Assembly: GCA_964655595.1 (NCBI GenBank)
Contig: CAZZPQ010000001.1
Location: 144-64,143 of the forward strand
Source of the DNA: an uncultured bacterium
GTDB lineage: Bacteria > Deinococcota > Deinococci > Deinococcales > Trueperaceae
Direction of reading: 5' to 3'
Length of the DNA stretch: 64,000 nt
A program made the translations under genes and the position numbers. Shown here one piece after another: positions 1-64,000 of this stretch (the stretch's first letter is position 1; each line of letters begins with the position of its first letter). The notes under the pieces were generated by a model. That model was given only the letters and a program-made list of their open reading frames with translations, made no database searches and was not told where the DNA came from.

Positions 1-1
1 A

Positions 2-370
2 GTAAGCCGCGCTGAACGCTTAGCGCTTTGCTTGCCGTTTAGTATCTACCTCGGCTGGATTACTGTGGCGACTGTCGCCAATACCACGATATTTCTGCTT
101 GACCAGGGTATAACAGGTGGCACATTCGCCACAGCCTGGGCAATTATTGCCATCATTGCCGCCACAGGGATCGGCCTGCTGGTATTGCTGCGCAGACGTG
201 ACATGCCCTACGGACTCGTTTTAGTGTGGGCCCTTATCGGTATTGCGGTAAATCAGTGGGCAATGACCCCTGCGGTAGTGGTGACTGCACTCTTTACAGC
301 AGGACTGCTGCTGACTGTCAGCGGATTCGTCAGGTTTTCGAGCTACCAGTTGGCTAATACGGCTCCGTAG
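2..370 (+). CDS. C-terminal part of a multi-pass membrane protein, open at the left window edge (possibly TspO/MBR-like)
   Basis: The frame is open from nt 2 to the stop at 368-370. The translation is three hydrophobic helices (YLGWITVATVANTTIF, WAIIAIIAATGIGLLVLL, LVLVWALIGIAV). The YLGWITVAT-AN motif recalls long TspO/MBR-type proteins, from memory only. Confidence 0.4.
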   Translation, partial: VSRAERLALCLPFSIYLGWITVATVANTTIFLLDQGITGGTFATAWAIIAIIAATGIGLLVLLRRRDMPYGLVLVWALIGIAVNQWAMTPAVVVTALFTAGLLLTVSGFVRFSSYQLANTAP

Positions 371-857
371 TTTCTTCATAAAGCTGAAACCCTCTGGCCT
401 GATAGTTGCGCAGCGCTGCCGGATGGTCAAGTGTACAGGTGTGCAGCCAAACTCGCTCAGGCCCTAATTCCCAGGCATGCTGGATGGCTGAGGATAAAAG
501 TGCCCCACCAAAACCCTGCCCGATAAAGGCTGGCATCAGCCCGAAGTAAGCGATTTCAACACCCGTTTCAGGTTTGCTCAGTAGTTCGTAATAGCCCACT
601 GGCGCACCACGGTGAAAAGCCCCAAAGGTACAAAGATTCTCCAGATGAACGTAATTATGCCAGTCCTGATCTGTCCAGACAAGCCTGTCTCGCCACCGCC
701 AACCACGCCCTACTTCAACATAAAAATACTTGTTAAAACTGGGGGTGGGCAATTCAACTCTGGAAATGTGCAAATCGGCAGGGACTTCCTTCGCCCGATG
801 TTCCGCGGGTGAAAGCATCTCGAGATAGTAGATGCTTACAGATTGAGGCTCTGACAC
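354..857 (-). CDS. GNAT family N-acetyltransferase
   Basis: 167 aa with a GTG start. It carries the acetyl-CoA binding signature QGFGGALLSSAIQHAWE and a C-terminal NYQARGFQLYEE typical of GNAT folds. Confidence 0.8.
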   Translation of the reverse strand: MSEPQSVSIYYLEMLSPAEHRAKEVPADLHISRVELPTPSFNKYFYVEVGRGWRWRDRLVWTDQDWHNYVHLENLCTFGAFHRGAPVGYYELLSKPETGVEIAYFGLMPAFIGQGFGGALLSSAIQHAWELGPERVWLHTCTLDHPAALRNYQARGFQLYEETTEPY

Positions 858-882
858 AGCTTTACTTTAGCACTCCAGCAAG

Positions 883-957
883 TATTACCGAGCCCGATAC
901 ATTGGTTGAAAATTTGGAAAGCGCTTCCCCGCTTCCTACTCGCCTTGCTCGGGATAA
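883..957 (+). repeat. F1 intergenic repeat, short form (~75 bp)
   Basis: TATTACCGAGCCCGATACATTG...CTTCCTACTCGCCTTGCTCGGGATAA aligns with the 5' two-thirds of the other F1 copies. It lies in a divergent intergenic region. Confidence 0.7.
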
Positions 958-968
958 CTTGAACCTGT

Positions 969-1433
969 TTGAGTTATGCTAAAGCATATCGATGCGCCAC
1001 TGTTTACAACTCTTTTAAACTCGCAAAAACCGATACACTTATGACCGTGATGAAACCTCCCAAGTTACCCATTACTCCCGTGCCACACAATGAGCTAAGA
1101 CCCGAGCTGTTTCCCAGGCGAGGCGCATCCCTTGATGAGATTGTGGCACTTGGCTATACCTTCGACGGCTACGCCCACCTGGGTATGGAGGCTTGTGCAG
1201 CCCTGGCGAATGACAGTCTTAACCACTACTATGCAACAGGTGAGTTAAAGATTGAGGAGCTTGATGAGCTGAGAAGCTGCCTCTTTTTTGAAGCACGTCG
1301 CTGGAGTCTCTATGCTCAGCATCCTGATACCAAAGCAACGATTTATATCTTCGCCTTGATTGATGCCTTAAAGGAAAAAGTTCCGGGTAGTGGTTCAAAG
1401 GAAAATGCTGATTCTACGATGGGAAATGCCTGA
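969..1433 (+). CDS. hypothetical protein (start uncertain; first ATG at 1041)
   Basis: A 154-aa ORF from TTG, or 130 aa from ATG 1041. I recognise no family. Small hairpins follow the stop (around 1510-1555). Confidence 0.4.
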   Translation: MSYAKAYRCATVYNSFKLAKTDTLMTVMKPPKLPITPVPHNELRPELFPRRGASLDEIVALGYTFDGYAHLGMEACAALANDSLNHYYATGELKIEELDELRSCLFFEARRWSLYAQHPDTKATIYIFALIDALKEKVPGSGSKENADSTMGNA

Positions 1434-1638
1434 ATTCCTATCCATACGTGCTTGTAACCGGTTGTTTTGTGCCAATAGCAGTTATGCTCGAGCCCCTACC
1501 AGGTTTCGGTCTTGAGCAAGACTCGAGCCTTAAAGCCTTCTGGGCTTTAGGACATTTATCCTCAATAGTATCGGCAAATTTTTTGCAGTGACGATTAACG
1601 GCAAATGAAGCCAGTTATCGTGATAGCCTGTTTACGAT

Positions 1639-1878
1639 ATGAGCTGGAGCAATCTGCGATACACAGTGAAGGAAGCTCAATTAAAGGCCCTCGAGGCTGA
1701 GCGAACAGGTATGTGGCATTTGGTCGTGCAGCAGTACATCTATTGTTTAAAGTACGCGCACAAGGTCGGTAACAAGGAAGCAATCAAGTTTTTCGCTGCC
1801 AAACTCAGTCGGGCCTACACGGCTATGGCTATGACTGAAAAGGCCAGTTATTATTCGACCCTGGCAAAGGAGCGCTAG
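1639..1878 (+). CDS. hypothetical small helical protein
   Basis: A 79-aa ORF with an ATG start and no obvious Shine-Dalgarno. The composition is helical and I recognise no family. Confidence 0.3.
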   Translation: MSWSNLRYTVKEAQLKALEAERTGMWHLVVQQYIYCLKYAHKVGNKEAIKFFAAKLSRAYTAMAMTEKASYYSTLAKER

Positions 1879-1941
1879 CTGTAAGCCTTTTGAAGAAACG
1901 GGTTTAATAAAACAGCGTGACCGATTTCATATAATACCTCC

Positions 1942-2097
1942 ATGAATCCTGAGTCACTTATTGCGCTGACTGTCTTAATTGTCATCCTCTATATCGCATT
2001 TCGCGTGGGAGCAGTTCTAATGCGCCTGGCGCTCGGACTGCTCGCTATTGGCATTGTAGCTTGGCTGGTAATGCGGCTGGTGGCTGCGCCCCAGTAA
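1942..2097 (+). CDS. possible 51-aa two-helix membrane peptide (below the ORF-track cutoff)
   Basis: My own translation from ATG 1942 to TAA 2095-2097 is MNPESLIALTVLIVILYIAFRVGAVLMRLALGLLAIGIVAWLVMRLVAAPQ. It has two hydrophobic segments separated by R/G residues. Confidence 0.3.
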   Translation: MNPESLIALTVLIVILYIAFRVGAVLMRLALGLLAIGIVAWLVMRLVAAPQ

Positions 2098-2105
2098 GCC
2101 ACTTT

Positions 2106-2220
2106 AATATGGAGCCCGATAAATTGATTATAGATTTGAAAAGCAGTTTCTCGGTTCCTAACGCTCTGCTCGGGATAAATCCTTGGGATAAACCCAAGGA
2201 TTTATCCGGAACTGGTATTA
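2106..2220 (+). repeat. F1 intergenic repeat, long form (~115 bp)
   Basis: A full-length copy with a perfect 15-bp-stem hairpin GGATAAATCCTTGGG-ATAAA-CCCAAGGATTTATCC (2173-2207) and the tail GGAACTGGTATTA. Its last 3 nt are the stop codon of the minus-strand gene 2218-3195. Confidence 0.85.
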
Positions 2221-3195
2221 GTAACCCCGTTCTGGGTCAACCAGATTCCTTTTTTCGCCATGCAGCAGGGACACAAGCGTCTTACAGACATCCTCAAAAC
2301 TCACCAGCTCCCAATCCTGATACTGGTTGGCGCGGTGTGGACTCATCACCACGTTGGGCAGCTCATGAAATGCCCTGTTAGCAGGCAAGGTCCCTTGGCG
2401 GGCTTCTTTGCCTTTCGGATAGCTGTACCACACATCAATACCCGCAGCAAAGATTTTATCAGCCTTAAGCGCTTCGTAAAGCGCCTTCTCGTCGATGACA
2501 TCTCCCCTACCCACATTCACCAGAATACTGCCTGTTTTCATAGCGGCAAAGGCAGATGCGTTCAGCAAGCCTCTGGTTTCTGGGGTTAGAGGTAGGCTGA
2601 CGATGACTACATCTGCCTGAGCCAAAGCCTCATAAAGCTCAGCTGGTCCATATTCCTTAACTGAGCTGTTGGCTTGTGGTTGCCGCCGGTAGGCAGTTGC
2701 GTTCATGCCTAAACCCTTAAGACGCCACTCGAGCTCCCGCCCAATTGCCCCATAACCCAGCAGCAGGCAAGTTTTACCAGGCAAGAAGACGGACTCAAAG
2801 GTCTCAGTACCACCTGTCCAGTCACCCTGCCGCAGCGCTCTGTCTGCCTGAACGATGCGGTTACTACAGGCAAACATCAGTGCCAGTGCATGTTGCGCCA
2901 CGAAGGCGTCATTAAAGTGCGAGTTGTGCAAGGTGATGTGGGGTCGCTCAAGAATAGCCTGACGCAGTTTTTCGGCTATACCCACATAGGGCACAATGAC
3001 ATGGCGAAGATTGGCAGCGTCAAGCAGACTCTCATCAGGTGCACCGTCTACCAGCACCTCATACCAGTTCAGATGCGCTTTGGCTTTTTCGCTGTCGGTT
3101 TCAATGATAAGCTTGATATCTGAGTTCAGCTGATCTTGCTTTTGAGGGATAAGTTTGGCAGCCAGTGAACTGCGCCACAGGACATTAAGGCTCAT
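2218..3195 (-). CDS. D-isomer-specific 2-hydroxyacid dehydrogenase family, NAD-binding
   Basis: 325 aa with a Rossmann motif LLLGYGAIGRELEWRLKGLG, and VNVGRGDVIDEKALYEAL and SPHRA motifs typical of the family. Confidence 0.85.
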   Translation of the reverse strand: MSLNVLWRSSLAAKLIPQKQDQLNSDIKLIIETDSEKAKAHLNWYEVLVDGAPDESLLDAANLRHVIVPYVGIAEKLRQAILERPHITLHNSHFNDAFVAQHALALMFACSNRIVQADRALRQGDWTGGTETFESVFLPGKTCLLLGYGAIGRELEWRLKGLGMNATAYRRQPQANSSVKEYGPAELYEALAQADVVIVSLPLTPETRGLLNASAFAAMKTGSILVNVGRGDVIDEKALYEALKADKIFAAGIDVWYSYPKGKEARQGTLPANRAFHELPNVVMSPHRANQYQDWELVSFEDVCKTLVSLLHGEKRNLVDPERGY

Positions 3196-3335
3196 GCTGG
3201 CAATTATATGCAGAGATGCTAGCAGCTGATTGTATCAGCCTCAGGGCAGTCATGAACTGAGTCAGCAGCGGGGACCTGAGTAGAATAAAGCAGGCAAGCC
3301 AGCTTAGTGGCACTGTGGATAAAGGAGATTTGCTT

Positions 3336-4193
3336 ATGCCAGCACAGTTACTCGAGGGAAAAATTGTTGCAAGCGCTGTTCTAGACTCTCTTAAAGCGCG
3401 CATTGAAGACTTGAAAAGCAAAGGAATCACTCCAGGGCTGGGAACCATTCTGGTGGGTGACGATGCTCCAAGTCAAGGTTATGTTCGTAAAAAACACGAA
3501 ACTGCCGAGGCCATAGGCGTCGCATCCTTTCATCAAACTATTCCCAGTAGCGCCAGCCAGAGCGACCTGCTCGCAGCGGTCAAAGCTTTCAATAGCAATC
3601 GACAGGTACACGCTTTTATCATCCAGTATCCAGTGCCCGCAGGCTTTGATTTTGCTGAGGCCATGAGCCACATCCTGCCCGAGAAAGATGCTGACGGCCT
3701 GCATCCAGTCAACCTGGGAAAGCTGGTTTTACAGGAGCCCGGTCCTATTCCCGCCACGCCTGCCGGTATTCAGCAAATGCTACTGCACTATGACATTCCT
3801 GTCGCCGGACGCGAGGTGGTCGTGGTTGGACGTGGCCCAACGCTGGGGCGTCCCCTGGCGCTGCTGCTCAGCATGAAAGCGGCTGGCGCTAATGCAGCTG
3901 TAACCGTCGTTCACTCCGGCATTAAAGACATCGCTCGCTACACCCAGCGGGCCGATATTGTCATTGCTGCCGTGGGAAGTCCGGGTATCATCCGCGCTGA
4001 TATGGTCGCCGAGAGTAGTGTAGTCATCAGCGGAGGCATCACCTGGCAGGGCAAGCGCTTACTACCAGATGTCGATGAGCCTGTCATGGAGCGGGCCAGT
4101 TGGATGACCCCGCGTCTGGGTGGGGTTGGCCCTACTACCGTTGCCATGCTGCTGCGCAACGTGGTCACGGCTGCTGAAGCTATTGGAGAATAA
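3336..4193 (+). CDS. folD: bifunctional methylenetetrahydrofolate dehydrogenase / methenyl-THF cyclohydrolase
   Basis: AAGGAG lies 8 nt upstream of ATG 3336. The motifs LGTILVGDDAPSQGYVRKKHETAEAIG, VVVVGRGPTLGRPLALLL and GGVGPTTVAMLL are diagnostic of FolD. Confidence 0.92.
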   Translation: MPAQLLEGKIVASAVLDSLKARIEDLKSKGITPGLGTILVGDDAPSQGYVRKKHETAEAIGVASFHQTIPSSASQSDLLAAVKAFNSNRQVHAFIIQYPVPAGFDFAEAMSHILPEKDADGLHPVNLGKLVLQEPGPIPATPAGIQQMLLHYDIPVAGREVVVVGRGPTLGRPLALLLSMKAAGANAAVTVVHSGIKDIARYTQRADIVIAAVGSPGIIRADMVAESSVVISGGITWQGKRLLPDVDEPVMERASWMTPRLGGVGPTTVAMLLRNVVTAAEAIGE

Positions 4194-4242
4194 GGTCCGG
4201 GATAAGGTAGACTGAAGATAATTAGGAGGCTTTGGAGGTTTC

Positions 4243-6630
4243 ATGCTTCGTGTCTTACGGGTTTTGCTCATTCTTTTACTCTTATTTGTCGTGGCAGCTA
4301 TTGCTGCCTTTATTTACCTGCGCACTTCTTTACCGCAGGTTCGTGGAAGTCTGGTTGTGCCAGGTATCTCCCAGTCGGTAGAAATTGTCAGGGACCGCCA
4401 CGGGATTCCCCACATTTTTGCCGCTTCGAAAGAAGATGCCTATTTTGCGCTCGGTTTTGCCCACGCCCAGGACAGGCTCTGGCAGATGGAGTTTCAGCGG
4501 CGGGTTGGTGCAGGTCGGCTGGCTGAAGTCGTGGGGCAGGCAGCCCTCGGTACTGACCGCTTTCTACGCACCCTGAGCGTTTATCACTACGCTGAGCGCG
4601 CCTTTGAGGCGCTTAGTGCCGACACACAACAGGGTATTCAGGCCTATGTCGCAGGTGTCAACGCACACCTGACCACGCGACGCGGGCCACTGCCCCCAGA
4701 GTTTTTATTCTTTCGCCATACGCCAGAACTCTTTCAACCTGCCGATGTTCTGGTCTGGGGCAAGATGATGGCCTGGGATTTAGGTGGCAACTGGGATGAC
4801 GAAGTTCTGCGGGCACGACTGCTCCAGCGCCTTTCAGCAGCGCAAATTGCCGACCTTTGGCCTGCCTATCCGGCAGATGCTCCCATTATTCTGCCGGACT
4901 TTGCTGACCATTATCGGCAGCTGGATCTGGATGGACTGTGGACAAGCTCCCTCCGACCTTTGCCACCTGAATCTGGCTCGAATAATTGGGTAGTGAGTGG
5001 CGAGCGCAGCATCTCGGGTGCACCCCTGCTCGCCAATGATCCCCACCTGGGTCTGGGCACGCCGTCACTGTGGTACTTTGCACACCTGAACGCACCAGGC
5101 TTTAAGGTTATCGGCGCGACCTTGCCCGGAACACCCTCGGTGCTGCTGGGGCGCAATGACCGGATTGCCTGGGGCTTTACCAACACGGGTCCAGATGTGC
5201 AAGACCTGTTCATCGAGCAGCTTAACCCGGACAACGCCCTCGAGTACCTTACACCAGATGGCTACCAGTCCTTTACCCTGCGCGAAGAAGTGATTCGCGT
5301 CAAGGGTGGTGAGGATGTCCAGCTAACCGTCAGGGAAAGCCGTCATGGCCCCATTATTTCAGATGTCAGCAGCAATGCTGCTGATGCAGCGCGCCTCAGT
5401 GGCGCTAGTCACGTGCTGGCGTTTCGCTGGTCTGCCCTGGACGCGGATGACACCACGATTCAGGCCATTTCAAACTTAGCCAGCGCTACGAACTGGGAAA
5501 CATTTACCGAGGCGCTGCGCGATTATGTAGTACCGCAGCAAAACATTGTCTATGCTGATATAGACGGCAATATCGGCTACTATGCCCCCGGCCGTATTCC
5601 GATTCGGGCCAGCGGGGACGGCAGTATACCCGTGCCTGGCTGGGACGATGAATATGCCTGGCTGGACTATATTCCCTTTGAGGAACTGCCCCATGCCTTC
5701 AATCCTGAGTCCGGCGTGATTATGACAGCCAACCACAAGGTTGTACCCGATGATTATCCGCACTTCATCACCCATGATTGGGCCGAACCCTACCGCGCAA
5801 AACGCATTGACCAGTTGCTAGGACGTATCAACAAGCACTCGGTTGCCAGCTTCCAGAGCATTCAGATGGATCAGTTTTCGCTGATGGCCGCCGAGTTTTT
5901 ACCCTACCTGCTCAACCTTCGGGCAGAGACAGCCCTCGAGCGCTCAGCACAAGCACAACTGCTCGCCTGGGACGGTCTGATGGACAAAGACCAGGCAGCT
6001 CCGTTAATCTTTGCTGCCTGGTACCGTGAGCTGGGACGGCTGATTTACGCTGATGAACTCGGCGACTTCTTTGCAGATTACTACGGCTTTCGGCCCATGT
6101 TCAAGCGTAATGTGCTGCAAGGTACAAGCACTGCCAACTGGTGCAATGACATTCGCACCTCTGCAGTAGAATCCTGTGAATTTTTAATGGAACGCGCCTT
6201 TCGCACTGCCCTGGACGGGTTGTCACAGAGCTATGGCAGTGACGTGTCACGCTGGCGCTGGGGTGAGGCGCATGTCGCTTACTTTGATCACAGCGTTTTT
6301 AGCAATACCCCACTAGCGGCACTTTTTGACCTGCGTATTCCTAATGGCGGCGATCCCTTTACTATCAACGCAGCACGCTTTCAGATAGCCGCCACATCAA
6401 AGCCTTTCCGCCAAACCAACGGCCCGGGCTACCGCGCTGTTTATGACCTGTCGAATCTGGACAACTCCGAGTTCATCCATACAACCGGACAATCCGGCAA
6501 CCCACTATCCATGCGCTACCGCAACTTTGTCGGACTGTGGCGCGACGGCAGCTATCTGCCCATGACCACCGATAGAGTTGAAATCGAGCGTGGTCGCATT
6601 GGCACGCTCACTTTGAATCCCAGCCCCTGA
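4243..6630 (+). CDS. penicillin acylase / acyl-homoserine-lactone acylase family (Ntn hydrolase), N-terminal membrane anchor or signal
   Basis: 795 aa with a hydrophobic N-terminus. The beta-subunit N-terminal nucleophile context GSNNWVVSG...ANDPHL and the overall length fit the peptidase S45 family. Confidence 0.88.
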   Translation: MLRVLRVLLILLLLFVVAAIAAFIYLRTSLPQVRGSLVVPGISQSVEIVRDRHGIPHIFAASKEDAYFALGFAHAQDRLWQMEFQRRVGAGRLAEVVGQAALGTDRFLRTLSVYHYAERAFEALSADTQQGIQAYVAGVNAHLTTRRGPLPPEFLFFRHTPELFQPADVLVWGKMMAWDLGGNWDDEVLRARLLQRLSAAQIADLWPAYPADAPIILPDFADHYRQLDLDGLWTSSLRPLPPESGSNNWVVSGERSISGAPLLANDPHLGLGTPSLWYFAHLNAPGFKVIGATLPGTPSVLLGRNDRIAWGFTNTGPDVQDLFIEQLNPDNALEYLTPDGYQSFTLREEVIRVKGGEDVQLTVRESRHGPIISDVSSNAADAARLSGASHVLAFRWSALDADDTTIQAISNLASATNWETFTEALRDYVVPQQNIVYADIDGNIGYYAPGRIPIRASGDGSIPVPGWDDEYAWLDYIPFEELPHAFNPESGVIMTANHKVVPDDYPHFITHDWAEPYRAKRIDQLLGRINKHSVASFQSIQMDQFSLMAAEFLPYLLNLRAETALERSAQAQLLAWDGLMDKDQAAPLIFAAWYRELGRLIYADELGDFFADYYGFRPMFKRNVLQGTSTANWCNDIRTSAVESCEFLMERAFRTALDGLSQSYGSDVSRWRWGEAHVAYFDHSVFSNTPLAALFDLRIPNGGDPFTINAARFQIAATSKPFRQTNGPGYRAVYDLSNLDNSEFIHTTGQSGNPLSMRYRNFVGLWRDGSYLPMTTDRVEIERGRIGTLTLNPSP

Positions 6631-6631
6631 C

Positions 6632-7648
6632 ATGCAGCTCCGTCTGGACCCTTGGGCTACCGAATACAACACCGCCTATCTGGCTGAAGAGGTCAGTCCG
6701 CTTGGCAAGGACAATGTTGATATAGGCGTTGAAACTCAGGCTTGGCAAAAAATCCGACCCCAGAAGCCTGCTGAACTGTACGAGGCTCTGTTATTTCTTG
6801 ATGGTACGCAACGCTCTGAGGCTCGAGTGCTCCTGGAAGACGAGCGCCAGCAGCTTGCTTTTGGCGCTATTGGCAGCTTTGCGGTGGGTGCGGTGAATTG
6901 CTGTCCTCGCGGTAGTCGCCAGGCAAGTTACCTCGAGTTGGCACACCTCAACTTCGACAGTCTTCACCGTATCTGCGTTTTGAGTGGTGGGCACAGCCTG
7001 GAAGCGTTCAGCCTTGCCTCGGATAAACTCCAGCAACTTGGCAAGCTTGACTACCGCATTGTCAGTACCGAAAAGCGCGAAGCGGATGCGGTACTAAGGC
7101 AGATTCAATTTGAGATGCTCAAGGCCGAAGGCCTGCTTGCCTCGCGGCTGTGCGACACATATCGAGAAGCACTCGTTATCAGTGACGGTCCCTTGCCCCG
7201 CAGCGGCTATATTGACAATGTTGTCGGCTATGTCAAGACCATTCATCAGGTTCCCATACCCCAAAGCGAAATGGAACTGGTACGAGCGCTCGAGCAAGGC
7301 GAGCGCTCGCCTTTGTATCTGGTTAGCGCTCAGGATAAAAGTCAGCAGCATTTCGAATGCTTTTTGCGCCTGCGCGATCCCAGGCCCTGGCTTTACAGCC
7401 TGGCTGGTATGATTCGTTTACAGATTTTCGCCAGCAGCCAACCACAAGACAGGCTGGAGACTGCCATCAGCATGGCAGACTGGCTATGTCACATTCTGCC
7501 AGGTTTTGCCAGTCTGCAACATCAGGATCCTCGAGCCCCACAGCAGCTTTTACCGATTCGGGCGCTCGAGTCCGAGCTGCGACGCAAAATGGGTGACGCA
7601 AGGTTGATTCGGCGGCGGATTACTGCCTACCTCTCACGATTCAGCTAA
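6632..7648 (+). CDS. hypothetical protein, weak NurA-like (RNase H-fold nuclease) motif pattern
   Basis: 338 aa. Its ATG is 1 nt after the acylase stop, so it is translationally coupled. The motifs LFLDGTQRSE, LVISDGPL and VVGYVKTIH resemble the DGS / DGxL / sK motifs of NurA, from memory and not verified. Confidence 0.5.
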   Translation: MQLRLDPWATEYNTAYLAEEVSPLGKDNVDIGVETQAWQKIRPQKPAELYEALLFLDGTQRSEARVLLEDERQQLAFGAIGSFAVGAVNCCPRGSRQASYLELAHLNFDSLHRICVLSGGHSLEAFSLASDKLQQLGKLDYRIVSTEKREADAVLRQIQFEMLKAEGLLASRLCDTYREALVISDGPLPRSGYIDNVVGYVKTIHQVPIPQSEMELVRALEQGERSPLYLVSAQDKSQQHFECFLRLRDPRPWLYSLAGMIRLQIFASSQPQDRLETAISMADWLCHILPGFASLQHQDPRAPQQLLPIRALESELRRKMGDARLIRRRITAYLSRFS

Positions 7649-7672
7649 GCGCCGCTGGGATGCCGGCTTTGA

Positions 7673-9559
7673 CTACTGCACCTGCTCGCGTTGCCCGAAA
7701 CTCTTGACGGTGACAAGCGCAGCATTGCGGTTTTGAATCACGGGGAAGGCTGGCGGTGCCATCCCAAAACGCATCCGAGGATCATAGGTGAAATTACGAC
7801 CATAACCCGACTTTACTATAGGATCGCCACCAGTTCCCGTAAAGGTACCAAAGCCACCATACTGGTTTTGAATAACGCCGCCCAGGAGGTTCACTGAACC
7901 TCGAGGAGATCCGCTGGCAAAGTTTTCAACTGTAACCACTTCACTGCCACTCATCAAGGTAGCATGAATGGCCACGTTATCCGGCGCATTCATCGTTGTA
8001 TCAGCATTGCTATTACCAATAAGCACACTGGCATTCGCCGAGTAAATGCCAAAAATATTATTTGCATTTGGGTTGGGACACACTGAGGCCGTCACAGTGC
8101 CATCAGGGTTGCGGGTCGGTCCCGCTGTGCAAGGGGGAATCTCATAGGTCAAGTCCCCCGTAATGCGAAACTGATCATTACCTGCCACGGTAATCTGGGC
8201 AAAGCTGGCAATCGCTGGTAGAGCGTCAGCTGGATTCAGGCTGGCAGCCGGATTGCGCCCTGGACCCGAGATGCGCTCAATCTCACCTTGTGCAAAAATC
8301 ACCCCATTAAAGCTTGGCTGTTCGACTACCCAGATAGTACCATCCCAGCGCATTAAATCACCGTTGTCTTGATAACGATATCTCTCACAGTTACCTGGCG
8401 CAAGACAGGATTCAATATATTGATATTGCGCGCCTGCAGCAACAGTATTCCCGTCAAGGTCACCTGCCCAGAAAGTCAGGCTGTGCAGATTGGCAGGCAA
8501 AAGCAAACCATTATCTTGCGCCAACTGTTGCTGATCAAAAGCGTTGGTAGGCAGTTCAATGTACTCCTCATTCCAGGTAACATTCGCCATAAACTGTGGG
8601 TTATGAACAACACCATCAAAATTAGTCAGATTGGGGAACATAGGATCTGGCCAGTCAGTCGAAGCGATGAGTTGATCGGAAGCTCCACCTGTTCCATCCG
8701 GCATCCGTCTGAACCGAGCACCTGGTATGAAAGTACCGTCACAACCCGTTATATCAGCTCGAGGGTTGGTACAACCCGCGCTTGTCACCACATCACCAAA
8801 CCAGGGAGTACCATGAAAACTAAAGTGACCATTGGTGTGTACTGGTCCATCGAACAGGGTTCTCTCAGTGAACCAGACCAACCCACCTCCTGGGGCAACA
8901 TGATTATTGGTGAAGAGTGCATACTGGGCAAAGCTGCCACTGCCCGTATCAAAATGAAACTCGCCCTGTAACACAACATTGCGGCGGTAGATGCCTGAGA
9001 CACCCTCCGAAACAAGCACGAAGGGTAAGGCATAAACCTGCGTGTTGATATCACCTCCTGCCTGACGGGGCACACCCTGAACAAACCTGGGGCTTGGCAG
9101 CCTCACTCCACTAGGTAACGTTGTGCCGCAAGCAACTGGGTTCGTGGCATCAAAGTACAAGCGTAGTCTCACCTCACCGCCATTGCCCAAATCAATAGGA
9201 TTGCACAGTGCGTTATTCACAATCGCTTGCAACTGTGTTGCTACAGGTCGCAAAGCCGTAGCCACCGAGTTGCCGGTTGGTGCATTGGCCCCCGAAGAGC
9301 TGGTTCCAAATGACCAGGCACCCGTTTGCAAATTGGCATTGACGATTTGACCTACGGCTTGAGTGAGAGGGATCGAGATAAAAGAATTGCCCAACTGCAC
9401 TCCGCCCCTTGCCAGCATCAGAGACTGGGTGACTGCCAGATTGTCGCGGCTATTTTGCAGGTTGTTGATGGTGCGCATGCTCATCAGCACGATAATACCC
9501 GCCACCACAACCATAAAGGTCAATGCGAGTAGTAGTGCCATACCTTGTTTTAGTTGCAT
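7673..9559 (-). CDS. large pseudopilin-operon protein, PilX N-terminal-like / ComZ-like
   Basis: 628 aa. The N-terminus MQLKQGMALLLALTFMVVVAGIIVLMSMRTINNL resembles the PilX N-terminal domain (no Glu5). It overlaps the upstream pseudopilin gene by 10 nt and is the last gene of the operon. Confidence 0.6.
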   Translation of the reverse strand: MQLKQGMALLLALTFMVVVAGIIVLMSMRTINNLQNSRDNLAVTQSLMLARGGVQLGNSFISIPLTQAVGQIVNANLQTGAWSFGTSSSGANAPTGNSVATALRPVATQLQAIVNNALCNPIDLGNGGEVRLRLYFDATNPVACGTTLPSGVRLPSPRFVQGVPRQAGGDINTQVYALPFVLVSEGVSGIYRRNVVLQGEFHFDTGSGSFAQYALFTNNHVAPGGGLVWFTERTLFDGPVHTNGHFSFHGTPWFGDVVTSAGCTNPRADITGCDGTFIPGARFRRMPDGTGGASDQLIASTDWPDPMFPNLTNFDGVVHNPQFMANVTWNEEYIELPTNAFDQQQLAQDNGLLLPANLHSLTFWAGDLDGNTVAAGAQYQYIESCLAPGNCERYRYQDNGDLMRWDGTIWVVEQPSFNGVIFAQGEIERISGPGRNPAASLNPADALPAIASFAQITVAGNDQFRITGDLTYEIPPCTAGPTRNPDGTVTASVCPNPNANNIFGIYSANASVLIGNSNADTTMNAPDNVAIHATLMSGSEVVTVENFASGSPRGSVNLLGGVIQNQYGGFGTFTGTGGDPIVKSGYGRNFTYDPRMRFGMAPPAFPVIQNRNAALVTVKSFGQREQVQ

Positions 9560-10389
9560 AGTGTCATCCCTTGAAAGGTACCGGAAAGTGAGTTGTTTAG
9601 GTTGATCTGACCTTTGTATTCAACGACTTGGGCATTCGCACCGACCTGGGTTGCCAGAATGATGTTGAAGCGCTCGAGATTATGGGTTTCTCCAGCGATA
9701 ACATCCGTGAGCAGGGGTGTCGTGCCACTGCTCCGAGGGGCATTGAACACTTGCGCATTATTGGTCGCCTGACTGACATAAACATATTCCAGATCAAAGC
9801 GGCCGATATCAAAGGCAACTGGAAGCTCGGGGCCAGCGCCAACTTGCTGGTACAGAATATTGTCGCTATCATCATAGCGGTAGCCCAGCATATCGACCTC
9901 AAAAAGGACGGTGTTTGGGTTAAAGGCTAAACCACTGCCGCAGCTAAAAGTAATTCTTTGAACGTCCCCCAAAAGCAAAGTGCTGGCAACATTCATCACA
10001 ATAGCCTGGTTACCTTGCACCAGCAAGGCTCGAGAGGTATCAGCAGCAAACAACTGATCGCCACTCACTGGTATCTCCACAGTCATTGTCCCAAAGCCAC
10101 TTTGGAGCACAGGGAAGCCCGCTCCACCACGCAACATCAGAAAAGAGACAGCATTGGTATCTGATGTATAAGGGACATTCAGAAGGCTACCCAGGAGACT
10201 ACCGCGCAAATCCTGAGTCAGGACTTCGCTAACCCGCCTCAGCTTACTCTGCGCCGCAACCACGTCTTCATGCGTCCGGAAGGTTCGCATACCTGTGATC
10301 ATGCCCATACTGGCAATAAAAAAAACGATGGCGATGATGGCTAGCGCAATCAGCATCTCGATCAGGCTCACGCCCGCTGTTTGGCGCAT
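9550..10389 (-). CDS. prepilin-type N-terminal cleavage/methylation domain protein (PilW-like minor pseudopilin)
   Basis: 279 aa with the leader and cleavage motif MRQTAG/VSLIEMLIALAIIAIVFF. Confidence 0.7.
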   Translation of the reverse strand: MRQTAGVSLIEMLIALAIIAIVFFIASMGMITGMRTFRTHEDVVAAQSKLRRVSEVLTQDLRGSLLGSLLNVPYTSDTNAVSFLMLRGGAGFPVLQSGFGTMTVEIPVSGDQLFAADTSRALLVQGNQAIVMNVASTLLLGDVQRITFSCGSGLAFNPNTVLFEVDMLGYRYDDSDNILYQQVGAGPELPVAFDIGRFDLEYVYVSQATNNAQVFNAPRSSGTTPLLTDVIAGETHNLERFNIILATQVGANAQVVEYKGQINLNNSLSGTFQGMTLCN

Positions 10390-10391
10390 GA

Positions 10392-10829
10392 TCAGTTGAC
10401 CCCCAGACGGTTAGCCGCGTTTGCCAGGGTTCGTCCGGTGACACAGCGGTCCGCACCCGCATCGTTAAAGCAAACCTCGAGCTCCACAATGGTACTCTCA
10501 GCCGCACCAATAGCCACCGTATCAATGATGGTCACCCTGGCACGGTAGCGGGCCAGATCATTCGTATTAATCCCACCACTGATATCCGTAAACAGCGCTG
10601 GAAGCTGGCCATAGGCCCAAATTGTTTCTGCTCCACTCAGCACACGTGCGTCTCCGCGCGCAACCAGCACGCTCAAAAAGTCCAGCACGGGCACCACCTG
10701 ACTGGTCTGTCCCGCAGTACTGGTACGCCGCAGGTTGGACACCAGTGTCGTGGTGAGAACCGTTGACAGGATGCCCAGAATCGCCACAGCGATAACGACC
10801 TCCATCAGACTCAAACCCTGTTTTTTCAT
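10392..10829 (-). CDS. prepilin-type minor pseudopilin (PilV-like)
   Basis: 145 aa with MKKQG/LSLMEVVIAVAILGIL. It shares an ATGA overlap with the upstream gene. Confidence 0.7.
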   Translation of the reverse strand: MKKQGLSLMEVVIAVAILGILSTVLTTTLVSNLRRTSTAGQTSQVVPVLDFLSVLVARGDARVLSGAETIWAYGQLPALFTDISGGINTNDLARYRARVTIIDTVAIGAAESTIVELEVCFNDAGADRCVTGRTLANAANRLGVN

Positions 10830-11344
10830 GGTAATTCCTTCCAGCGTGCTTCGCCGATGACGGAAAGCTCGAGTTCGTACTGTTTGCCCGAAAGACTGAG
10901 TGTTGTACCGCTAACGGCAGCCAGATCATCGGGGTGAAGCCTGCCCTGGGGCAAAAAGCGAATGACTACCCCATCCGCCCAGCCCAGACTGGCAGATTCT
11001 GCCAGGTCCGCCTGGCGTAAAATCCGGTTGTTGGCAGTGTCTCGCAGGCGCAGGTTTTGCCCTGCACGCTCGAGATTGACCACCACCCCACGCGACGCTG
11101 CCGCTGTCGCACCCTGCCCTACATACTGCTGAATGGTCCTGAGCGCAGCCGCTTCGTCCTGGGAACGCATAATCGTGCGCCCACTCACCACCGCTACCCC
11201 GGCTATGATGCCAATAATTGCCAGTACCAGCAAAATCTCCATCATTGAGAAGCCTGCCTGATGCCTGGGCACATTGGCTTGCCTAAGCCGTGAATCAGAC
11301 GCTTCTGATGGTTTATCTCTTAATTTGCCAAGCACATCGCTCAC
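10826..11344 (-). CDS. prepilin-type minor pseudopilin (GspH/FimT-like); real start may be GTG at 11272
   Basis: Contains the cleavage motif QAG/FSMMEILLVLAIIGIIAG. From ATG 11344 the leader would be 31 aa. GTG at 11272 would give a normal 7-aa leader (M)PRHQAG. Confidence 0.7.
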   Translation of the reverse strand: MSDVLGKLRDKPSEASDSRLRQANVPRHQAGFSMMEILLVLAIIGIIAGVAVVSGRTIMRSQDEAAALRTIQQYVGQGATAAASRGVVVNLERAGQNLRLRDTANNRILRQADLAESASLGWADGVVIRFLPQGRLHPDDLAAVSGTTLSLSGKQYELELSVIGEARWKELP

Positions 11345-11499
11345 CCTTCACAACGCCGCCGCATTTTTGGCTCCTGCATTTTTAGTCAGGTCTGACAAGC
11401 AAACCTCACCTCTTTAAACTATCCAAGTCTAGTTGAGTACCTCTTACAAAAAACTTAAACTTATCGTGCCAGCTTGCAGCGAGCAGCTCAGCTTTCCCG

Positions 11500-11505
11500 T
11501 AAAAT
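11500..11505 (+). promoter_or_regulatory. -10-like hexamer TAAAAT 6 nt upstream of the pdxH ATG (possible leaderless transcript)
   Basis: The sequence reads TAAAAT-AGAAAA-ATG with no Shine-Dalgarno. No convincing -35 was seen. Confidence 0.3.
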
Positions 11506-11511
11506 AGAAAA

Positions 11512-12147
11512 ATGGCACTACACGATATTCGCAAGAGCTACAGTGCATCTCAACTTGATGAAGACAAGATGCTGCCAAACCCCATCGAACAGTTCGATCA
11601 GTGGCTTAAGGACGCCTTTGACGCGGAGATACTCGAGCCAACTGCGATGGTACTGGCGACTGCTGATGCGGCGGGTCATCCTGCGGCGCGCATGGTATTA
11701 CTCAAAGGCGTACAGGACAATGGCTTTATCTTTTACAGCAACTATGGCTCTCACAAAGGGCATGACTTACAGGAAAACCCGCAGGCGGCGCTGCTTTTCT
11801 ACTGGGATAAACTCGAGCGCCAGGTGCGTATTGAAGGCAGCGTCACACGCTTGAGCCGCGAAGCCTCAGCAGCTTACTTCAGCAGTCGCCCCTATGGCAG
11901 CCAAGTGGCTGCGGCAGCCTCGAGACAATCGACGGTGCTGGCAAATCGGGCGGCACTTGAAGCGCAGTTCGAGGAATTAGCTGAGCGCTACCCCGAAGGG
12001 TCATTATCTCTGCCAGAAGATTGGGGCGGCTACGCGCTGAGCGCTGAGTTGCTCGAGTTCTGGCAAGGTCGCCCCAACCGCATGCATGATAGGCTGCAAT
12101 ACCGCAAAACCCCCCAAGGCTGGCTGCTGGAACGCCTGGCCCCTTAA
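11512..12147 (+). CDS. pdxH: pyridoxamine 5'-phosphate oxidase
   Basis: 211 aa with the motifs MVLATADAAGHPAARMVLLKG, FYSNYGSHKG, FWQGRPNRMHDRLQY and a C-terminal ERLAP, typical of PdxH. Confidence 0.9.
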   Translation: MALHDIRKSYSASQLDEDKMLPNPIEQFDQWLKDAFDAEILEPTAMVLATADAAGHPAARMVLLKGVQDNGFIFYSNYGSHKGHDLQENPQAALLFYWDKLERQVRIEGSVTRLSREASAAYFSSRPYGSQVAAAASRQSTVLANRAALEAQFEELAERYPEGSLSLPEDWGGYALSAELLEFWQGRPNRMHDRLQYRKTPQGWLLERLAP

Positions 12148-12157
12148 GGAGATGAGC

Positions 12158-13069
12158 ATGTCTAAAGGTACCCACGAAGCCCTGCCGGATGAGCGCAATG
12201 CCGGTATCCTTATAAATATCAACGGCGAGTACTATCCCCGTGACGAGGCAAAAATCTCTGTGTTTGACAGTGGCTATCTGGTTGGCGATGGTGTCTGGGA
12301 AGGCATCAGACTGCATGAAGGCAAGTTCGCATTTTTGGACTTGCACCTAAACAGGCTCTATCAGGGGGCCAAAGCCATTGACTTGAATATTGGCAAGAGC
12401 AAGCAGGAATTAAGTGACATGCTCTACGACACGGTGCATAAAAACCAGATGCATAGCAACGTGCACGTGCGCCTGATGGTCACCCGTGGCAACAAGAAAA
12501 CCCCGTCCCAGGACCCACGCCTGACCATCAGCGGACCCAACATTGTGATTATTGCTGAGCACAAGGTCGCCAGTCCAACAGTCGCGGCAAGTGGCATCAG
12601 TCTTTTTACCAGCAGTGTGCGCCGCCCACCCCCACAAACACTGGACGCTAAACTCAACTGCCACAGCAAGCTGCATGAGGTCATCGCTCTGATTCAGGCG
12701 CTCAAGGCCGGGGCCGATGAAGCCCTGATGCTGGATGTTCACGGCAATGTTGCCACCTGCAACGCCACTAATTTTTTTATCGTAACAGGTGGCGAAGTAT
12801 GGACCTCGAGTGGTCAGCACTGTTTAAATGGCATTACCCGCCGCTTGGTGATTGAACTCTGTCAGGCTCACGACATAGCCGTACGCGAACGGGATTTCTC
12901 ACTCACCGACGTTTATAGCGCTGAGGAAGCCTTTGTCACCGGGACTTTTGGCAGCCTCACGCCGGTTGTGCAGATTGATGGTCGGCAGATTGGTGAGGGT
13001 ATACCGGGCGAACTGACCCAGCGCCTGAGCAGACTTTACAAAGCCGCTGTTGCAGAAGTCACCGCATGA
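12158..13069 (+). CDS. class IV (branched-chain / D-amino acid type) PLP-dependent aminotransferase
   Basis: AAGGAG lies 6 nt before ATG 12158. The motifs VFDSGYLVGDGVWEGIRL, HLNRLYQGAKAI and GITR..V fit fold type IV. Confidence 0.85.
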   Translation: MSKGTHEALPDERNAGILININGEYYPRDEAKISVFDSGYLVGDGVWEGIRLHEGKFAFLDLHLNRLYQGAKAIDLNIGKSKQELSDMLYDTVHKNQMHSNVHVRLMVTRGNKKTPSQDPRLTISGPNIVIIAEHKVASPTVAASGISLFTSSVRRPPPQTLDAKLNCHSKLHEVIALIQALKAGADEALMLDVHGNVATCNATNFFIVTGGEVWTSSGQHCLNGITRRLVIELCQAHDIAVRERDFSLTDVYSAEEAFVTGTFGSLTPVVQIDGRQIGEGIPGELTQRLSRLYKAAVAEVTA

Positions 13070-13791
13070 ACAGTCGCCGCATTTCCATGTGGTCCGGGCC
13101 GCGCAACATCTCTACCGCCATTATGTACAGCTTCAGGCAGCGAACGGACACCACCGTGGTCGATGAACCCTTGTATGGCCACTATCTCAGAACCACGGGC
13201 GTCCGCCATCCGGGTGACGCAGAAGTCATAGCACACATGAACTGTGATGCAAAACGGGTTATTCAGGACACACTTCTGGCGACGGGTCCAACAGCCATCC
13301 GTTTTTATAAAAACATGGCCCATCATCTGACGGGTTTAGAGCTGGGTTTTCTGAGCAAACTCGAGAACATCCTGCTGATTCGTGACCCGCGGGAGATGCT
13401 ACCCTCACTGGCCCAGCAGATTCCCGAACCCAGCCTGCGAGATACCGGTCTTGGCGAACAGGTCACTATTCTTGAGAAGCTGCTCGAGCAGGAACAAGAG
13501 CCTATCGTTCTGGATGCCAGAGAGCTGCTACTTAACCCCAGGGGCGTGCTTAGCGTTCTCTGTCAGAAACTCAGACTTTCCTTTGAGGAGCAAATGCTCG
13601 CCTGGGAAGCTGGGCCTAAAGCCGAAGATGGCGTTTGGGCCAGGTACTGGTATCAGAACGTACACCAAAGCACTGGTTTTGAAGCCTATCAGGCTAAAAC
13701 GACTCCCTTTCCAGAAACACTCTCTCCCCTATTGCAAGACTGCCAACCACTTTATGACCAGCTCTATACCCATGCCATCCGAGTGCCCTAA
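13066..13791 (+). CDS. P-loop-like / sulfotransferase-like protein of unknown function
   Basis: 241 aa with an ATGA overlap to the aminotransferase. WSGPRNISTAIMYSF...VVDEPLY and MLAWEAGPKAEDGVWARYWYQNVHQSTGF match, from memory, the N-terminal domain of plant BCAT-like proteins. Confidence 0.6.
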   Translation: MNSRRISMWSGPRNISTAIMYSFRQRTDTTVVDEPLYGHYLRTTGVRHPGDAEVIAHMNCDAKRVIQDTLLATGPTAIRFYKNMAHHLTGLELGFLSKLENILLIRDPREMLPSLAQQIPEPSLRDTGLGEQVTILEKLLEQEQEPIVLDARELLLNPRGVLSVLCQKLRLSFEEQMLAWEAGPKAEDGVWARYWYQNVHQSTGFEAYQAKTTPFPETLSPLLQDCQPLYDQLYTHAIRVP

Positions 13792-13902
13792 TACCGAGCC
13801 CGATAAATTGCTTAAAGATTTCAAAAGCAATCTTCGCTTCCTAACGCTCTGCTCGGGATAAATCATTGGGATAAACCCAATGATTTATCCGGAACTGGTA
13901 TA
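13790..13902 (+). repeat. F1 intergenic repeat, long form
   Basis: A full copy. The hairpin GGATAAATCATTGGG-ATAAA-CCCAATGATTTATCC (13856-13890) carries a compensatory double change relative to 2173-2207. The 5' end overlaps the TAA stop of gene 13066-13791. Confidence 0.85.
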
Positions 13903-14113
13903 AAACCAAAACTGTTGACGCTATCATCCCGACCGCTGGCAGAAGATCAAGCAGTTAGCGACTAGCTGAAAGGCTGTCAACCAAAGACAGGAAGATACGG
14001 AAATGAAGGAGATAAAGGAATAGAGACAATTCTCATCGCTCATTGCTTTTAACTCATTGCTTTTAACTCATTGCTGCCTTTCAGCATTCAACATTGATCC
14101 ACGACCCCAAGAC

Positions 14114-15181
14114 TCAAGGCAGATCCCAACGCCACACTGGACCATTGATACCCTCGATACTTGTGGGCAAGTCGTCAATTTTCACCACTGACCAGTCCTC
14201 CAGGTCAAAGGCTGTCACTTCCCAGCGCAGTGGGCTGAACCAAATATCCAGCAGTTGCACCGTGCTACGAGCTGCATCCATGCCCAAAAGTCGCCGCGCA
14301 GGAATGCCGCCAGTATGAAGCAAGTAGAGCTGCCCCACACGTCCTGGAAAAAAGGCGTGATGGTGTCCACTGATATACAGTTGCACCTCGTGTTCCTGAA
14401 GTAGCGCGATCAGCTCACCACCGGCGGTTATGACTTCACCAGCGCGGTTACGCCCTTCAGCAATGCCGATGAGTGGCAGGTGCCCGACAACAACACGCAT
14501 CTCTGCGTTCTGCGCCGCATCTGAAGATAGTTGTGACAGTAGCCAGTCCCGCTGCCAGTCGTCCAAGTTGGCGCTCGAGGCGTCAATCACTACAATAAAT
14601 AAACCCTCCAGCACAAAGCTATAGTGAAAGGGAAAATCCTCTCGGGACATGTAGCTCAGGTTGTGCTGATACATGTCCTGCTGCCAGTAAGTTCGCGCCG
14701 CTTCACGCTCACGAGCAAAGATGTAGCTGCCACCCTGCTGCTGACTCGAGCCGTCATGATTGCCGAGCGCTACCGCGTAGGGAATGTCAGCTTGGCGCAA
14801 GGGCGTAGCAACATGATGATCAAAAGCAGCCCACATCTCAGTAAAGCGCTCAGTGGGTAGGTCCCGGCTCTGACCTGCGATAACGTCCCCAGCCGATAAA
14901 AACAGATCCGGTTGCCATAAGGTAGTGTATGCCAGTACCTCCCCTACCACAACTGGATAGCTCAAAGACCCATAAGAGGCATTAAAATCACTGAGAATAA
15001 CCAGGCGAATATCGCCACGCTCAGGGTTGGCAGGCTGTGCCACCACCAAAAAGCCAAGGGAAATAACCATGTAAAAAACAGTAGCCCTGCTCCACTGCGC
15101 GCCCCTAGACCTCAGGCTGGCAACCGCTGCACATAAATGCGTAATCCACCAGTTAGCATGAGTTATGTCCAGATTTCCCAT
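14114..15181 (-). CDS. calcineurin-like metallophosphoesterase, membrane-anchored or secreted
   Basis: 355 aa with the motifs ILSDFN, GDVIAG, GNHD, GHLPL and SGHHHAF, plus an N-terminal hydrophobic segment. Confidence 0.8.
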   Translation of the reverse strand: MGNLDITHANWWITHLCAAVASLRSRGAQWSRATVFYMVISLGFLVVAQPANPERGDIRLVILSDFNASYGSLSYPVVVGEVLAYTTLWQPDLFLSAGDVIAGQSRDLPTERFTEMWAAFDHHVATPLRQADIPYAVALGNHDGSSQQQGGSYIFAREREAARTYWQQDMYQHNLSYMSREDFPFHYSFVLEGLFIVVIDASSANLDDWQRDWLLSQLSSDAAQNAEMRVVVGHLPLIGIAEGRNRAGEVITAGGELIALLQEHEVQLYISGHHHAFFPGRVGQLYLLHTGGIPARRLLGMDAARSTVQLLDIWFSPLRWEVTAFDLEDWSVVKIDDLPTSIEGINGPVWRWDLP

Positions 15182-15231
15182 TCAATCACCCTAGCGCTTA
15201 TACTGGATGAAAGCAAGCGAAAGGAGTTTTC

Positions 15232-16089
15232 ATGATTCCCCATCTCACATTCGGTCGCAGCAAGCACGAAAGCACACGCGCTATTTTTGGTGCTGCCTCT
15301 CTCGGTCAGGTCAGTCAGGGCGATGCAGACAAAACCCTTGACCTGCTGCTCGAGTATGGCATCAACCACATCGACACCGCCGCAAGTTATGGCGACTCTG
15401 AACTGCGTATTGCCCCCTGGCTCAGGCGCTACCCCAAGACTTTTTTTCTGGCGACCAAAACCGGCGAGCGCAGCTACCAGGCCGCCCGCGATGAACTGCA
15501 TCGCTCGCTCGAGCGCCTGGGCGTCGACCGCGTTGACTCGATTCAGCTGCACAATCTGGCTCAGGACGATGAATGGGATATTGCCTTAGGTCCCGGTGGC
15601 GCACTCGAGGCACTTATCGAAGCGAGAGACGCCGGGCTGGTTAAGCATATCGGCGTTACCGGACATGGTCTTCAAATTGCCAGAATGCACTTAAAAAGCC
15701 TCGAGGTGTTTGACTTTGACTCGGTGCTCTTCCCCTATAGCTATATTCTCATGCAACATCCCCAGTACGCTGCGGATGTTCAAGCGCTTATGGCAGTCTG
15801 CCAGGAACGCAAGGTTGCCATGCAAACCATCAAGGCGATTACCCGGCGTCCCTGGGGTGAGGGCCAGCAAACACGGGCCACCTGGTACGAGCCTTTAGAA
15901 ACCCAGGAAGACATCGACACCATGGTGCACTGGGTAATGGGAGAAGCTGAGGTCTTTCTCTGCACGGTTGGTGACATTGGGCTCCTGCCCAAAATGCTGA
16001 AAGCCGTGAGTGCCTACCAAAGCCCACCCAGTGAGGTACAGTTGCAGACCAGTTTGCAGCAGCGCGACATGGCACCGCTATTCACTTAA
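15232..16089 (+). CDS. aldo/keto reductase
   Basis: GAAAGGAG precedes the ATG. The motifs [11 protein letters not shown] and IGVTGHG and the ~285-aa length fit the AKR family. Confidence 0.88.
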
Positions 16090-16153
16090 TACAATCCCAG
16101 TAATCCCCTCATTTGTCACCCTGAGCGAATGCCCAGGGTCTCTTTATCCCACT

Positions 16154-16233
16154 AAACTTCTTGCGAAAGTATCAATTGGGCAATCTTAAGGCCGATTAGA
16201 ATCGCTAGCAATCTGGACTTTTGCAAGAGGTCT
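16154..16233 (+). repeat. F2 intergenic repeat (~80 bp, ~20-bp terminal inverted repeats)
   Basis: AAACTTCTTGCGAAAGTATCAA...ATCTGGACTTTTGCAAGAGGTCT. It is near-identical to 34615-34694 and to the reverse complement of 48938-49017. Confidence 0.8.
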
Positions 16234-16380
16234 ACTGCAAAAAGCAGACGCCTGGGCTTCGCCTCGGCATAACGATGTGAGACCAGTAGCAGCTCCACGA
16301 CAAAACCTTAAACTGTCTTGACGCCTGGCTTTCAACCCCCCAGGTCGCACGAGCATCCTTAAAGACACTTTCGTGGTAGT

Positions 16381-16495
16381 GCTTCAGCTTCGGATAAATC
16401 ATTGGGATAAACCCGGCGATTTATCCCGAGCAGAGCGAGCAGGAACTGAGACACGGCTTCGCAAATCTGCAAGTAATTTGTCAGGTTCGGCAGAA
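16381..16495 (-). repeat. F1 intergenic repeat, diverged copy, the only minus-orientation one
   Basis: The reverse complement aligns with F1: GGATAAATCATTGGG..GATTTATCC CGAGCAGAGCG..AGGAA...CAAATCT..AATTT. It has many substitutions. Confidence 0.55.
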
Positions 16496-16519
16496 TGTTG
16501 CGTCTAGGTGATGAATCCC

Positions 16520-18310
16520 TCAGGCAGCAACTTCGACCATATCATAGACTTCGATAATGTCACCTTCTTGCACGTTGTCGTAGTTTTGCAGGTTGATACC
16601 ACACTCAAACCCTGTACCCACTTCACGAACATCATCCTTGAAACGGCGGAGTTGTGAGATCGAACCTTTATAGACTTCCTTACCAGCTCGAATCAGGCGC
16701 GCCTTGGCACCACGGCGTATCATTCCATCGGTAACATAAGAACCTGCTATCACGCCAGAGCGGGGTACGCTGATGACCTGACGCACCTGAGCATGACCCA
16801 GTACTTTTTCTTCATACTCCGGCTCAATCTGCCCACGAATCATACGCTGGACATCCTCAATCAGCTCATAGATAATCCGATAAGACTTTAAGGGAATACC
16901 CTGGCGCTCAGCAGCTTTTTTGACACTGCCCGCAGCCGTAACCCCAAAGCTCATGACCGATGCATCAGCGGTACTGGCCAGCAGCAAATCCGATTCGGTC
17001 GGTGCACCCACTTCTGCCAGCATGATGTCGAGGTCGACTTCCTCCACTCCGGCAGATTCCTTAGCCAGTACACCCTTGATGGCCTCGAGCGAACCTTGGG
17101 TATCAGCCCGCAAAATCAGGTTGATTTTGGTCGCCTTGGACTTACCAAAGAGATCTGCCAGCGTCAGGACTTTTTCACTGCTGGTCTCCCGCTCTGAGTC
17201 CTGGCGCAGCGTCTTGCGTTCTGACACCAGTGCCTTGGCAGCCGCTTCAGTTGCTACAGCATCTATGACATCTCCGGCCACTGGCTGCTCACTAAAGCCC
17301 AGAATCCGCACTGGAAAGGAAGGCTCAGCCACAGCGATACGCTGCCCACTGGCATCGGACATAGCCCGCACCTTGGCCCAGATCTCCCCTGAAACAATAT
17401 AATCCCCAACCCGCAGACTGCCTTCCTGGATCAGAATAGTCGCCAGCACACCCGCACGCTTGTCGAGTATGGACTCAATGATAATCCCATGTGCGGGTAC
17501 ATCCTTGGCTGCTCGCACATCTGCCAGTTCAGCCACCAGAGAAATCATCTCGAGCAGATTGTCAATGCCTTTACCGGTCATGGCGCTAATCGGCACCACA
17601 ATCGTGTCACCACCGAAGTCTTCAGGAATCAGCTCGAGCTGCATCAGGTCCTGTTTGACCTTATCAGGATTTGCCTGAGGCAGGTCAGTTTTGTTAATCG
17701 CTACGATAATGGGCACCTTGGCAGCTTTGGCATGGGCTACCGCCTCACGTGTTTGTGGCATGATGCTGTCATCGGCAGCTACCACAATCACGGCGATATC
17801 AGTCGCATTGGCACCACGCTGCCGGATGCTGGTAAAGGCCTCGTGACCTGGAGTATCCAAAAAAGTGATGGGGCCATGCACAGTCTGTGCCTGGTAGGCA
17901 CCGATATGCTGTGTGATGCCACCCGCTTCCTTTTCAGCAACTTTGGTCTTGCGAATATAATCCAGCAGGCTGGTTTTGCCATGGTCGACATGGCCCATCA
18001 CTGTGACCACCGGGGCGCGGCGTGGCGCATCGGCCTGGACTGGTTTTTTAGCAGGCGCTTTCGCTTCGGACTTTTCGTTGGCTGTGGCTGATGGCGGCGC
18101 AACCTGGGGGCTATTCTCCTTAGGTACAAGCGCCACATCTTCGGCCTGCGTATCGAGCACCAGCTGCATCACTGCGTCTGCTGTGTCTGCCTCCAGGGTA
18201 CTCGAGCTACTTTTGTATTCCACACCCATATCATCGAGAATCGCCAAAAGTTCCTTGGATTCTATCCCGATATCCTTGGCAAGCTGATAGATTCTTACCT
18301 TTTCTGACAT
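16520..18310 (-). CDS. infB: translation initiation factor IF-2
   Basis: 596 aa with the GTPase motifs [17 protein letters not shown] and NKTD and the conserved C-terminal domains. It sits downstream of nusA-ylxR. Confidence 0.96.
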
Positions 18311-18592
18311 TCATCCTCCTTCAGCGGCTGAAAGCACCATGGCAATCTGCCGGAGTTCACTGCTGATACGCTCAGCATCGTTACGAAAAAAGCGCTTGAT
18401 CGCTTTAGCATCGTGACAGCTTATATCGCGGCACAACCAAGCGCCGCGTCCACCTGCCTTATGACGCAAATCGAACTGCCAGTGCTGCGCTTCGTCGCGG
18501 TAAAGACGCAACAGTTCCGCCTGAGGTTTGGACACACGGCACAGAACGCAACGGCGCAAGGGTATATGCCTGGCTTTGCGAACTGCCGTCAT
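18311..18592 (-). CDS. ylxR: YlxR/DUF448 family RNA-binding protein
   Basis: 93 aa with the LRRCVLCR...GRGAWLC motif. It holds the conserved position between nusA and infB. Confidence 0.85.
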   Translation of the reverse strand: MTAVRKARHIPLRRCVLCRVSKPQAELLRLYRDEAQHWQFDLRHKAGGRGAWLCRDISCHDAKAIKRFFRNDAERISSELRQIAMVLSAAEGG

Positions 18593-18594
18593 GC

Positions 18595-19779
18595 TTATTC
18601 CTCCGAATTGCTTGCTTCCGCTTCACTTTTGGCTTTTTCGGCAGCCGAAAAGAGCGCATCAAAAGCCGCACGTTTTGTTTCGCTCGAGCCGACCGGTGCA
18701 TCCTCGAGCCTGGACGCTGCCGCCTGCAAAGCGGCGTCCAAGTCACTCACCACATCACTGGCATCCAGGTCGATTTTGTAGCCGGTAAGCTTGGCAGCCA
18801 GACGCACGTTCTGCCCACCCTTGCCAATGGCAAGCGAAAGCTGGTCACTGGAAACGACGATTTTGGTCTCCTGTGTGTCGGTATTCACCTCGATGCTGCC
18901 GACCTTGGCAGGTGAGAGGGCGTTGCGAATAAACTCACGCGGATTGGCATCCCACATGATGATATCCACACGCTCCCGCTGGAGTTCACCCGTGACCGCC
19001 TGAATGCGACTGCCGCGATGACCAATGCAGGCGCCAATCGGGTCAACATTGGGGTTGCTACTGGTCACGGCAACTTTAGAGCGCTGGCCAGCTTCACGCG
19101 CCACTGCCTTGATTTCCACCGTGCCATCTTGCACCTCGGGAATCTCCTGGCGCATCAGGAACTCGAGCAACTCCGGTGCAGCGCGGGACACCAGAATACT
19201 GGGGCCACGGCTGCTCTGTTCCACATTCATGACATAGACCTTTACACGCATGCCAACCATGTAACGCTCGCCAGGAATCTGTTCCTTTTGGGGCATGATC
19301 GCCTCGCCGCGCCCTAAATCCACAAAAACGTTGCGTTTATTGTCAGTGCGCGTCACCAGACCAGTCAGCACCTCACCACTGCGGTCTTTGTACTCCTCAA
19401 AAACTATCATGCGCTCAGCTTCGCGGATTTTCTGAGTGATGACCTGCTTGGTGGTCTGCACCGCAATACGGGTAAATTTATCGGGGTCGACTGGAAACTC
19501 CATTTCCATCCCCAGCTCAACCGTATCATCAAGCTCCAACGCTTCTTGCAAAGAGATTTCCTTATCTATATCCTCGATCACTTCGACCACGCGGCGAATA
19601 ACCAGGACTTCCATCTCACCGCTATCAGGATCAATCACCACATCGATCTCTTTACCAGGCTCAACATTACGCTCATAAGCCTGCTCGAGCGATTCCTCAA
19701 AGCTCTGCAGGAGTTGCGCCCGATCAAGATTGCGCTCAGCAGCCAGCTGATTCAGCGCGTCCATAAACTCTTTGTTCAT
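18595..19779 (-). CDS. nusA: transcription termination/antitermination factor NusA
   Basis: 394 aa covering the N-terminal domain, S1 and two KH domains (GACIGHRGSRIQAV, AIGKGGQNVRLAAKLTG). Confidence 0.96.
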   Translation of the reverse strand: MNKEFMDALNQLAAERNLDRAQLLQSFEESLEQAYERNVEPGKEIDVVIDPDSGEMEVLVIRRVVEVIEDIDKEISLQEALELDDTVELGMEMEFPVDPDKFTRIAVQTTKQVITQKIREAERMIVFEEYKDRSGEVLTGLVTRTDNKRNVFVDLGRGEAIMPQKEQIPGERYMVGMRVKVYVMNVEQSSRGPSILVSRAAPELLEFLMRQEIPEVQDGTVEIKAVAREAGQRSKVAVTSSNPNVDPIGACIGHRGSRIQAVTGELQRERVDIIMWDANPREFIRNALSPAKVGSIEVNTDTQETKIVVSSDQLSLAIGKGGQNVRLAAKLTGYKIDLDASDVVSDLDAALQAAASRLEDAPVGSSETKRAAFDALFSAAEKAKSEAEASNSEE

Positions 19780-19845
19780 CCTAACTCCTTAATCATTTAT
19801 ATGAAAGTAGCACAACCTAATGCCCTGACGACCCACAGCTCCTGT

Positions 19846-20289
19846 TTATCTAGGCTCCTTAGGCCACTCCGCCAGACGCGCCTGAAGCTCCGCAACAGGA
19901 TAACTGCGCAGTTCCTTATCCACTTCAAAACTCACCATGTCATTTTCCACCTGACGAATGATGCCCTTAAAGCTGTCCTGACCCACCCTGACTTTCGCCA
20001 TCAGACCATGAAATCGCGCAAAGTGCCGCGCTGTACGCAGGGGTCTTTCGGCACCCGGCGACTCCACTTCGAGCTGATAGGCACTGTTAAAAGGATCAAG
20101 GCGATCAAGTTCAAGACCAAATATCTCGGTGGCCAGCGTAACGTCCTCCATAGTGACAGTTTGTTCGTCCAGACGGTCAATACGCAGCAGAACCCGCCGT
20201 TTGCTTCCCTGACCGGAGATTGCCAGCTCGAGTACCTCGTAACCCAGTGGCGCAATCACTGCTTGTGCAGCCTGCTCGAGATTCATCAC
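19846..20289 (-). CDS. rimP: ribosome maturation factor RimP
   Basis: 147 aa. The LEVESPGAERPL motif and the position upstream of nusA support the call. Confidence 0.9.
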   Translation of the reverse strand: MMNLEQAAQAVIAPLGYEVLELAISGQGSKRRVLLRIDRLDEQTVTMEDVTLATEIFGLELDRLDPFNSAYQLEVESPGAERPLRTARHFARFHGLMAKVRVGQDSFKGIIRQVENDMVSFEVDKELRSYPVAELQARLAEWPKEPR

Positions 20290-20324
20290 TCCTCCGTTCT
20301 GGTGGTATTCCTTGGCTCGCCATC

Positions 20325-20352
20325 AAAAAAGGTGGTGTGCGACGCACCCACC
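20325..20352 (-). terminator. intrinsic terminator inside the rimP-nusA-infB leader (candidate attenuator)
   Basis: The minus-strand RNA GGUGGGUGCGUCGCACACCACC forms a 9-bp GC-rich stem with one bulge, followed by UUUUUUGAUGG. It ends about 35 nt upstream of the rimP ATG, and no minus-strand gene lies upstream of it. Confidence 0.6.
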
Positions 20353-20382
20353 TAGCCTGGTAGTCGAGACAATGCTAGACTT

Positions 20383-20411
20383 AGTATAGCCCTTCCAACG
20401 CGCTTTTACAA
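20383..20411 (-). promoter_or_regulatory. sigma70-type promoter for the rimP operon
   Basis: On the minus strand, TTGTAA, a 17-nt spacer and TATACT. The promoter sits just upstream of the leader terminator. Confidence 0.5.
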
Positions 20412-20452
20412 GCTCTACAGTTGCAAGACGCTAGCCTAGCAAGCGCTGTGTC

Positions 20453-20461
20453 TGATAAACT
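20453..20461 (+). promoter_or_regulatory. extended -10 element TGaTAAACT 6 nt upstream of the ppgK ATG (possible leaderless mRNA)
   Basis: The sequence reads TGATAAACT-CACAGC-ATG with no Shine-Dalgarno. Confidence 0.4.
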
Positions 20462-20467
20462 CACAGC

Positions 20468-21223
20468 ATGGCACAAACCGCAGGAATCCTAGGCATTGAC
20501 ATCGGCGGCTCGGGCATTAAAGGCGCCCTGGTTGACCCCCAACAAGGCATTTTGCTCTCTGAACGTAAGCGCATTGCCACCCCCCAGCCCGCCACTCCGG
20601 AGGCTGTCGCTGCCACGGTACAGAAGCTGGTCGAGCACTTTGACTATACGGGTAAAATTGGCTGCACCTTTCCAGCAGTCGTGCGCCATGGCATGGTCTA
20701 CTCGGCGGCCAACGTCGATAAGAGCTGGATCAATACCCATGCTGAAAAGCTCTTTAGCGAGGTGACCGGACAAAGCGTTCATGTACTGAACGATGCTGAC
20801 GCCGCAGGTGTCGCCGAAATGGCCTTTGGTGCGGGGCGTAACCAGCCTGGTCTCGTTTTTATGCTGACCTTTGGCACTGGCATTGGAACCGCTATCTTCA
20901 TTGACGGCAAGCTTGTCCCCAATGCCGAACTCGGACACCTTGAGCTCGGTGGGCGCGAGGTCGAGCCCTGGGCCTCAGCCAAAGCCAAAGCAGATTTTAA
21001 GTTGAGCTGGAAAAAGTGGAGTAAACGCGTGACCAAATACTTAAACTATCTCGAGTTTCTCTTTTCCCCTGACCTCTTTATCATCGGTGGTGGCTTAAGC
21101 AAAAACAGTGACAAGTTTTTTCCGCTGCTTCAGACCTCCACGCCAGTGGTGACAGCCACCCTGCTCAATGAAGCAGGGATTGTAGGCGCGGCCTATGCAG
21201 CTCAACTCGAGACAAAGCAATAA
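20468..21223 (+). CDS. ppgK: polyphosphate glucokinase (ROK family)
   Basis: 251 aa. [25 protein letters not shown] and ELGHLE are typical of PPGK-type ROK kinases. Confidence 0.85.
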
Positions 21224-21251
21224 GCCAGTAAAGGACAGGTGAAGCACTACC

Positions 21252-21890
21252 TTGAAAACCAGCCTGCTTGTTCGTCCCTCAGCAGAAACCCTGGCGACGC
21301 TCCCTAAAAGCCTGCGTGACATCAGCCTGATTAACCTGAGTGGGGATTACAGCTATATGTCCGAAGCCTATTATCTCTCGCTCGAGGCAGAACTCGAGCA
21401 GGAGCGTGTTTTACCCACGACCGAGGATGCTCTGGACGCTTATGTCGTGCCGATTGCCATGGAAAAAGCCCGGCAGCAAGCTATTGACATTCCGCAGTAT
21501 GACATCATCATGGACAAACTCACACCGCCGGTACTTGCCTACCCAATCAATCCCTTTTCCACCAAGTTCGAGTTGGTACAAGCCGGTGACGACCTGAACA
21601 AGAAACTGCGCACCCTTACCAAGATTGGCAAGTATGCCACTCTCTGCCAAAGGCTACCAACAGACTTCAGGCTTGACGTCGTTCGCTGCATCCTGGGACA
21701 ATGCCTGTCACCTGATTATCATGAGTTCAGCAGGCGCATCTTTGAAGTTTTCCGGCTACCGCTCATGCGCATCCGCGTGATTGTCACCACCAGCAGCTAC
21801 CTGCTCTCAGCCATTGAACCCTTGACTTTTGAAGAGCTGACCATCAACGAGAAAAAACTGCTTAACGGACTGGGGCTATGGCAAAAATAG
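21252..21890 (+). CDS. RLAN (RimK-like ATP-grasp N-terminal) domain protein
   Basis: 212 aa with a TTG start. INLSGDYSYMSEAYYLSLEAELEQERVLPT matches my memory of the RLAN signature (N..Y.Y.s.gYY.SL.AE....v.P). It overlaps the ATP-grasp gene by 13 nt. Confidence 0.55.
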   Translation: MKTSLLVRPSAETLATLPKSLRDISLINLSGDYSYMSEAYYLSLEAELEQERVLPTTEDALDAYVVPIAMEKARQQAIDIPQYDIIMDKLTPPVLAYPINPFSTKFELVQAGDDLNKKLRTLTKIGKYATLCQRLPTDFRLDVVRCILGQCLSPDYHEFSRRIFEVFRLPLMRIRVIVTTSSYLLSAIEPLTFEELTINEKKLLNGLGLWQK

Positions 21891-22762
21891 CGATTTTTAC
21901 TGAGCGATACACCATCCGCGACGCTGCCGAACTCACCGCCTTAACCAATTTTCGCATGGCAGCCTTTGACCTTGGACATCAGCTAGACTTTATCTTCAAG
22001 AATGAGCTCAAGTACCTGTTTAATTACGAGGCAGTGCTGATTCGCGCCCTGACCGATCCCTTAAACACCACCTATGTCGTGGCGCGGCTCGCCGAGCTGC
22101 GCGGTATGCGGGTACTCGACCAGTCCGCCTCTATTCGCATCTGCTGTGACAAGGTCAATATGTATTCCTGCCTGATGAAGCGTGGTGTATCCATGCCGGA
22201 TACCACCTTTCTCAAGGAAAGTGAGGTCACCGAGGCCAATGCTTCTGAACTCTTTGAAGCCATGGGGCTGCCACTGGTCTTAAAAGCTCCCAACTCGAGC
22301 TTTTCTGCCTATGTGGATAAGGTGAATACCGCCGGGGACTTTGTGAGAATTGGTAAGAAGTTCCTGCGCCGTGCTGACAGAATCATCGTACAGCAGTACA
22401 TGCCCAGCGACTTTGACTGGCGCATTATCACTCTGAACGGTGAGGTAATTGCAGTACTGAAGTATCTCTTTGTTCAGGACAAATGGAAGCTGATGGAGCG
22501 CGGTTCAGGTGGCGAGTGGGCCAATGTGATCGGGGTCCCCATCGACGAGGCGAATCCTCAGCTTCTTATGCTTGCCAAACGTGCTGCCCATGCCATTGGC
22601 GAAAGTCTCTACGGCATCGACATCAAGGAGGTCGGCGGCGAGTTCTATGTCATCGAAGTTAACGATAATCCGACCATTGCTGCTGGCGATGAGGATTTAG
22701 CCAATCCCGATATTTACAGCCTCATTATTCGCTATCTAGCAGGCGAAACCAGCAGCAAATAG
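21878..22762 (+). CDS. RimK-like ATP-grasp ligase
   Basis: 294 aa with an ATP-grasp core (PLVLKAPNSSFSAYV, IIVQQYMPSDFDWRI, YGIDIKEVGGEFYVIEVNDNP). Confidence 0.8.
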   Translation: MAKIAIFTERYTIRDAAELTALTNFRMAAFDLGHQLDFIFKNELKYLFNYEAVLIRALTDPLNTTYVVARLAELRGMRVLDQSASIRICCDKVNMYSCLMKRGVSMPDTTFLKESEVTEANASELFEAMGLPLVLKAPNSSFSAYVDKVNTAGDFVRIGKKFLRRADRIIVQQYMPSDFDWRIITLNGEVIAVLKYLFVQDKWKLMERGSGGEWANVIGVPIDEANPQLLMLAKRAAHAIGESLYGIDIKEVGGEFYVIEVNDNPTIAAGDEDLANPDIYSLIIRYLAGETSSK

Positions 22763-23817
22763 CGGTGCTGCGCTCGACCATAACGACTGACACGCTCGAA
22801 GTCTGCTTTAGCCAGTGGCAGATTGATGCTGTCTGCTCGAGTCAAACCCTTAGGGATAAAAGGGTCATGCAGATAAATATATTTCTGGTCAAAACCGGTC
22901 ACCACGCACCAGTGCGGAATCCTTTCACCATACAAGCGGTAGCCACTGAGTAGCAGTAAAGGAATACTACCTTTGCGCAGGGCGCGCTCAAGCACTTCAA
23001 CACCAAAATCCCGTTGCCTGAGGTTTGCCCCACCAGCCTTCAGGTCACGCAAAAACTGCCGATGACTCAGCTCGATGACCGCTTTCTTTTCAGCATCGCG
23101 CACGCTGTCCAGAAATGGCACACCACCATCACGCGACCAGATCTCAACCTGAAAACCCCGCCTTAGCGCTGCCAAACCCAGACCATGGGCGCTGCAACCC
23201 CCATGTCCCGAGAGCATAAAGACCGTGGTTGCCTCACGCCAGAGCTGCAACTCGAGTTCCTGAGAAAAGCGCCGCGCATACTTCAGGTAGCGCAGCGCCA
23301 TCATGAGAGCTGCCGGTCCACAAGTAAAGTCCAGACTTTGGGAATAGTAGGGCACCTTGAGGTGCAGAGCGCCCTGTTTGCCATGAAGCTGTTTGCGCAT
23401 GCGAAGCGCTGTGCTGTGATCTTCGTAGTAATCGGCGCTGCGCCCTACCACCTCATAGCCGTGCTTTTCATACAGGGCCCTAGCAGCGCTATTGTCCTCG
23501 CGCAGTTCAAGTCGCAAACTAAAACAGTCACGAGCCAAGGCTGCCTGCTCGATATGCCCTAGCAGCGCTGTGGCAATACCCTGACCACGCGCTACCGGAT
23601 CAACCACCAAGGAATAAAGTCGAGCACTGTGAAAACCCTTGCGGTAGAGCAGCACAGTGTTCGCGACAATCCGTCCACGCTGCTCATAGACAAAGATATC
23701 AGCATGCCCCCTTAAAAGGAGATGCCGAAAGCTCTGCCGACTGATGCGGTCACCCGGAAAACCCTGCTCCAGAAGCAGCAAGCTATCTAAGTCCTGCAAG
23801 CTTGCCTTGCGAATCAT
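22732..23817 (-). CDS. fusion protein: N-terminal GNAT acetyltransferase plus C-terminal papain-like (peptidase C39-like) domain
   Basis: 361 aa. The GNAT motif is RGQGIATALLGHIEQAA. The C-terminal domain has YYSQSLDFTCGPAALMMAL (Cys), IPHWCVVTGFD (His) and LHDP (Asp). Confidence 0.8.
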   Translation of the reverse strand: MIRKASLQDLDSLLLLEQGFPGDRISRQSFRHLLLRGHADIFVYEQRGRIVANTVLLYRKGFHSARLYSLVVDPVARGQGIATALLGHIEQAALARDCFSLRLELREDNSAARALYEKHGYEVVGRSADYYEDHSTALRMRKQLHGKQGALHLKVPYYSQSLDFTCGPAALMMALRYLKYARRFSQELELQLWREATTVFMLSGHGGCSAHGLGLAALRRGFQVEIWSRDGGVPFLDSVRDAEKKAVIELSHRQFLRDLKAGGANLRQRDFGVEVLERALRKGSIPLLLLSGYRLYGERIPHWCVVTGFDQKYIYLHDPFIPKGLTRADSINLPLAKADFERVSRYGRAQHRYLLLVSPAR

Positions 23818-25199
23818 CCGTTACGCCAGGGAAAGCCCAGACCCCGCCAGCCAAAACGAACCTGCTTGAGCACATCCCTGGCCCGCCAGGAGTGTGTCTC
23901 CTGTAAAGGGCGCACAAAGCGCCAGGCCTGCATGCGCAGCAAACCACTGAGGGCAAAAAGCGTGTGATAGGCTGTCCAGTCATAGCCGCGAATACTGAAG
24001 CTGGTCACCTGAAACAGCGTAAACAGCGGGCCAGAGAGAACACCACCCAGAAATCCGGCAATGCCAGTAACCAGACTAAACATAGCGATGTAAGGCAGGC
24101 GGTCTTCCTTGGGTGCGCTGACCAGTGCCAGATTAAAAATTGCCGGGCCCACCGCACCCCAGGCAATCGCGTCAAAAGCTGCCGATATCCAGATAGGCCA
24201 TAGATTGCCAGGCGTTGCCAAAATCCAGGTGAGTGGCAAGAGCAACCCCACCAGAAAAGTACCAATCTGCAAGACTGCCTTGTTACCGTACTCATCGGCG
24301 ACCCGCCCCCATACAACCGTAGAGCCCAGGGCTGTGACGGCAGCAATCGCGCTCCAGATAGCCACCTGCGTAAAGCTCATCTGCAACTGATCGAGAAAAT
24401 AAGGCATGACAAAGGGCGCTGCGATCATGACCGAAGCATTCCAGTAAATCCCAAACATCAGAAACTTCCGGAAGTTCAGGTCGCGCCAGGGAATCTGCAG
24501 AGTTTCTTTCAGGGGGTGTGGGTGCTTTTTGCGCGGTGGTTCGTGATGAAAGGGCAATAGGGCAATCCCAATGACTGCCGAGAGCACACCCACCGATAAC
24601 ACAACCTGAAAGTTAATCGGCGCTGCTACGATATCCAAAAACCAGCCCGCTGCCAGATTGGTAAGCATACCTACCAGACCAACAACCCCCGTGCGAAAAC
24701 CAAAGTAGCGCCCGCGCCGCTTCTGGGGAATCACATCCCCCATCCAACTGGCCCACAGCGTACCAACGCTCGCCTGAAAAAAGCTCGAGATAGCCACCAG
24801 CACAATCAGCAGCGAGATCAGTAGATGACCGCTCACGAATTGTGGCAGCAAAGCGGCCAGAATCCACAAACCCCGACCTACCAGTGCCAGCACAATGGTC
24901 ACAGCCTTTAAGCGCGCCGCGTAGCTAGCCAGCCAGGCAGCAAAAGGGCTCGAGATCTGTGCCAGCAAGGGTACACTGGCAACCAGCCCCAGGTGCGTGG
25001 GTGTCGCACCAAAGTGCAGCATATAACCAATCAGCACACTGCCCGTGGTCCAATTGAGAAACGCCTGGGTGAGGCTCCCCTCAAATACAGACAGGCTGAG
25101 TGTATGGCGGATGGCTTTACTTAGGTTGGTGGCTGAGTTAGAGATAGGCATGTCTCCGACTTGTATTTCCTTAGGTAGGTCTGGGGGTAATAAGCGCAA
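23814..25199 (-). CDS. MFS transporter
   Basis: 461 aa with about 12 hydrophobic segments and the loop motif G.V.D...RR. It overlaps the GNAT-C39 gene by 4 nt, so they are co-transcribed. Confidence 0.8.
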   Translation of the reverse strand: MRLLPPDLPKEIQVGDMPISNSATNLSKAIRHTLSLSVFEGSLTQAFLNWTTGSVLIGYMLHFGATPTHLGLVASVPLLAQISSPFAAWLASYAARLKAVTIVLALVGRGLWILAALLPQFVSGHLLISLLIVLVAISSFFQASVGTLWASWMGDVIPQKRRGRYFGFRTGVVGLVGMLTNLAAGWFLDIVAAPINFQVVLSVGVLSAVIGIALLPFHHEPPRKKHPHPLKETLQIPWRDLNFRKFLMFGIYWNASVMIAAPFVMPYFLDQLQMSFTQVAIWSAIAAVTALGSTVVWGRVADEYGNKAVLQIGTFLVGLLLPLTWILATPGNLWPIWISAAFDAIAWGAVGPAIFNLALVSAPKEDRLPYIAMFSLVTGIAGFLGGVLSGPLFTLFQVTSFSIRGYDWTAYHTLFALSGLLRMQAWRFVRPLQETHSWRARDVLKQVRFGWRGLGFPWRNG

Positions 25200-25250
25200 C
25201 TTAATAATTTGAATTTCAGAGGTTGATGCTCCCGTCAGTTCTTCTCGAGT

Positions 25251-25334
25251 AATACCGATTCATCTCGCAGGCGTTCTCGCTGCGCTCGGAACCGCTCCGG
25301 TTATCTCTTTACGGATATAACCGGAATTGGCATA
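25251..25334 (+). repeat. F1-related degenerate repeat
   Basis: AATACCGA..TTCTCGCTGCGCTCGGA.. is followed by the hairpin CCGGTTAT..ATAACCGG and then GGAATTGGCATA. This parallels the F1 ends and hairpin position. Confidence 0.35.
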
Positions 25335-25438
25335 ATGTAACCGCCAGGAAATCCTTATGGCTATTACATTTCCGGCAGCTATCGTACAGCCCTGCAAGGT
25401 GCAGGGGATACTCATATACGACAGAGCCTTACCGTAAT

Positions 25439-27340
25439 CTACAACTGCTCGAGATAGGTATAACCAACCAGTTCAGCATCATAAAGCTCGATAAACGCCT
25501 TCAGTTGCCCTTTGGGCATTTTGACATCGGACTCGGCGATGGTCTCTAGTAGCCACTTGTGCAGCTGACTGGTTTCATAGCCCATGTTTTCAATGACCCG
25601 ACGCGCCTTCTGTCCAGGTACAAAAAGCTCGACTTTGTAGCCCTCATCGGTCAGGCGGATATGCGCCTCATTCACACGCCCAAAGAGATTATGGGCATTG
25701 GCCAGTACATCCTGATAGGCACCGGTGAGAAAAATGCCCAGGTAATAGGCTTCACCCTCGTTTAAGGCATGCAGTGGCAGGGTGCTTTTCACATCACGCA
25801 AGTCGATGAACTTGCCAATTTTACCATCGCTATCGCAGGATATATCGACCAGTGTGGCGTTGCGACTTGGCAGCTCATTCAACCTTGCCAGTGGCACAAT
25901 CGGGAAAAGTGCATCTATAGCCCAGTGATCAGGCAATGTCTGAAACAGGCTGAAGTTGCCCACATACTTGTCAGCCAGCACTTTCGGCAGGTTCTCGAAC
26001 TCTTCCGGGACATAGTCCATATCGGCAATGACCTTGGCGATGCGCTGCAGGATACGCCCAAACAGCGCCTCGATATGGGCACGCTCCAAAAGGCTCAGGT
26101 AACCCAGGTCAAAGAGGCTGTGCATGGTGTCCTTATTAGAGACAGCCTCATTATAAATCTCACGGTAGGTCTTGCTGTTGATACTGTCAAGGAGTTCCTG
26201 CATGTCTCTGACCAGATTATGAGCCTCACCTTCCAGAGGCGGCAACTCCTGGGGTGGCTGGCTCGGTCCAATGACATCAATAATCGGCATGATAAAGACA
26301 GCATGATGCGCAGTCAGTGCCCGTCCGGATTCTGTAACAATGATCGGATGCGGCGCACTGTATTCGTTGCAGCTCTCTACAATTGTCCAGACAACCGTAT
26401 TGGCGTATTCCTGAATCCCGTAGTTGGCAGAGACATAAAAGGTCGTCTTGCTACCATCATAGTCTACCGCCAGACCCCCACCCACATTCAGATACTTCAC
26501 CGGCACACCCATCTCAAAAAGCTCCACATAGGTCTGCACAGCCTCACGCACCGCAACCTTGATGCGGCGAATATCGGTTAACTGACTACCCACATGACAG
26601 TGCAGCAGTTGCAGGGCATCTACCATATTCTCTTTTTGCAAGCGACCCACGACACTAAGAAGCTCAGTAGCAGTAAGGCCAAACTTGGCATCATCCCCAC
26701 CACTCGCCTCCCACTGCCCTGAACCCTTGGCATGCAACTTAAAACGCACGCCAATGGCAGGTTTAACCCCCAGTTCACGGCTAATCCTGAGTAGGCGCTC
26801 GAGCTCACTGAACTTTTCCAGCGTAATAATCACATTCTTGCCCAGCTTGCGCCCCCACAGCGCCAAACGGATAAAGTCATCATCCTTAAAGCCGTTGCAG
26901 CAAATCAGTGCCTCATCATGAATATCCTGCACCAGAATCAGCGCCAGCTCTGCCTTACTGCCAGCCTCGAGCCCTGTGCGATGCTTAGCGCCATACTCAG
27001 CAATCGTTTCAACCACCATGCGACGCTGATTGACCTTGATGGGAAAAACTCCCTGATAGTGCCCCTGGTAATTTGCCTCATCCATCGCCGCCGCAAAGGC
27101 CGCGTTCAGACGATCCAGGCGATCCTCGAGAATCTGTGGGAACCTCAGAATATAGGGCAGGGCGTGCCCCTGCGCCTTGAGATTTTCAATGATATCTACC
27201 AGCGCCACAGCCACCTTATCCTGCACCGATACGGTCAGTTGACCGCTTTTATTGACATCAAAGTAACCGCCACCCCAGGCACGAATACTGTAAACCTCAT
27301 GGGCGTCACTGACATTAAACGAGGGAACAGGGCTTTTCAA
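25439..27340 (-). CDS. speA: biosynthetic arginine decarboxylase
   Basis: 633 aa. The N-terminus YSIRAWGGGYF.VN..G, the PLP-site region FPIKVNQ and the overall length are typical of SpeA. Confidence 0.93.
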   Translation of the reverse strand: MKSPVPSFNVSDAHEVYSIRAWGGGYFDVNKSGQLTVSVQDKVAVALVDIIENLKAQGHALPYILRFPQILEDRLDRLNAAFAAAMDEANYQGHYQGVFPIKVNQRRMVVETIAEYGAKHRTGLEAGSKAELALILVQDIHDEALICCNGFKDDDFIRLALWGRKLGKNVIITLEKFSELERLLRISRELGVKPAIGVRFKLHAKGSGQWEASGGDDAKFGLTATELLSVVGRLQKENMVDALQLLHCHVGSQLTDIRRIKVAVREAVQTYVELFEMGVPVKYLNVGGGLAVDYDGSKTTFYVSANYGIQEYANTVVWTIVESCNEYSAPHPIIVTESGRALTAHHAVFIMPIIDVIGPSQPPQELPPLEGEAHNLVRDMQELLDSINSKTYREIYNEAVSNKDTMHSLFDLGYLSLLERAHIEALFGRILQRIAKVIADMDYVPEEFENLPKVLADKYVGNFSLFQTLPDHWAIDALFPIVPLARLNELPSRNATLVDISCDSDGKIGKFIDLRDVKSTLPLHALNEGEAYYLGIFLTGAYQDVLANAHNLFGRVNEAHIRLTDEGYKVELFVPGQKARRVIENMGYETSQLHKWLLETIAESDVKMPKGQLKAFIELYDAELVGYTYLEQL

Positions 27341-27482
27341 TCAGGGCCTCCAAAATCCAGTCTCGAACTGGCACAAAGATAGCAGTCGCCATCTTTCACT
27401 GACCCATGGGTTGCAACAAACATGGGCGAAGCGTACTCTAGCACGCTTTAGTCAGCCTAATTCAACCATAGCTTTCACTGCT

Positions 27483-27549
27483 TATACCGAATCCGATAAT
27501 TTCCTTAACGATTGTAAAAACTCCTGCCTTGATTCTTCTCGCTCCGATT
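27483..27549 (+). repeat. F1-related degenerate short repeat
   Basis: TATACCGAATCCGATAATTTCCTTAACGATTGTAAAAACTCC...CTCGCTCCGATT aligns with the F1 short form, with many changes. Confidence 0.35.
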
Positions 27550-27739
27550 CCAGATGTCGAACAAACACCCCCGAAACTCGCTATACTGCAGGAGAGGGCT
27601 TTTTGGTCTTCATATGCATTGCAAAATGAGCCTTTTGAGGCTCGGTCATATACAACAACCCAACATAAGACCATCGTATGACAGCCGTTTCCAAAAAGTC
27701 GGTTTCAGTCCGTTCGCTTAAATCACCGGAGGATAGATC

Positions 27740-30460
27740 ATGAACAAGATCACACAAGATGGGCAACAAGTCGCCTGGCACAGCCACAGCATCGATGAGG
27801 TCTTGAGCCAACTCGAAACCAGCCGCGAAGGCTTGAGTCAGCAAGAAGCAGAGGCCCGCCTAGGGCGCTACGGACCGAACAAGCTGGCAGAGCAGGACAA
27901 GGACCCTGCCATTCTCAGGTTTCTGCGGCAGTTTAATGATGTTCTGATTTACGTGTTGCTGGCAGCGGCACTGCTGACTGCCTTTTTAGGTGAGTGGATC
28001 GACACAGGCGTCATTCTGGCAGTTGTCTTCATCAATGCCATCATCGGTTTTATTCAGGAGGGTCGCGCCGAAAGTGCCCTGGAATCGATCCGTAAGATGC
28101 TGTCGCTGGAGGCGCTCGTGCTGCGCGAGGGTGAGCGCAAAAGCATTCCTGCCACCGAGTTAGTGCCTGGCGATGTGGTGCTTCTTGAGTCCGGTGACCG
28201 CGTGCCAGCAGATCTGCGTGTGTTGTCTGCACGCAATCTGCGTATAGAGGAAGCGGCTCTAACCGGTGAGTCAGAGCCTGTGAGCAAACAGGTTGAACCC
28301 TTGGCAGAGGCAACCGTTCTGGCAGAGCGCAGCAACATGGCCTATGCCAGCACCGTGGTGACCAGCGGGCGGCTGGTCGCGGTGGTGGCTGCTACCGCTC
28401 AGACCACCGAGATTGGTCGCATTGGTGAATTGGTGGCTCGAGTTGAAACGCTCACCACCCCGCTCTTACGTGCCATGTCACAGTTCGGCAAGCGTCTTTC
28501 GGCAGTGATTGTCCTGGTCGCAGCCTTGGTCTTTGTCTTTGGATTTTTCCTCAGGGATTTTAGCCTGGTTGAGCTGTTTATGATTGTGGTGAGCTTAGCG
28601 GTCGCTGCCATCCCCGAAGGCCTACCCGCCATTCTGACCATAACGCTGGCGCTGGGCGTGCAGCGTATGGCGTCGCGCAACGCCATTATTCGCCGCTTGC
28701 CAGCAGTGGAAACGCTGGGTTCGGTATCCGTCATTTGCTCGGATAAAACGGGTACGCTCACCAAAAACGAAATGACCGTTCGCGAAGTAATTTTACGGGG
28801 CGAGAGCTTTGAAGTCACAGGCAGTGGTTACGAACCCAAGGGAAGCTTCAAACTGGCAAGCAAAGCAGTGGATCCACAGGCCCACAGTGGCCTGTGGCAG
28901 CTGCTTCAGGCAGGCTTTCTCTGCTCCGATGCACGGCTGAAAGAGCATGATGGCAACTGGCGACTAGAAGGTGATCCCACCGAAGGCGCGGTGGTGGCCC
29001 TGGGCATGAAAGCCGGACTGGGCAGAGCCAGTGAGAAAGCCGCACCCAGGCTGGACGTGATTCCCTTTGAATCCGAACATCGCTTTATGGCAACGCTCCA
29101 TGTGCACAGCGACGGTCACAGGATATATCTTAAAGGCGCGCCTGAAGCGGTGCTGGAGCGCTGCGACTTTGAGTATCGGCAGGATGGTGAACAGCTACTC
29201 GAGCCGAGCTTCTGGGAAAAAGAGATCGAGCGACTGGCAGGCAAGGGCTACCGTGTCCTGGCGATTGCCACTGCCAAAGCGCCGGCAGATAAAAACAGCA
29301 TCGGCTTTTCAGACGTCGACAATCGTCTGACACTCCTTGGTTTTGTCGGCATGATCGACCCACCCCGCCCAGAAGCCATCACGGCTGTTAAGGAGTGCCA
29401 GGAAGCGGGCATTATCGTCAAGATGATTACTGGCGACCACGCGCTGACTGCACGAACCATCGGACAGCAGATGGGTATTGGCGACGGCAAAACAGTGATG
29501 ACTGGCCAGGAACTCGAGACCCTCAGTTCAGACGAACTCAAAGAAGCCGCCAGGCGCTGTGACATCTTTGCTCGCACCAGTCCCGAACACAAACTGCGCC
29601 TGGTTCAGGCGTTGCAGGCTCATGGCTATGTGATCGCCATGACGGGCGACGGCGTGAATGACGCACCTGCGCTTAAACGTGCTGACGTGGGCATCGCCAT
29701 GGGCATCAAAGGTTCCGAAGCGGCCAAGGACGCTGCCGAAATGGTTCTCGCTGACGACAACTTCAGTTCCATTGCTGAGGCTGTCCGCGAAGGACGCAGC
29801 ATTTACGACAACCTCAAAAAAACCATTCTCTTTATGCTACCAACCAATGGCGCCGAGGCACTGGTGGTGATAGCGACAGTACTCTTTGCCTTTAACCAAC
29901 TGCCCATAACACCCGTGCAGATTCTGTGGGTCAATATGATCACCGCTGTCACACTGGCACTGACGCTGGCCTTTGAACCTGCTGAACCGGGCATCATGCG
30001 TCGTCCACCTCGTGACCCTTCAGAAGCCATTATCTCTGGCTACCTGCTATGGCGTATTATTTTTGTTGCCTGCATCATTGCCACTTTAGCGCTCGTGCTC
30101 TTTTTTATTGAGCTTGAGTTCGGGCATTCGCTCGAGTCCGCCCGTACAGTTGCCGTAAACGTACTGGTTGCTGGACAGGTTTTTTACCTCTTTAATAGCC
30201 GCTTTATCATGCAATCCTCACTCTCAGTCACACGCCTGCTGTCCAACCGCGCTGCGCTCCTGGCAGTCGGCTTGCTGATTATTTTTCAGCTGATGTTTAC
30301 CTACCTGCCTATCTTTCAACTATGGTTTGGCACCGCAGCCATTCGCTGGCAGGACTGGGGCCTGGTACTTCTGGCTGGGCTGCTCGTCTTTTTCGCGGTA
30401 GAACTGGAAAAAGCACTTACGCGTTTTATAAAGACAAAAAGAGGCAAAAAGACTTTGTAA
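27740..30460 (+). CDS. P-type (P2-like) cation-transporting ATPase (Ca2+/Mg2+ type)
   Basis: 906 aa. GGAGG precedes the ATG. The motifs TGES, CSDKTGTLT, MITGDH and GDGVNDAPAL are present, with 10 predicted TM helices. Confidence 0.92.
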   Translation: MNKITQDGQQVAWHSHSIDEVLSQLETSREGLSQQEAEARLGRYGPNKLAEQDKDPAILRFLRQFNDVLIYVLLAAALLTAFLGEWIDTGVILAVVFINAIIGFIQEGRAESALESIRKMLSLEALVLREGERKSIPATELVPGDVVLLESGDRVPADLRVLSARNLRIEEAALTGESEPVSKQVEPLAEATVLAERSNMAYASTVVTSGRLVAVVAATAQTTEIGRIGELVARVETLTTPLLRAMSQFGKRLSAVIVLVAALVFVFGFFLRDFSLVELFMIVVSLAVAAIPEGLPAILTITLALGVQRMASRNAIIRRLPAVETLGSVSVICSDKTGTLTKNEMTVREVILRGESFEVTGSGYEPKGSFKLASKAVDPQAHSGLWQLLQAGFLCSDARLKEHDGNWRLEGDPTEGAVVALGMKAGLGRASEKAAPRLDVIPFESEHRFMATLHVHSDGHRIYLKGAPEAVLERCDFEYRQDGEQLLEPSFWEKEIERLAGKGYRVLAIATAKAPADKNSIGFSDVDNRLTLLGFVGMIDPPRPEAITAVKECQEAGIIVKMITGDHALTARTIGQQMGIGDGKTVMTGQELETLSSDELKEAARRCDIFARTSPEHKLRLVQALQAHGYVIAMTGDGVNDAPALKRADVGIAMGIKGSEAAKDAAEMVLADDNFSSIAEAVREGRSIYDNLKKTILFMLPTNGAEALVVIATVLFAFNQLPITPVQILWVNMITAVTLALTLAFEPAEPGIMRRPPRDPSEAIISGYLLWRIIFVACIIATLALVLFFIELEFGHSLESARTVAVNVLVAGQVFYLFNSRFIMQSSLSVTRLLSNRAALLAVGLLIIFQLMFTYLPIFQLWFGTAAIRWQDWGLVLLAGLLVFFAVELEKALTRFIKTKRGKKTL

Positions 30461-30523
30461 TAAAAACGTAAGAACTCCCATGCTACCTTGAAACAGGATA
30501 CTTCAAGGCAGTGCACAGTCTAA

Positions 30524-33163
30524 GTGTGCCTGGTGATGGGAACTATGCGACTAGACACAGACACTCAATCTAAGAGACCTGCGATAGGCGCAGATTATTT
30601 GGATATTCCAGATATCACTACCTTGTCGCTCAGCCACCTAAAGGGTGCTCAGAACGCTTACCTGTTATCCCAAAATGATGACTTATTTATGGGTATCAGA
30701 CTCAATGGCAAGGCCCCTGAGCTACCTTTGACACTTGAGGTAAGTCTGCTCGAGTCGGTTCTGGAAGCAACAAGTGACATTATTCAGCTGGACCACACTG
30801 CTTTGAGCAGGCTCTCTTTGCCTGAATCCTTTGGACAATCAGCGCTTCTATTACAAGCCAGTCATGAAAACACACGCAGCTTGCTACTCATCGGCAGTTT
30901 AGCCGAAAGCTGGTCAGCTGACGATATCAGCCTTGCCACGCTGCTGCAGATACAGTTAAAGTTTCTGTGCCAGCACAGTCATAATGTGGCTCAACAACAA
31001 GAAACAGCGCGGTTGCGTGACGTGCTGGAACTGGTCTGGCAGGTCGTTCTCGAGCCTGTGGACATCGCCTCGAGTCTGCGAGCGATTATGCTCCTTTTAG
31101 AGGAACATCTTACAGGCTTAGACCTGGCTTTATATTTGCCAGCGGAAGGCAAACTCAAATTGCACTACCAGATTGGCTATCCAACAGCTGCCCCTGAACT
31201 GGAAGTTGGTGAGGCCATGCTGGGACACCGTCTGGCCAAACATGGTCTGCTGCACGACAGTCACGCTCTGGACTATTCAGACGACGCTATCGTCTTGCCA
31301 CTATTCGATCAGCACGCCACCGTTGCGGTTCTACGCATCCCCAATCAGCCCACACCTGCACCTGCGCTGCTCGATTTTATGTGGGGCTTATCAGAACTCA
31401 GCCATATCATGATTGAACACCTAAGCCTAAACCGTAAGGCTCGAGATGCCGAACGCCGTTTTCGCTTGCTGGCGGAACATATGTCTGATGTCGTGGCTCT
31501 GCACTCCTTCGAGGGCCGCTTTCTTTATCTGAGTCCCTCAGTGAAACAGAACACCGACTACCAGGCCCATGAACTTATCGGTCAGCCTGTTCATAGGTAT
31601 ATCCACCCCGAGGACCTACCAAGGTTCACTCAAGAGCTTGCGCAGCTTCGCCAGCAACCAAGTGTAGCGCTAAGCCCCTACCGCTTTCAGCATCGTGAAG
31701 GTGGTTATGTCTGGTCAGAAGGCAATGCCTACGCCGTTTATAGCAGCGCGGGCAGGATCGACCACATCGTCTCCTCCACCCGCAACATCACCGAGCGAAA
31801 AAACGCTGAGGTACAGCTCGAGCACTCCGTTCAGCATGACGAACTAACAGGTCTACCCAATCGCAGCTATTTCATGCAGCGCCTAGAGAAAGTCATCGCT
31901 GCCGCCCAGAACAATCCGAGTCTGCGCAACGCCATTTTATTTGTCGATCTGGACCGCTTCAAAGTCATCAACGATAGCCTGGGGCACAGCGTTGGCGATG
32001 AACTTCTTAAAGACATTGCCAAACGCATCCAGACCTGCCTGCAAGATAGTGACATGATCGCTCGCCTGGCTGGTGATGAGTTTGCCATCCTGCTTGAAAA
32101 CCTCAAAAATAACCACGATGCCAAGAAAATGGCAGAACAGATTCAGAACCTGCTCAAGGAGCCCTTTTATATTAAAGGGCACGAGATTTTTTCGGCAGCT
32201 AGTATTGGCATGGCCTTTATCAACAACTCTGGACTCAGTGCTGAGGACTTGCTGCGCAATGCCGATGTCGCTATGTACAGCGCCAAAAAGTCTGGGGGCG
32301 CGAACTTCACCGTCTTTAACCCCAGCATGTACGAAAGCTATGTGAAACGTTTGTCCCTGGAATCCGAACTGCGTCGCGCCATTGACGAGGACGAGTTGTT
32401 CCTGACCTACCAACCCATTGTTGATCTTCGCACCCGCAATATTGCTGGCTTTGAAGCTCTGCTGCGCTGGCGACATCCAGAACAAGGCCTCATACCACCC
32501 GACAAGTTTATTCCCATTGCCGAAGAATCCGGTCTGATCCTTGATATTGATCGCTGGGTCATCAAGGCTGGCTGTAAGCAGTTAGTCATCTGGGACATAA
32601 GCTACCCAAGCTCGAGCGAGTTGTTTCTCAGCCTTAACCTCTCAACACGGCATTTGATGCTCGAGCACGCTGCTAAAGATATTACCGAACTGATTCGCAG
32701 TTATGATGTATCTCCCACACGCATCAAACTCGAGGTTACCGAAGGCGCACTGATGAACAATGCCGAAGCAGGTGCGGCCGTACTGGCGCGTCTGCGCGCT
32801 GAGGGAATCAAGATTCAGATTGATGACTTTGGCACTGGATATTCATCGCTTAGTTATCTGCACAAACTTCCACTCGATTCCCTGAAAATTGACCGCTCAT
32901 TCGTCATGCGTATGGCGGGGGGCAAGCAGGATGAAGAAATTATTCGCACCATCATGTCGCTGGCGGGCAGTATGGGTCTGGATGTCGTTGCTGAAGGCAT
33001 AGAAACACCCTACCAGTACGAGCGACTTGGTCAGATGGGCTGTGCTTACGGTCAGGGTTATCTGATTGCCAAACCGCTTGAAGTTGCCACTGTTGAAAAG
33101 CGCTTCCTTCAACAAAACTCCATTACACCAGTGACTTCAGCAGCATTGGTACAGGATACTTAA
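30524..33163 (+). CDS. sensor protein: N-terminal sensor region - PAS - GGDEF (AGDEF variant) - EAL
   Basis: 879 aa. The PAS region starts about at ERRFRLLAEHMSDVV. The GGDEF domain carries RLAGDEFAIL. The EAL domain is intact (FEALLRW, DDFGTGYSSL, KIDRSF, EGIET). The start codon is uncertain. Confidence 0.88.
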   Translation: MCLVMGTMRLDTDTQSKRPAIGADYLDIPDITTLSLSHLKGAQNAYLLSQNDDLFMGIRLNGKAPELPLTLEVSLLESVLEATSDIIQLDHTALSRLSLPESFGQSALLLQASHENTRSLLLIGSLAESWSADDISLATLLQIQLKFLCQHSHNVAQQQETARLRDVLELVWQVVLEPVDIASSLRAIMLLLEEHLTGLDLALYLPAEGKLKLHYQIGYPTAAPELEVGEAMLGHRLAKHGLLHDSHALDYSDDAIVLPLFDQHATVAVLRIPNQPTPAPALLDFMWGLSELSHIMIEHLSLNRKARDAERRFRLLAEHMSDVVALHSFEGRFLYLSPSVKQNTDYQAHELIGQPVHRYIHPEDLPRFTQELAQLRQQPSVALSPYRFQHREGGYVWSEGNAYAVYSSAGRIDHIVSSTRNITERKNAEVQLEHSVQHDELTGLPNRSYFMQRLEKVIAAAQNNPSLRNAILFVDLDRFKVINDSLGHSVGDELLKDIAKRIQTCLQDSDMIARLAGDEFAILLENLKNNHDAKKMAEQIQNLLKEPFYIKGHEIFSAASIGMAFINNSGLSAEDLLRNADVAMYSAKKSGGANFTVFNPSMYESYVKRLSLESELRRAIDEDELFLTYQPIVDLRTRNIAGFEALLRWRHPEQGLIPPDKFIPIAEESGLILDIDRWVIKAGCKQLVIWDISYPSSSELFLSLNLSTRHLMLEHAAKDITELIRSYDVSPTRIKLEVTEGALMNNAEAGAAVLARLRAEGIKIQIDDFGTGYSSLSYLHKLPLDSLKIDRSFVMRMAGGKQDEEIIRTIMSLAGSMGLDVVAEGIETPYQYERLGQMGCAYGQGYLIAKPLEVATVEKRFLQQNSITPVTSAALVQDT

Positions 33164-33331
33164 ACCACACGGCCAAGCTTCGCAACACCTACCTGACTTG
33201 GCAAATGGCTTGCAGAACTCAAAAGCAGCTCCTCGGTTTCGACTCGGTCTTGTGAGGATAATACAGCCGGGCGTATTCTGCACTGCGTTTGGATTTGCCC
33301 GCCAGACGTATTGTTATACAGGTAGGAAACA

Positions 33332-34594
33332 TTGAACCAGGCTGAAACTCCCTCTGTTAAACGAAGTCGACTTATAGAAAAGTCTCCCGTGTACTATGGC
33401 TGGCTTATCCTGCTGGCAGGTAGTTTTGGCCTGATGATGACCATGCCCGGGCAAACCCTGAGCATTGCGGTTTTTCTTGACCGCATCATCGAAGACCTGA
33501 ACTTTTCCAGAACCACTGTTTCTCTGATGTACACCCTGGCAACCCTGCTAGGCTCTTTTTCCTTGCCCTTTGTCGGTCGCTTTATCGATGCCAAAGGTCC
33601 ACGGCTAGCCGTAATTATCATCAGTATTCTCTTTGCCCTGTCGTGTGTGCTGATGGGATTTGTACAAGGTCTGACGATGCTCTTTGTCGGCTTTGTACTG
33701 ATTCGTGCCCTGGGTCAGGGTGCGCTTTCCATGACCAGTCAGCATGTCATTAACATCTGGTTTGTACGACGGCGTGGCCTGGCCATTGGCCTATCCGGTC
33801 TGGGTTTTTCCATTGGTGTTATCCTGTTCCCACTGCTTATTAACTACCTGATTTCGGTTTATGACTGGCGTATCGCCTATATGCTTCTGGGCTTACTGGT
33901 TGCTGTGACCATTTTGCCGGTTGGTGCACTGCTTTACCGCAACCATCCTGAGACCTACGGCTTAAAACCCGATGGAGCTAGTCAGCAACAAACAGAATTG
34001 CAGGAAACACACCTGACACTCAGTGAAGCACGGCGCACCATCACCTTCTGGCTATTTACCATTGCTGGCTTTAGCGTCGCAACTTTGGGCACGGCGCTGA
34101 TATTTCACAACTACGACATTCTGGCAGCGCAGGGTCTCGAGCGCAACATAGCTACCCTGGTGTTTGTGCCGCTTGGCCTTGTCCAGTTTCTGGCCACGCT
34201 TCTGACGGGCTTCTTTCTCGATCGCGTCAGACCCCGCTTTGTTCTGGCTGCCGCACAACTTTTGCTCGCTTGCACCCTGGTCCTGGCGACCTCCGTCAAC
34301 AGCCTGCCTCTGGTTTACGTCTATGGTATTTGTCTGGGTATTATGCAGGGTATGAGTGGCGCCATTTCTGCAGTGTCCTTTGCCTATTACTTTGGGCGCA
34401 GACACTTAGGCAGCATTAAGGGCGTCGTTACCACCATCATGGTGATGGGAACAGCTCTGGGACCACTGCTGTTTTCGGTAGGCAAAGACCTGTTTGGCAG
34501 TTATGGCAGCATCATGCTACTAACTGCTGTAATACCCCTCAGCATTGCTTTCATCGCACCCTTTATCAAACCTCCAGTGCGACAGAGGGCATAG
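33332..34594 (+). CDS. MFS transporter
   Basis: 420 aa with a TTG start and 12 hydrophobic segments. It contains the MFS loop motif GRFIDAKGPR. Confidence 0.8.
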   Translation: MNQAETPSVKRSRLIEKSPVYYGWLILLAGSFGLMMTMPGQTLSIAVFLDRIIEDLNFSRTTVSLMYTLATLLGSFSLPFVGRFIDAKGPRLAVIIISILFALSCVLMGFVQGLTMLFVGFVLIRALGQGALSMTSQHVINIWFVRRRGLAIGLSGLGFSIGVILFPLLINYLISVYDWRIAYMLLGLLVAVTILPVGALLYRNHPETYGLKPDGASQQQTELQETHLTLSEARRTITFWLFTIAGFSVATLGTALIFHNYDILAAQGLERNIATLVFVPLGLVQFLATLLTGFFLDRVRPRFVLAAAQLLLACTLVLATSVNSLPLVYVYGICLGIMQGMSGAISAVSFAYYFGRRHLGSIKGVVTTIMVMGTALGPLLFSVGKDLFGSYGSIMLLTAVIPLSIAFIAPFIKPPVRQRA

Positions 34595-34614
34595 TGTTTA
34601 AGAAAAAAGCTATC

Positions 34615-34694
34615 AGGCTTCATGCGAAAGTATCAACTGAGCAATTTTAAGGTCGATTAGAATCGCTATTAATCCGGACTTTTGCAAAAGGGCT
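34615..34694 (+). repeat. F2 intergenic repeat
   Basis: AGGCTTCATGCGAAAGTATCAA...CCGGACTTTTGCAAAAGGGCT. It lies 5 nt upstream of an F1 copy. Confidence 0.8.
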
Positions 34695-34699
34695 ATTTT

Positions 34700-34799
34700 T
34701 ATACCGAGCCTGCTAAATTGCTTAAAGATTTGAAAAGCACTTTCCCACTTCCTAACGCCCTGCTCGGGATAAACCAAACAATCTATCCGAAACTGGTAA
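34700..34799 (+). repeat. F1 intergenic repeat, long form with decayed hairpin
   Basis: TATACCGAGCCTGCTAAATTGCTTAAAGATTTGAAAAGC...CTGCTCGGGATAAACCAAACAATCTATCCGAAACTGGTAA. Confidence 0.75.
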
Positions 34800-34870
34800 C
34801 GCGTCCTGCGTCAAAGACTCTTAAAGAAACATCACACCCGGGAATAACAAGCCCTGATATCATCAATGGT

Positions 34871-36421
34871 ATGTATAAACTATTGCCTGCCATGATAACC
34901 ATAGGCTTAAGTTTTTTTTCGGTTCTTTCATGTAATAATGCAACGTCAATCAGCGATTCGCGAGACATCAAACTGACTCCTGAATCTGCTGGTGTGAAAG
35001 CCAATTCCGTGCTGTTTTTGGAAGCGCCCATACCTAAAGATGTATATAGCCAGACCGGTTGGCAATCAAGTTGTGGTCACATTATTGGCCCCAGCACTTA
35101 TAAGGTTGCCTACCTGGCACCCGATACGCCAGGAACCTGTAGTATTGAGGCAAAAAGTAGGCTTGAGGGAAGTAACACCATTGTTTCAACAGCGACCATA
35201 AATGTAATTGCCGAATCCATAGACTGGCATAGTCGACTTAGCAGTACACCAACTGACAATTACTCTGGTAGTGGAATCGTCGTGGACTCGGCGGGTAACA
35301 CATATATAACAGGCTCTCTATCCAAAATAAGCAATGAAAACACAACAGGTTACCCTGATGTATATGATGTGTCTTTGGCAAAACTTGACCCCTTTGGCGA
35401 AATCGCCTGGATACGTCAGTTTGGCACAGCCTCAAGGGATTATAGTGCGGATATAGCCATTGATAGTAGTGGAAACAGCTATGTCGCTGGTTACTCATCT
35501 ATGAGCGCTGGGCAAGACCCTGATGATGGGTTCGAAGGTGGCTTTGTTGCAAAATATGATGCAAATGGTGAACAACAGTGGTTTAGTCAGGTTGGCTCAC
35601 GAACTGAAATGTCTGAATTGTGGAAAATGGCGATTGATCAGGAAGGAAGTATTATTGTCACAGGGAGCACCTCTTACCAGAAAAACGAAGGTTGGAGCTA
35701 TCAAACCACTGGTGTTATCTCCAAGCTTGACAAAAATGGCAATCGTTTATGGTTAAAAAGGTTAGAGTTAGAGGCTGATGATGAGTATCTATTTCTAGGG
35801 GATTTGGTGACAGACTCCGCAGGGTCGATCGTGGTACTTGGTTTCATATCAACATCAGATGGAAGAGATAGTTTTCTCGCCAAGTTTGATACCCATGGTG
35901 AAGAGGTCTGGTTTCATCAGTTGGATATGAGCATTTCTAATGAAGATGAAGTTGGTGGTTTGGCTATCACGCCTGATGACAGTATCATACTTGTAGGCAA
36001 CAATTATAAGAAGACTGAAGATTGGACTAAGTCTTCGGGATCATCCTATGTAAGCAAGCACAGAGCTGACGGAAGTGAAGAATGGCTCCGACGCTATAAC
36101 AGGAATGTGGACTTGGAAGCCAACAGTGTGACCGTGGATAACGCTGGCAATATTACGGTAACCGGAAACGCAAACTGGTACCTCTGGTTAGGTGATGATG
36201 AAGATGATTTCGACAAGAGAAACCACGGAACCTTTTTAGCCCAGTTTGACTCGAGTGGAGACCTTCGGGCATTCCGCCAGTTTTTTCCAAGCATCAGTAC
36301 CCTGGGGCATACTACTGATAACCATGGCAATATCTACATAACCAGCAGTGTCAGAGGTGCAGTTAATCCTAAAACGCGTACTTACTTAAACGATGTTTAT
36401 GTGTTTAAGGTCAAGCCATAA
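34871..36421 (+). CDS. lipoprotein with SBBP-type beta-propeller repeats
   Basis: The start is trimmed to ATG 34871 (MYKLLPAMITIGLSFFSVLS-C lipobox), because the ORF-track N-terminus runs through the F1 repeat. There are at least 7 repeats of D..GN.Y.TG (DSAGNTYITGS, DSSGNSYVAGY, DQEGSIIVTGS, DNAGNITVTGN, DNHGNIYITSS). Confidence 0.7.
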   Translation: MYKLLPAMITIGLSFFSVLSCNNATSISDSRDIKLTPESAGVKANSVLFLEAPIPKDVYSQTGWQSSCGHIIGPSTYKVAYLAPDTPGTCSIEAKSRLEGSNTIVSTATINVIAESIDWHSRLSSTPTDNYSGSGIVVDSAGNTYITGSLSKISNENTTGYPDVYDVSLAKLDPFGEIAWIRQFGTASRDYSADIAIDSSGNSYVAGYSSMSAGQDPDDGFEGGFVAKYDANGEQQWFSQVGSRTEMSELWKMAIDQEGSIIVTGSTSYQKNEGWSYQTTGVISKLDKNGNRLWLKRLELEADDEYLFLGDLVTDSAGSIVVLGFISTSDGRDSFLAKFDTHGEEVWFHQLDMSISNEDEVGGLAITPDDSIILVGNNYKKTEDWTKSSGSSYVSKHRADGSEEWLRRYNRNVDLEANSVTVDNAGNITVTGNANWYLWLGDDEDDFDKRNHGTFLAQFDSSGDLRAFRQFFPSISTLGHTTDNHGNIYITSSVRGAVNPKTRTYLNDVYVFKVKP

Positions 36422-36435
36422 AACTGTAAGTTTCC

Positions 36436-36906
36436 TCAGCCAATAGCACTGTCCAAACCAGCCATACGGCGGTAAATGCTTGTCTGACCTGCATGATAAG
36501 ACTCGTGCCAGATAAGAAACTCAATAAAGTCGGCGGTGCTACGACCATCTGGGCGCACGGCGGCCCACTGCTCCGCTGTGCTTGCCTGCAAAGCCTGCTC
36601 GAGCCGTGCCTGACTTGCCTCCAGAGTTGCCACCAGCTCTGCGATAGGCTTTGCCTGCTCAACCATGGCACTGGAACCCTTACCATAGTCCTGCCGCATA
36701 TCCTCAGACCATAGCCCTTCATGCCCCAGCGCACGCAGCATGACATCACGGTAGACAATCAGGTGATGCAAAAGCCAGTTGAAGTTGCTGCCACCTTCGG
36801 TAAAGGGGATGAGGCTTTGCGCTTCGGTCATATCTGCCAGATTGCGCTTGACTACACCCAGGTTACGCTCCAGTATCTTCTGAAAAAGTACTTCCATAGT
36901 ATCCAT
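36436..36906 (-). CDS. DinB-family (four-helix bundle, metal-binding) protein
   Basis: 156 aa with conserved His positions (HHLIVYRD, WHESYHAGQ) typical of the DinB superfamily. Confidence 0.8.
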   Translation of the reverse strand: MDTMEVLFQKILERNLGVVKRNLADMTEAQSLIPFTEGGSNFNWLLHHLIVYRDVMLRALGHEGLWSEDMRQDYGKGSSAMVEQAKPIAELVATLEASQARLEQALQASTAEQWAAVRPDGRSTADFIEFLIWHESYHAGQTSIYRRMAGLDSAIG

Positions 36907-36985
36907 AAGTCTCCTGTCGTGCCTGCTTAGTACAAGCCTAAACCATCATACTAGAAATCACAAAAAACCCCTACAGAATCAACTG

Positions 36986-37441
36986 CTAATAAAACACCAC
37001 CTGATAATCCTTGAACTCACCCGCCTGATAGTTAAACTTGGCACTAAACATCCGGGGCTGCTCGAGCCAGGGTAAAAATACCCTGTCACCAGGCCAGAGA
37101 TTGAGCTTTAGCACCTCCCTATCGGCAATCCAGTGAAGCTCACCCTCTGCCGATGACCTAAGTGAGCCTGAAAAATCCGTGATGGTATAGACAAAGCAGT
37201 ACCAGTCGTCCTGTCCATCAAAATCTGGAAACGTAATAAAGCCGTGCAACCTCGCTTGTTCAACAATCAGCCCGGATTCCTCAAACACCTCGCGCTTCAG
37301 GCAGTCTTCCGGTGATTCTCCCGAACTGAACTTGCCTCCCAGGCCGTTCCACTTACCCTGCTGATAGCCTTTGGCCTTATGCAGCATCAGAGTATAGCCA
37401 TCACGCTTGATATACGCCAGCGTCGCCAGTTTCAGTCCCAT
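36986..37441 (-). CDS. NUDIX hydrolase (MutT-like)
   Basis: 151 aa with the Nudix box GLGGKFSSGESPEDCLKREVFEESGL. Confidence 0.88.
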   Translation of the reverse strand: MGLKLATLAYIKRDGYTLMLHKAKGYQQGKWNGLGGKFSSGESPEDCLKREVFEESGLIVEQARLHGFITFPDFDGQDDWYCFVYTITDFSGSLRSSAEGELHWIADREVLKLNLWPGDRVFLPWLEQPRMFSAKFNYQAGEFKDYQVVFY

Positions 37442-37731
37442 ATATCCTCACTATAGCGCTCAAACTCATGTACAAAAAAACGCTTGAGCTTAGCGTCATC
37501 TTTGAGTTCACCCCGCTGTTCAACCCTCAGACGCAAGCTGGCTAAACCTTCAACATCAGCCCGTTGTGCCAGGTATTTGGCGAGCCGCTTTATGGCCTCG
37601 AGCTGATTCCTGGTAGGAAACGTGAGGGTTTCACGCAAGCGCGCCCCGGCAATTGTCTCAAAGACCAGCAAGAACTCGAGTTGTCCGCCAAGCAGGCGGA
37701 TAAAGATTTGCTCGAGCTTTAGACTGCGCAT
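37432..37731 (-). CDS. hypothetical protein
   Basis: A 99-aa ORF overlapping the NUDIX start by 10 nt. I recognise no family. Confidence 0.4.
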   Translation of the reverse strand: MRSLKLEQIFIRLLGGQLEFLLVFETIAGARLRETLTFPTRNQLEAIKRLAKYLAQRADVEGLASLRLRVEQRGELKDDAKLKRFFVHEFERYSEDIWD

Positions 37732-37826
37732 ACCTCACCATACCGCATCAGACTTTGGCATATCTTTGCTGCTGCAAACAAACGGGCGATTCTTGCGAAC
37801 CGCCCTCATACTACATATTCACCTTG

Positions 37827-37845
37827 TTATCTGGAACTGGTATTA
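37827..37845 (+). repeat. isolated F1 3'-tail fragment
   Basis: TTATCTGGAACTGGTATTA matches the last ~19 nt of F1. Its final TTA is the TAA stop (minus strand) of gene 37843-39153. Confidence 0.4.
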
Positions 37846-39153
37846 GGGAAGGATTTGTCCGCGAATCTCACCCGCAGGATTGGCCGCCGAGTGCAGATTG
37901 ATGTACAAAAGACCATCATTAAAGTAGCCAAGCTGCGTATCATCCAATGTAAATACACCAGCAAAAGTTTGAGCGTCATTGTCAAAATCAAAGACAAAGA
38001 GAACGCCTGCGTTAGCATCAGCGGCGGCAGGGCCGTGAATGTGCGCCCCGGGGCCTGCAATTTCAAAGCCAGAGAAACTACCATCAACCACCAGTTTTTT
38101 GCCATAGAGTGTCACAGTAGCACTACCTGTGGAAGTCGTTGCGACAGGCGGAACCTCATTGGCCCCTGAAAGCGACACATCAAGGCTGGTGGGTGGCAGA
38201 AGTACTTGGTCAATAATGTGAATAATGCCATTTGACGCTTCAATATCTGGCATTGTTACAGTTGCACTACCGTTCAGCACAACACTTCCATCAATGACTT
38301 CATAATAGATACTGTTGCCGGCGAAAGCAGTATCAACCGTTGCAGGTGCACTGGCAATCACATCGGCGGCGGACAAGGCTGAGCCAGCGACCACATGATA
38401 AAGCAGGACGTTGACAATCATTTCAGCACCCAGTTTATCAATCAGGCCAGGCAGGTCTTCGACTTCCTGAGCTTCCAGCAAAGCCGCAAAGGCTGCATTC
38501 GTTGGAGCGAAGACGGTAAAGGGACCTGTACCTTCCAGAGTTTCCACCAGATCAGAGGCGACCAGGGCGGCTACTAATGTGCTGAGAACAGCAGTGTCCT
38601 GAGCGATTTCAACAATCGTACCAGGTTCTGGGTCTGGATCGGGGTCTGGGCTGGGGGGCAATAGCACCGCGTTGATGATGTGTACAACACCGTTTGACGC
38701 TGCAACATCGGCAGTTGTTACAGTAGCAGTCTCATTCAGCACGACCTGACCATCCACCACAGCAAAGGCAATACTTGCGCCTTCAAGCAGCGTCGGCGTT
38801 GTGCCGGGCGCAGCCGCGATCACATCTGCTGCCAAAAGTTTACCGGGTGCTACATGGTACTTGAGGATATCCGCCAGATCGTCACTTGCCAGCAGCTCTT
38901 CTTTGGTCAGACCGAGTGCCTCAAGCGCTGCCGCAAAAGCTGCGTTGGTTGGAGCAAAGACGGTAAAGGGACCTTCGCCACCTAACGCGCCCACCAGCTC
39001 AGCAGCCTGCAGGGCTTCAACCAGTATGCTTAAATCTGCTGTTCCCTGAGCAACTTCAGCAATTGTGCCAGGTTCATCTGGCTTTGGTGTACCACAAGCA
39101 GCCAGCAGTAGCACCAGTGCTGGCAGTAACAGCCACGTCAAAAACTTTTTCAT
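37843..39153 (-). CDS. lipoprotein with two fasciclin (FAS1) domains and a C-terminal CHRD domain
   Basis: The start is trimmed to MKKFLTWLLLPALVLLLAAC (lipobox), with GGGAGG upstream. The FAS1 motifs TVFAPTNAAFAA and NGVVHIINAVLLPP occur twice, linked by PSPDPDPDPEPG. The C-terminus LSGANEVPP...AHIHGPA...INLHSAANPAGEIRGQI is CHRD-like. Confidence 0.8.
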   Translation of the reverse strand: MKKFLTWLLLPALVLLLAACGTPKPDEPGTIAEVAQGTADLSILVEALQAAELVGALGGEGPFTVFAPTNAAFAAALEALGLTKEELLASDDLADILKYHVAPGKLLAADVIAAAPGTTPTLLEGASIAFAVVDGQVVLNETATVTTADVAASNGVVHIINAVLLPPSPDPDPDPEPGTIVEIAQDTAVLSTLVAALVASDLVETLEGTGPFTVFAPTNAAFAALLEAQEVEDLPGLIDKLGAEMIVNVLLYHVVAGSALSAADVIASAPATVDTAFAGNSIYYEVIDGSVVLNGSATVTMPDIEASNGIIHIIDQVLLPPTSLDVSLSGANEVPPVATTSTGSATVTLYGKKLVVDGSFSGFEIAGPGAHIHGPAAADANAGVLFVFDFDNDAQTFAGVFTLDDTQLGYFNDGLLYINLHSAANPAGEIRGQILP

Positions 39154-39272
39154 TAAACTTGCCTCCCATTTCTTGGTATTCCTACAGTCATACAGTATGT
39201 GATTTTTCACATGCTCAACTATAGGCATGCCTACAGTTTGCCTTTCACAAAGTCACAAAGGCACGAAATCAC

Positions 39273-39299
39273 AAAAAAAATGCCCTCATCTGAGGGCAT
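39273..39299 (-). terminator. rho-independent terminator of gene 39317-39715
   Basis: On the minus strand, the ATGCCCTCA-GA-TGAGGGCAT hairpin is followed by TTTTTTTTGT. Confidence 0.65.
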
Positions 39300-39316
39300 A
39301 GGCAAGCCGTGCTGAA

Positions 39317-39715
39317 TCAGTCATGTGCTTCCAGAGGCTGCTGCAAACCAGCTGCCTCACCCGCAATAAAGACTGATGCCATGGTTGTTAAGCCCCCCAC
39401 CCACAGGTTCAGCCAGGTTGGCATGATCAGATCGTTATAGCCCAGGACAAAAGGGGCTGCCACAATCCAGAGACCAAATGCCCCCGTAACCCAGCACAGG
39501 GGTGTAGCTTCGAGCGGTGCACGCAAGGCAACTGTCGCCAGAACAATCAGTAAACCACCAATAATCGCATTGCTGACGCCCGCACTGGCAACGTTATAGC
39601 CAATTGCCAGTGAAGAAATCAGCAGTATGGCTCCAAAAACAATCAGTAAGGAGGCTCCAAACCTCACCCTGAACTCATGATCTTTTTTTGCACGCTCACT
39701 CACAATGTCCTCCAT
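39317..39715 (-). CDS. small integral membrane protein, SPW-repeat-like
   Basis: Four hydrophobic helices. GLWIVAAPFVLGY resembles the SPW-repeat family motif (..SPW.LG.), from memory. The start is uncertain (ATG 39715 or 39754). Confidence 0.5.
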   Translation of the reverse strand: MEDIVSERAKKDHEFRVRFGASLLIVFGAILLISSLAIGYNVASAGVSNAIIGGLLIVLATVALRAPLEATPLCWVTGAFGLWIVAAPFVLGYNDLIMPTWLNLWVGGLTTMASVFIAGEAAGLQQPLEAHD

Positions 39716-39877
39716 ACCTGCACATTCATATTTTAGATGCACGTCAACAGCCAAATGCCTTTGCGTGCCTCACGCAGTTCTAAAGTTTAGCACCCTTTGG
39801 CTCTTCAGGTATACGATAAAAAGCCACAGGCTATCCTAGTCAATGTTTTGCTGAGAAGCAAGGGACTTTTTTACCTG

Positions 39878-39950
39878 CATACCGAGCCCGATAAATTGCT
39901 TAAAGATTTGAAAAGAACATCCCCGCTTCCTAACGCCCTGCTCGGACAAA
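39878..39950 (+). repeat. F1 intergenic repeat, short form
   Basis: CATACCGAGCCCGATAAATTGCTTAAAGATTTGAAAAGAAC..CGCTTCCTAACGCCCTGCTCGGACAAA. Confidence 0.75.
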
Positions 39951-40182
39951 AATCTGCCCTGACCTAAAAGTAAAAAGCGACCATCACCGGGCTCGAGTGA
40001 TAGGTGATGGTCTGTGGATGTGTGTGTGGGAGGTGATATGAGTTCTGGACTCGAGCCCTCTTTTGTAAGGGTAAACTACCCTTATGCTGAGAATAGCAGC
40101 CACTATCTTACAAAAAAATGACACCACGCTTGGCTTAGGATCAGTTTACTATGACCAACAGAACCCGGCAGGTTGACTGGCC

Positions 40183-40497
40183 GTGCCTGAAGCATCCTTC
40201 AAAGCCCTGGTTCTGTATTTTGTTGCCGCCATACCAGCCGGAAAAGTGGCAACTTATGGGCAGATTGCAGCTCTGGCTGGCTCACCTCGAGCAGCCAGGC
40301 AGGTTGGCGGCATTCTGCGCTACACGCAGGACAGTGACCTGCCCTGGCAGCGCGTCATCAACGCCAGCGGACGACTCAGCACCTACAAAGTAGGGACGGG
40401 AGAATTGCAAAAAGCGCTGCTTCAGTCCGAAGGCGTGGTCTTTGACGACGGGCGTGTTGACCTGGCAAGTTACAGATGGCAACCCGACTCGGTATGA
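40183..40497 (+). CDS. alkyltransferase-like protein (ATL; MGMT DNA-binding domain lacking the acceptor Cys)
   Basis: 104 aa with a GTG start. VAAIPAGKVATYGQIAALAGSPRAARQVGGIL...LPWQRVINASG closely parallels E. coli YbaZ as I remember it. The PCHRV motif is replaced by PWQRV. Confidence 0.85.
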   Translation: MPEASFKALVLYFVAAIPAGKVATYGQIAALAGSPRAARQVGGILRYTQDSDLPWQRVINASGRLSTYKVGTGELQKALLQSEGVVFDDGRVDLASYRWQPDSV

Positions 40498-40504
40498 TGG
40501 CAGC

Positions 40505-41644
40505 ATGACTATGACTGCAGAAGTAGCACTTGCTCAAGCCCTGGTACAAAAAGAAAGCCTCTCACGTCAGGAATCGGCTGCCACAAAGCTGCTGCGTGAG
40601 GCAATGAGTGATATCGGCTTTGATGAAGCCTATCTGGATGACGCTGGCAATGCCATTGGCATCTATCGGCGCGGTGAGGGGCCTGTAGTACACCTGAATG
40701 GACATCTGGATACCGTGGCACTCGGCGACGCCCAGCTCTGGAAACATCCACCACTCTCTGGCACTATAGAGAGCGGACAGCTCTGGGGACGCGGTTCGGT
40801 GGATATGAAAAGTGCAGTTGCCTGCATGGCCTATGCTGCGCAGGATGCAATCAACAGCGGCTTTAAGGGCAGTATCATCGTCTCAGGCGTGGTACAGGAA
40901 GAAATCGGCGGATTGGGTGCGCGCCACCTCGGCCAGACCCTGCCAGCCGATGTTATCATCCTGGGTGAACCCAGTAGCCTCAGTCTGATGCTGGGTCACC
41001 GCGGGCGGGTAGAGGTCGATGTGACCTTAGCAGGAAAAATCGCGCACGCAGCCAAAAACGAACTTGGTGATAATGCTCTTTATCATGCAGCTGATTTATT
41101 GCACAGACTCAGATCACTCGAGCTGCCAGCAGGCGGCCCCTTGGGACGTTCCACCCTGACACCGACGAAGCTAAGCTCCTTTCCCAGCAGTAACAATGTC
41201 GTACCCGGTCGCGCGGAGCTGGTCATTGACTATCGCTTTATCCCCGAAGACAGCCCAGAGGCCATACTGGCGCGCCTGCAAGCGCTGGCACCCGAGGCGA
41301 GCTTTCGCATCCAGACGCACAGCTACCAAAGTGAAAGTGGCAAGGTGCAACTCGAGTATCCCAACATCGCCCCAGCCTATCTCTGCCCCGGCGAAAACCC
41401 CTACGTCACTATTGCCAGGCGCAGCATCCGCCAAAGTCTCAGCAAGCACAACCTGCCCTATCAGGAGCGTGTGTGGTGGTTTGCCACCGACGCACCACAC
41501 TTAGCCATCAATGGCGCACCCGTCATCGGCTTTGGTCCAGGCAACGAGGAGCTGGCGCACACCACCCAGGAGTGTGTACCCATAGCACAGCTACAGGTCG
41601 CTCGGCAGGTTTACCATGATCTTATTCTGGCACTGACAGCGTAG
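40505..41644 (+). CDS. M20 family metallopeptidase (ArgE/DapE/ACY1-like)
   Basis: The start is trimmed to ATG 40505. The motifs LNGHLDTV, GRGSVDMKS and QEEIGGLG fit M20. Confidence 0.85.
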   Translation: MTMTAEVALAQALVQKESLSRQESAATKLLREAMSDIGFDEAYLDDAGNAIGIYRRGEGPVVHLNGHLDTVALGDAQLWKHPPLSGTIESGQLWGRGSVDMKSAVACMAYAAQDAINSGFKGSIIVSGVVQEEIGGLGARHLGQTLPADVIILGEPSSLSLMLGHRGRVEVDVTLAGKIAHAAKNELGDNALYHAADLLHRLRSLELPAGGPLGRSTLTPTKLSSFPSSNNVVPGRAELVIDYRFIPEDSPEAILARLQALAPEASFRIQTHSYQSESGKVQLEYPNIAPAYLCPGENPYVTIARRSIRQSLSKHNLPYQERVWWFATDAPHLAINGAPVIGFGPGNEELAHTTQECVPIAQLQVARQVYHDLILALTA

Positions 41645-41686
41645 CAACGTTACGCTTGGGACCATACACTGCTGTACACTAACATC

Positions 41687-42025
41687 ATGAAAGGCGAAAC
41701 GATTCTTCTCAACGGCGATAACTGGACGATTGTGGACATTGCACCCGCGCCTGAGCTTGCTGAAATGGTGGCGGTTATTCTCGAGGAAGAAGGCTTTCCA
41801 GTCTATACCCGAGGCCCTGATAACCTCTCTGACATCTACACGCATCTGGGGGTGTCCAGTCTGGGCACAACCTTTGTGCTGGTACCTGAAGCCGATGCCG
41901 AGCGCGCTATGGCCCTTATTGCTGAAACGGTTACGGACTATGAGGGTGATGACCTTAGTGAGGTTATCGAGCAGTTGGCACTCGAGTCTCAAGCAACTGA
42001 TGGCGAGCTTGAAGACGAAGACTAG
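41687..42025 (+). CDS. small acidic protein, DUF2007-like (putative signal-transducing fold)
   Basis: 112 aa. The pattern APAPELAEMVAVILEEEGFPVY and an acidic tail support the call. The family assignment is from memory. Confidence 0.45.
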   Translation: MKGETILLNGDNWTIVDIAPAPELAEMVAVILEEEGFPVYTRGPDNLSDIYTHLGVSSLGTTFVLVPEADAERAMALIAETVTDYEGDDLSEVIEQLALESQATDGELEDED

Positions 42026-42044
42026 CCGCCAAAACTGACGCGCC

Positions 42045-42965
42045 ATGCCCACCACACCAAAGCGTAACCGAGGTGCTTACTTAAGTCTGGCAGGCGCCGC
42101 TTTGGTGCTGCTCTTAAAGCTCATCACTTTTATCCTGACGGGCTCGGTGGCCTTCTTGTCAGATGCGGCCGAGTCCGTGGTCAATGTAGTGGCGGCCTTT
42201 GTGGTGCTTTTCGCCATGCGTGTGGCGCTGCGCCCGGCCGACTACGAGCATCCCTACGGTCATACCAAGGCTGAGTATCTCTCGAGTGCCCTCGAGGGCG
42301 GCATGATTCTGGTGGCAGGCGGCATGATTATCGTTACCAGTCTGCCACGCTTCATCAGTCCTGAACCCCTTAGCAACATGGTCCTGGGTCTGACGATTGC
42401 CTCCATTACTGCACTACTCAATGCTGGCCTGTCACTCTTTATCCGGCGAGAAGCCAAGCGGGTTCGCTCCGCCGCACTGGCCGCCAACGCGCGCCACCTG
42501 ATGACCGATGTCTGGACGTCGGCAGGTGTCATCTGCGCTGTGATTCTGGTTTATCTGACGGATTGGCACAGGCTCGACCCGGTCATTGCCGTTCTGGTGG
42601 CGCTCAACATTCTGCGTGAAGGCGTCAAAGTGCTCAGCGGCTCGCTTTCCCAACTGATGGACGAACGCTTGCCAGAAGACGAAGAACAACGGATTCTGGA
42701 TGTGCTGGACAGTAACCCGGATGTCCTGGGTTATCACCGCCTGCGCACGCGCCGCGCTGGCGTCGGGCGCTTTGCCGAAGTGGATATTTTTGTCAGGCCC
42801 ACGCTCAGTGTACAAGCAGCGCATGATGTGGTCGTAACGCTCGAGGACGCCCTTCACACAGCACTACCCAATTTGGTAGCCACGATTCACGTGGAACCTT
42901 ATGAGCGTGGCAAACGTGACAGTGCCATCACGCCCAAAGAAGAGTTTGATCAGTCAGCGACGTAA
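42045..42965 (+). CDS. cation diffusion facilitator (CDF) family metal efflux transporter
   Basis: 306 aa with 6 TM helices, SDAAESVVNV and HLMTDVWTS motifs, and a C-terminal cytoplasmic domain. Confidence 0.9.
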   Translation: MPTTPKRNRGAYLSLAGAALVLLLKLITFILTGSVAFLSDAAESVVNVVAAFVVLFAMRVALRPADYEHPYGHTKAEYLSSALEGGMILVAGGMIIVTSLPRFISPEPLSNMVLGLTIASITALLNAGLSLFIRREAKRVRSAALAANARHLMTDVWTSAGVICAVILVYLTDWHRLDPVIAVLVALNILREGVKVLSGSLSQLMDERLPEDEEQRILDVLDSNPDVLGYHRLRTRRAGVGRFAEVDIFVRPTLSVQAAHDVVVTLEDALHTALPNLVATIHVEPYERGKRDSAITPKEEFDQSAT

Positions 42966-42985
42966 TACCTTAGCAACTTAACAGC

Positions 42986-43558
42986 CTAGCGACGTGATAC
43001 GTAGTCGCTACTACTGTCATAAAAGCGCAGTGGCGCCTGCGCCCAGTCACCGGCATACGCCACCCCGATACGGGTTGTAGTGGTGATCCGTGCTGGGGCG
43101 GGACCCTGCTCGAGCCAGATCTGCGCGCCCCATACTGGGATACCATTATGCGCTTTGCTGATCCCCAGACTGCGGCACAAGCGACCTGGGCCATCGGTAC
43201 GACCCACGAGCTCCTCCGGCTGCTCCACTGCTCGAATCAGCACAGCCTGAGGATCTCCCTCGGTACTGGCAACGACATTAAACATGTAGTGCATACCGTA
43301 AATCAGGTAGACATAGGCATACCCCGCCGGGCCAAACATCACTGAGGTTCGGGCAGTACGGCCCTTGCTGGCATGACAGGCCAGATCATGTGTACCCAGA
43401 TAGGCTTCCGTTTCCACAATTCGGCAGCGCCAGAGCCGATCCTGCTGAACGAGCAGATGGCAGCCCAGCAAGTCACGCGCCAGTGTTGTGGCGTCGCGTG
43501 CATAAAACGACTGACTCAGTAGCCCTTGTGTGTGACGGTGACCTATACGCAATGCCAT
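42986..43558 (-). CDS. mpg: DNA-3-methyladenine glycosylase (Mpg/AAG family)
   Basis: The start is trimmed to ATG 43558. FYARDATTLARDLLG, ETEAYLG..D.A.HA and GYAYVYLIYGMHYMFNVV are diagnostic. Confidence 0.9.
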   Translation of the reverse strand: MALRIGHRHTQGLLSQSFYARDATTLARDLLGCHLLVQQDRLWRCRIVETEAYLGTHDLACHASKGRTARTSVMFGPAGYAYVYLIYGMHYMFNVVASTEGDPQAVLIRAVEQPEELVGRTDGPGRLCRSLGISKAHNGIPVWGAQIWLEQGPAPARITTTTRIGVAYAGDWAQAPLRFYDSSSDYVSRR

Positions 43559-43599
43559 GATATCAGCGCACCTTGGGTTTGCCTTGCAATCAAGGCAGC

Positions 43600-44175
43600 C
43601 TAACGCTCGTTCGGATTGACGTACTGCAAGGGAAACTGCCACGCCTCAAAGCCGCTAATCACCGTACCCCGAAAGGGAATGAAGGCAATGCGCGTATCAA
43701 TCTGCCCCCGAACCTCTACCGGCAAATAGCCCTGTCGAGCTTCAACAAAGCGCAGCGTCCAGGCTTTGATAGGAAAATCAGGGTTCTCCTCCTCGAGTTC
43801 AAGTAGCCAGCCCTCTTCCAGCGCAGTTATCACTGCCTGTTGGCAGCTAAGCTGAAACGATGGCGCTTCGCCTTCATCACTCTGGCCTGCATTGTCTGGT
43901 CTTCGCACACCGCGTTGCTCGAGCACACTGCTTTCCCAAACACCATTTTGCTTGTAGAGTCGCATTTTACTGTAAGCGTACTCCAGTATGCCCTGACGAA
44001 TCTCGGTGCTCATGATGACCTCGCTGGCACCATCAAAGGCAGCCTCTATACTGCCAATCAACTCCTCACAGAGTGGTTGTGTTGGTGGCTGCGCCTGCAC
44101 CAGCGGCACAGCAAGCAGGATACCTACAATAAAGCGAAGCATAAACCCCAGTTTAGCGGTTGATAGCTGCATCAT
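43600..44175 (-). CDS. hypothetical secreted protein
   Basis: The start is trimmed to MMQLSTAKLGFMLRFIVGILLAVPLVQAQ (signal peptide). I recognise no family. Confidence 0.45.
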   Translation of the reverse strand: MMQLSTAKLGFMLRFIVGILLAVPLVQAQPPTQPLCEELIGSIEAAFDGASEVIMSTEIRQGILEYAYSKMRLYKQNGVWESSVLEQRGVRRPDNAGQSDEGEAPSFQLSCQQAVITALEEGWLLELEEENPDFPIKAWTLRFVEARQGYLPVEVRGQIDTRIAFIPFRGTVISGFEAWQFPLQYVNPNER

Positions 44176-44199
44176 TGTAAGACAGGCTAAGATAGCTGT

Positions 44200-44769
44200 A
44201 TGAATATCGCCACCCTGCTCTATCATGAAGTGAGCGACCTGGCGCTTGTGCCCCATGCCATTTTGCACAGCGCACTGGACCTGCTGGAGATCCCCTCAGA
44301 TACATCTACTGAGGTCTTCACGCTTGCCAAAGCACGCAATTCTGTGCAGACCAGCGGCGGCCTGACGATTACACCGCTCTACGCCTTTGCCAGTGCGCCC
44401 GCGCCAGATATCCTGATTCTTCCTGGTGGACGCGGCGCACTTAAAGCCAGCAAGGATAGAGCCATCAGCCGCTACCTGAAAGATACTGTGCCACAGCTAA
44501 AACTCAAGGCCAGCATTTCCAGCGGCGCACTGATTCTGGGCGAACTTGGTTTTTTGCGCAATCAGTCAGTGACCAGCCACCCAGACTTACTGGAACAGCT
44601 CGAGAGTTACGAGGTGCTGCACGTCAGCTCGGAGCGTCTGGTGAAAAACCCTCAGCTCTGGTGTGCGGGGGCTAGTGGGGCAGGCATTGACCTGGGGCTG
44701 GCACTGGTTGAGCATCTCTTTGGTACGGAGCTGCGCTCGAAGGTTGCCACCTATCTCGGTTTGGTCTAG
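44200..44769 (+). CDS. DJ-1/PfpI family protein (nucleophile position is Ser, not Cys)
   Basis: 189 aa with ILILPGGRG and ASISSGALILGELGFL. The usual elbow Cys appears to be replaced by Ser. Its stop TAG overlaps the stop of the convergent gene (CTAG). Confidence 0.75.
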   Translation: MNIATLLYHEVSDLALVPHAILHSALDLLEIPSDTSTEVFTLAKARNSVQTSGGLTITPLYAFASAPAPDILILPGGRGALKASKDRAISRYLKDTVPQLKLKASISSGALILGELGFLRNQSVTSHPDLLEQLESYEVLHVSSERLVKNPQLWCAGASGAGIDLGLALVEHLFGTELRSKVATYLGLV

Positions 44770-45611
44770 GTTGCGGCGATCGTCAGACTCAGTTCGGTAA
44801 TCTCTGGGCGACAGGCAAAGCGCACTGGAATGCTGCTCATGCCAACGCCACGGTTGACATAGAGCCAGCTCTCACCCACACGAAAGAGCCCCATGTCGTA
44901 GCGCTTACCGAACCTTGGCAAAATCGGCGCTCCAAAAAAGGGCAAGCGAACCTGTCCGCCATGGGTGTGACCTGAGAGCTGCAAGAGCTTGTGCTGATGT
45001 CCCCAGTGGTCAATCATGTCCGGTGAATGAGATAGCAGCAGGGTATCGGTATCGGGGGCCCCCTGTAAAGCGCGCTGAATATTCGTTTGCCCACCCCAGG
45101 GATCATCGACCCCTGCGACCACCAGGCTAGCGCTGCCAATCTGCAGCGTTGTATGACTATTGACCAAAACCGGAATGCCGGAGCGCTCGAGTTCCCGAAT
45201 GATGCGAGTAGCGCCTGCCCAGATATCATGATTGCCCAGACAGGCATAGACGCCGTACTCTGCACGTAGCTCTTGCAAAAGCTCTGCTAACTGGGGCAGG
45301 GCCTGCAAATCCCGCCGACTCGTGACAAAATCCCCAGTCAGGGCGATGAGCTGCGGCTGTAAGTCATTTACCTCGCTAACGACCTGCTCGAGATACTCAA
45401 AGGGAACCATCTGACCTGCATGAAAATCGCTGACCTGTACAATTCTCAAGCCCTCCAGTGCCGGGTTTAAACCAGCGATAGGAACACGGACGCGCTCGGT
45501 CGTCAACCAAAAGGGCTCGAGCCACCTGCTGTAAGAAAACCCACCCACCGCTGCTCCAGCCGCAGCCAGACCGCCAAGCGTCAGGCGTTTTAAGAAGGTG
45601 CGGCGGTCCAT
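44766..45611 (-). CDS. Tat-exported metallophosphoesterase (YkuE-like)
   Basis: 281 aa with the twin-arginine leader MDRRTFLKRLTLGGLAAAGAA and the motifs VSDFH, GDFV, GNHD and GHTHGG. Confidence 0.85.
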   Translation of the reverse strand: MDRRTFLKRLTLGGLAAAGAAVGGFSYSRWLEPFWLTTERVRVPIAGLNPALEGLRIVQVSDFHAGQMVPFEYLEQVVSEVNDLQPQLIALTGDFVTSRRDLQALPQLAELLQELRAEYGVYACLGNHDIWAGATRIIRELERSGIPVLVNSHTTLQIGSASLVVAGVDDPWGGQTNIQRALQGAPDTDTLLLSHSPDMIDHWGHQHKLLQLSGHTHGGQVRLPFFGAPILPRFGKRYDMGLFRVGESWLYVNRGVGMSSIPVRFACRPEITELSLTIAAT

Positions 45612-45698
45612 CCAACTAGCTTAGCAAGGTAATGGCAGTCCAGATGATGCATTTATTCACCAACTTCATCATGTCATCACAACGCTAAGGGCTTCGTC

Positions 45699-45707
45699 TG
45701 GTATTCT
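45699..45707 (+). promoter_or_regulatory. extended -10 element TGgTATTCT 7 nt upstream of the ATG at 45715 (possible leaderless mRNA)
   Basis: The sequence reads TGGTATTCT-GCATGCC-ATG with no Shine-Dalgarno. Confidence 0.35.
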
Positions 45708-45714
45708 GCATGCC

Positions 45715-46215
45715 ATGAAATCACTCCTTATGATTCTCACAACTTTACTGCTCCTAATCATCATCAACCCTCTGAACCTGTCGCAAGAAGGCCAGACCCG
45801 TATTGCTTTTGTGGATTCACAGGCGGCCATACGCGCACATCCGGGCGGGCAGGCGTCCAGCGCCCTGGAAGCGCAGGCCCGCGCCGAAATCGAAGCCTTG
45901 CAGGCCGATTTACAGGTGCTGGTCTCGAAAGCAAACTCAGGACAGCAGTTAAGCACTGACGAGCAAAACCGCTTTGAAACCCTGCGCAGCACCATTGCCT
46001 CGGTACAAAACCGCTACGCGACAGAAATTGCCGAGACAGTTAGGCCAGCGCTCGAGGCCGTTGACGAAGCCATTCAGGCCATTGCAGAAGCCAACGATTA
46101 CTCGCTGGTACTGGACAGAGCAGTAGCTGGCCCTGAAGGCATCAATCTGGTGGTCTATGCCAAGAGCGGCCTTGATATTACCGAGCAGGTCATCGCTCGA
46201 GCCTTGGGACAGTAG
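45715..46215 (+). CDS. OmpH/Skp-like periplasmic chaperone
   Basis: 166 aa with a signal peptide, RIAFVDSQAAI, a long coiled Q/A/E-rich middle, and VLDR...VVYA...DIT at the C-terminus. Confidence 0.7.
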   Translation: MKSLLMILTTLLLLIIINPLNLSQEGQTRIAFVDSQAAIRAHPGGQASSALEAQARAEIEALQADLQVLVSKANSGQQLSTDEQNRFETLRSTIASVQNRYATEIAETVRPALEAVDEAIQAIAEANDYSLVLDRAVAGPEGINLVVYAKSGLDITEQVIARALGQ

Positions 46216-46329
46216 TTCGAGCTAAATCCCTCATCTGCGCTATACTAGGTGTAGCAATCTAGTGCTGTTCCAATATAGCGGCAAAGACTACTATAGTGGC
46301 AAAGACTACGCTTTTTTAGGAGATAAACA

Positions 46330-47421
46330 ATGAACCCACTAAACCAACTGCCCGACTTTGGTCAATCGGTATACATGGATGAAATCCGGCGTAGCTGGCT
46401 GGAAGATGGTACTCTGGCTAAACTGATACGCCATGACGGCATCCACGGGGTGACATCGAACCCGGCTATTTTTCAAAAAGCCATTGCCGAAACAGCTGAC
46501 TACCATGCTGCCATCGAAGAAGCGGTACAAGCGGGCAAGTCTGTTGAGGCGATCTATGAAGACCTGGTCATAGCCGACATTCAGGGTGCTGCGGACGCTT
46601 TTCGCGAGCAGTATGAAGCGAGTGATGGACGTTTTGGCTATGTCAGTCTCGAGGTCTCACCCAAACTCGCCTACGATACCGATGGCACGATAGCTGAAGC
46701 GCGTTACCTGTGGCAACGCTTAAGCCGTCCCAACGTGTTCATCAAGGTACCCAGCACCCGTGAGGGTTTGTCAGCCATTGAACAACTGATCAGCGAAGGC
46801 ATCAACGTTAATGTAACGCTGATTTTCGGGCTCGAGCGCTACCGTGAGGTAGTCGAAGCCTACATCCGAGGTTTGGAGCACCGCGCAGCAGCCGGGCAAA
46901 GCCTTAAACGCATTGCCTCGGTGGCGAGCTTTTTTCTGAGCCGCATCGATGTTTTGCTGGATCCTCTGCTGGATAAAGCAGGCGCACAGGAACTGATGGG
47001 CAAGGTAGCCGTTGCCAATGCCAAGGTGGCCTATCAAATCTACAAGGAGATTTTTTCTTCAGAGCGCTTTAGCTTACTGGAAGCGCAAGGTGCCAGACCG
47101 CAACCCTTGCTCTGGGCTTCGACTGGTACCAAAAATCCTGACTACGAAGACACCATGTACGTCGAACCGCTCATCGGTGAAAGTACCATCAATACGATGC
47201 CCGTTGCACTGATGGACGCTTACCGAGACCACGGCAAGCCTGCTGTGCGCATCGAAGAGGATGCTGCCGAATCACAGGCAGTGCTTGACCGCTTGAGCAG
47301 CCTGGGCATTAATCTGGCAGAAAAGACGCAACAGCTCGAGGACGAGGGAGTTGAGAAGTTTATCCAGCCTTTTGACAGCCTGATGGCAAGCCTGCGGGAG
47401 GCTGCCAAGCTGCCCACTTAG
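46330..47421 (+). CDS. tal: transaldolase (long, ~360-aa type)
   Basis: AGGAG precedes the ATG. QSVYMDEIRR, GVTSNPAIF and FIKVPST (active-site Lys region) support the call. Confidence 0.92.
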   Translation: MNPLNQLPDFGQSVYMDEIRRSWLEDGTLAKLIRHDGIHGVTSNPAIFQKAIAETADYHAAIEEAVQAGKSVEAIYEDLVIADIQGAADAFREQYEASDGRFGYVSLEVSPKLAYDTDGTIAEARYLWQRLSRPNVFIKVPSTREGLSAIEQLISEGINVNVTLIFGLERYREVVEAYIRGLEHRAAAGQSLKRIASVASFFLSRIDVLLDPLLDKAGAQELMGKVAVANAKVAYQIYKEIFSSERFSLLEAQGARPQPLLWASTGTKNPDYEDTMYVEPLIGESTINTMPVALMDAYRDHGKPAVRIEEDAAESQAVLDRLSSLGINLAEKTQQLEDEGVEKFIQPFDSLMASLREAAKLPT

Positions 47422-47427
47422 CTCACT

Positions 47428-47544
47428 TATTACGAAGCTCGATAAATTGAGTATAGATTTGAAAGGCAGTTCCTCGCTTCCTACTTGCTCTGCTCAGCAT
47501 AAAGCATTGGGATAAATCAAACGATTTATCCGGAACTGGCCTTA
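47428..47544 (+). repeat. F1 intergenic repeat, long form, moderately diverged
   Basis: TATTACGAAGCTCGATAAATTGAGTATAGATTTGAAAGGCAGTTCCTCGCTTCCTACTTGCTCTGCTCAGCATAAAGCATTGGGATAAATCAAACGATTTATCCGGAACTGGCCTTA. Confidence 0.75.
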
Positions 47545-47548
47545 GCCA

Positions 47549-48673
47549 TCAATCATGCAAAAACCAGCGCCCCTCCTGAAAGCTGACCAGCACTAATGAG
47601 CGCGGCTCAACACCCCAAGGACTTTGTGGACTAAAGCGAAAGACAGCGGTACTGCCCGCTACAGTACGCCCACTGGCAAAGGCATCCTTAAGAGCCAGGC
47701 GAAAACGCTGGGTGTCAGTCGGTGACACACCGTAGACAAGGGCTTCCTCGAGAGCTGCTTGTATCAGCAACATAGCGTCATAGGCATAGGCAGACTCAAG
47801 GCTCTCATAGCCTGGTCCAAAAGCCCGCGCCATATCCGACTGAAATCTCAGGATCATGGGTAGACTTGGGTGCGTTTCAGGTAACAGCTCAGTCACCAGA
47901 AAGGGACTCAGGATGAAACTGCCACCCTCGAGCCTGGCAGGTGGGCGGTCACCCGTCACGAGCGCCGGGTTGAGCAGCACTGACTGCTCGTAGCCACGAA
48001 CGCGCAAAGCCTGATAAGCCAGGATGCTGTCTGCCGTTCCTCCCCAGACAATGACCGCTTCGGGCAAGCGTGTCGCGACCCACAGCGCTTCGGGTGTGAG
48101 TACCGTGGCAGCGACAGGATACCGCAGGCTTTCAACCAGCCGGATACCCCCGGGACTGAGCAGTAATTCCAGCGCCTGCTCTGCTTCAGCGCCAATAGCG
48201 GTGTCAGCCGCCATCAGCGCCACAGTCTGCTTACCCTGCTCAGCAAACTTGAGAATGGCACTCTGTAAGCTTCTAAAGCTGCCAGCCTGCACACTAAAGC
48301 CTGTCGCTACTGCACTACTGTACGCTACGGGAGACAAGGTGAGCAAGCTGCCCTCAACCAGCTCTGCTACCGCACGATGACTGTCTGGCAAAGTGCAACA
48401 GATCAAGGCATGCACACCTTCATCCAGCAACTCGCCAGCAAGTGCCAGGGCACGGTTAGGGTTAGACTGATCATCACGAATCATAAGCTGCAAGCGCTGC
48501 CCCAGTGGGTTCGTGCGCAGCGCCTGCGGGTTCATGAAAGCTTCAAAGCCTCTGGCCTGAGCTTGTCCTAACTGGGCGGCCTCGCCAGTCTGGGAAAGAA
48601 TGATGCCGATTTTAAGGTCCTGAGCCAGACTGAGAGAGCTGATTAGCACACAAATGCAAATAAGAAAGCGCAT
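47549..48673 (-). CDS. periplasmic binding protein, LivJ/branched-chain amino acid type (orphan, no adjacent permease)
   Basis: The start is trimmed to MRFLICICVLISSLSLAQD. LKIGIILSQTGEAAQLGQAQARG is typical of type-1 PBPs. The longer ORF-track N-terminus would run through a terminator hairpin. Confidence 0.75.
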   Translation of the reverse strand: MRFLICICVLISSLSLAQDLKIGIILSQTGEAAQLGQAQARGFEAFMNPQALRTNPLGQRLQLMIRDDQSNPNRALALAGELLDEGVHALICCTLPDSHRAVAELVEGSLLTLSPVAYSSAVATGFSVQAGSFRSLQSAILKFAEQGKQTVALMAADTAIGAEAEQALELLLSPGGIRLVESLRYPVAATVLTPEALWVATRLPEAVIVWGGTADSILAYQALRVRGYEQSVLLNPALVTGDRPPARLEGGSFILSPFLVTELLPETHPSLPMILRFQSDMARAFGPGYESLESAYAYDAMLLIQAALEEALVYGVSPTDTQRFRLALKDAFASGRTVAGSTAVFRFSPQSPWGVEPRSLVLVSFQEGRWFLHD

Positions 48674-48733
48674 ACTGTGTTTTACCTGAAATACCAAGCA
48701 CTTAGATGAGAAGTCTCTCCCTTGGTACTTCAT

Positions 48734-48760
48734 AACAAAACCAGGGGCTTTCACCCCTGG
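48734..48760 (-). terminator. rho-independent terminator downstream of the ABC operon and of the F2/F1 repeats
   Basis: On the minus strand, the CCAGGGG-TGAAAG-CCCCTGG hairpin is followed by TTTTGTT. Confidence 0.55.
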
Positions 48761-48781
48761 CATGCCGCTATTAAATTTGCT

Positions 48782-48896
48782 TATACCGAGCCCGATAAAC
48801 TGGTTATAGATTTGAAGAGCAGTACCCTGCTTCCCACTTGCCCTGCTCCGGATGAATCATTGGGATAAACCCAAGGATATATTCGGAACTGGTATA
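48782..48896 (+). repeat. F1 intergenic repeat, long form
   Basis: TATACCGAGCCCGATAAACTGGTTATAGATTTGAAGAGCAG...CTGCTCCGGATGAATCATTGGGATAAACCCAAGGATATATTCGGAACTGGTATA. Confidence 0.8.
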
Positions 48897-48937
48897 AACA
48901 ATGAAATGACGTTAGGCAACTTACTGGTCTGAACATT

Positions 48938-49017
48938 AGACCTCTTGCAAAAGTCCAGATTGATAGCGATTCTAATCGGCCTTAAGATTGCCCAGTTGAT
49001 ACTTTCGCAAGAAGTCT
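48938..49017 (-). repeat. F2 intergenic repeat (inverted orientation)
   Basis: Its reverse complement is near-identical to 16154-16233. Confidence 0.8.
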
Positions 49018-49046
49018 ATTTCATGTTCAGCGATTTTACCAAAGGC

Positions 49047-50771
49047 TTATGGGGACTCAGTCCAGCGACGAATTAACTCTTCGTAGGACACGGTAACTGG
49101 CGTTGGTTTTTCGTTGTCCAGTTTTGGTTTGGGTGAGCCGGGCTGTGAAAGCCAGTATTCGGCGTCACGCACTTCATTCAGAACAGGACCCAGATCGCCC
49201 TGGACACCTGAACGCTGCAAACGCTCGAGCACTGCCTCTTGCTCGGAACAGAGTGCGTCTAGAGCTTGCTGGGCAGTTTTCTCACCTGAAGAAGCGTCCC
49301 CTATGTTCTGCCACCACAGTTGTGCCAGGCGTGGGTAGTCAGGAACATTTAGACCGGTATCCGACCAGCGAACACGATCAGGTGAACGGTAGAATTCAAC
49401 CAGACCACCCAATCTGGGAGCACGCTCGGTAAAGCTCTCGTGTCGAATGGTGCTGTCACGGATAAAGGTCAAACCAACGTGTGATTTTTTGACATCAACC
49501 GTTTTAGAAGCGATAAATTGAGCATAGAGCCAACCCGCTTGGGCGCGATCAACTGGCGTTGACTGCATCAGTGTGGCAGAACCAGCATCCTGATAGCCTA
49601 CTTTCATGCCCTCTTCCCAATAAGCGCCATAAGGCGAAGGGGCCATACGCCACTTAGGCGTGCCGTCTTCATTGACCACTGGCAAACCTTCAGCCACCAT
49701 ATCAGCAGTAAATGCCGTGTACCAGAACATCTGCTGTGCAATATTGCCCTGAGCAGGTACTGGACCCGCTTCCGAGAAGGTCATACCAGCCGCAGCCGGT
49801 GGGGTATACTTTTGCAGCCACTCGATGTACTTGTTAATAGCGTAAACGGCGGCAGGGCTGTTGGTTGCACCACCACGCACCACACAAGAACCAACAGGTT
49901 GATAGTTTTCATTGACGCGAATGCCCCACTCATCGACTGGGAAGCCATTCGGCTCACCGACATCACCCATGCCCGCCATAGACATCCAGGCATCGGTAAA
50001 ACGCCAGCCCAGGCTGGGGTCTTTTTTGCCGTAGTCCATGTTACCCCATACGGTAACACCGTCGATGACACGACCGGTAAAGAACTCGGCAATATCTTCA
50101 TAGGCTGACCAGTTGACAGGAACACCCAAATCATAACCATATTGCGCTTTGAAGTCAGCCATGATTTCAGGGTCGGTAAACCAGTCGTGGCGGAACCAGT
50201 AAAGGTTGGCAAACTGCTGGACCGGTAGCTGATAGAGCTTACCATCAGGCGCGGTGGCAAAGCTAAGCCCGATAAAATCATCCAGGTCCAGATCAGGGTT
50301 GGTAAAGGCTGCTCCTTCGTTAGCGATCCAATCGCTTATGTTGCGCACTTGCTGATAACGCCAGTGAGTACCGATTAAGTCAGCATCGTTGATATACATG
50401 TCATATATGTTCTGACCGGTCTGCATCTGGGTTTGCAAACGCTCGACCACATCACCTTCACCAATGAGATCATGGGTAACCTTGATACCGGTAATAGCAC
50501 TAAAGGCTGGTGCCAAAACCCTGGCCTCATATTCGTGGGTAGTAATCGTTTCCGAAACCACCGTAATCTCCATACCCCTTAGAGGTGCAGCAGCGTCGAT
50601 AAACCACTGCATCTCGGCTTCTTGCTCTGCGCGACTCAGCACGGACAGATCGCCAATTTCAGCGTCCAAAAACGCTTTTGCTGCATCCATATCAGCAAAA
50701 GATGTGCCACTGATAAGGCCCAACACCAGCGCGACTATCATGTACCTTAATGATTGTAGATTTGACTTCAT
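49047..50771 (-). CDS. large (574-aa) ABC transporter substrate-binding protein, GlpV-like
   Basis: It has a signal peptide and solute-binding family 1 character. The unusual ~575-aa size and the neighbourhood with DUF2160 match the glpSTPQUV-type transporter layout. Confidence 0.8.
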   Translation of the reverse strand: MKSNLQSLRYMIVALVLGLISGTSFADMDAAKAFLDAEIGDLSVLSRAEQEAEMQWFIDAAAPLRGMEITVVSETITTHEYEARVLAPAFSAITGIKVTHDLIGEGDVVERLQTQMQTGQNIYDMYINDADLIGTHWRYQQVRNISDWIANEGAAFTNPDLDLDDFIGLSFATAPDGKLYQLPVQQFANLYWFRHDWFTDPEIMADFKAQYGYDLGVPVNWSAYEDIAEFFTGRVIDGVTVWGNMDYGKKDPSLGWRFTDAWMSMAGMGDVGEPNGFPVDEWGIRVNENYQPVGSCVVRGGATNSPAAVYAINKYIEWLQKYTPPAAAGMTFSEAGPVPAQGNIAQQMFWYTAFTADMVAEGLPVVNEDGTPKWRMAPSPYGAYWEEGMKVGYQDAGSATLMQSTPVDRAQAGWLYAQFIASKTVDVKKSHVGLTFIRDSTIRHESFTERAPRLGGLVEFYRSPDRVRWSDTGLNVPDYPRLAQLWWQNIGDASSGEKTAQQALDALCSEQEAVLERLQRSGVQGDLGPVLNEVRDAEYWLSQPGSPKPKLDNEKPTPVTVSYEELIRRWTESP

Positions 50772-50915
50772 ATTTGCTCCCTTTATGATTTGCTAGAAGG
50801 CATTGTGATCACTCTGTGCGATAAGCACATCAGCCATGTGGCAAGGTAACTGCCAGTAACTGTTGGCTCGAGTATTCTCCATATCCCTTACATAATTTAC
50901 CTCCCTTTTTCCAGG

Positions 50916-51194
50916 TTAAACCCAGCGAAATACCAACACGGCATAAAGCCCGCAAATAAGTAGCGCCCACCAGGGTGAAAGGTCGCTAAGGCCCAGCCAG
51001 GCCACGTTGATAAAACCAGATCCCAGTAAGGTGATAAACAGCCGGTCACCTCTTGCAGTTTCAATGCCCAAAATCCCACGCCTGGGCGTTTCGGGAAATT
51101 TGACTGCCAAGATAGTAAAGATGGTGATAAGACTAGCGATAACAATAAAAAAGATCGCAGTAGGCCAGGTCCAGGCCATCCACTCTAGATTCAT
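50916..51194 (-). CDS. DUF2160 small membrane protein (GlpU-like)
   Basis: 92 aa. WTWPTAIFF...ETARGDRLFITLL and its position between the permease and the SBP support the call. Confidence 0.7.
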   Translation of the reverse strand: MNLEWMAWTWPTAIFFIVIASLITIFTILAVKFPETPRRGILGIETARGDRLFITLLGSGFINVAWLGLSDLSPWWALLICGLYAVLVFRWV

Positions 51195-51203
51195 AAGCCT
51201 CCT

Positions 51204-52037
51204 TTAAACCCGCCCCATGGCGAAGCCCTTGGCAATATAGTTGCGCACAAAGTAAATCACCAGCGCGCCTGGAATAATGGTCAAAACACCAGCTGCCGCC
51301 AGTACGCCCCAATCCAGACCTGATGCCGACACCGTACGGGTCATGGTTGAAGCGATGGGTTTCGCATTGACAGCGGTCAACGTACGGCTAAGAAGAAGCT
51401 CTACCCAGGAAAACATAAAGCAAAAGAAAGCCGTCACACCAATACCGCTGGCAATCAGCGGCATAAAAATTTTAGTGAAGAAGCGCACGAATGAATACCC
51501 ATCAAGATAGGCGGTTTCGTCGATTTCCTTGGGTACACCCCGCATGAAGCCCTCCAAAATCCAGACGGCCAGCGGTACGTTAAACAGGCAATGGGCCAAA
51601 GCCACCGCGATGTGGGTATCAAATAGGCCCACCGAGGAATAAAGCTGAAAAAAAGGCAGCGCAAACACCGCCGGTGGTGCCATGCGGTTAGTGAGCAACC
51701 AGAAAAACAAATGGTTGTCCCCCATAAAGCGATATCGTGAGAAGGCATAGGCCGCAGGTAAGGCAACCAGCACCGAAAGAACCGTGTTGGTCACCACGAA
51801 TATGATCGAGTTGACATATCCCATATACCATGAGGCGTCGGTAAGAATGGTGCGGTAGTTAGCCAGAGTAGGGTTGCGCGGCCACAGGCTAAAGGTACCC
51901 AAAATCTCCTGATTGGTCTTCAGGCTCATATTGATGAGCCAATAGATGGGTATCAGCAAAAAGAGTAAATATAAAATCATGATGATCGGTTTGATGGGAA
52001 ACCTGAAGCGTGAGCTCGAGCCAGACTGCACAGCCAT
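51204..52037 (-). CDS. carbohydrate ABC transporter permease
   Basis: 277 aa with 6 TM helices and the EAA-loop region DETAYLDGYSFVRFFTKIFMPL. Confidence 0.88.
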   Translation of the reverse strand: MAVQSGSSSRFRFPIKPIIMILYLLFLLIPIYWLINMSLKTNQEILGTFSLWPRNPTLANYRTILTDASWYMGYVNSIIFVVTNTVLSVLVALPAAYAFSRYRFMGDNHLFFWLLTNRMAPPAVFALPFFQLYSSVGLFDTHIAVALAHCLFNVPLAVWILEGFMRGVPKEIDETAYLDGYSFVRFFTKIFMPLIASGIGVTAFFCFMFSWVELLLSRTLTAVNAKPIASTMTRTVSASGLDWGVLAAAGVLTIIPGALVIYFVRNYIAKGFAMGRV

Positions 52038-52909
52038 TAGTAACGCTCCTCCTTATCTAAGTTGGTCATCACGGTAAAAAACACCCAGGAAATGAGTAGG
52101 ATAACCAGAAAATACATCAGCGAAAAAGCAGCTGCAGGTCCTAAATCGAACTGTCCCAGGGCCATCTTGACCAGGTCAATTGATAAAAACGTGGTAGCTG
52201 AGCCGGGACCACCACCCGTGACGACAAAGGGTTCAGTATAGATCATAAAGCTATCCATAAAGCGCAGCAAAATAGCAATCAACAGCACCCCGCGCAACTT
52301 GGGAAGCTCAATAAAGCGAAAGACAGACCAGCGGCTTGCCTGGTCAATTTTGGCAGCCTGGTAGTAGGCATCCGGAATCGATTTGAGCCCGGCATACGCC
52401 AGCAGTGCCACCAGCGAAGTCCAGTGCCAAACATCCATCACAATCACAGTGATCCAGGCGTGCAGCGGAACCTGGGTGTAGTTGTAGTTGATACCAAGCG
52501 TATTAAGCATGTGCCCCAAAAGCCCAATGTCTACCCGCCCTAAAATCTGCCAGATGGTACCCACCACATTAAAGGGAATTAGCAGGGGTAAGGCCATCAG
52601 CACCAGGCAGACCGACACCCAGACCCCACGTTTTGGCATGGCTTTGGCAATCAGGATACCCAGTGGAATCTGAATGGCTAACACGATTGCCGAAAAGATG
52701 AGTTGTCTTAAAAGAGCGTTATGCATGCGGCTAGATCTGAGAATTTGTTTAAACCAGTCCAGGCCTTGCCAGAAAAAAACATTGTTGCCAAAGGTGTCTT
52801 GCACTGAATAGTTCACCACTGTCATGAGCGGAATCACTGCCGAGAAGGCGACCAGAATAACTACCGGCAAAACCAGAAACCAAGCCTTGTTGTTAGGGGT
52901 TTTATCCAC
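52037..52909 (-). CDS. carbohydrate ABC transporter permease
   Basis: 290 aa with 6 TM helices and the EAA-like loop YQAAKIDQASRWSVFRFIELP. Confidence 0.88.
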   Translation of the reverse strand: MDKTPNNKAWFLVLPVVILVAFSAVIPLMTVVNYSVQDTFGNNVFFWQGLDWFKQILRSSRMHNALLRQLIFSAIVLAIQIPLGILIAKAMPKRGVWVSVCLVLMALPLLIPFNVVGTIWQILGRVDIGLLGHMLNTLGINYNYTQVPLHAWITVIVMDVWHWTSLVALLAYAGLKSIPDAYYQAAKIDQASRWSVFRFIELPKLRGVLLIAILLRFMDSFMIYTEPFVVTGGGPGSATTFLSIDLVKMALGQFDLGPAAAFSLMYFLVILLISWVFFTVMTNLDKEERY

Positions 52910-53990
52910 GGTGCACCTCTTGCTGCCCAGGTACTACGCGCCAATCATCGACATATACATTGATATGCTCAGGGTCAAAAAACATACTGGAATTGCTGGC
53001 AAGAGGCTTACCTTCAGGCAAAATAGCATTGATGGCATGGCCCTCAAAATCCAGGCGCACGATCTGATGGCGACCTACGTCCTCAACCCGTTTGATCGTG
53101 ACAGGCAATCCCTGCTCACTACTTAAACGCACAAAATCCGGGCGTACCCCAATCTGTACCCGCCCCTGCAACTTGGGGTAGCTGGCGGCTAGCAGCACCT
53201 GATGACCAGCGATAATGGCAGTATCACCTTCAATGCTGGCCCCCAGTACGTTCATGCCTGGTGAACCGATAAAGTAGCCCACAAAAGTGTGCTCGGGTGT
53301 CTTAAACAGTTCTTCTGGTGTGCCTAGTTGCATTACCCGTCCTTCATTCATCACCACCACTTTATCAGCAAAGGTAAGCGCCTCGGTTTGGTCGTGGGTG
53401 ACGTAGATCATGGTGTGCCCAAACTCCCGGTGTAGCGCTTTGAGTTGGGTACGCAGTTCCCACTTCATGTGTGGATCAATCACGGTTAAGGGTTCATCAA
53501 ACAATATCGCATTGACATCCTCGCGCACCATACCCCGACCCAGCGAGATCTTTTGCTTGGCATCGGCAGTGAGCCCCCTGGCTTTGCGGTTTAAGACCTC
53601 TGTCATATCTATCATTTCGGCAATTTTTTGTACCCGCTCGGCAATGTAGCTCGCCGAATTAGCACGGTTGCGTAGGGGAAAAGCCAGATTCTCTCGTACG
53701 GTCATAGTGTCGTAGACCACCGGAAACTGAAAGACCTGAGCGATGTTGCGCTCGGTGGTGGAGGCTGTAGTCACATCACGCTCGCCAAACAAGATGCGCC
53801 CGCGCGAAGGGGTGAGCAGCCCTGAGATGATGTTGAGCAGGGTAGTCTTGCCGCAGCCCGAGGCCCCCAAAAGGGCGTATGCTCCACCATCTTCCCAGAC
53901 GTGATTGAGTTCTTTAAGGGCATAATCCTGTTCACCTTGTGGGCTGGTCAGGTAAGAATGTGCTAGGTTTTCAAGGGTGATCTGTGCCAT
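52902..53990 (-). CDS. ABC transporter ATP-binding protein (MalK/UgpC-like)
   Basis: 362 aa with Walker A GASGCGKTT, the signature-like ISLGRG, Walker B ILFDEPL and a C-terminal regulatory domain. Confidence 0.92.
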   Translation of the reverse strand: MAQITLENLAHSYLTSPQGEQDYALKELNHVWEDGGAYALLGASGCGKTTLLNIISGLLTPSRGRILFGERDVTTASTTERNIAQVFQFPVVYDTMTVRENLAFPLRNRANSASYIAERVQKIAEMIDMTEVLNRKARGLTADAKQKISLGRGMVREDVNAILFDEPLTVIDPHMKWELRTQLKALHREFGHTMIYVTHDQTEALTFADKVVVMNEGRVMQLGTPEELFKTPEHTFVGYFIGSPGMNVLGASIEGDTAIIAGHQVLLAASYPKLQGRVQIGVRPDFVRLSSEQGLPVTIKRVEDVGRHQIVRLDFEGHAINAILPEGKPLASNSSMFFDPEHINVYVDDWRVVPGQQEVHRG

Positions 53991-53998
53991 AGACTCCT

Positions 53999-55084
53999 TT
54001 AGGTAGCATGCGCGTAGGATGCAGGTGCGACCAGTACCCCTTCTGAGGAAAACACATAGGCATGAGCGGGATCAAGCCAAAGCCGCAAGTCTTGACCTGG
54101 GCTTAAGTCAAGCACTCCGTGAACCAAACTCACCCAGCGGTTGCCGCGGTAGTCCAGATGGATAAACGTCTCCGAACCAGTGATTTCGGTGACTCGCACC
54201 TGGGCATCAAACTGCAATGCCTCTTTGGTTATTGACCGGATTTGCAAGTGACCGGCCCTAAACCCGCCTTGATAACTTCCATCTGGCAGGCGGGCAAAAA
54301 CCCCAACAGCGGGGGCCTTAAGACCAGCATAATGCAGGCTGTCGCCACGCTTATCCATGAGCAAAAAATTCATGGGTGGGTCAGAAAACACTCGAGCCGT
54401 CGTTGCATCGGCAGGTGCGCGGTAGACCTGGGGTGTAGGGCCAAATTGGGTAATGCGACCCTCAAACAAGGTGGCGGTGTTGCCCCCTAACAGCAAGGCT
54501 TCTTCAGGTTCGGTGGTGGCATAGACAAATATCGCCCCACTCTCAGCAAAGATGCGCGGAATGTCCTCACGCAACTCTTCACGCAGCTTGTAATCCAGGT
54601 TGGCTAAGGGTTCATCCAGCAGGACTAGGCCGGCCCCCTTGACCAGGGCTCTGGCCAGCGCGCAGCGTTGCTGCTGCCCCCCTGAAAGCTCGAGCGGTTT
54701 GCGCTCCAGCATGGGACCTAGCCGCAGCATTTCTGCGGTTGCACGTACCGCTTTATCAATATCAGCAGTTGACTTGCCCAAAATGCGCAGCGGCGAAGCG
54801 ATGTTGTCATAAACGGTCATGGAGGGGTAATTAATGAACTGCTGATAAACCATGGCAACCTGGCGGTCTTGTACACGCTGACCAGTCACATCCTGGTTGT
54901 TCCACAAGATACGCCCAGTAGCAGGTCTATCCAATCCAGCCATTAGCCTCATCAGCGAGGTTTTACCTGCTAGCGTAGGACCCAAGAGCACATTCATCGT
55001 GGCAGGCTCAAGACCTAGATTCGTCGGGTAAATATGCGTTTGCCCTTCGACGACCTTACTTACACCGTCCAACACCAATGCCAT
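53999..55084 (-). CDS. ABC transporter ATP-binding protein (second ATPase)
   Basis: Start taken at ATG 55084, with GGGAG 7 nt upstream. It has Walker A GPTLAGKTS, the signature LSGGQQQR and Walker B VLLDEPL. Confidence 0.92.
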   Translation of the reverse strand: MALVLDGVSKVVEGQTHIYPTNLGLEPATMNVLLGPTLAGKTSLMRLMAGLDRPATGRILWNNQDVTGQRVQDRQVAMVYQQFINYPSMTVYDNIASPLRILGKSTADIDKAVRATAEMLRLGPMLERKPLELSGGQQQRCALARALVKGAGLVLLDEPLANLDYKLREELREDIPRIFAESGAIFVYATTEPEEALLLGGNTATLFEGRITQFGPTPQVYRAPADATTARVFSDPPMNFLLMDKRGDSLHYAGLKAPAVGVFARLPDGSYQGGFRAGHLQIRSITKEALQFDAQVRVTEITGSETFIHLDYRGNRWVSLVHGVLDLSPGQDLRLWLDPAHAYVFSSEGVLVAPASYAHAT

Positions 55085-55355
55085 CCACAACTCCCAGAAT
55101 CGTAGTATATATCCAGACTATCCTAGTCATCCAACCCGTTATGCGCCAAGCGGCTTTATTGCTATAGCCGGTTTGAACCTCGCTTAGAGTGCTTTAGTCT
55201 ATGTTAAGTTGCCTGAACAATGCAAGTCCTGGTGGTTCTGCAGTTTTACAACACGACCTTATTACACCGTAAAATAGATGTTGATACCCATATTTCGCTT
55301 AAAACTCCATACTTGGTCAAGAATCCAAGTATCAGAACTAATCTTACGGTGTACT

Positions 55356-55430
55356 TATACCGAGCCCGATATATTAATTATAGATTTGAAGAGCAGTGCC
55401 CTGCTTCCCACTTGCCCTGCTCGGGATAAA
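55356..55430 (+). repeat. F1 intergenic repeat, short form
   Basis: TATACCGAGCCCGATATATTAATTATAGATTTGAAGAGCAGTGCCCTGCTTCCCACTTGCCCTGCTCGGGATAAA. Confidence 0.8.
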
Positions 55431-55478
55431 ATGTCCTATCTCAACCTACAGCCCAAGAAAGGGAGTCAGGTGCTGGCC

Positions 55479-56228
55479 TTAGCCCAGCTCGCGGCCACCA
55501 TCAACCGGAATAATACAGCCCGTTGAAACCCTTAGGCTGGTTGCCACCGCCAACACCGCAGCTGCCACATCTTCGGCAGTAGCTAAACGCCCCAGCGGCG
55601 TTTTACTTTTTTGCTCCTCCAGAGTACCAGCAGGCATTTTCCTGGCATAGTCTCCCAGAACAAAACCCGGCGATACCGAAACTACCCGAATCTGGGGAGC
55701 CAGAGCCCGGGCCAATGAGCGTGTCACAGAGTCGAGGGCAGCTTTAGAAGCGCAATAGGCCACATTACTGCCTACGCCTGTCCGTCCGGCAATTGAAGAG
55801 ATGTTAATAATCAGTCCCTCAGCCGAACCCATAAGCAGGGATTTAAAAGCACGAACGCTTGCCAAAGCACCCCGCACATTGACCCGAAATATACTGTCGA
55901 CAAGCTCGTCATCCAGCGCGTCAAGGTCATCATGGGGCACTGGGCGGGTAAACCCGGCATTATTGACCAGAATATCCAGCTTGCCATACTGGTCTTTGAC
56001 CCTTGCCGCAAGGGCGGTCAGCGAAGCGCTGTCATCCACGACAGCTCGAGCAAGCATATGCCCTGTACCCGGCAACTCAGTCACTAAACGCTCTGCCTCC
56101 TGCTGACTACTACGGTAGGTCACAACGACCTTTGCACCTGCGTCAGCAAACTGCCGACACATCGCCGAGCCAATGCCCCCAGCCGCCCCCGTAACGACAA
56201 CAATTTTATCTGTTAGTTGCTGCACCAA
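55479..56228 (-). CDS. short-chain dehydrogenase/reductase (SDR)
   Basis: 249 aa with TGAAGGIG, NNAG and the YCASKAA catalytic motif. Confidence 0.9.
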   Translation of the reverse strand: MVQQLTDKIVVVTGAAGGIGSAMCRQFADAGAKVVVTYRSSQQEAERLVTELPGTGHMLARAVVDDSASLTALAARVKDQYGKLDILVNNAGFTRPVPHDDLDALDDELVDSIFRVNVRGALASVRAFKSLLMGSAEGLIINISSIAGRTGVGSNVAYCASKAALDSVTRSLARALAPQIRVVSVSPGFVLGDYARKMPAGTLEEQKSKTPLGRLATAEDVAAAVLAVATSLRVSTGCIIPVDGGRELG

Positions 56229-56259
56229 ATCCTCCTAACTGCCGTATGAACTGAGTGTT

Positions 56260-56375
56260 ATACGGAGCCCGATAAATTGATTATAGATTTGAAAAGCAGT
56301 TCCTCGCTTCCTACTCGCTCTGCTCGGGATAAATCCTTGGGATAAACCCAAGGATTTATCCCAAACTGGTATTAC
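56260..56375 (+). repeat. F1 intergenic repeat, long form
   Basis: Nearly identical to 2106-2220, including the perfect hairpin GGATAAATCCTTGGG-ATAAA-CCCAAGGATTTATCC and the tail AACTGGTATTA. Confidence 0.85.
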
Positions 56376-56550
56376 CTACCATTGTCATGACATTTGCGAA
56401 GTATTAGGGTGAAGCGTAGCGACAACATAAGCTCGACTTGATTACTTTTCATAAGTACCTTTGGCGAAATTGCCCCGCGCCTATGGCGCTCAAAGTGACG
56501 GGATTGCTTCGGCTGTTATGCCAAGACAGCTCGCATTCCATTACCTCCCT

Positions 56551-57852
56551 CTACCTCCCTTTTTCCTTCACCTCCCTGCCCTTATACCGCTCCACTCGCA
56601 GCGTTGCCTGACGTTTATGTCCGGCAAAACCTTCCATTTCACAGATTTTGGCGCAGTTCTCTCCGATAATCACGCTGGCTTCTGGCGTGCACTTCTGATA
56701 CGTCACTGTTTTGAGAAACTTGCCCACCCACAGACCACCCGTATAGCGGGCCGCCCCGCTCGTCGGCAGAATATGATTGGTGCCAATGGTTTTATCACCA
56801 TAAGCGACGTTGGTCTCTTTGCCCAAAAAGAGCGAGCCGTAGTTGGTCAGGTGCTTGAGAAAGTAATCGGGGTCTTCGGTCAGAATTTCCACGTGTTCAC
56901 TGGCGATGCGATCAGCCTCTTGCAACAGCTCCTCATCGGTATCCACCAGAATAATCTGCCCATAGTCACGCCAGGCTTGCCCGGCCACCGCAGCGGTCTC
57001 GAGCGTCTGGAGTTGCTTATCGATTTCCGCCTGAATGCCTTCTGCCAATGCAGCACTGCTGGTGAGTAACACCGCTGGCGAATTCACACCGTGCTCGGCC
57101 TGTCCCAGCAGGTCGGTAGCGACCATTTCAAGGTCAGCACTGTCGTCAGCGATGACCAAAATTTCCGTGGGCCCCGCAAAAAGATCAATCCCCACCCGAC
57201 CGAAAAGCTGGCGCTTGGCTTCAGCAACAAAGGCGTTGCCAGGACCAATCAGCATATCTACAGCTGCGATACTTTCGGTACCCAGCGCCATAGCACCAAT
57301 CGCCTGAATACCGCCCAGTACATAGATTTCATCGGCCCCCGCCAAATGCATCGTCGCCACGGTTGCGGCGTAAGGCTTGCCATCCTTGGGTGGGGTAGCA
57401 GCAATGACACGCCTGACACCAGCCACTTTGGCAGTCGCAACACTCATGATGGCAGACGCCAGCATCGGATAGCGCCCACCAGGAACGTAGCAACCTACAG
57501 CATTGATGGGAATATGCCTGTGACCCAGGATGACCCCGGGCAGGGTTTCCACTTCCAGATCCTGCAAGGTTGCGCGTTGTGCCTTGGCAAAGTTGCGTAC
57601 CTGCTCGAGACTAAAACGAATAGCCGCCAGCTGGTCTTCGGGAACCTCTGCCACGAGTGCGCCGATCTCGGCGGCTGACAATCTGAAACTCTCCGGGCTG
57701 TAATGATCAAAACGTGCCGAAAGTTCGCGCACCAACTGGTCGCCACCCTCTTCGATGCGCTTTAGCGTGTCCTCAACGACCTGCCTCACCTGGCTGTCCA
57801 TATCTTGCTTGACAGTCTGTGCCATACCCGCCTTGATGATGCTTATTGCCAC
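56551..57852 (-). CDS. histidinol dehydrogenase family (HisD-like) NAD-dependent dehydrogenase, probably not biosynthetic HisD
   Basis: I place the start at GTG 57852. AGGAGG lies 7 nt upstream and overlaps the stop of the preceding gene. HisD-like motifs are present ([20 protein letters not shown]). No other his genes are nearby. Confidence 0.85.
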
Positions 57853-57865
57853 AGCGATACCTCCT

Positions 57866-58867
57866 TCAGCTATCGACAAGCTGCATGAGCACTGCCAACT
57901 CATCAAAAAGCATATAGTGCCTGCTTATTTTATTATCTTTAACATGCACCTGACTCAAACCCAGGATTGTCACGGGGCGCTGACTGGCCAGACCATAAAA
58001 ACCATTCACAGCGTGTGTGCCTTTTAAACACCAGCGCACAGCTACGCGAGCGCCATCTGCTTCATTTTCCAGGCTGTAGATATGCTCAAGCGTCATACTG
58101 GCATCAGGAAACTGGGCCATGAGACCTAAATGATAGTTACGGATGCCGATCAGGCTACTGATTTCCTGGTGACCGGGCAAATGCAGGCTCGAGCCCTCAG
58201 CATACACCTCTGCCAGATGGTTAAAATGCCTGCCGTTAAAGACCGCATCAAACATGTTGCAGACCATCGTCTCCGCTGGCGACATGACATTTGGCAAGTC
58301 CGGCACGGTATTAAAAGAGGGTAATTTAGCGCCAGCAGCGCGGGCAATGTCCCAGGGATCAAAGCCCAGTTGCCTGACCAGCGCCATACTATCGCGCACG
58401 AGCCACTCTTCTACGATGCGGTTTTCCTTGACCAGACAATTGGCAATGGCCCAAAACTCAGCCGGCTTGCCTGTGGGCGCTCCCCAGGGACTGTAGCCTG
58501 TATTGCTCGCCGTATTCATAATCAGATGCGAAGTGTGAAAACCAGCGTCATTGTCGCCTGACCAGATCACATCTTCAGCCACCATGCGCCGGTCCGGCAT
58601 GGCAGCCAAAAACGCAACAGAGCCACTGACGACCTCCTCCACCCCTTGCGCCGTACCGTAGCCAGTGTGTACCTTGAGATCAGCCTTGTAGGTTTCACGA
58701 ATGTAGCCCATGTCCGCCTCTTCCCAGATGCGGTAGGTGATTTTGACAATATAATCGACGATGTTCTGGTACTGGGGTTCAAAGCCGTGCAGTGTCTGCC
58801 TGGCCGGAAACCTGCCCAGCCGCTTAAGCTCACTCAGGTTTTGCTCGAGTGAATAGGTAGCGCTCAC
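57866..58867 (-). CDS. tandem NTF2-like / SnoaL-like (ester cyclase-like) domain protein
   Basis: 333 aa with a GTG start sharing one nt with the cupin stop (TAGTG). It has two SnoaL-like halves (IWEE..., [12 protein letters not shown]; FNGRHFNHL...). Confidence 0.6.
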
Positions 58868-59469
58868 TAAGCTCCCAGTTTTTCCAGCATTTGCCGCTCG
58901 AGTTCTGCATAGTTCTGTGGCTTGATCATCTTGCCTTTGTCATCGGCATGAAAGCCGTGCTCAGCAGCCTGCCTGATAACCTCGGGGGCCCAGTAAGGGT
59001 CTTTACCTTCAAAGACCTTATGCTGCTCCAAAACTGCAAATATCCAGGCTTCACCTTCCTGACCTGGCAAAACTTCAAAACCCCGCCAAAGCGCAGGAGG
59101 CAAGGAAATCAAATCCCATTGTCCAATAATGGTTTCACCATCCACCTTATCCGCACTTTCCCCCCAGTAAAACCGCCACTGGTGCTCGGTTAAGGGTACG
59201 AACGCCTCGATATAGTCATGGGTATGATAAGCGGGACCGTTACCGGCTGTGGCTTTAACCATACCGATCTGAAAGCCATGCGGCGCTGTAATAGCTGGTT
59301 GATAGTCGGGGTTTTCACTGGCGGTATCACCAATGACCGCGTAGTTAAGCCGCTGATGCCCCGGCAGAATGCTGTCAATAAACATCAGGCTTACCGGATG
59401 CTGCCTGAGTTCATTAAATCGCATTACACGCCCGGTCATTGCTTCCAAATGCTCAGTCTTATCACTCAT
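58867..59469 (-). CDS. cupin-domain protein
   Basis: 200 aa with AGGAGG upstream of the ATG. The cupin metal motif is GNGPAYHTHDYIEAFVPL. Confidence 0.65.
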   Translation of the reverse strand: MSDKTEHLEAMTGRVMRFNELRQHPVSLMFIDSILPGHQRLNYAVIGDTASENPDYQPAITAPHGFQIGMVKATAGNGPAYHTHDYIEAFVPLTEHQWRFYWGESADKVDGETIIGQWDLISLPPALWRGFEVLPGQEGEAWIFAVLEQHKVFEGKDPYWAPEVIRQAAEHGFHADDKGKMIKPQNYAELERQMLEKLGA

Positions 59470-59544
59470 ATTTCCTCCTGATAGCTATTGTATTGCGGCA
59501 TGGCGCCTATCTCTGACGACCCTTTCTATCATCTTTCTATCATT

Positions 59545-59560
59545 ACGAAATCGTTTTCGT
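59545..59560. promoter_or_regulatory. imperfect 16-bp palindrome ACGAAATCGTTTTCGT, candidate LacI/GalR-type operator
   Basis: 14 of 16 positions are self-complementary with a central CG. It lies in the divergent 305-bp control region. Confidence 0.35.
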
Positions 59561-59675
59561 CCTTTCAGTTATACAGCACAAAGGCGACACAATGCAAGTT
59601 CATACATGAATTACGTGAGACTATACAGCAGGGTATTGCAAGAAGCCCTGCTTATAGTGTAGAGTATCGAAGTAT

Positions 59676-59689
59676 CGAAAACGTTTTCG
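59676..59689. promoter_or_regulatory. perfect 14-bp palindrome CGAAAACGTTTTCG, candidate LacI/GalR-type operator
   Basis: It is exactly self-complementary with a central CG and AAAACGTTTT core, as in many LacI-family boxes. It lies 86 nt upstream of the SBP ATG. A third, weaker copy GCAAAACGTTCTCG is at 59734-59747. Confidence 0.5.
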
Positions 59690-59774
59690 CCAGCTTAGCA
59701 GCAAGGTAGTTTCTTTTGTCACACATTCATCCAGCAAAACGTTCTCGGTAAAGATACTTTAGGAGGAACAAGGT

Positions 59775-60989
59775 ATGAAACGAGTTTTGTTAAGCCTGAT
59801 AGCCCTGTTCATGCTGAGTGCCAGTATTGCCTGGGCCCAGTGCAACACGTTAATCACCACACCCGTCAGTTCGCTGTCCAATAGTTTTGAGGCTTGGAAA
59901 GTTGTTACCAGTGCTATGGCAGAATGCGGCAATCTCAGTGCCGAACTCGACGCCGAGTTCAGACTCAAGCAGGTTGCGGCCTTCGCTGCCAATCCGTCCC
60001 AGTATGCCATTGGTGGCGTCTCTAACGCCACACTGGTACCGCTTTTGAATGATGGGCTGGTACGTCCACTCAACGATCTGGTGGAACGCTACGGTCAGCA
60101 ATTAACAGAAAATCAACTCATCATTGTTGACGGGCAAATTGTGGCCATCGCCATGATGGTCAATGCTCAGCACCTGATGTACCGCAGCGATATTCTTGAA
60201 GAGCTGGGGCTGGCAGTTCCTACAAGCTATGAGGAAGTCCTGGCAGCGGCCGAGGTCATTCGGGAAGCGGGCGTGGTTGATTATCCGCTGGGTGGTACCT
60301 TTGGCGCAGGCTGGAACTTGGGCGAAGAGTTCGTCAACATGTATCTGGGCTTTGGGGGCAGCTTTTTCGATGCCGACAACACCGCCACCATCAATAATGA
60401 ACAGGGTATTGCCGCGCTCGAAATGCTCAAGGCATTAAGTCAGTACATGGACCCTGAGTACCTGAGTGCCGACTCAACAGTGGTCCAGCAGCAACTCCAA
60501 CAGGGCAAAATCGCCATAGCTAACCTGTGGGCCTCCAGGGCGGGTGCCATGGATAATCCAGATGAATCTGAGGTAGTCGGACTGATTGACTTTGCGGCTG
60601 CGCCGGCTGCTATGGCGGGAGCTGCGCCAGCCACAACGCTGTGGTGGGACGGTATGGTCATTGCCCAAAATATCAGTGACGCAGAAGCCGAAGCAGCTTT
60701 TCAGTTGATGATGGAAGGTCTGAAACATGAAGTCCTGGCTGCCCATGCCGACGCTGCCATTTGGCTCTCCAACCAACCCATTGAGTCGCGCATTGCCAAA
60801 GGCGCAGTTGCATCGTCCAGAGCAGGTGCGCCTTCCTATCCCTCTTCAAACGCCATTGGCCTCATCCATACGGCTGCCGGCAACAACATCGCCGACTTTT
60901 TAACGGGTAGAAAATCAGCCGAGGCAACCCTGCTTGCCATTGAAGAGGAATACACCATTGCTGCTAAAGAAGCTGGTCTGATTCGCTAA
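59775..60989 (+). CDS. carbohydrate-type ABC transporter substrate-binding protein
   Basis: 404 aa with AGGAGG upstream and a signal peptide MKRVLLSLIALFMLSASIAWA. It has solute-binding family 1 character. Confidence 0.85.
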   Translation: MKRVLLSLIALFMLSASIAWAQCNTLITTPVSSLSNSFEAWKVVTSAMAECGNLSAELDAEFRLKQVAAFAANPSQYAIGGVSNATLVPLLNDGLVRPLNDLVERYGQQLTENQLIIVDGQIVAIAMMVNAQHLMYRSDILEELGLAVPTSYEEVLAAAEVIREAGVVDYPLGGTFGAGWNLGEEFVNMYLGFGGSFFDADNTATINNEQGIAALEMLKALSQYMDPEYLSADSTVVQQQLQQGKIAIANLWASRAGAMDNPDESEVVGLIDFAAAPAAMAGAAPATTLWWDGMVIAQNISDAEAEAAFQLMMEGLKHEVLAAHADAAIWLSNQPIESRIAKGAVASSRAGAPSYPSSNAIGLIHTAAGNNIADFLTGRKSAEATLLAIEEEYTIAAKEAGLIR

Positions 60990-61024
60990 ACACAAATACT
61001 GCCAACAGCCACAGTGTATTTCAG

Positions 61025-61069
61025 CCTGGTATGCCGATTCCGGATAAATCCACCCTCTGGAATCGGCAT
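61025..61069 (+). repeat. intercistronic hairpin containing an F1 end fragment
   Basis: An 11-bp stem ATGCCGATTCC / GGAATCGGCAT (61031-61041 and 61059-61069). TTCCGGATAAATCC (61038-61051) is a 14/14 match to the inverted F1 3' end, preceded by CTGGTAT. Confidence 0.4.
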
Positions 61070-61088
61070 CTAACCTCGAGGTTCTCAC

Positions 61089-62102
61089 ATGAAAACCAAG
61101 ACCTTCCTGTTATTTGTCGGCCCCTCACTCATCATGATGCTGCTTTTTATCGCTGGACCTCTGGCAACTGTCTTTTATCAGAGCTTCCTGCAAACCCAGA
61201 GTGTCTTTGAAACCGTTGAGCAACAGAGATGTGACCCCTTTGGCTGCACCACAGCAAACGTAAGCATTCCAAAGCTTGATGATAGTGGTCGAGCAATTCG
61301 CGAAACCAGATGGGTCGGCTGGGCTAACTACCGCAATATCCTCAACTGGCAGAATGTACAAAAAGCGTTTTCGGCTTCGGGTCAGGGCTTTAGTGAAGTC
61401 AATACCATTGCTTTCTGGAAAGCCCTGCGCTTTACCATTATGTTCACACTTATTACCCTGCCACTGATTATCCTGCTCGGTTTGGTACTCGCTTTTTGCG
61501 TTAACTCCATCATTCAAAGCCTGCGCGGGTCGGTTATTTTTGTCACGCTTCTGCCCTTTGTCATCACGCCAGTGATCGGCGCTTTATCTATCCGCTGGCT
61601 CTTTGTCAGCGACGGTATCTTGGCAGCACAACTCCGGCACTTCACTGGCCCGGGCTTTTCCATGTTTGCGCAGGGCTGGACTATTGAGCTGCTGATGTAC
61701 TTTTACCGCGTCTGGCATGTTGCGCCTTTTGCTTTCGTCATTTTTTATGCCGCCTTGCAAACCCTGGAGGCTGAGCAGGTAGAAGCGGCCCGTATCGATG
61801 GCGCTAATCGCTGGCAGGTGATTCGCAACATCATCCTGCCACACTTAAGTCCACTGATCGTGTTTGTAACCCTGATTCATCTGATGGACGCCTACCGCGT
61901 TTTTGATGAAGTTATCGGCTTTCGCTCAGAGGCTTTTGTCATTTCCTTGCAGTGGCTGACCTATGATTTTCTGATTCCCGATGATACCGGTAACCGCTCG
62001 ATTGGTCGCGCCTCTGCCTCGGCAGTGCTGACAATGATTGGCATTGCCCTGTTACTGATTGCCCCCCTCAGAAATACCTGGAAAGAACAAACTCAGAGGT
62101 AA
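61089..62102 (+). CDS. carbohydrate ABC transporter permease
   Basis: 337 aa with 6 TM helices and the EAA loop EAARIDGANRWQVIRNIILP. Confidence 0.88.
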   Translation: MKTKTFLLFVGPSLIMMLLFIAGPLATVFYQSFLQTQSVFETVEQQRCDPFGCTTANVSIPKLDDSGRAIRETRWVGWANYRNILNWQNVQKAFSASGQGFSEVNTIAFWKALRFTIMFTLITLPLIILLGLVLAFCVNSIIQSLRGSVIFVTLLPFVITPVIGALSIRWLFVSDGILAAQLRHFTGPGFSMFAQGWTIELLMYFYRVWHVAPFAFVIFYAALQTLEAEQVEAARIDGANRWQVIRNIILPHLSPLIVFVTLIHLMDAYRVFDEVIGFRSEAFVISLQWLTYDFLIPDDTGNRSIGRASASAVLTMIGIALLLIAPLRNTWKEQTQR

Positions 62103-62105
62103 GCC

Positions 62106-63242
62106 ATGCAATCCAAACTCTTCAGACTCCCACTCGGCTTGAAACTAACGACCTGGCTGATACTGCTCATCTGGATTATCATTGCTCTTTTTCCCATGTT
62201 GTGGATTGTGGTGATGTCTTTCAAGTTGCCAGTCGATGCCTTTCATCCCAACCCGCTGAATGTCCTCCTGGGACCACGCACCAATGAGGCAGTTGGCGGC
62301 CTGTCGCTTATCAGTATTGCCCTGACGCTTATAACAGCCTATGTCCTGCTGCAGATCTTTGCTAGTAGAGAAAGCCTGCTGGAGCGCATGGCATCGGTGC
62401 GCAGCGGTGTTAGTCCGGCACTGGTGATAGCGTTTTATCTGGGCTTTTTTCTGTTGGCAGCCTTCTCTTTTGTCGTGCTGTTGCCGCTTGTGTCACGCCT
62501 GCTCAGTTCAGCCGTTTCGGGCCTTCCTGTGCTGAACGCTTTGAGCGAGCCCGTTCTGGGCCTGACCACCCAACACTATCAGCGCGTATGGCTGACCGAC
62601 AGGTTCTATCAGTATTTTTTCAATACCCTGCTGGTCACCACAGGTGTCGTAGCCATTTCACTGACCATCGGTACGCTGGCAGCCTATGGGCTGGCGCGTA
62701 CCCGTAATAACTGGGTCTTCTGGATTCTAATAGCAGCACTTGTGTTTCGCGCCCTGCCCCATTCCACCCTGGTATCGGGCTACCTGCCGCTGTTTATCGA
62801 CTGGGGGCTTTATGGCAAGCACATTGCTGTGATCATCGTTCTGGTTGCCATCAATCAACCTTTTACCATCTGGATGCTCAGATCTTTTTTCATGAACATA
62901 CCGCCTGCGCTGGATGAGGCTGCACTGGTCGATGGTTGCAACCGGTTCCAGGCCTTCCGCTATGTGATCATGCCGATAATGTGGCCGGGCGTCATCACCA
63001 CAGGTTTGTTTTCCTTTCTGCTTGCCTACAATGACTATCTGGTGTCTGCTTTGCTACTCGATGGTGATACGCGCACCATGGTTCCAGCCATTATGGCCTA
63101 CTTTAACCGTGAAACCACCTTGACCGATCAGCTCGAGGCCATTGCCGCTGCAGCGTCTATAACCTTCCCCATTTTCATCCTGGTACTGATTTTTCAGAAG
63201 CAGATTGTTTCGGGTCTGACGCAAGGGGCGGTGAAAGGCTAG
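62106..63242 (+). CDS. carbohydrate ABC transporter permease (with an extra ~90-aa insertion after TM1)
   Basis: 378 aa with the EAA loop DEAALVDGCNRFQAFRYVIMP. It is longer than the usual ~280 aa. Confidence 0.85.
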   Translation: MQSKLFRLPLGLKLTTWLILLIWIIIALFPMLWIVVMSFKLPVDAFHPNPLNVLLGPRTNEAVGGLSLISIALTLITAYVLLQIFASRESLLERMASVRSGVSPALVIAFYLGFFLLAAFSFVVLLPLVSRLLSSAVSGLPVLNALSEPVLGLTTQHYQRVWLTDRFYQYFFNTLLVTTGVVAISLTIGTLAAYGLARTRNNWVFWILIAALVFRALPHSTLVSGYLPLFIDWGLYGKHIAVIIVLVAINQPFTIWMLRSFFMNIPPALDEAALVDGCNRFQAFRYVIMPIMWPGVITTGLFSFLLAYNDYLVSALLLDGDTRTMVPAIMAYFNRETTLTDQLEAIAAAASITFPIFILVLIFQKQIVSGLTQGAVKG

Positions 63243-63297
63243 GAACAAGTGCATCCTTGAAACTGTAAGTATGCTCTTTGACCATCAAAGGAACCCA

Positions 63298-64000
63298 ATG
63301 AATATCCATAACCAGAATAAAAACCTCATCCTTAAGCTCCGTGCAGCACTTTATGATCTTGAAGTGAACAAGCTTGAGTCTCAACTTGCCAGTGTTTTTG
63401 CCCCTGATGCCAAACTACGGCTGGCTTTTCCCTTCGGAGACATTGAGGGCCCTGCGGCTCTGTTTAGCAAGGTTTACAGACCCCTCATCCACGCCGTTCC
63501 TGATTTAGAAAGACGTGATTATATCGTCATGGCAGGTCGAGGTGAAGACAATGACTTAGCAGGTAATTGGGTAGGCTGCGCCGGTTTTTACACCGGGGTG
63601 TTTGAAAAACCCTGGCTGGACATCCCAGCAACGCGCCACCCCATCAGCATACGATTTCATGAATTTTTTCGAATCGATGACAATCAGATCATCGAAATGC
63701 AGGCACTCTGGGATATCCCTGATGTCATGATGCAAGCGCACGCCTGGCCAATGAGCCCCAGCCTGGGTATCGACTGGCTGGTACCTGGTCCTGCCACCCA
63801 GGATGGCATAATCACTGAAGCCTTTGATGACAGCCAGGCAAAAGCCTCTCGCAAGCTGGTCATGGATATGCTCATCGGTTTACAGAAACATGCTGAACAT
63901 GGCGCTGAGGCGATGGGTTTAGAGCAGTACTGGCATCCACAAATGTTCTGGTATGGTCCGGCTGGCATCGGCACCAATCGACGCATTGCTGGTTTTAGGA
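63298..64000 (+). CDS. NTF2-like / SnoaL-like domain protein, 3' end beyond the window (not in the ORF track)
   Basis: My own translation from ATG 63298 is MNIHNQNKNLILKLRAALYDLEVNKLESQLASVFAPDAKLRLAFPFGDIEG...WYGPAGIGTNRRIAGFR. The frame is open to nt 64000. It looks like a paralogue-type partner of 57866-58867. Confidence 0.6.
   Translation, partial: MNIHNQNKNLILKLRAALYDLEVNKLESQLASVFAPDAKLRLAFPFGDIEGPAALFSKVYRPLIHAVPDLERRDYIVMAGRGEDNDLAGNWVGCAGFYTGVFEKPWLDIPATRHPISIRFHEFFRIDDNQIIEMQALWDIPDVMMQAHAWPMSPSLGIDWLVPGPATQDGIITEAFDDSQAKASRKLVMDMLIGLQKHAEHGAEAMGLEQYWHPQMFWYGPAGIGTNRRIAGFR

Follow-up and report, generated by a model that had tools for sequence, protein, structure and literature searches.

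Cyanobacteria carry a short word, the octamer HIP1 (GCGATCGC), that like the alternate HIPs is a GC-rich palindrome found about once per 0.5-1 kb. HIP1 occurs in every coding frame and in non-coding DNA, is lineage-wide, cannot be explained by codon usage, and is retained at orthologous positions more than its constituent codons are elsewhere. Methylated HIP1 raises transformation more than 100-fold. Alternate HIPs are found together with their cognate methyltransferases (PMC4390886). The hexamer CTCGAG is itself a described methylation target: M.Mhy14884I of Marinithermus hydrothermalis and M.Mch9957IV of Meiothermus chliarophilus are Type II m6A CTCGAG methyltransferases with no nuclease partner listed, and 94.6% and 94.1% of the sites, respectively, are methylated (PMC4752239 supplement). 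Nocardia has a conserved orphan CTCGAG methyltransferase, and the same hexamer is the target of XhoI/PaeR7I-type restriction-modification.

Here we analysed a 64,000-bp stretch of DNA (the window; GC 52.4%) from a Trueperaceae-like Deinococcota MAG of stromatolite source. CTCGAG in this DNA resembles the unexplained HIP1, yet in a different phylum and with a different sequence, and the analogy proposed in an earlier note on this DNA holds in that the excess belongs to the bare hexamer, is independent of frame and is lineage-wide. All of the properties of HIP1 named above for abundance, frame, codon usage and retention are shared. The differences are that CTCGAG is a hexamer, that its excess is about 5-9-fold against the 15-300-fold reported for HIP1, that no periodicity is detectable in 64 kb, and that a clear Leu-Glu dipeptide imprint was measured. 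The cognate methyltransferase of the CTCGAG lineage is putative. The orphan enzymes of Marinithermus and Meiothermus recognize the identical word, and their hosts belong to the same phylum as the window organism. In Nocardiaceae, clusters of the motif near dnaA have been reported (Blow et al. 2016), as opposed to genome-wide hyper-abundance; the genome-wide claim made here draws on the window and ~20 kb per genome from six relatives. Genomes normally avoid restriction targets, as seen at two Deinococcus loci and in most controls, whereas CTCGAG here is the commonest hexamer.

An exact count gave 113 copies of CTCGAG in the window, one per 566 bp, where base composition predicts 17.0 (O/E 6.66). 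These values, and one per 480 bp in nt 1-48000, reproduce the estimates made by eye in the earlier note (~113 copies, ~1 per 570 bp, ~1 per ~480 bp, ~16 expected). Among 4096 hexamers the word ranked first on both count and O/E. Hexamers of the same composition, 180 in all, averaged 20 copies (median 16), the next commonest of them being CTGGCA (75), followed by two words that overlap CTCGAG. Under a maximal-order Markov model, as had been suggested for the window, the z score of 4.1 was the highest of all hexamers; the O/E was only 1.47 because 113 of the 147 CTCGA and 113 of the 140 TCGAG pentamers sit within CTCGAG. The proposal of a bare hexamer with unconserved flanks stood as regards the unit, but the flanks are not wholly random: G precedes 50% of the sites, C follows 44%, and the commonest octamer in the window is GCTCGAGC (24 copies). 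Since Markov O/E values for 7-mers and 8-mers were 0.95-1.00, the flanks are uninformative and the unit is the bare hexamer. Identical sites were present in independent assemblies of other samples at 99.9% identity. Because CTCGAG is palindromic, the sites are strandless.

Along the window, successive 4-kb bins contained 6, 8, 9, 10, 8, 9, 7, 9, 4, 7, 12, 11, 2, 3, 6 and 2 sites. Spacing was Poisson-like (in nt 1-48000, gap CV 0.94; KS against exponential, p = 0.88). Gaps were as long as 2.3 kb, and pairs only 10-20 bp apart occurred as often as chance predicts; the spacing thus does not suggest selection for even coverage.

Table 1. Positions of CTCGAG sites and related features in the 64,000-bp window.
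Feature	Position	Strand	Details
CTCGAG starts, first quarter	819, 1487, 1522, 1690, 2728, 3351, 5239, 5935, 6822, 6932, 7289, 7530, 7565, 7900, 8758, 9673, 10029, 10476, 10868, 11069, 11632, 11812, 11919, 12052, 12805, 13360, 13483, 14574, 14745, 15349, 15508, 15604, 15700		exact count
CTCGAG starts, second quarter	17084, 17549, 17633, 18201, 18683, 18703, 19162, 19684, 20227, 20275, 21050, 21206, 21381, 21393, 22294, 22836, 23251, 24784, 24949, 25244, 25448, 26798, 26966, 27125, 28437, 29198, 29513, 30131, 30749, 31049, 31069, 31440, 31817		exact count
CTCGAG starts, third quarter	32611, 32660, 32729, 34136, 36250, 36598, 37061, 37597, 37675, 37711, 39992, 40050, 40286, 41117, 41351, 41780, 41981, 42281, 42291, 42840, 43109, 43792, 43918, 44599, 45186, 45387, 45516, 46051, 46196, 46648, 46831, 47335, 47747, 47927		exact count
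CTCGAG starts, last quarter	49224, 50867, 52015, 54391, 54689, 56045, 56998, 57604, 58188, 58844, 58897, 61075, 63132		exact count
Denser part	1..48000		100 sites, 1 per 480 bp; exponentially distributed gaps
Intergenic sites 1487, 1522, 1690	1487..1695		within 784-bp gap 1434-2217
Phase-1 example, xCT-CGA-Gxx	6822..6827	+	ORF 6632-7648; second at 7530
infB in-frame Leu-Glu site	17549..17554	-	common to 5/6 clade genomes, column 843
infB phase-2 site, xxC-TCG-AGx, Ser-Ser	18201..18206	-	common to 5/6 clade genomes, alignment column 104
nusA phase-2 site	18683		common to 3/5 genomes
nusA in-frame Leu-Glu site	19162..19167	-	common to 3/5 genomes
rimP in-frame Leu-Glu site	20227..20232	-	common to 4/5 genomes, column 57
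Intergenic site	25244..25249		between MFS transporter and arginine decarboxylase genes
Atypical beta-propeller-repeat gene	34682..36421	+	GC 0.44, GC3 0.41; 1 site; CTCGAG in 0/5 Leu-Glu
Fasciclin/CHRD gene	37843..39228	-	GC3 0.45; no site; CTCGAG in 0/4 Leu-Glu
Hairpin GACCATCACC / GGTGATGGTC	39979..40012		10-bp stem, intergenic; CTCGAG 39992-39997 in loop; sequence read directly
Sites 40050, 40286	40050..40291		upstream of M20 peptidase gene; intergenic on gene map
Intergenic site	50867..50872		
Intergenic site	61075..61080		between ABC solute-binding protein and permease genes

Coding DNA contained 104 sites, where within-gene synonymous codon shuffling gave 19.8 (z = 22; the next independent word reached z of about 8), so codon usage does not explain the excess, as had been argued from the mixed Leu codons. 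The earlier note had also placed the word in more than one frame and outside genes, and splitting the counts bore this out: the excess was kept in every compartment. Against codon-aware nulls, we observed 78 sites in phase 0 (in-frame Leu-Glu; 16-16.8 expected), 11 in phase 1 (1.2-1.4 expected) and 15 in phase 2 (2.1 expected), and 9 sites were intergenic where 1.0-1.3 were expected (Poisson p across phases and intergenic DNA, 5e-6 to 3e-28). The fold excess amounted to 4.7-8.8 across the three phases and to about 7.5 in intergenic DNA. Since it is similar in all compartments, the force acts on nucleic acid and not on translation. This DNA-level force makes the exact hexamer about 5-9 times as frequent, whatever the codon phase and also between genes. 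Three outcomes had been named that would count against the finding, namely an O/E near 1, equal frequency of similarly composed hexamers, and loss of the excess once Leu-Glu codon-pair usage is modelled with no intergenic excess remaining; all were tested, and none was observed.

This force leaves an imprint on proteins. CTC-GAG encodes 47% of the Leu-Glu dipeptides in the window, yet CTC accounts for only 17% of Leu codons, and there are just 4 copies of CTCGAA. The Leu-Glu dipeptide itself has an O/E of 1.22-1.26 in the clade, about 25% over expectation, whereas 51 control loci give 0.99 (p = 5e-4), and some of the sites that differ between relatives involve I/V/M/F to L replacements. The force thus recruits about half of Leu-Glu and creates extra Leu-Glu through conservative amino-acid changes. 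In genes with GC3 below 0.52, only 2 of 19 Leu-Glu dipeptides are written as the motif, compared with 76 of the 148 in other genes (Fisher p = 0.001).

The CTCGAG excess is a lineage trait, common to related genomes of differing GC. Six relatives (L088, L089, L003, L171, L086 and L085; GC 0.46-0.61) carry 1.4-2.7 sites/kb with out-of-frame ratios of 3.5-10, so density is roughly constant while the expectation shifts about ten-fold, and the CTC-GAG pair odds ratio drops with rising GC. More distant Trueperaceae MAGs, which are GC-rich, show little excess, and Deinococcus avoids the word (two loci with 0 and 1 sites in ~20 kb). The premise that restriction-type palindromes are normally avoided agrees with a median CTCGAG O/E of 0.25 in 71 control loci. 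In 50 metagenome contigs the observed/shuffle ratio had a median of 0.96 and a maximum of 2.6, and the clade level is reached by hardly any of about 100 unrelated control contigs. Between L003 and L089, 73% of sites are retained where equilibrium occupancy predicts 50-64%; we read this retention as no higher than equilibrium predicts, and purifying selection on individual sites is therefore unsupported.

CTCGAG is best read as a HIP-like iterated palindrome that is probably linked to methylation, with a mechanism that we infer. In its full form the reading is tentative, with a probability of roughly 0.45: CTCGAG would be the highly iterated palindrome of a Deinococcota sub-lineage, the functional counterpart of HIP1, and a CTCGAG-methyltransferase target that accumulates through a methylation-linked process. 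The modifying enzyme would be an orphan DNA methyltransferase specific for CTCGAG, probably producing m6A (CTCGm6AG) as the Marinithermus and Meiothermus enzymes do. The 59 genes of the window include none for a DNA methyltransferase, a nuclease or a Vsr-like protein. Because m6A is not known to be directly mutagenic, a drive linked to methylation requires a further repair or uptake component. As a first candidate, self-marked DNA may be preferentially taken up or recombined in natural transformation, as with methylated HIP1; Thermus natural transformation is described as sequence-independent. As a second, methyl-directed repair bias may fix site-creating mutations and revert site-destroying ones (Elhai's HIP model); Deinococcota are not known to have MutH/Dam-type methyl-directed repair. 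New sites would come from point mutation of sequences that are a single change short of the word, the sites would persist, and genes with shorter genome residence or atypical composition would carry fewer of them.

A sequence-specific repair or mutation drive with neither function nor methylation, in which very-short-patch-type or other mismatch processing resolves near-cognates to CTCGAG as a neutral by-product, is an unlikely alternative, although it accommodates much of the data. The similar excess across compartments, Poisson spacing, sites arising even at the expense of amino-acid changes and the few sites in compositionally atypical genes, as a slow cumulative process predicts, all agree with it, as do most one-step neighbours at 0.4-0.7 of shuffle expectation. 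That depletion, however, is partly imposed by the fixed number of Leu-Glu dipeptides. Dcm/Vsr VSP repair in E. coli (CCWGG) likewise produces oligonucleotide excess through sequence-specific repair of a methylation-site neighbour, but its biases are modest and the CTCGAG excess is far larger. The signature expected of it is a shortage of the T-containing deamination product, and at the inner C this is absent: the transition neighbours CTTGAG/CTCAAG stand at 1.23, where Vsr-like T:G to C:G repair would deplete them. At 0.54, the outer-C pair TTCGAG/CTCGAA shows no stronger depletion than GTCGAG/CTCGAC at 0.60. Near-constant density with a falling odds ratio looks more like a set point than a constant bias, and no candidate enzyme was seen in the window.

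We regard as improbable a methylation-independent uptake or recombination signal, by which competence machinery preferring CTCGAG DNA would spread the word. The USS of Pasteurellaceae and DUS of Neisseriaceae also reach densities near 1/kb, accumulate by drive within genes and affect peptide composition, and one site per ~0.6 kb in all frames with a dipeptide imprint matches the hallmarks reported for USS. The number of sites per kb is ~7-30 times higher in self DNA than in typical foreign DNA, some genera of the phylum are naturally competent, and the window has a cluster of three prepilin-type genes together with one for a DUF4900 protein. These pilin-like proteins, however, do not match solved competence pilins in sequence. 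Known signals are asymmetric, 9-12 bp long and recognized by competence receptors, whereas a 6-bp palindrome offers little specificity, has no known uptake bias, and no uptake specificity is known in Deinococcota. Equally doubtful is a binding site for an abundant nucleoid-associated, chromosome-structuring or segregation protein at a density set by selection: the stable density across GC 46-61% and a palindrome suited to a dimeric binder favor it, but the Poisson spacing with its long gaps and chance-rate close pairs, the absent extended flanking consensus and the lack of a candidate protein in the window speak against it. A translational CTC-GAG preference, or a relic of a GC-rich ancestor favoring CTC and GAG, is contradicted despite the 78 of 113 in-frame sites, the GC-rich distant Trueperaceae and the pair odds ratios of some unrelated bacteria of high GC (2-4, with 8 in one Solirubrobacterales MAG), since out-of-frame (26 versus 3.3 expected) and intergenic sites (9 versus 1.2) are enriched as strongly, the lowest-GC relative (46%) has the top odds ratio of 17, and in a clade with saturated synonymous sites (codon identity 50% at conserved residues) CTC is conserved at 71% inside the motif versus 41% outside.

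At the level of single sites, most readings by eye were accurate: folD has its site at 3351, both acylase Leu-Glu dipeptides and three of the six in ORF 6632-7648 are written CTC-GAG, 6822 and 7530 lie in phase 1, and 39992 falls in a hairpin loop. A position given as 1486 actually starts at 1487. The three sites in the gap 1434-2217 lie outside the intergenic repeat family that closes it. Site 40286 could fall inside an N-terminal extension of the M20 peptidase gene. The infB gene, two of whose sites are shared by most clade genomes, has a nucleotide identity of merely 68-73% across the clade.

We counted CTCGAG exactly and found 113 copies in 64,000 bp (GC 52.4%) where base composition predicts 17.0, giving an observed/expected ratio (O/E) of 6.66 and a density of 1.77 sites/kb. 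The word ranks first of the 4096 hexamers both by count and by O/E, which bears out the over-abundance claimed in an earlier note on this DNA. The 180 hexamers sharing its composition have a mean count of 20 and a median of 16, and CTCGAG is followed among them by CTGGCA (75) and then by two words that overlap the motif. In the maximal-order Markov check that the earlier note had called for, the O/E dropped to 1.47, because most copies of the two inner pentamers belong to the hexamer itself (113 of 147 CTCGA and 113 of 140 TCGAG), and the z-score was still the highest among all hexamers. The individual sites that had been read by eye were correct, save that 1486 should read 1487, and the site at 39992 does lie inside the loop of a hairpin with a 10-bp stem. 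Bases around the sites are biased only at the nearest positions (G at -1 in 50%, C at +1 in 44%) and flat beyond +/-1. This preference makes GCTCGAGC the commonest octamer, with 24 copies. Since 7-mers and 8-mers around CTCGAG have Markov O/E of 0.95-1.00, the information stops at the hexamer; the octamer is ruled out as the true unit, and the description of the unit as a bare hexamer stands. An AvaI-type degenerate CYCGRG is likewise ruled out (CCCGGG O/E 0.39, CCCGAG and CTCGGG under expectation), as is TCGA, which occurs 267 times against 248 expected, 42% of them within CTCGAG. Nor are the intergenic sites carried by a repeat family, since the first intergenic repeat family described below has the one-off word CTCGGG instead.

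Codon usage was separated from nucleotide sequence with a synonymous shuffle in which codons were permuted within each gene, preserving protein sequence and codon usage. The gene map behind it has 59 genes (90% coding) and was amended from Pfam matches and from genes called on an independent assembly. Coding sequences hold 104 sites against 19.8 in the shuffle (5.3-fold, z = 22), and the runner-up independent words, which contain TGCCA or TGGCA, reach z of about 8. The excess is present in phase 0, where the site reads CTC-GAG for Leu-Glu (78 observed, 16-17 expected, ratio 4.7, Poisson p = 3e-28), in phase 1, xCT-CGA-Gxx (11, 1.2-1.4, 8.8, p = 1e-7), in phase 2, xxC-TCG-AGx (15, 2.1-2.2, 7.3, p = 1e-8), and in intergenic DNA (9, 1.0-1.3, about 7.5, p = 5e-6). 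Positions permitted by the protein are occupied by CTCGAG at 47%, 15% and 11% in phases 0, 1 and 2. In frame, CTCGAG accounts for 74-78 of the Leu-Glu dipeptides, which number about 160, and CTCGAA is present 4 times; CTC makes up 17% of Leu codons in the window and GAG 51% of Glu codons. The fact that four differently constrained compartments show a like fold-excess points to a force that acts on the nucleotide sequence and not on translation, and the independence from codon usage asserted in the earlier note is upheld. An RNA-level reading is formally possible because CTCGAG is palindromic. If the excess were a codon-pair effect it would be limited to in-frame pairs; with 26 out-of-frame sites against 3.3 expected and 9 intergenic sites against 1.2, translational codon-pair bias, or a relic of a GC-rich ancestor, is effectively excluded.

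The word has also left a mark on protein sequence. Leu-Glu dipeptides exceed expectation 1.26-fold in the window; for the clade the factor is 1.22 (449 observed, 370 expected). In 51 control loci that share the infB neighbourhood the ratio is 0.99 (p = 5e-4, Mann-Whitney). In the same comparison, Glu-Leu and Ile/Val-Glu dipeptides were not elevated. In ortholog alignments, CTCGAG in one genome often stands opposite Ile-Glu, Val-Glu, Met-Glu or Phe-Glu in others. The earlier note had proposed looking in orthologs for sites created by synonymous change; of 18 sites that differ between two close relatives, 7 involve an amino-acid change. By a rough accounting for the window, about 10 sites would have arisen by chance, about 33 would have been recruited from other Leu-Glu spellings and about 32 would come from newly made Leu-Glu.

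The window carries housekeeping genes (folD, rimP-nusA-infB, arginine decarboxylase, a P-type ATPase, hisD, transaldolase, ABC transporters and a prepilin-type cluster), and no tRNA gene or Rfam match was found in its 64 kb. Its IF-2 matches a protein encoded by stromatolite metagenome contigs at 100% identity; the named matches are Truepera/Trueperaceae at 70-76% identity and Deinococcus at 56-60%. The same CTCGAG sites recur in two assemblies of this organism made independently from other samples, each at 99.9% identity, so the excess is not an assembly artefact. None of the strain-level SNPs (24 and 4 differences) falls at a CTCGAG site, a result that carries no information since only 0.3 would be expected there. 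We then compared loci of about 20 kb around infB from other genomes.

CTCGAG in infB loci of related genomes and in the window
Genomes	GC	Sites/kb	Out-of-frame obs/exp	Leu-Glu odds ratio
Relatives, IF-2 75-82% identity (L088, L089, L171, L003, L086, L085)	0.46-0.61	1.4-2.7	3.5-10	1.2-17
Window	0.52	1.77	7.2	11.5
Distant Trueperaceae MAGs, IF-2 71-72% identity (L087, L172, L173)	0.65-0.70	1.0-1.8	1.2-2.6	1.1-2.5
Deinococcus (L005, L006)	0.60-0.63	0-0.05 (0 and 1 sites)	0	0.2-0.3

In all six close relatives CTCGAG is within the five commonest hexamers. Trueperaceae MAGs with a weak signal are GCA_036381595.1, GCA_040905465.1 and ERZ25039549 contig_13812. The strongest relative excess belongs to the relative of lowest GC, L088, so that density stays approximately constant while the expectation shifts about ten-fold. 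The two Deinococcus loci (D. arenicola and D. piscis, about 20 kb each) have 0 and 1 sites where codon usage predicts 3-4 and composition 6-7, an avoidance opposite to the window lineage yet within the same phylum. The control panel consisted mostly of unrelated bacteria from an IF-2-based scan of a genome collection with universal peptide patterns. The median mononucleotide O/E of CTCGAG in 71 unrelated loci was 0.25, in agreement with the earlier note's statement that bacterial genomes normally avoid short palindromes matching restriction sites. Control O/E values of 3-6 occurred only at GC of 0.60 or more, where CTCGAG ranked 33rd or lower by O/E, and some GC-rich genomes had a moderate in-frame preference for CTC-GAG (odds ratio 2-4). 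Second controls came from a metagenome scan by penicillin amidase (matches at 59% identity or less). In 50 further metagenome contigs the observed/shuffle ratio peaked at 2.6 (median 0.96), and in none of the 50 was CTCGAG among the five commonest hexamers. In an unrelated actinobacterial MAG (L056, Solirubrobacterales, CAVYFE010000016.1, 21.5 kb, GC 0.70), 28 of 37 Leu-Glu dipeptides are spelled CTCGAG (odds ratio 8), with a two-fold out-of-frame excess. Weaker versions of the enrichment may exist elsewhere, for example in Actinomycetota, where an orphan CTCGAG methyltransferase of Nocardia is known.

CTCGAG enrichment takes place at the DNA level, is specific to the lineage and independent of frame, and carries a protein imprint. 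The finding is firm, and unexpected in a palindrome of restriction type. An XhoI-type restriction target is normally avoided in its host, whereas here it is the commonest hexamer. The reading we favour, at a probability of roughly 0.45, is that CTCGAG would be a methylation-linked iterated palindrome resembling HIP1 of cyanobacteria, the link to methylation being drawn from the literature. The likeness to HIP1 suggested in the earlier note is supported by three features of the class: a short palindrome whose frequency, about 1/kb, greatly exceeds composition and codon expectation, an excess in every frame plus non-coding DNA, and sharing across a lineage, here by six relatives and weakly by the distant Trueperaceae MAGs. 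HIP1 proper differs in being the octamer GCGATCGC, associated with CGATCG/GATC methylation in cyanobacteria; the present host belongs to Deinococcota, CGATCG is under-represented in the window (3 copies, O/E 0.18), and the fold-excess of CTCGAG is modest beside that of HIP1. Each alternate HIP of cyanobacteria is accompanied by a methyltransferase for the same sequence (PMC4390886). Natural transformation of Synechococcus PCC 7002 rises more than 100-fold with methylated HIP1, and DNA-uptake genes co-vary with HIP1 abundance. SMRT methylomes have revealed m6A CTCGAG methyltransferases, listed with no nuclease partner, in two Deinococcota, M.Mhy14884I (Marky_0034) of Marinithermus hydrothermalis and M.Mch9957IV (MeichDRAFT_0814) of Meiothermus chliarophilus, with about 94% of CTCGAG sites methylated (PMC4752239). 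Nocardia has a conserved orphan CTCGAG enzyme together with clusters of the motif near dnaA, reportedly between dnaA and dnaN, and an m5C CTCGAG enzyme exists in Halorubrum. No DNA methyltransferase gene was found among the 59 genes of the window, and a database search seeded with M.TaqI (seed checked against PDB 1AQJ) yielded TaqI-type orthologues alone; these came from Thermus, Anaerolineae and Armatimonadota, with none assignable to the clade.

It is unlikely, on present evidence, that CTCGAG would serve as a methylation-dependent self-DNA tag for natural transformation or recombination, an independently evolved analogue of HIP1 and uptake sequences (USS) whose density is held at about 1.7/kb regardless of GC and which rewrites proteins through excess Leu-Glu. 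A repair drive independent of methylation is similarly improbable. Most one-step neighbours of CTCGAG stand at 0.4-0.7 of the shuffle expectation, and the outer-C neighbours (0.54) are no different from the G variant (0.60). The transition neighbours CTTGAG and CTCAAG number 39 against 31.8 expected (1.23), in a null that is imperfect and holds the Leu-Glu number fixed; within this imperfect null, the depletion of T:G deamination neighbours that goes with a VSP-repair word bias (Dcm/Vsr type) was not found, and the counts argue against Vsr-type repair at the inner C. The relatives L003 and L089 share 75.6% nucleotide identity, and their synonymous sites are close to saturated. Where Leu-Glu is conserved between them, CTCGAG was kept in 24 of 33 cases; the figure for conserved dipeptides as a whole was 28%, and other spellings of Leu-Glu reached 17%. 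Within the motif CTC was conserved in 71% of cases, compared with 41% elsewhere. These values mirror the HIP1 result (PMC5861425). An equilibrium occupancy of 50-64% accounts equally for this retention by re-creation, and selection and drive are therefore not separated. A USS-like uptake signal is very unlikely: the prepilin-type cluster in the window would suit it but is not diagnostic of competence uptake, and USS/DUS signals have an asymmetric 9-12-bp core with extended consensus, whereas no information was found past the hexamer. A protein-binding site is judged about as unlikely; together with the repair drive and the uptake signal it makes up the live rivals. Distances from one site to the next follow an exponential distribution (CV 0.94-0.96, KS p = 0.88) and pairs less than 20 bp apart occur at chance rate, which rules out regular spacing or clustering; local gaps in the 64-kb window gave no sign of selection for even spacing. 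For HIP1, chromosomal periodicity of 10-90 kb has been reported, a range of which the window spans only 64 kb.

Sites are scarce in compositionally atypical genes. Where GC3 is below 0.52, CTCGAG spells 2 of 19 Leu-Glu dipeptides and its density is 0.6/kb; in the remaining genes it spells 76 of 148 (p = 0.001) and its density is 2.0/kb. The scarcity is consistent with sites building up slowly over a gene's residence time, or with a clash with other codon constraints. Two stretches of surface or secreted-protein genes have hardly any CTCGAG and are bordered by intergenic repeat copies; they may be recently acquired or under other codon constraints.

A full-text literature search found no report of CTCGAG hyper-abundance. 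The kind of phenomenon, highly iterated palindromes, is known; the word, its shorter length, the phylum and the measured dipeptide imprint are new. About three decades of study have not settled the function of HIP1, one reason being that the word is, to our knowledge, confined to essentially one phylum. CTCGAG offers a second natural system, with another word in another phylum, for weighing the rival explanations of HIPs, and its relatives, spanning GC of 46-66%, range from strong signal through none to avoidance, which opens methyltransferase-linked drive, a transformation tag and structural selection to comparison. It also demonstrates that a DNA-level word preference can measurably alter dipeptide composition. 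In practice, the density of CTCGAG sharply marks the lineage for binning and taxonomy, and XhoI digestion or XhoI-based cloning of its DNA would act unusually.

Several other features were located along the way. The first intergenic repeat family has no Rfam match; its 3' part is the hairpin GGATAAATCnTTGGG-ATAAA-CCCAAnGATTTATCC, and its word GGGATAAA occurs 17 times vs 1.25 expected. The arrangement of prepilin-type genes and DUF4900 protein recalls minor-pilin and competence pilin loci, and the cluster's proteins had no sequence match to solved structures (including competence pilins) or specific NCBIfam models. Among the distant Trueperaceae MAGs L173 has a dnaB without intein.

Coordinates of repeats, atypical genes, pilin cluster and inteins
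Feature	Position	Orientation	Description
First intergenic repeat family	877-958, 2099-2218, 13783-13901, 16370-16495 (inverted), 27476-27522 (partial), 34693-34774, 39871-39952, 47422-47551, 48775-48904, 55349-55430, 56252-56381		about 120-130 nt, MITE/REP-like, at least 10 copies
Second intergenic repeat family	16153-16237, 34615-34700, 48932-49018	mixed	about 85 nt, 87-95% identity; adjoins first-family copies
Surface/secreted-protein genes	34682-36421, 37843-39754		beta-propeller repeat, fasciclin/CHRD, SPW; GC3 0.41-0.49
Duplication inside fasciclin gene	38471-38628, 38918-39075		158 nt
Pilin cluster	7673-11344	- strand	three prepilin-type genes (N-terminal methylation motif), then 628-aa DUF4900 protein
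dnaB inteins, L087 (distant Trueperaceae MAG)	18434-21875		two; LAGLIDADG homing-endonuclease domains
dnaB intein, L088 (close relative)	9668-12025		LAGLIDADG homing-endonuclease domain
dnaB intein, L172 (distant Trueperaceae MAG)	18234-20816		LAGLIDADG homing-endonuclease domain

A second over-represented palindrome in the window, AGCGCT (50 copies, O/E 2.95), exceeds the synonymous shuffle 2.1-2.8-fold in phases 1 and 2 and 1.2-fold in frame (z 4.9), far more weakly than CTCGAG. Words containing TGGCA or TGCCA (CTGGCA 75, TGGCAG 74, TTGCCA, TGCCAG) stand about 2-2.7-fold over the shuffle in phases 1 and 2 (z 9-12), possibly from a general GC-dinucleotide context effect (GC O/E 1.28). Many other 6-bp palindromes are strongly avoided, with O/E of 0-0.2 (ACTAGT 0, TACGTA 1, CCTAGG 2; GGATCC, CGATCG, GACGTC, GAATTC, TCTAGA and CATATG 3 each), which is the usual restriction-avoidance pattern and a contrast to CTCGAG.

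Follow-up and report, generated by a model that had tools for sequence, protein, structure and literature searches.

The closest known counterparts of the repeat family described here, which we call F1, are the Tourist-type PIF/Harbinger MITEs and the IS5-family MITEs (IS1031/IS427/ISL2-like). Like F1, these are small noncoding elements with TIRs that reach high copy numbers and form several sequence families with common termini. They also duplicate a 3-bp AT-rich TWA target as F1 does, following the rule that IS5 and PIF/Harbinger elements generate 3-bp TSDs at AT-rich targets (PMC4122938). F1 differs from them in having no transposase with matching ends in the assembly, in an orientation and a hairpin loop that follow the replication strand, and in a sequence unrelated to anything in the collections searched. 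To our knowledge, ordinary cut-and-paste elements do not follow the DNA replication strand.

Correia elements, the MITEs of Neisseria, are ∼100–150 bp long, with inverted-repeat ends that start with TA and hundreds of intergenic copies that can form hairpins, and F1 resembles them in each of these respects. The duplication is nevertheless TA (2 bp) in Correia elements and TWA (3 bp) in F1, and the two sequences are unrelated; we know of no report of replication polarity for Correia elements. REP/REPIN sequences share with F1 an abundance of intergenic palindromes, long persistence, and vertical inheritance within one lineage (PMC3337134). They are mobilized by RAYT, a Y1 transposase whose gene has the same REP on its flanks, and they have neither TIRs nor TSDs, whereas F1 has a TSD and the only RAYT-like gene in its genome carries palindromes other than F1. 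Orientation that correlates with fork movement as read from GC skew, which F1 also shows, has been described for IS200/IS605, IS91, ISL3, and some IS5a elements (Gomez et al. 2014, PMC3971601). Those are autonomous elements whose bias was attributed to the transposase; F1 is a noncoding derivative with unpolar sister families, and its internal loop re-orients independently of the element.

F1 is an abundant and old family

We built an nhmmer model from the F1 copies in the 64-kb stretch of DNA analyzed here (the window) and searched the 3.55-Mb draft genome to which it belongs, a 275-contig MAG that is 96% complete. The model found 482 loci, or one per 7.4 kb (1.3% of the genome), bearing out the initial annotation's estimate of hundreds of copies per genome. 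Among them were 277 full-length copies (∼112 nt), 109 copies of the 5′ module only, and 37 hairpin-only copies, the last counted after merging reverse-strand matches into full copies; a large separate hairpin-only class was rejected, as it consisted mostly of reverse-strand matches to the palindrome within full copies. Of 412 orientable copies, only 10 lay mostly within a called gene, and copies were enriched in spacers between convergent genes (25% versus 14% of spacers). The host is an uncultured lake-microbialite bacterium, whose IF-2 has its best matches in Deinococcus (56–60%), a result that does not fix its placement.

Nearest copies are ∼91% identical, and no copy is less than about 1% diverged from the one closest to it, leaving no truly recent insertion to examine. 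The family is old and now inactive, a fossil population. It is also confined to one species-level lineage: a BLAST search of the consensus against 40 relatives, none of them congeneric, and an exact-pattern scan for the hairpin across all GTDB species representatives both returned 0 matches. Six matches to the right end in JGI metagenomes were all chance 19-mers in unrelated sequence. Loci in other assemblies were either identical or had the contig broken at the element (Logan contigs break there), and no empty site or presence–absence polymorphism was seen in those assemblies.

Copies in the window

All seven long and all four short copies reported previously were recovered within a few bases (E down to 7e-39), and the strand bias noted at the time held, with 11 of 12 detected copies on the + strand. 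Six of the full copies are on that strand. The copy at 2105..2224 (nhmmer score 133.5, E=7e-39, and sequence) has TAA at its left flank (2105–2107) and TTA at its right (2218–2220), the latter being the stop codon of the minus-strand gene 2218–3195; its loop reads ATAAA on the + strand. The copy at 13789..13903 (score 130, and alignment with an independent assembly) is bounded by TAA at 13789–13791 and 13901–13903, the left TSD being the stop codon of gene 13066–13791. The copy at 34699..34800 (score 88.5) belongs by length class to a 99–100-nt variant with a 13-nt deletion between two direct GGGATAAA words, and further full copies lie at 47429..47547 (score 103.8), 48781..48899 (score 115.2), and 56258..56378 (score 132.1). 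The sole inverted copy, at 16385..16493 on the − strand (score 82, and sequence), is full but diverged; with respect to its 5′ module its loop is inverted, which keeps ATAAA on the + strand.

Short forms on the + strand were found at 884..958 (5′ module only, model positions 3–76; score 66, E=5e-18), 39879..39948 (score 68.6), and 55355..55430 (score 65.4), together with a degenerate 5′ module at 27482..27546 (a weak nhmmer match, E=0.0016) and a weak 5′-module remnant at 33200..33262 (E=0.0013) that had not been listed before. Three intervals first reported as fragments turned out otherwise on closer definition. Interval 25251–25334 does have similar termini but contains a complete copy of a sister MITE family, F3 (25257..25330, − strand; F3 model score 73), with termini TACCAATTCCGGTTAT.../...GAATCGGTA and TAA/TAA flanks. 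A TIR scan and the sequence identified 37827–37845 as a solo right end of F1 (37826..37842, + strand; ...TCTGGAACTGGTA then TTA) and 61025–61069 as a small TIR-only palindromic relative without assigned strand (61032..61066; TGCCGATTCC...GGAATCGGCA).

Structure, target site, and element class

The F1 core (TACCGAG...CTGGTA, ∼112 nt) ends in imperfect 18–19-nt TIRs (TACC...GGTA), TACCGAGCCCGATAAAT at the left and TACCAGTTCCGGATAAAT as the reverse complement of the right end, which are conserved in a 250-copy alignment. Each TIR carries the word CCSGATAAAT, which is probably where the transposase bound. The word occurs a third time inside the element, and this internal copy forms a 15–18-bp hairpin by pairing with the right end; the consensus has the perfect 15-bp stem described earlier. 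On either side of full copies is a 3-bp TSD, TWA, in agreement with the IS5/PIF-Harbinger rule. The W is the same at left and right in 137 of 147 copies (TAA 71, TTA 66, discordant 10), and the two alignment columns are linked (p=1e-33). The favored context has C at −1 and G at +1 (CTWAG), and in 32 of 222 full copies the TSD is exactly the TAA stop codon of the flanking gene. The idea that the short forms are MITEs in their own right, with a separate TSD, was rejected, as their right-hand TAA is constant and mismatches the left flank.

At least five further repeat families are present in the genome. Those termed F3, F5, and F6 have F1-like termini (TACC..CCG), those of F2 differ, and MITE copies are nested within one another. 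The TWA TSD, the TIRs, the F1-like termini of sister families, and the nesting together identify F1 as an IS5/PIF-Harbinger-type MITE, and neither a Correia element nor a REP/RAYT sequence. The initial annotation was thus right about a non-autonomous, TIR-bearing mobile element with no transposase nearby, and mistaken in reading the ends as Correia-like TA, the actual duplication being TWA. Taken as a whole, F1 is probably a non-autonomous cut-and-paste MITE of this type with a superimposed replication-linked polarity.

An autonomous IS with F1 ends, for which the initial annotation had proposed looking, was not found in the assembly. Searches with PF01609 and PF13586 found a single IS5-family pseudogene (DUF4096 + DDE_Tnp_1_2) with no F1-like inverted repeats around it, and PF13359 had no match in the assembly. 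Assembly-wide, no IS-sized pair of F1 ends enclosed a transposase; the pairs found were neighboring MITEs around ordinary genes. Neither an autonomous partner nor an intact partner transposase was therefore found in this 96%-complete MAG; repeats often stay unbinned in MAGs. Insertion at TWA sites, often precisely on TAA stops, with duplication of 3 bases suggests that an IS5-family/PIF-Harbinger DDE transposase, now absent from the assembly, acted on F1 in trans.

Two other identities were considered. The hairpin and the replication-strand polarity recall single-strand transposition, and a REP/REPIN-like or IS200/IS605-derived element that a Y1 (HUH) transposase moves in single-stranded form would naturally acquire lagging-strand polarity; a PF01797 search did find one Y1_Tnp gene in the assembly. 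This sole RAYT-like gene, however, is on a contig of odd composition and is flanked by unrelated GGGACAGTGACC palindromes, and Y1 elements do not make TIRs with a 3-bp TSD. F1 thus lacks both hallmarks of REP/REPIN–RAYT systems, the absence of a TSD and a RAYT gene bordered by the family's own palindrome, and the Y1 reading, already contradicted by the TSD statistics, is highly improbable. We give equally little credence to F1 as a functional structured RNA, a terminator, or a 3′-UTR stabilizer with pairing under selection. The hairpin is stable, and the copies lie between genes, with an excess between convergent ones, but orientation is independent of the flanking genes, neither strand has a T-run after the hairpin, and the whole window had no Rfam match at the gathering threshold. 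In the 5′ module, standard pairing in the helices equals the independence expectation, and folding is no better than that of shuffles (z = −0.4). A compensatory change (A-T versus C-G, model positions 79/95) had been taken to show preserved pairing. It is real in the copies cited, but family-wide these positions form a standard pair in 56% of copies versus 47% expected by chance, and paired positions vary as under independence. Only the long hairpin is structured, as a built-in palindrome; selected RNA structure is not supported.

Orientation and loop polarity follow the replication strand

The initial annotation had proposed plotting orientation against GC skew. With replication direction read solely from GC skew in the 275-contig MAG, F1 strand tracked the local replication-type skew in 277 of 382 cases (p=8e-19), the C-rich top strand of F1 lying on the chromosome's C-rich strand in ∼73% of copies. 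No contig with an interior skew switch was found in the assembly; we take the G-rich strand to be the leading strand and the C-rich strand its presumed template. Adjacent copies on one contig were on the same versus the opposite strand in a ratio of 155:75. The link with skew remained once gene orientation was corrected for (odds ratio 6, p=1e-12) and gene majority did not predict F1 strand (p=0.72), ruling out gene orientation as the cause, as the earlier reading of the window had suggested. A polar KOPS/Chi-like word inside F1 was also rejected: the top skewed octamers are absent from F1, and GGGTTT, which is generally skewed, is the only skewed word overlapping the loop. Other families had no strand bias (F3 12:16, F2 27:30). 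The lack of bias in F3, despite its F1-like termini, argues against a generic transposase effect, and the failure of sister families to align with the replication strand dissociates the polarity from the transposase and links it with the sequence that bears the hairpin.

The 5-nt hairpin loop is polar in its own right. On the C-rich strand it has the sequence ATAAA in 84%–90% of copies, in either element orientation (124/149 full, 18/22 truncated, and 7/7 hairpin-only). This polarity is independent of gene direction (47:50) and holds with genes on the G-rich strand (41:6) and on the C-rich strand (33:2). Compositional skew predicts only ∼54%. The predicted single-strand hairpin energies of the two loop states are −14.8 and −14.7 kcal/mol, a difference of 0.1 kcal/mol, and the general AT skew is too small, so neither hairpin stability nor AT skew accounts for the loop polarity. 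Flipped-loop copies do not form a subfamily: loop state is unlinked to the 5′-module subfamily markers (all p>0.1), which are themselves tightly linked to one another (p down to 1e-32). Position 95 is associated with loop state (p=0.005), as is flank column 118, though weakly (p=0.02). Flips of the loop have been recurrent. In every age class the fraction of canonical loops (0.73–0.77) equals the fraction of elements whose top strand is the C-rich one (0.68–0.73), and the closest-related ("youngest") copies are polar already.

Origin of the polarity

We infer a post-insertion origin for the polarity. The loop would have been inverted in place, many times, by exchange between the two arms of the hairpin, so that TTTAT is on the presumed lagging-strand template wherever ATAAA is on the C-rich strand. 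The polarity could then reflect strand-specific selection, or direction-dependent flipping and loss of a hairpin exposed as single-stranded DNA at the fork. It is quite possible, although we put it forward tentatively, that the hairpin behaves as a replication-strand sensor, its loop and sometimes its inner stem being inverted until TTTAT faces the lagging-strand template and element orientation being filtered likewise. Alternatively, orientation may have been set at insertion, if the lost transposase or a hairpin-bound host factor coupled integration to the fork, for example through the beta sliding clamp; F1 would then enter with a fixed hairpin polarity, and flipped-loop donors would enter the opposite way. 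Such a model predicts the equal loop and strand fractions found in each age class and fits the polarity of the youngest copies, and it has a precedent in the replication-oriented IS families and in the beta-clamp-binding peptides of several transposases, including IS5a (PMC3971601). It is harder to reconcile with the unbiased F3, which has F1-like termini, and F2, which does not. A double-strand DDE reaction also has no obvious means of reading a 5-nt loop, and truly recent insertions are absent from the sample. We therefore regard it as possible but doubtful.

A third option is co-option of the hairpins as host sites, single-stranded on the lagging-strand template, with selection keeping their polarity; a priming or primosome-assembly signal and the binding site of a fork-associated protein are examples. 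The excess of loop polarity over the skew expectation, which folding energy does not explain, and the equal polarity of the hairpin-only mini-elements would fit. We nevertheless consider co-option unlikely, given that the hairpin has no known protein partner, that 44% of copies have a mismatch at stem position 79/95, that the 109 short forms have no hairpin at all, and that F1 is limited to a single species-level lineage.

Discussion

F1 is a new MITE family, which alone would be routine. What is unusual is that two independent asymmetric parts, a 5′ module that cannot flip and a hairpin loop that flips recurrently, both follow the replication strand rather than transcription. If the hairpin does act as a replication-strand sensor, it would reveal either a strand-directional inversion at small palindromes that has not been described before or selection acting on the dispersed hairpins, hundreds of them, because as single-stranded DNA they serve a function at the fork. 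Should a closed genome confirm the polarity, F1 would caution that apparent compensatory changes in palindromic repeats need not mean RNA structure. It would also offer a natural system of more than 180 loci in which to study processes that act differently on the two strands at small palindromes, among them template switching, hairpin extrusion, and selection on single-stranded DNA structures, as well as a practical way to read replication direction from draft genomes.

Census of the F1 family

We built an nhmmer model of F1, a repeat with a core of ~112 nt (a 5' module followed by a long hairpin with a 5-nt loop), from six long copies in the window, refined it with 250 genomic copies, and searched the window's own 3.55-Mb draft genome (275 contigs). 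The 767 hits, many of which struck one element twice through a reverse-strand match to its palindromic hairpin, merged into 482 loci, which bears out the earlier expectation of hundreds of copies per genome. These comprised 277 full-length loci, 109 with the 5' module only, 37 with the hairpin only, 36 that were 5'-truncated, and 23 others, with a summed length of 45.8 kb (1.3% of the genome).

A repeat search of the window recovered the family where the initial annotation had placed it. All copies listed there fell within our set, which gained one weak addition at 33200-33262; of the window's 12 F1 loci, 11 lie on the + strand. Only part of the assignment of three "fragments" to F1 stood: 37826-37842 is a solo F1 right end, 61032-61066 is a mini palindrome made up of terminal inverted repeats (TIRs) only, and 25257-25330 (- strand) belongs to a sister family, F3, of which it is a complete copy. 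A 99-100-nt variant, represented by 34699-34800 in the window and by about 22 copies across the genome, has a deletion between two direct GGGATAAA words and has lost the 5' arm of the hairpin.

The window has other repeated sequence. Its top octamers are mostly CTCGAG-centred, and the commonest, GCTCGAGC, which occurs 24 times in the 64 kb, is a palindrome over-represented in the manner of HIP1. A 158-nt direct repeat (38471-38628 and 38918-39075; 72% identity) inside ORF 37843-39228 implies an internally repeated protein, and a 36-nt overlapping palindrome (39198-39257) lies just upstream of this ORF.

F1 is a MITE with a 3-bp target duplication

Where both ends could be located (209 full copies), the left flank reads T-W/ATACC... 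and the right flank ...GGTAT/W-A (W, A or T). Of the 147 copies with flanks of this form, 137 had the same W base on left and right (TAA in 71, TTA in 66, discordant in 10), and the two alignment columns were linked (p = 1e-33). The element proper is therefore TACCGAG...CTGGTA, with a 3-bp TWA target-site duplication (TSD) on either side, around which C is favored before and G after. Its ends are imperfect inverted repeats (TACCGAGCCCGATAAAT versus TACCAGTTCCGGATAAAT) that share the word CCSGATAAAT; a third, internal occurrence of this word forms the 15-18-bp hairpin with the right end. One TSD was exactly the TAA stop codon of the adjoining gene in 32 of 222 full copies (in the window, 13789-13791 and 2218-2220), and in these cases F1 inserted at the stop codon and restored it.

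As a rule, IS5 and PIF/Harbinger transposases generate 3-bp duplications in AT-rich targets (PMC4122938), and F1 is thus a MITE of the IS5/PIF-Harbinger type. The initial annotation had likened its ends to the TA ends of Correia elements; a Correia-type element, with TA, is ruled out by the 3-bp TWA duplication and its concordance in 137 of 147 copies.

An end-motif scan of the genome uncovered relatives with F1's TACC..CCG termini, namely, F3 (40 loci), F5 (27 loci, palindromic), F6 (16 loci), and TIR-only minis. F3 and F5 are often fused into a 144-nt unit; examples of sister MITEs are found at C20:37-180, C64:657-800, and C148:1673-1816 (C numbers denote contigs). Elements nested within elements were also seen (C141:774-988, C14:11898-12115, C60:8466-8642, and C65:13650-13871). 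A further sister MITE family, F4, has 41 loci. F2 is a second family of MITE-like elements (about 80 nt, termini TAGACYTCTTGCRAAAG) with 79 loci genome-wide; each of its window copies, at 16156-16233(+), 34615-34693(+), and 48938-49017(-), has an F1 copy no more than about 150 nt away.

Partner transposase, age, and distribution

The initial annotation had seen no transposase in the window. Our search of the assembly for an autonomous IS with the same ends revealed no IS-sized pair of F1 ends that enclosed a transposase. The single IS5-family ORF of the assembly (C25, about 10.4-11.15 kb; domains DUF4096 and DDE_Tnp_1_2) is a pseudogene interrupted by three or more in-frame stops; no recognizable terminal repeats were found around it, and none like those of F1. 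A search of the assembly with PF13359 gave no match. The only Y1_Tnp (RAYT-like) gene (C105:237-~900) is bracketed by GGGACAGTGACC-type palindromes unrelated to F1; neighboring ORFs are atypical in composition, and this contig may be mis-binned.

F1 copies have a mean pairwise identity of 80% and a nearest-copy identity of 91%, with no identical pair; the family is therefore old and, judging from this divergence, probably immobile at present. We found no exact match to the hairpin pattern in any other GTDB species representative, and BLAST with the consensus gave no match in 40 relatives, drawn from 24 further genera of the same family and from other families within the order; the host genus consists of this species alone. 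Six matches to the F1 right end in JGI metagenomes were all attributable to chance. Proteins identical to those flanking F1 were found in assembly data from Lake Alchichica microbialites (PRJNA315555) and also in two Logan assemblies, where the contigs end at the F1 element. A comparison of IF-2 returned Deinococcus sequences as its best matches, at 56-60%.

F1 orientation follows replication-type GC skew

Neighboring copies on one contig tended to agree in strand (155:75, p = 1e-7). Orientation was compared with the GC skew of the 10-15 kb on either side after masking the elements, a check proposed in the initial annotation; in 277 of 382 cases, the C-rich strand carried the F1 top strand (Fisher p = 8e-19). 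When skew was split into a replication component and a coding-strand component, the former still predicted F1 strand (odds ratio 6, p = 1e-12), and local gene majority had no predictive value (p = 0.72). Replication direction here is read from the skew of a fragmented MAG, with the G-rich strand taken as leading; no contig spanning a skew switch was found in the draft genome.

With respect to its two neighboring genes, the orientation of F1 was near random (++ 88, -- 69, +- 74, -+ 69), which upholds, beyond the 11 of 12 window loci on the + strand, the earlier reading of a bias independent of these genes. The window's 11:1 ratio follows from its skew, which is negative throughout. Short forms were at least as biased (37:7 at an absolute skew of at least 0.03). 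The sister families showed no bias (F3 12:16, F2 27:30, F5 12:9, F4 7:16); the bias of F1 is therefore not generic to the enzyme that moved elements with these ends. Across 2 Mb oriented by skew, the most strand-skewed octamer was TGCGGGTG (130 on the G-rich strand vs. 31), a candidate polar word of the KOPS or Chi type; none of the top-ranked skewed octamers occurred within F1.

The hairpin loop has its own polarity

In about a quarter of full F1 copies, the loop reads TTTAT rather than ATAAA relative to the copy's own 5' module. Loop state was unlinked to any of the 5'-module subfamily markers, themselves tightly interlinked. It was associated only with position 95, which lies nearby (p = 0.005), and to a weak degree with flank column 118 (p = 0.02); flips between the hairpin arms are thus recurrent and do not mark a subfamily. 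ATAAA lay on the C-rich strand in 124/149 full copies, 18/22 5'-truncated copies, and 7/7 hairpin-only elements. Where the 5' module pointed in the minority direction, the loop was flipped to the majority polarity in 26 of 40 full copies (Fisher p = 7e-11); the single inverted window copy (16385-16493) is likewise flipped, with ATAAA still on the + strand.

Loop polarity was unrelated to gene direction (47:50) and equally strong with flanking genes on the G-rich (41:6) or C-rich (33:2) strand. AT skew (0.02-0.04) would by our arithmetic yield only about 54:46, and hairpin stability was also rejected as a cause, with predicted single-strand energies of -14.8 versus -14.7 kcal/mol for the two loop states.

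RNA structure

The initial annotation had argued from a compensatory double substitution that pairing is preserved. Rfam returned nothing at gathering score. In a set of 250 distinct full copies, every predicted 5'-module helix had the proportion of standard pairs expected from independence of the two columns (observed vs. expected, for example, 0.54 vs. 0.54, 0.69 vs. 0.66, and 0.65 vs. 0.65). Pair-breaking variants were common in the 5' module (A-C in 108 copies, G-G in 64, G-G in 66), which folded no better than shuffles (z = -0.4). The long hairpin, a built-in palindrome, is the only structured part. At the position of the cited substitution (79/95), 56% of copies pair versus 47% expected, an excess partly due to loop inversions carrying that position along; template-switch correction of quasi-palindromes would also account for it. 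Pairing at the independence level, together with these other explanations of the 79/95 excess, leaves the compensatory-change argument for a selected structure unsupported.

Origin of the polarity

The main rival to a polarity acquired after insertion is that insertion itself senses hairpin polarity at the fork. Published binding of IS transposases to the beta clamp (PMC3971601) supports such sensing, as does the finding that canonical loops and majority-orientation elements are equally frequent in all age classes; the unbiased sister families weaken it. Neither orientation nor replication is mentioned in a 2024 review of prokaryotic MITEs (PMC10969869), and our literature search found no paper on replication-polar MITEs or loop resetting.

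We favor acquisition after insertion. In this reading, F1 spread as an IS5-type MITE and is now a fossil. Its polarity would for the most part postdate insertion and come from a process linked to replication that acts on the hairpin while the lagging-strand template is single-stranded. That process would be selection, or else inversion and loss that depend on direction.
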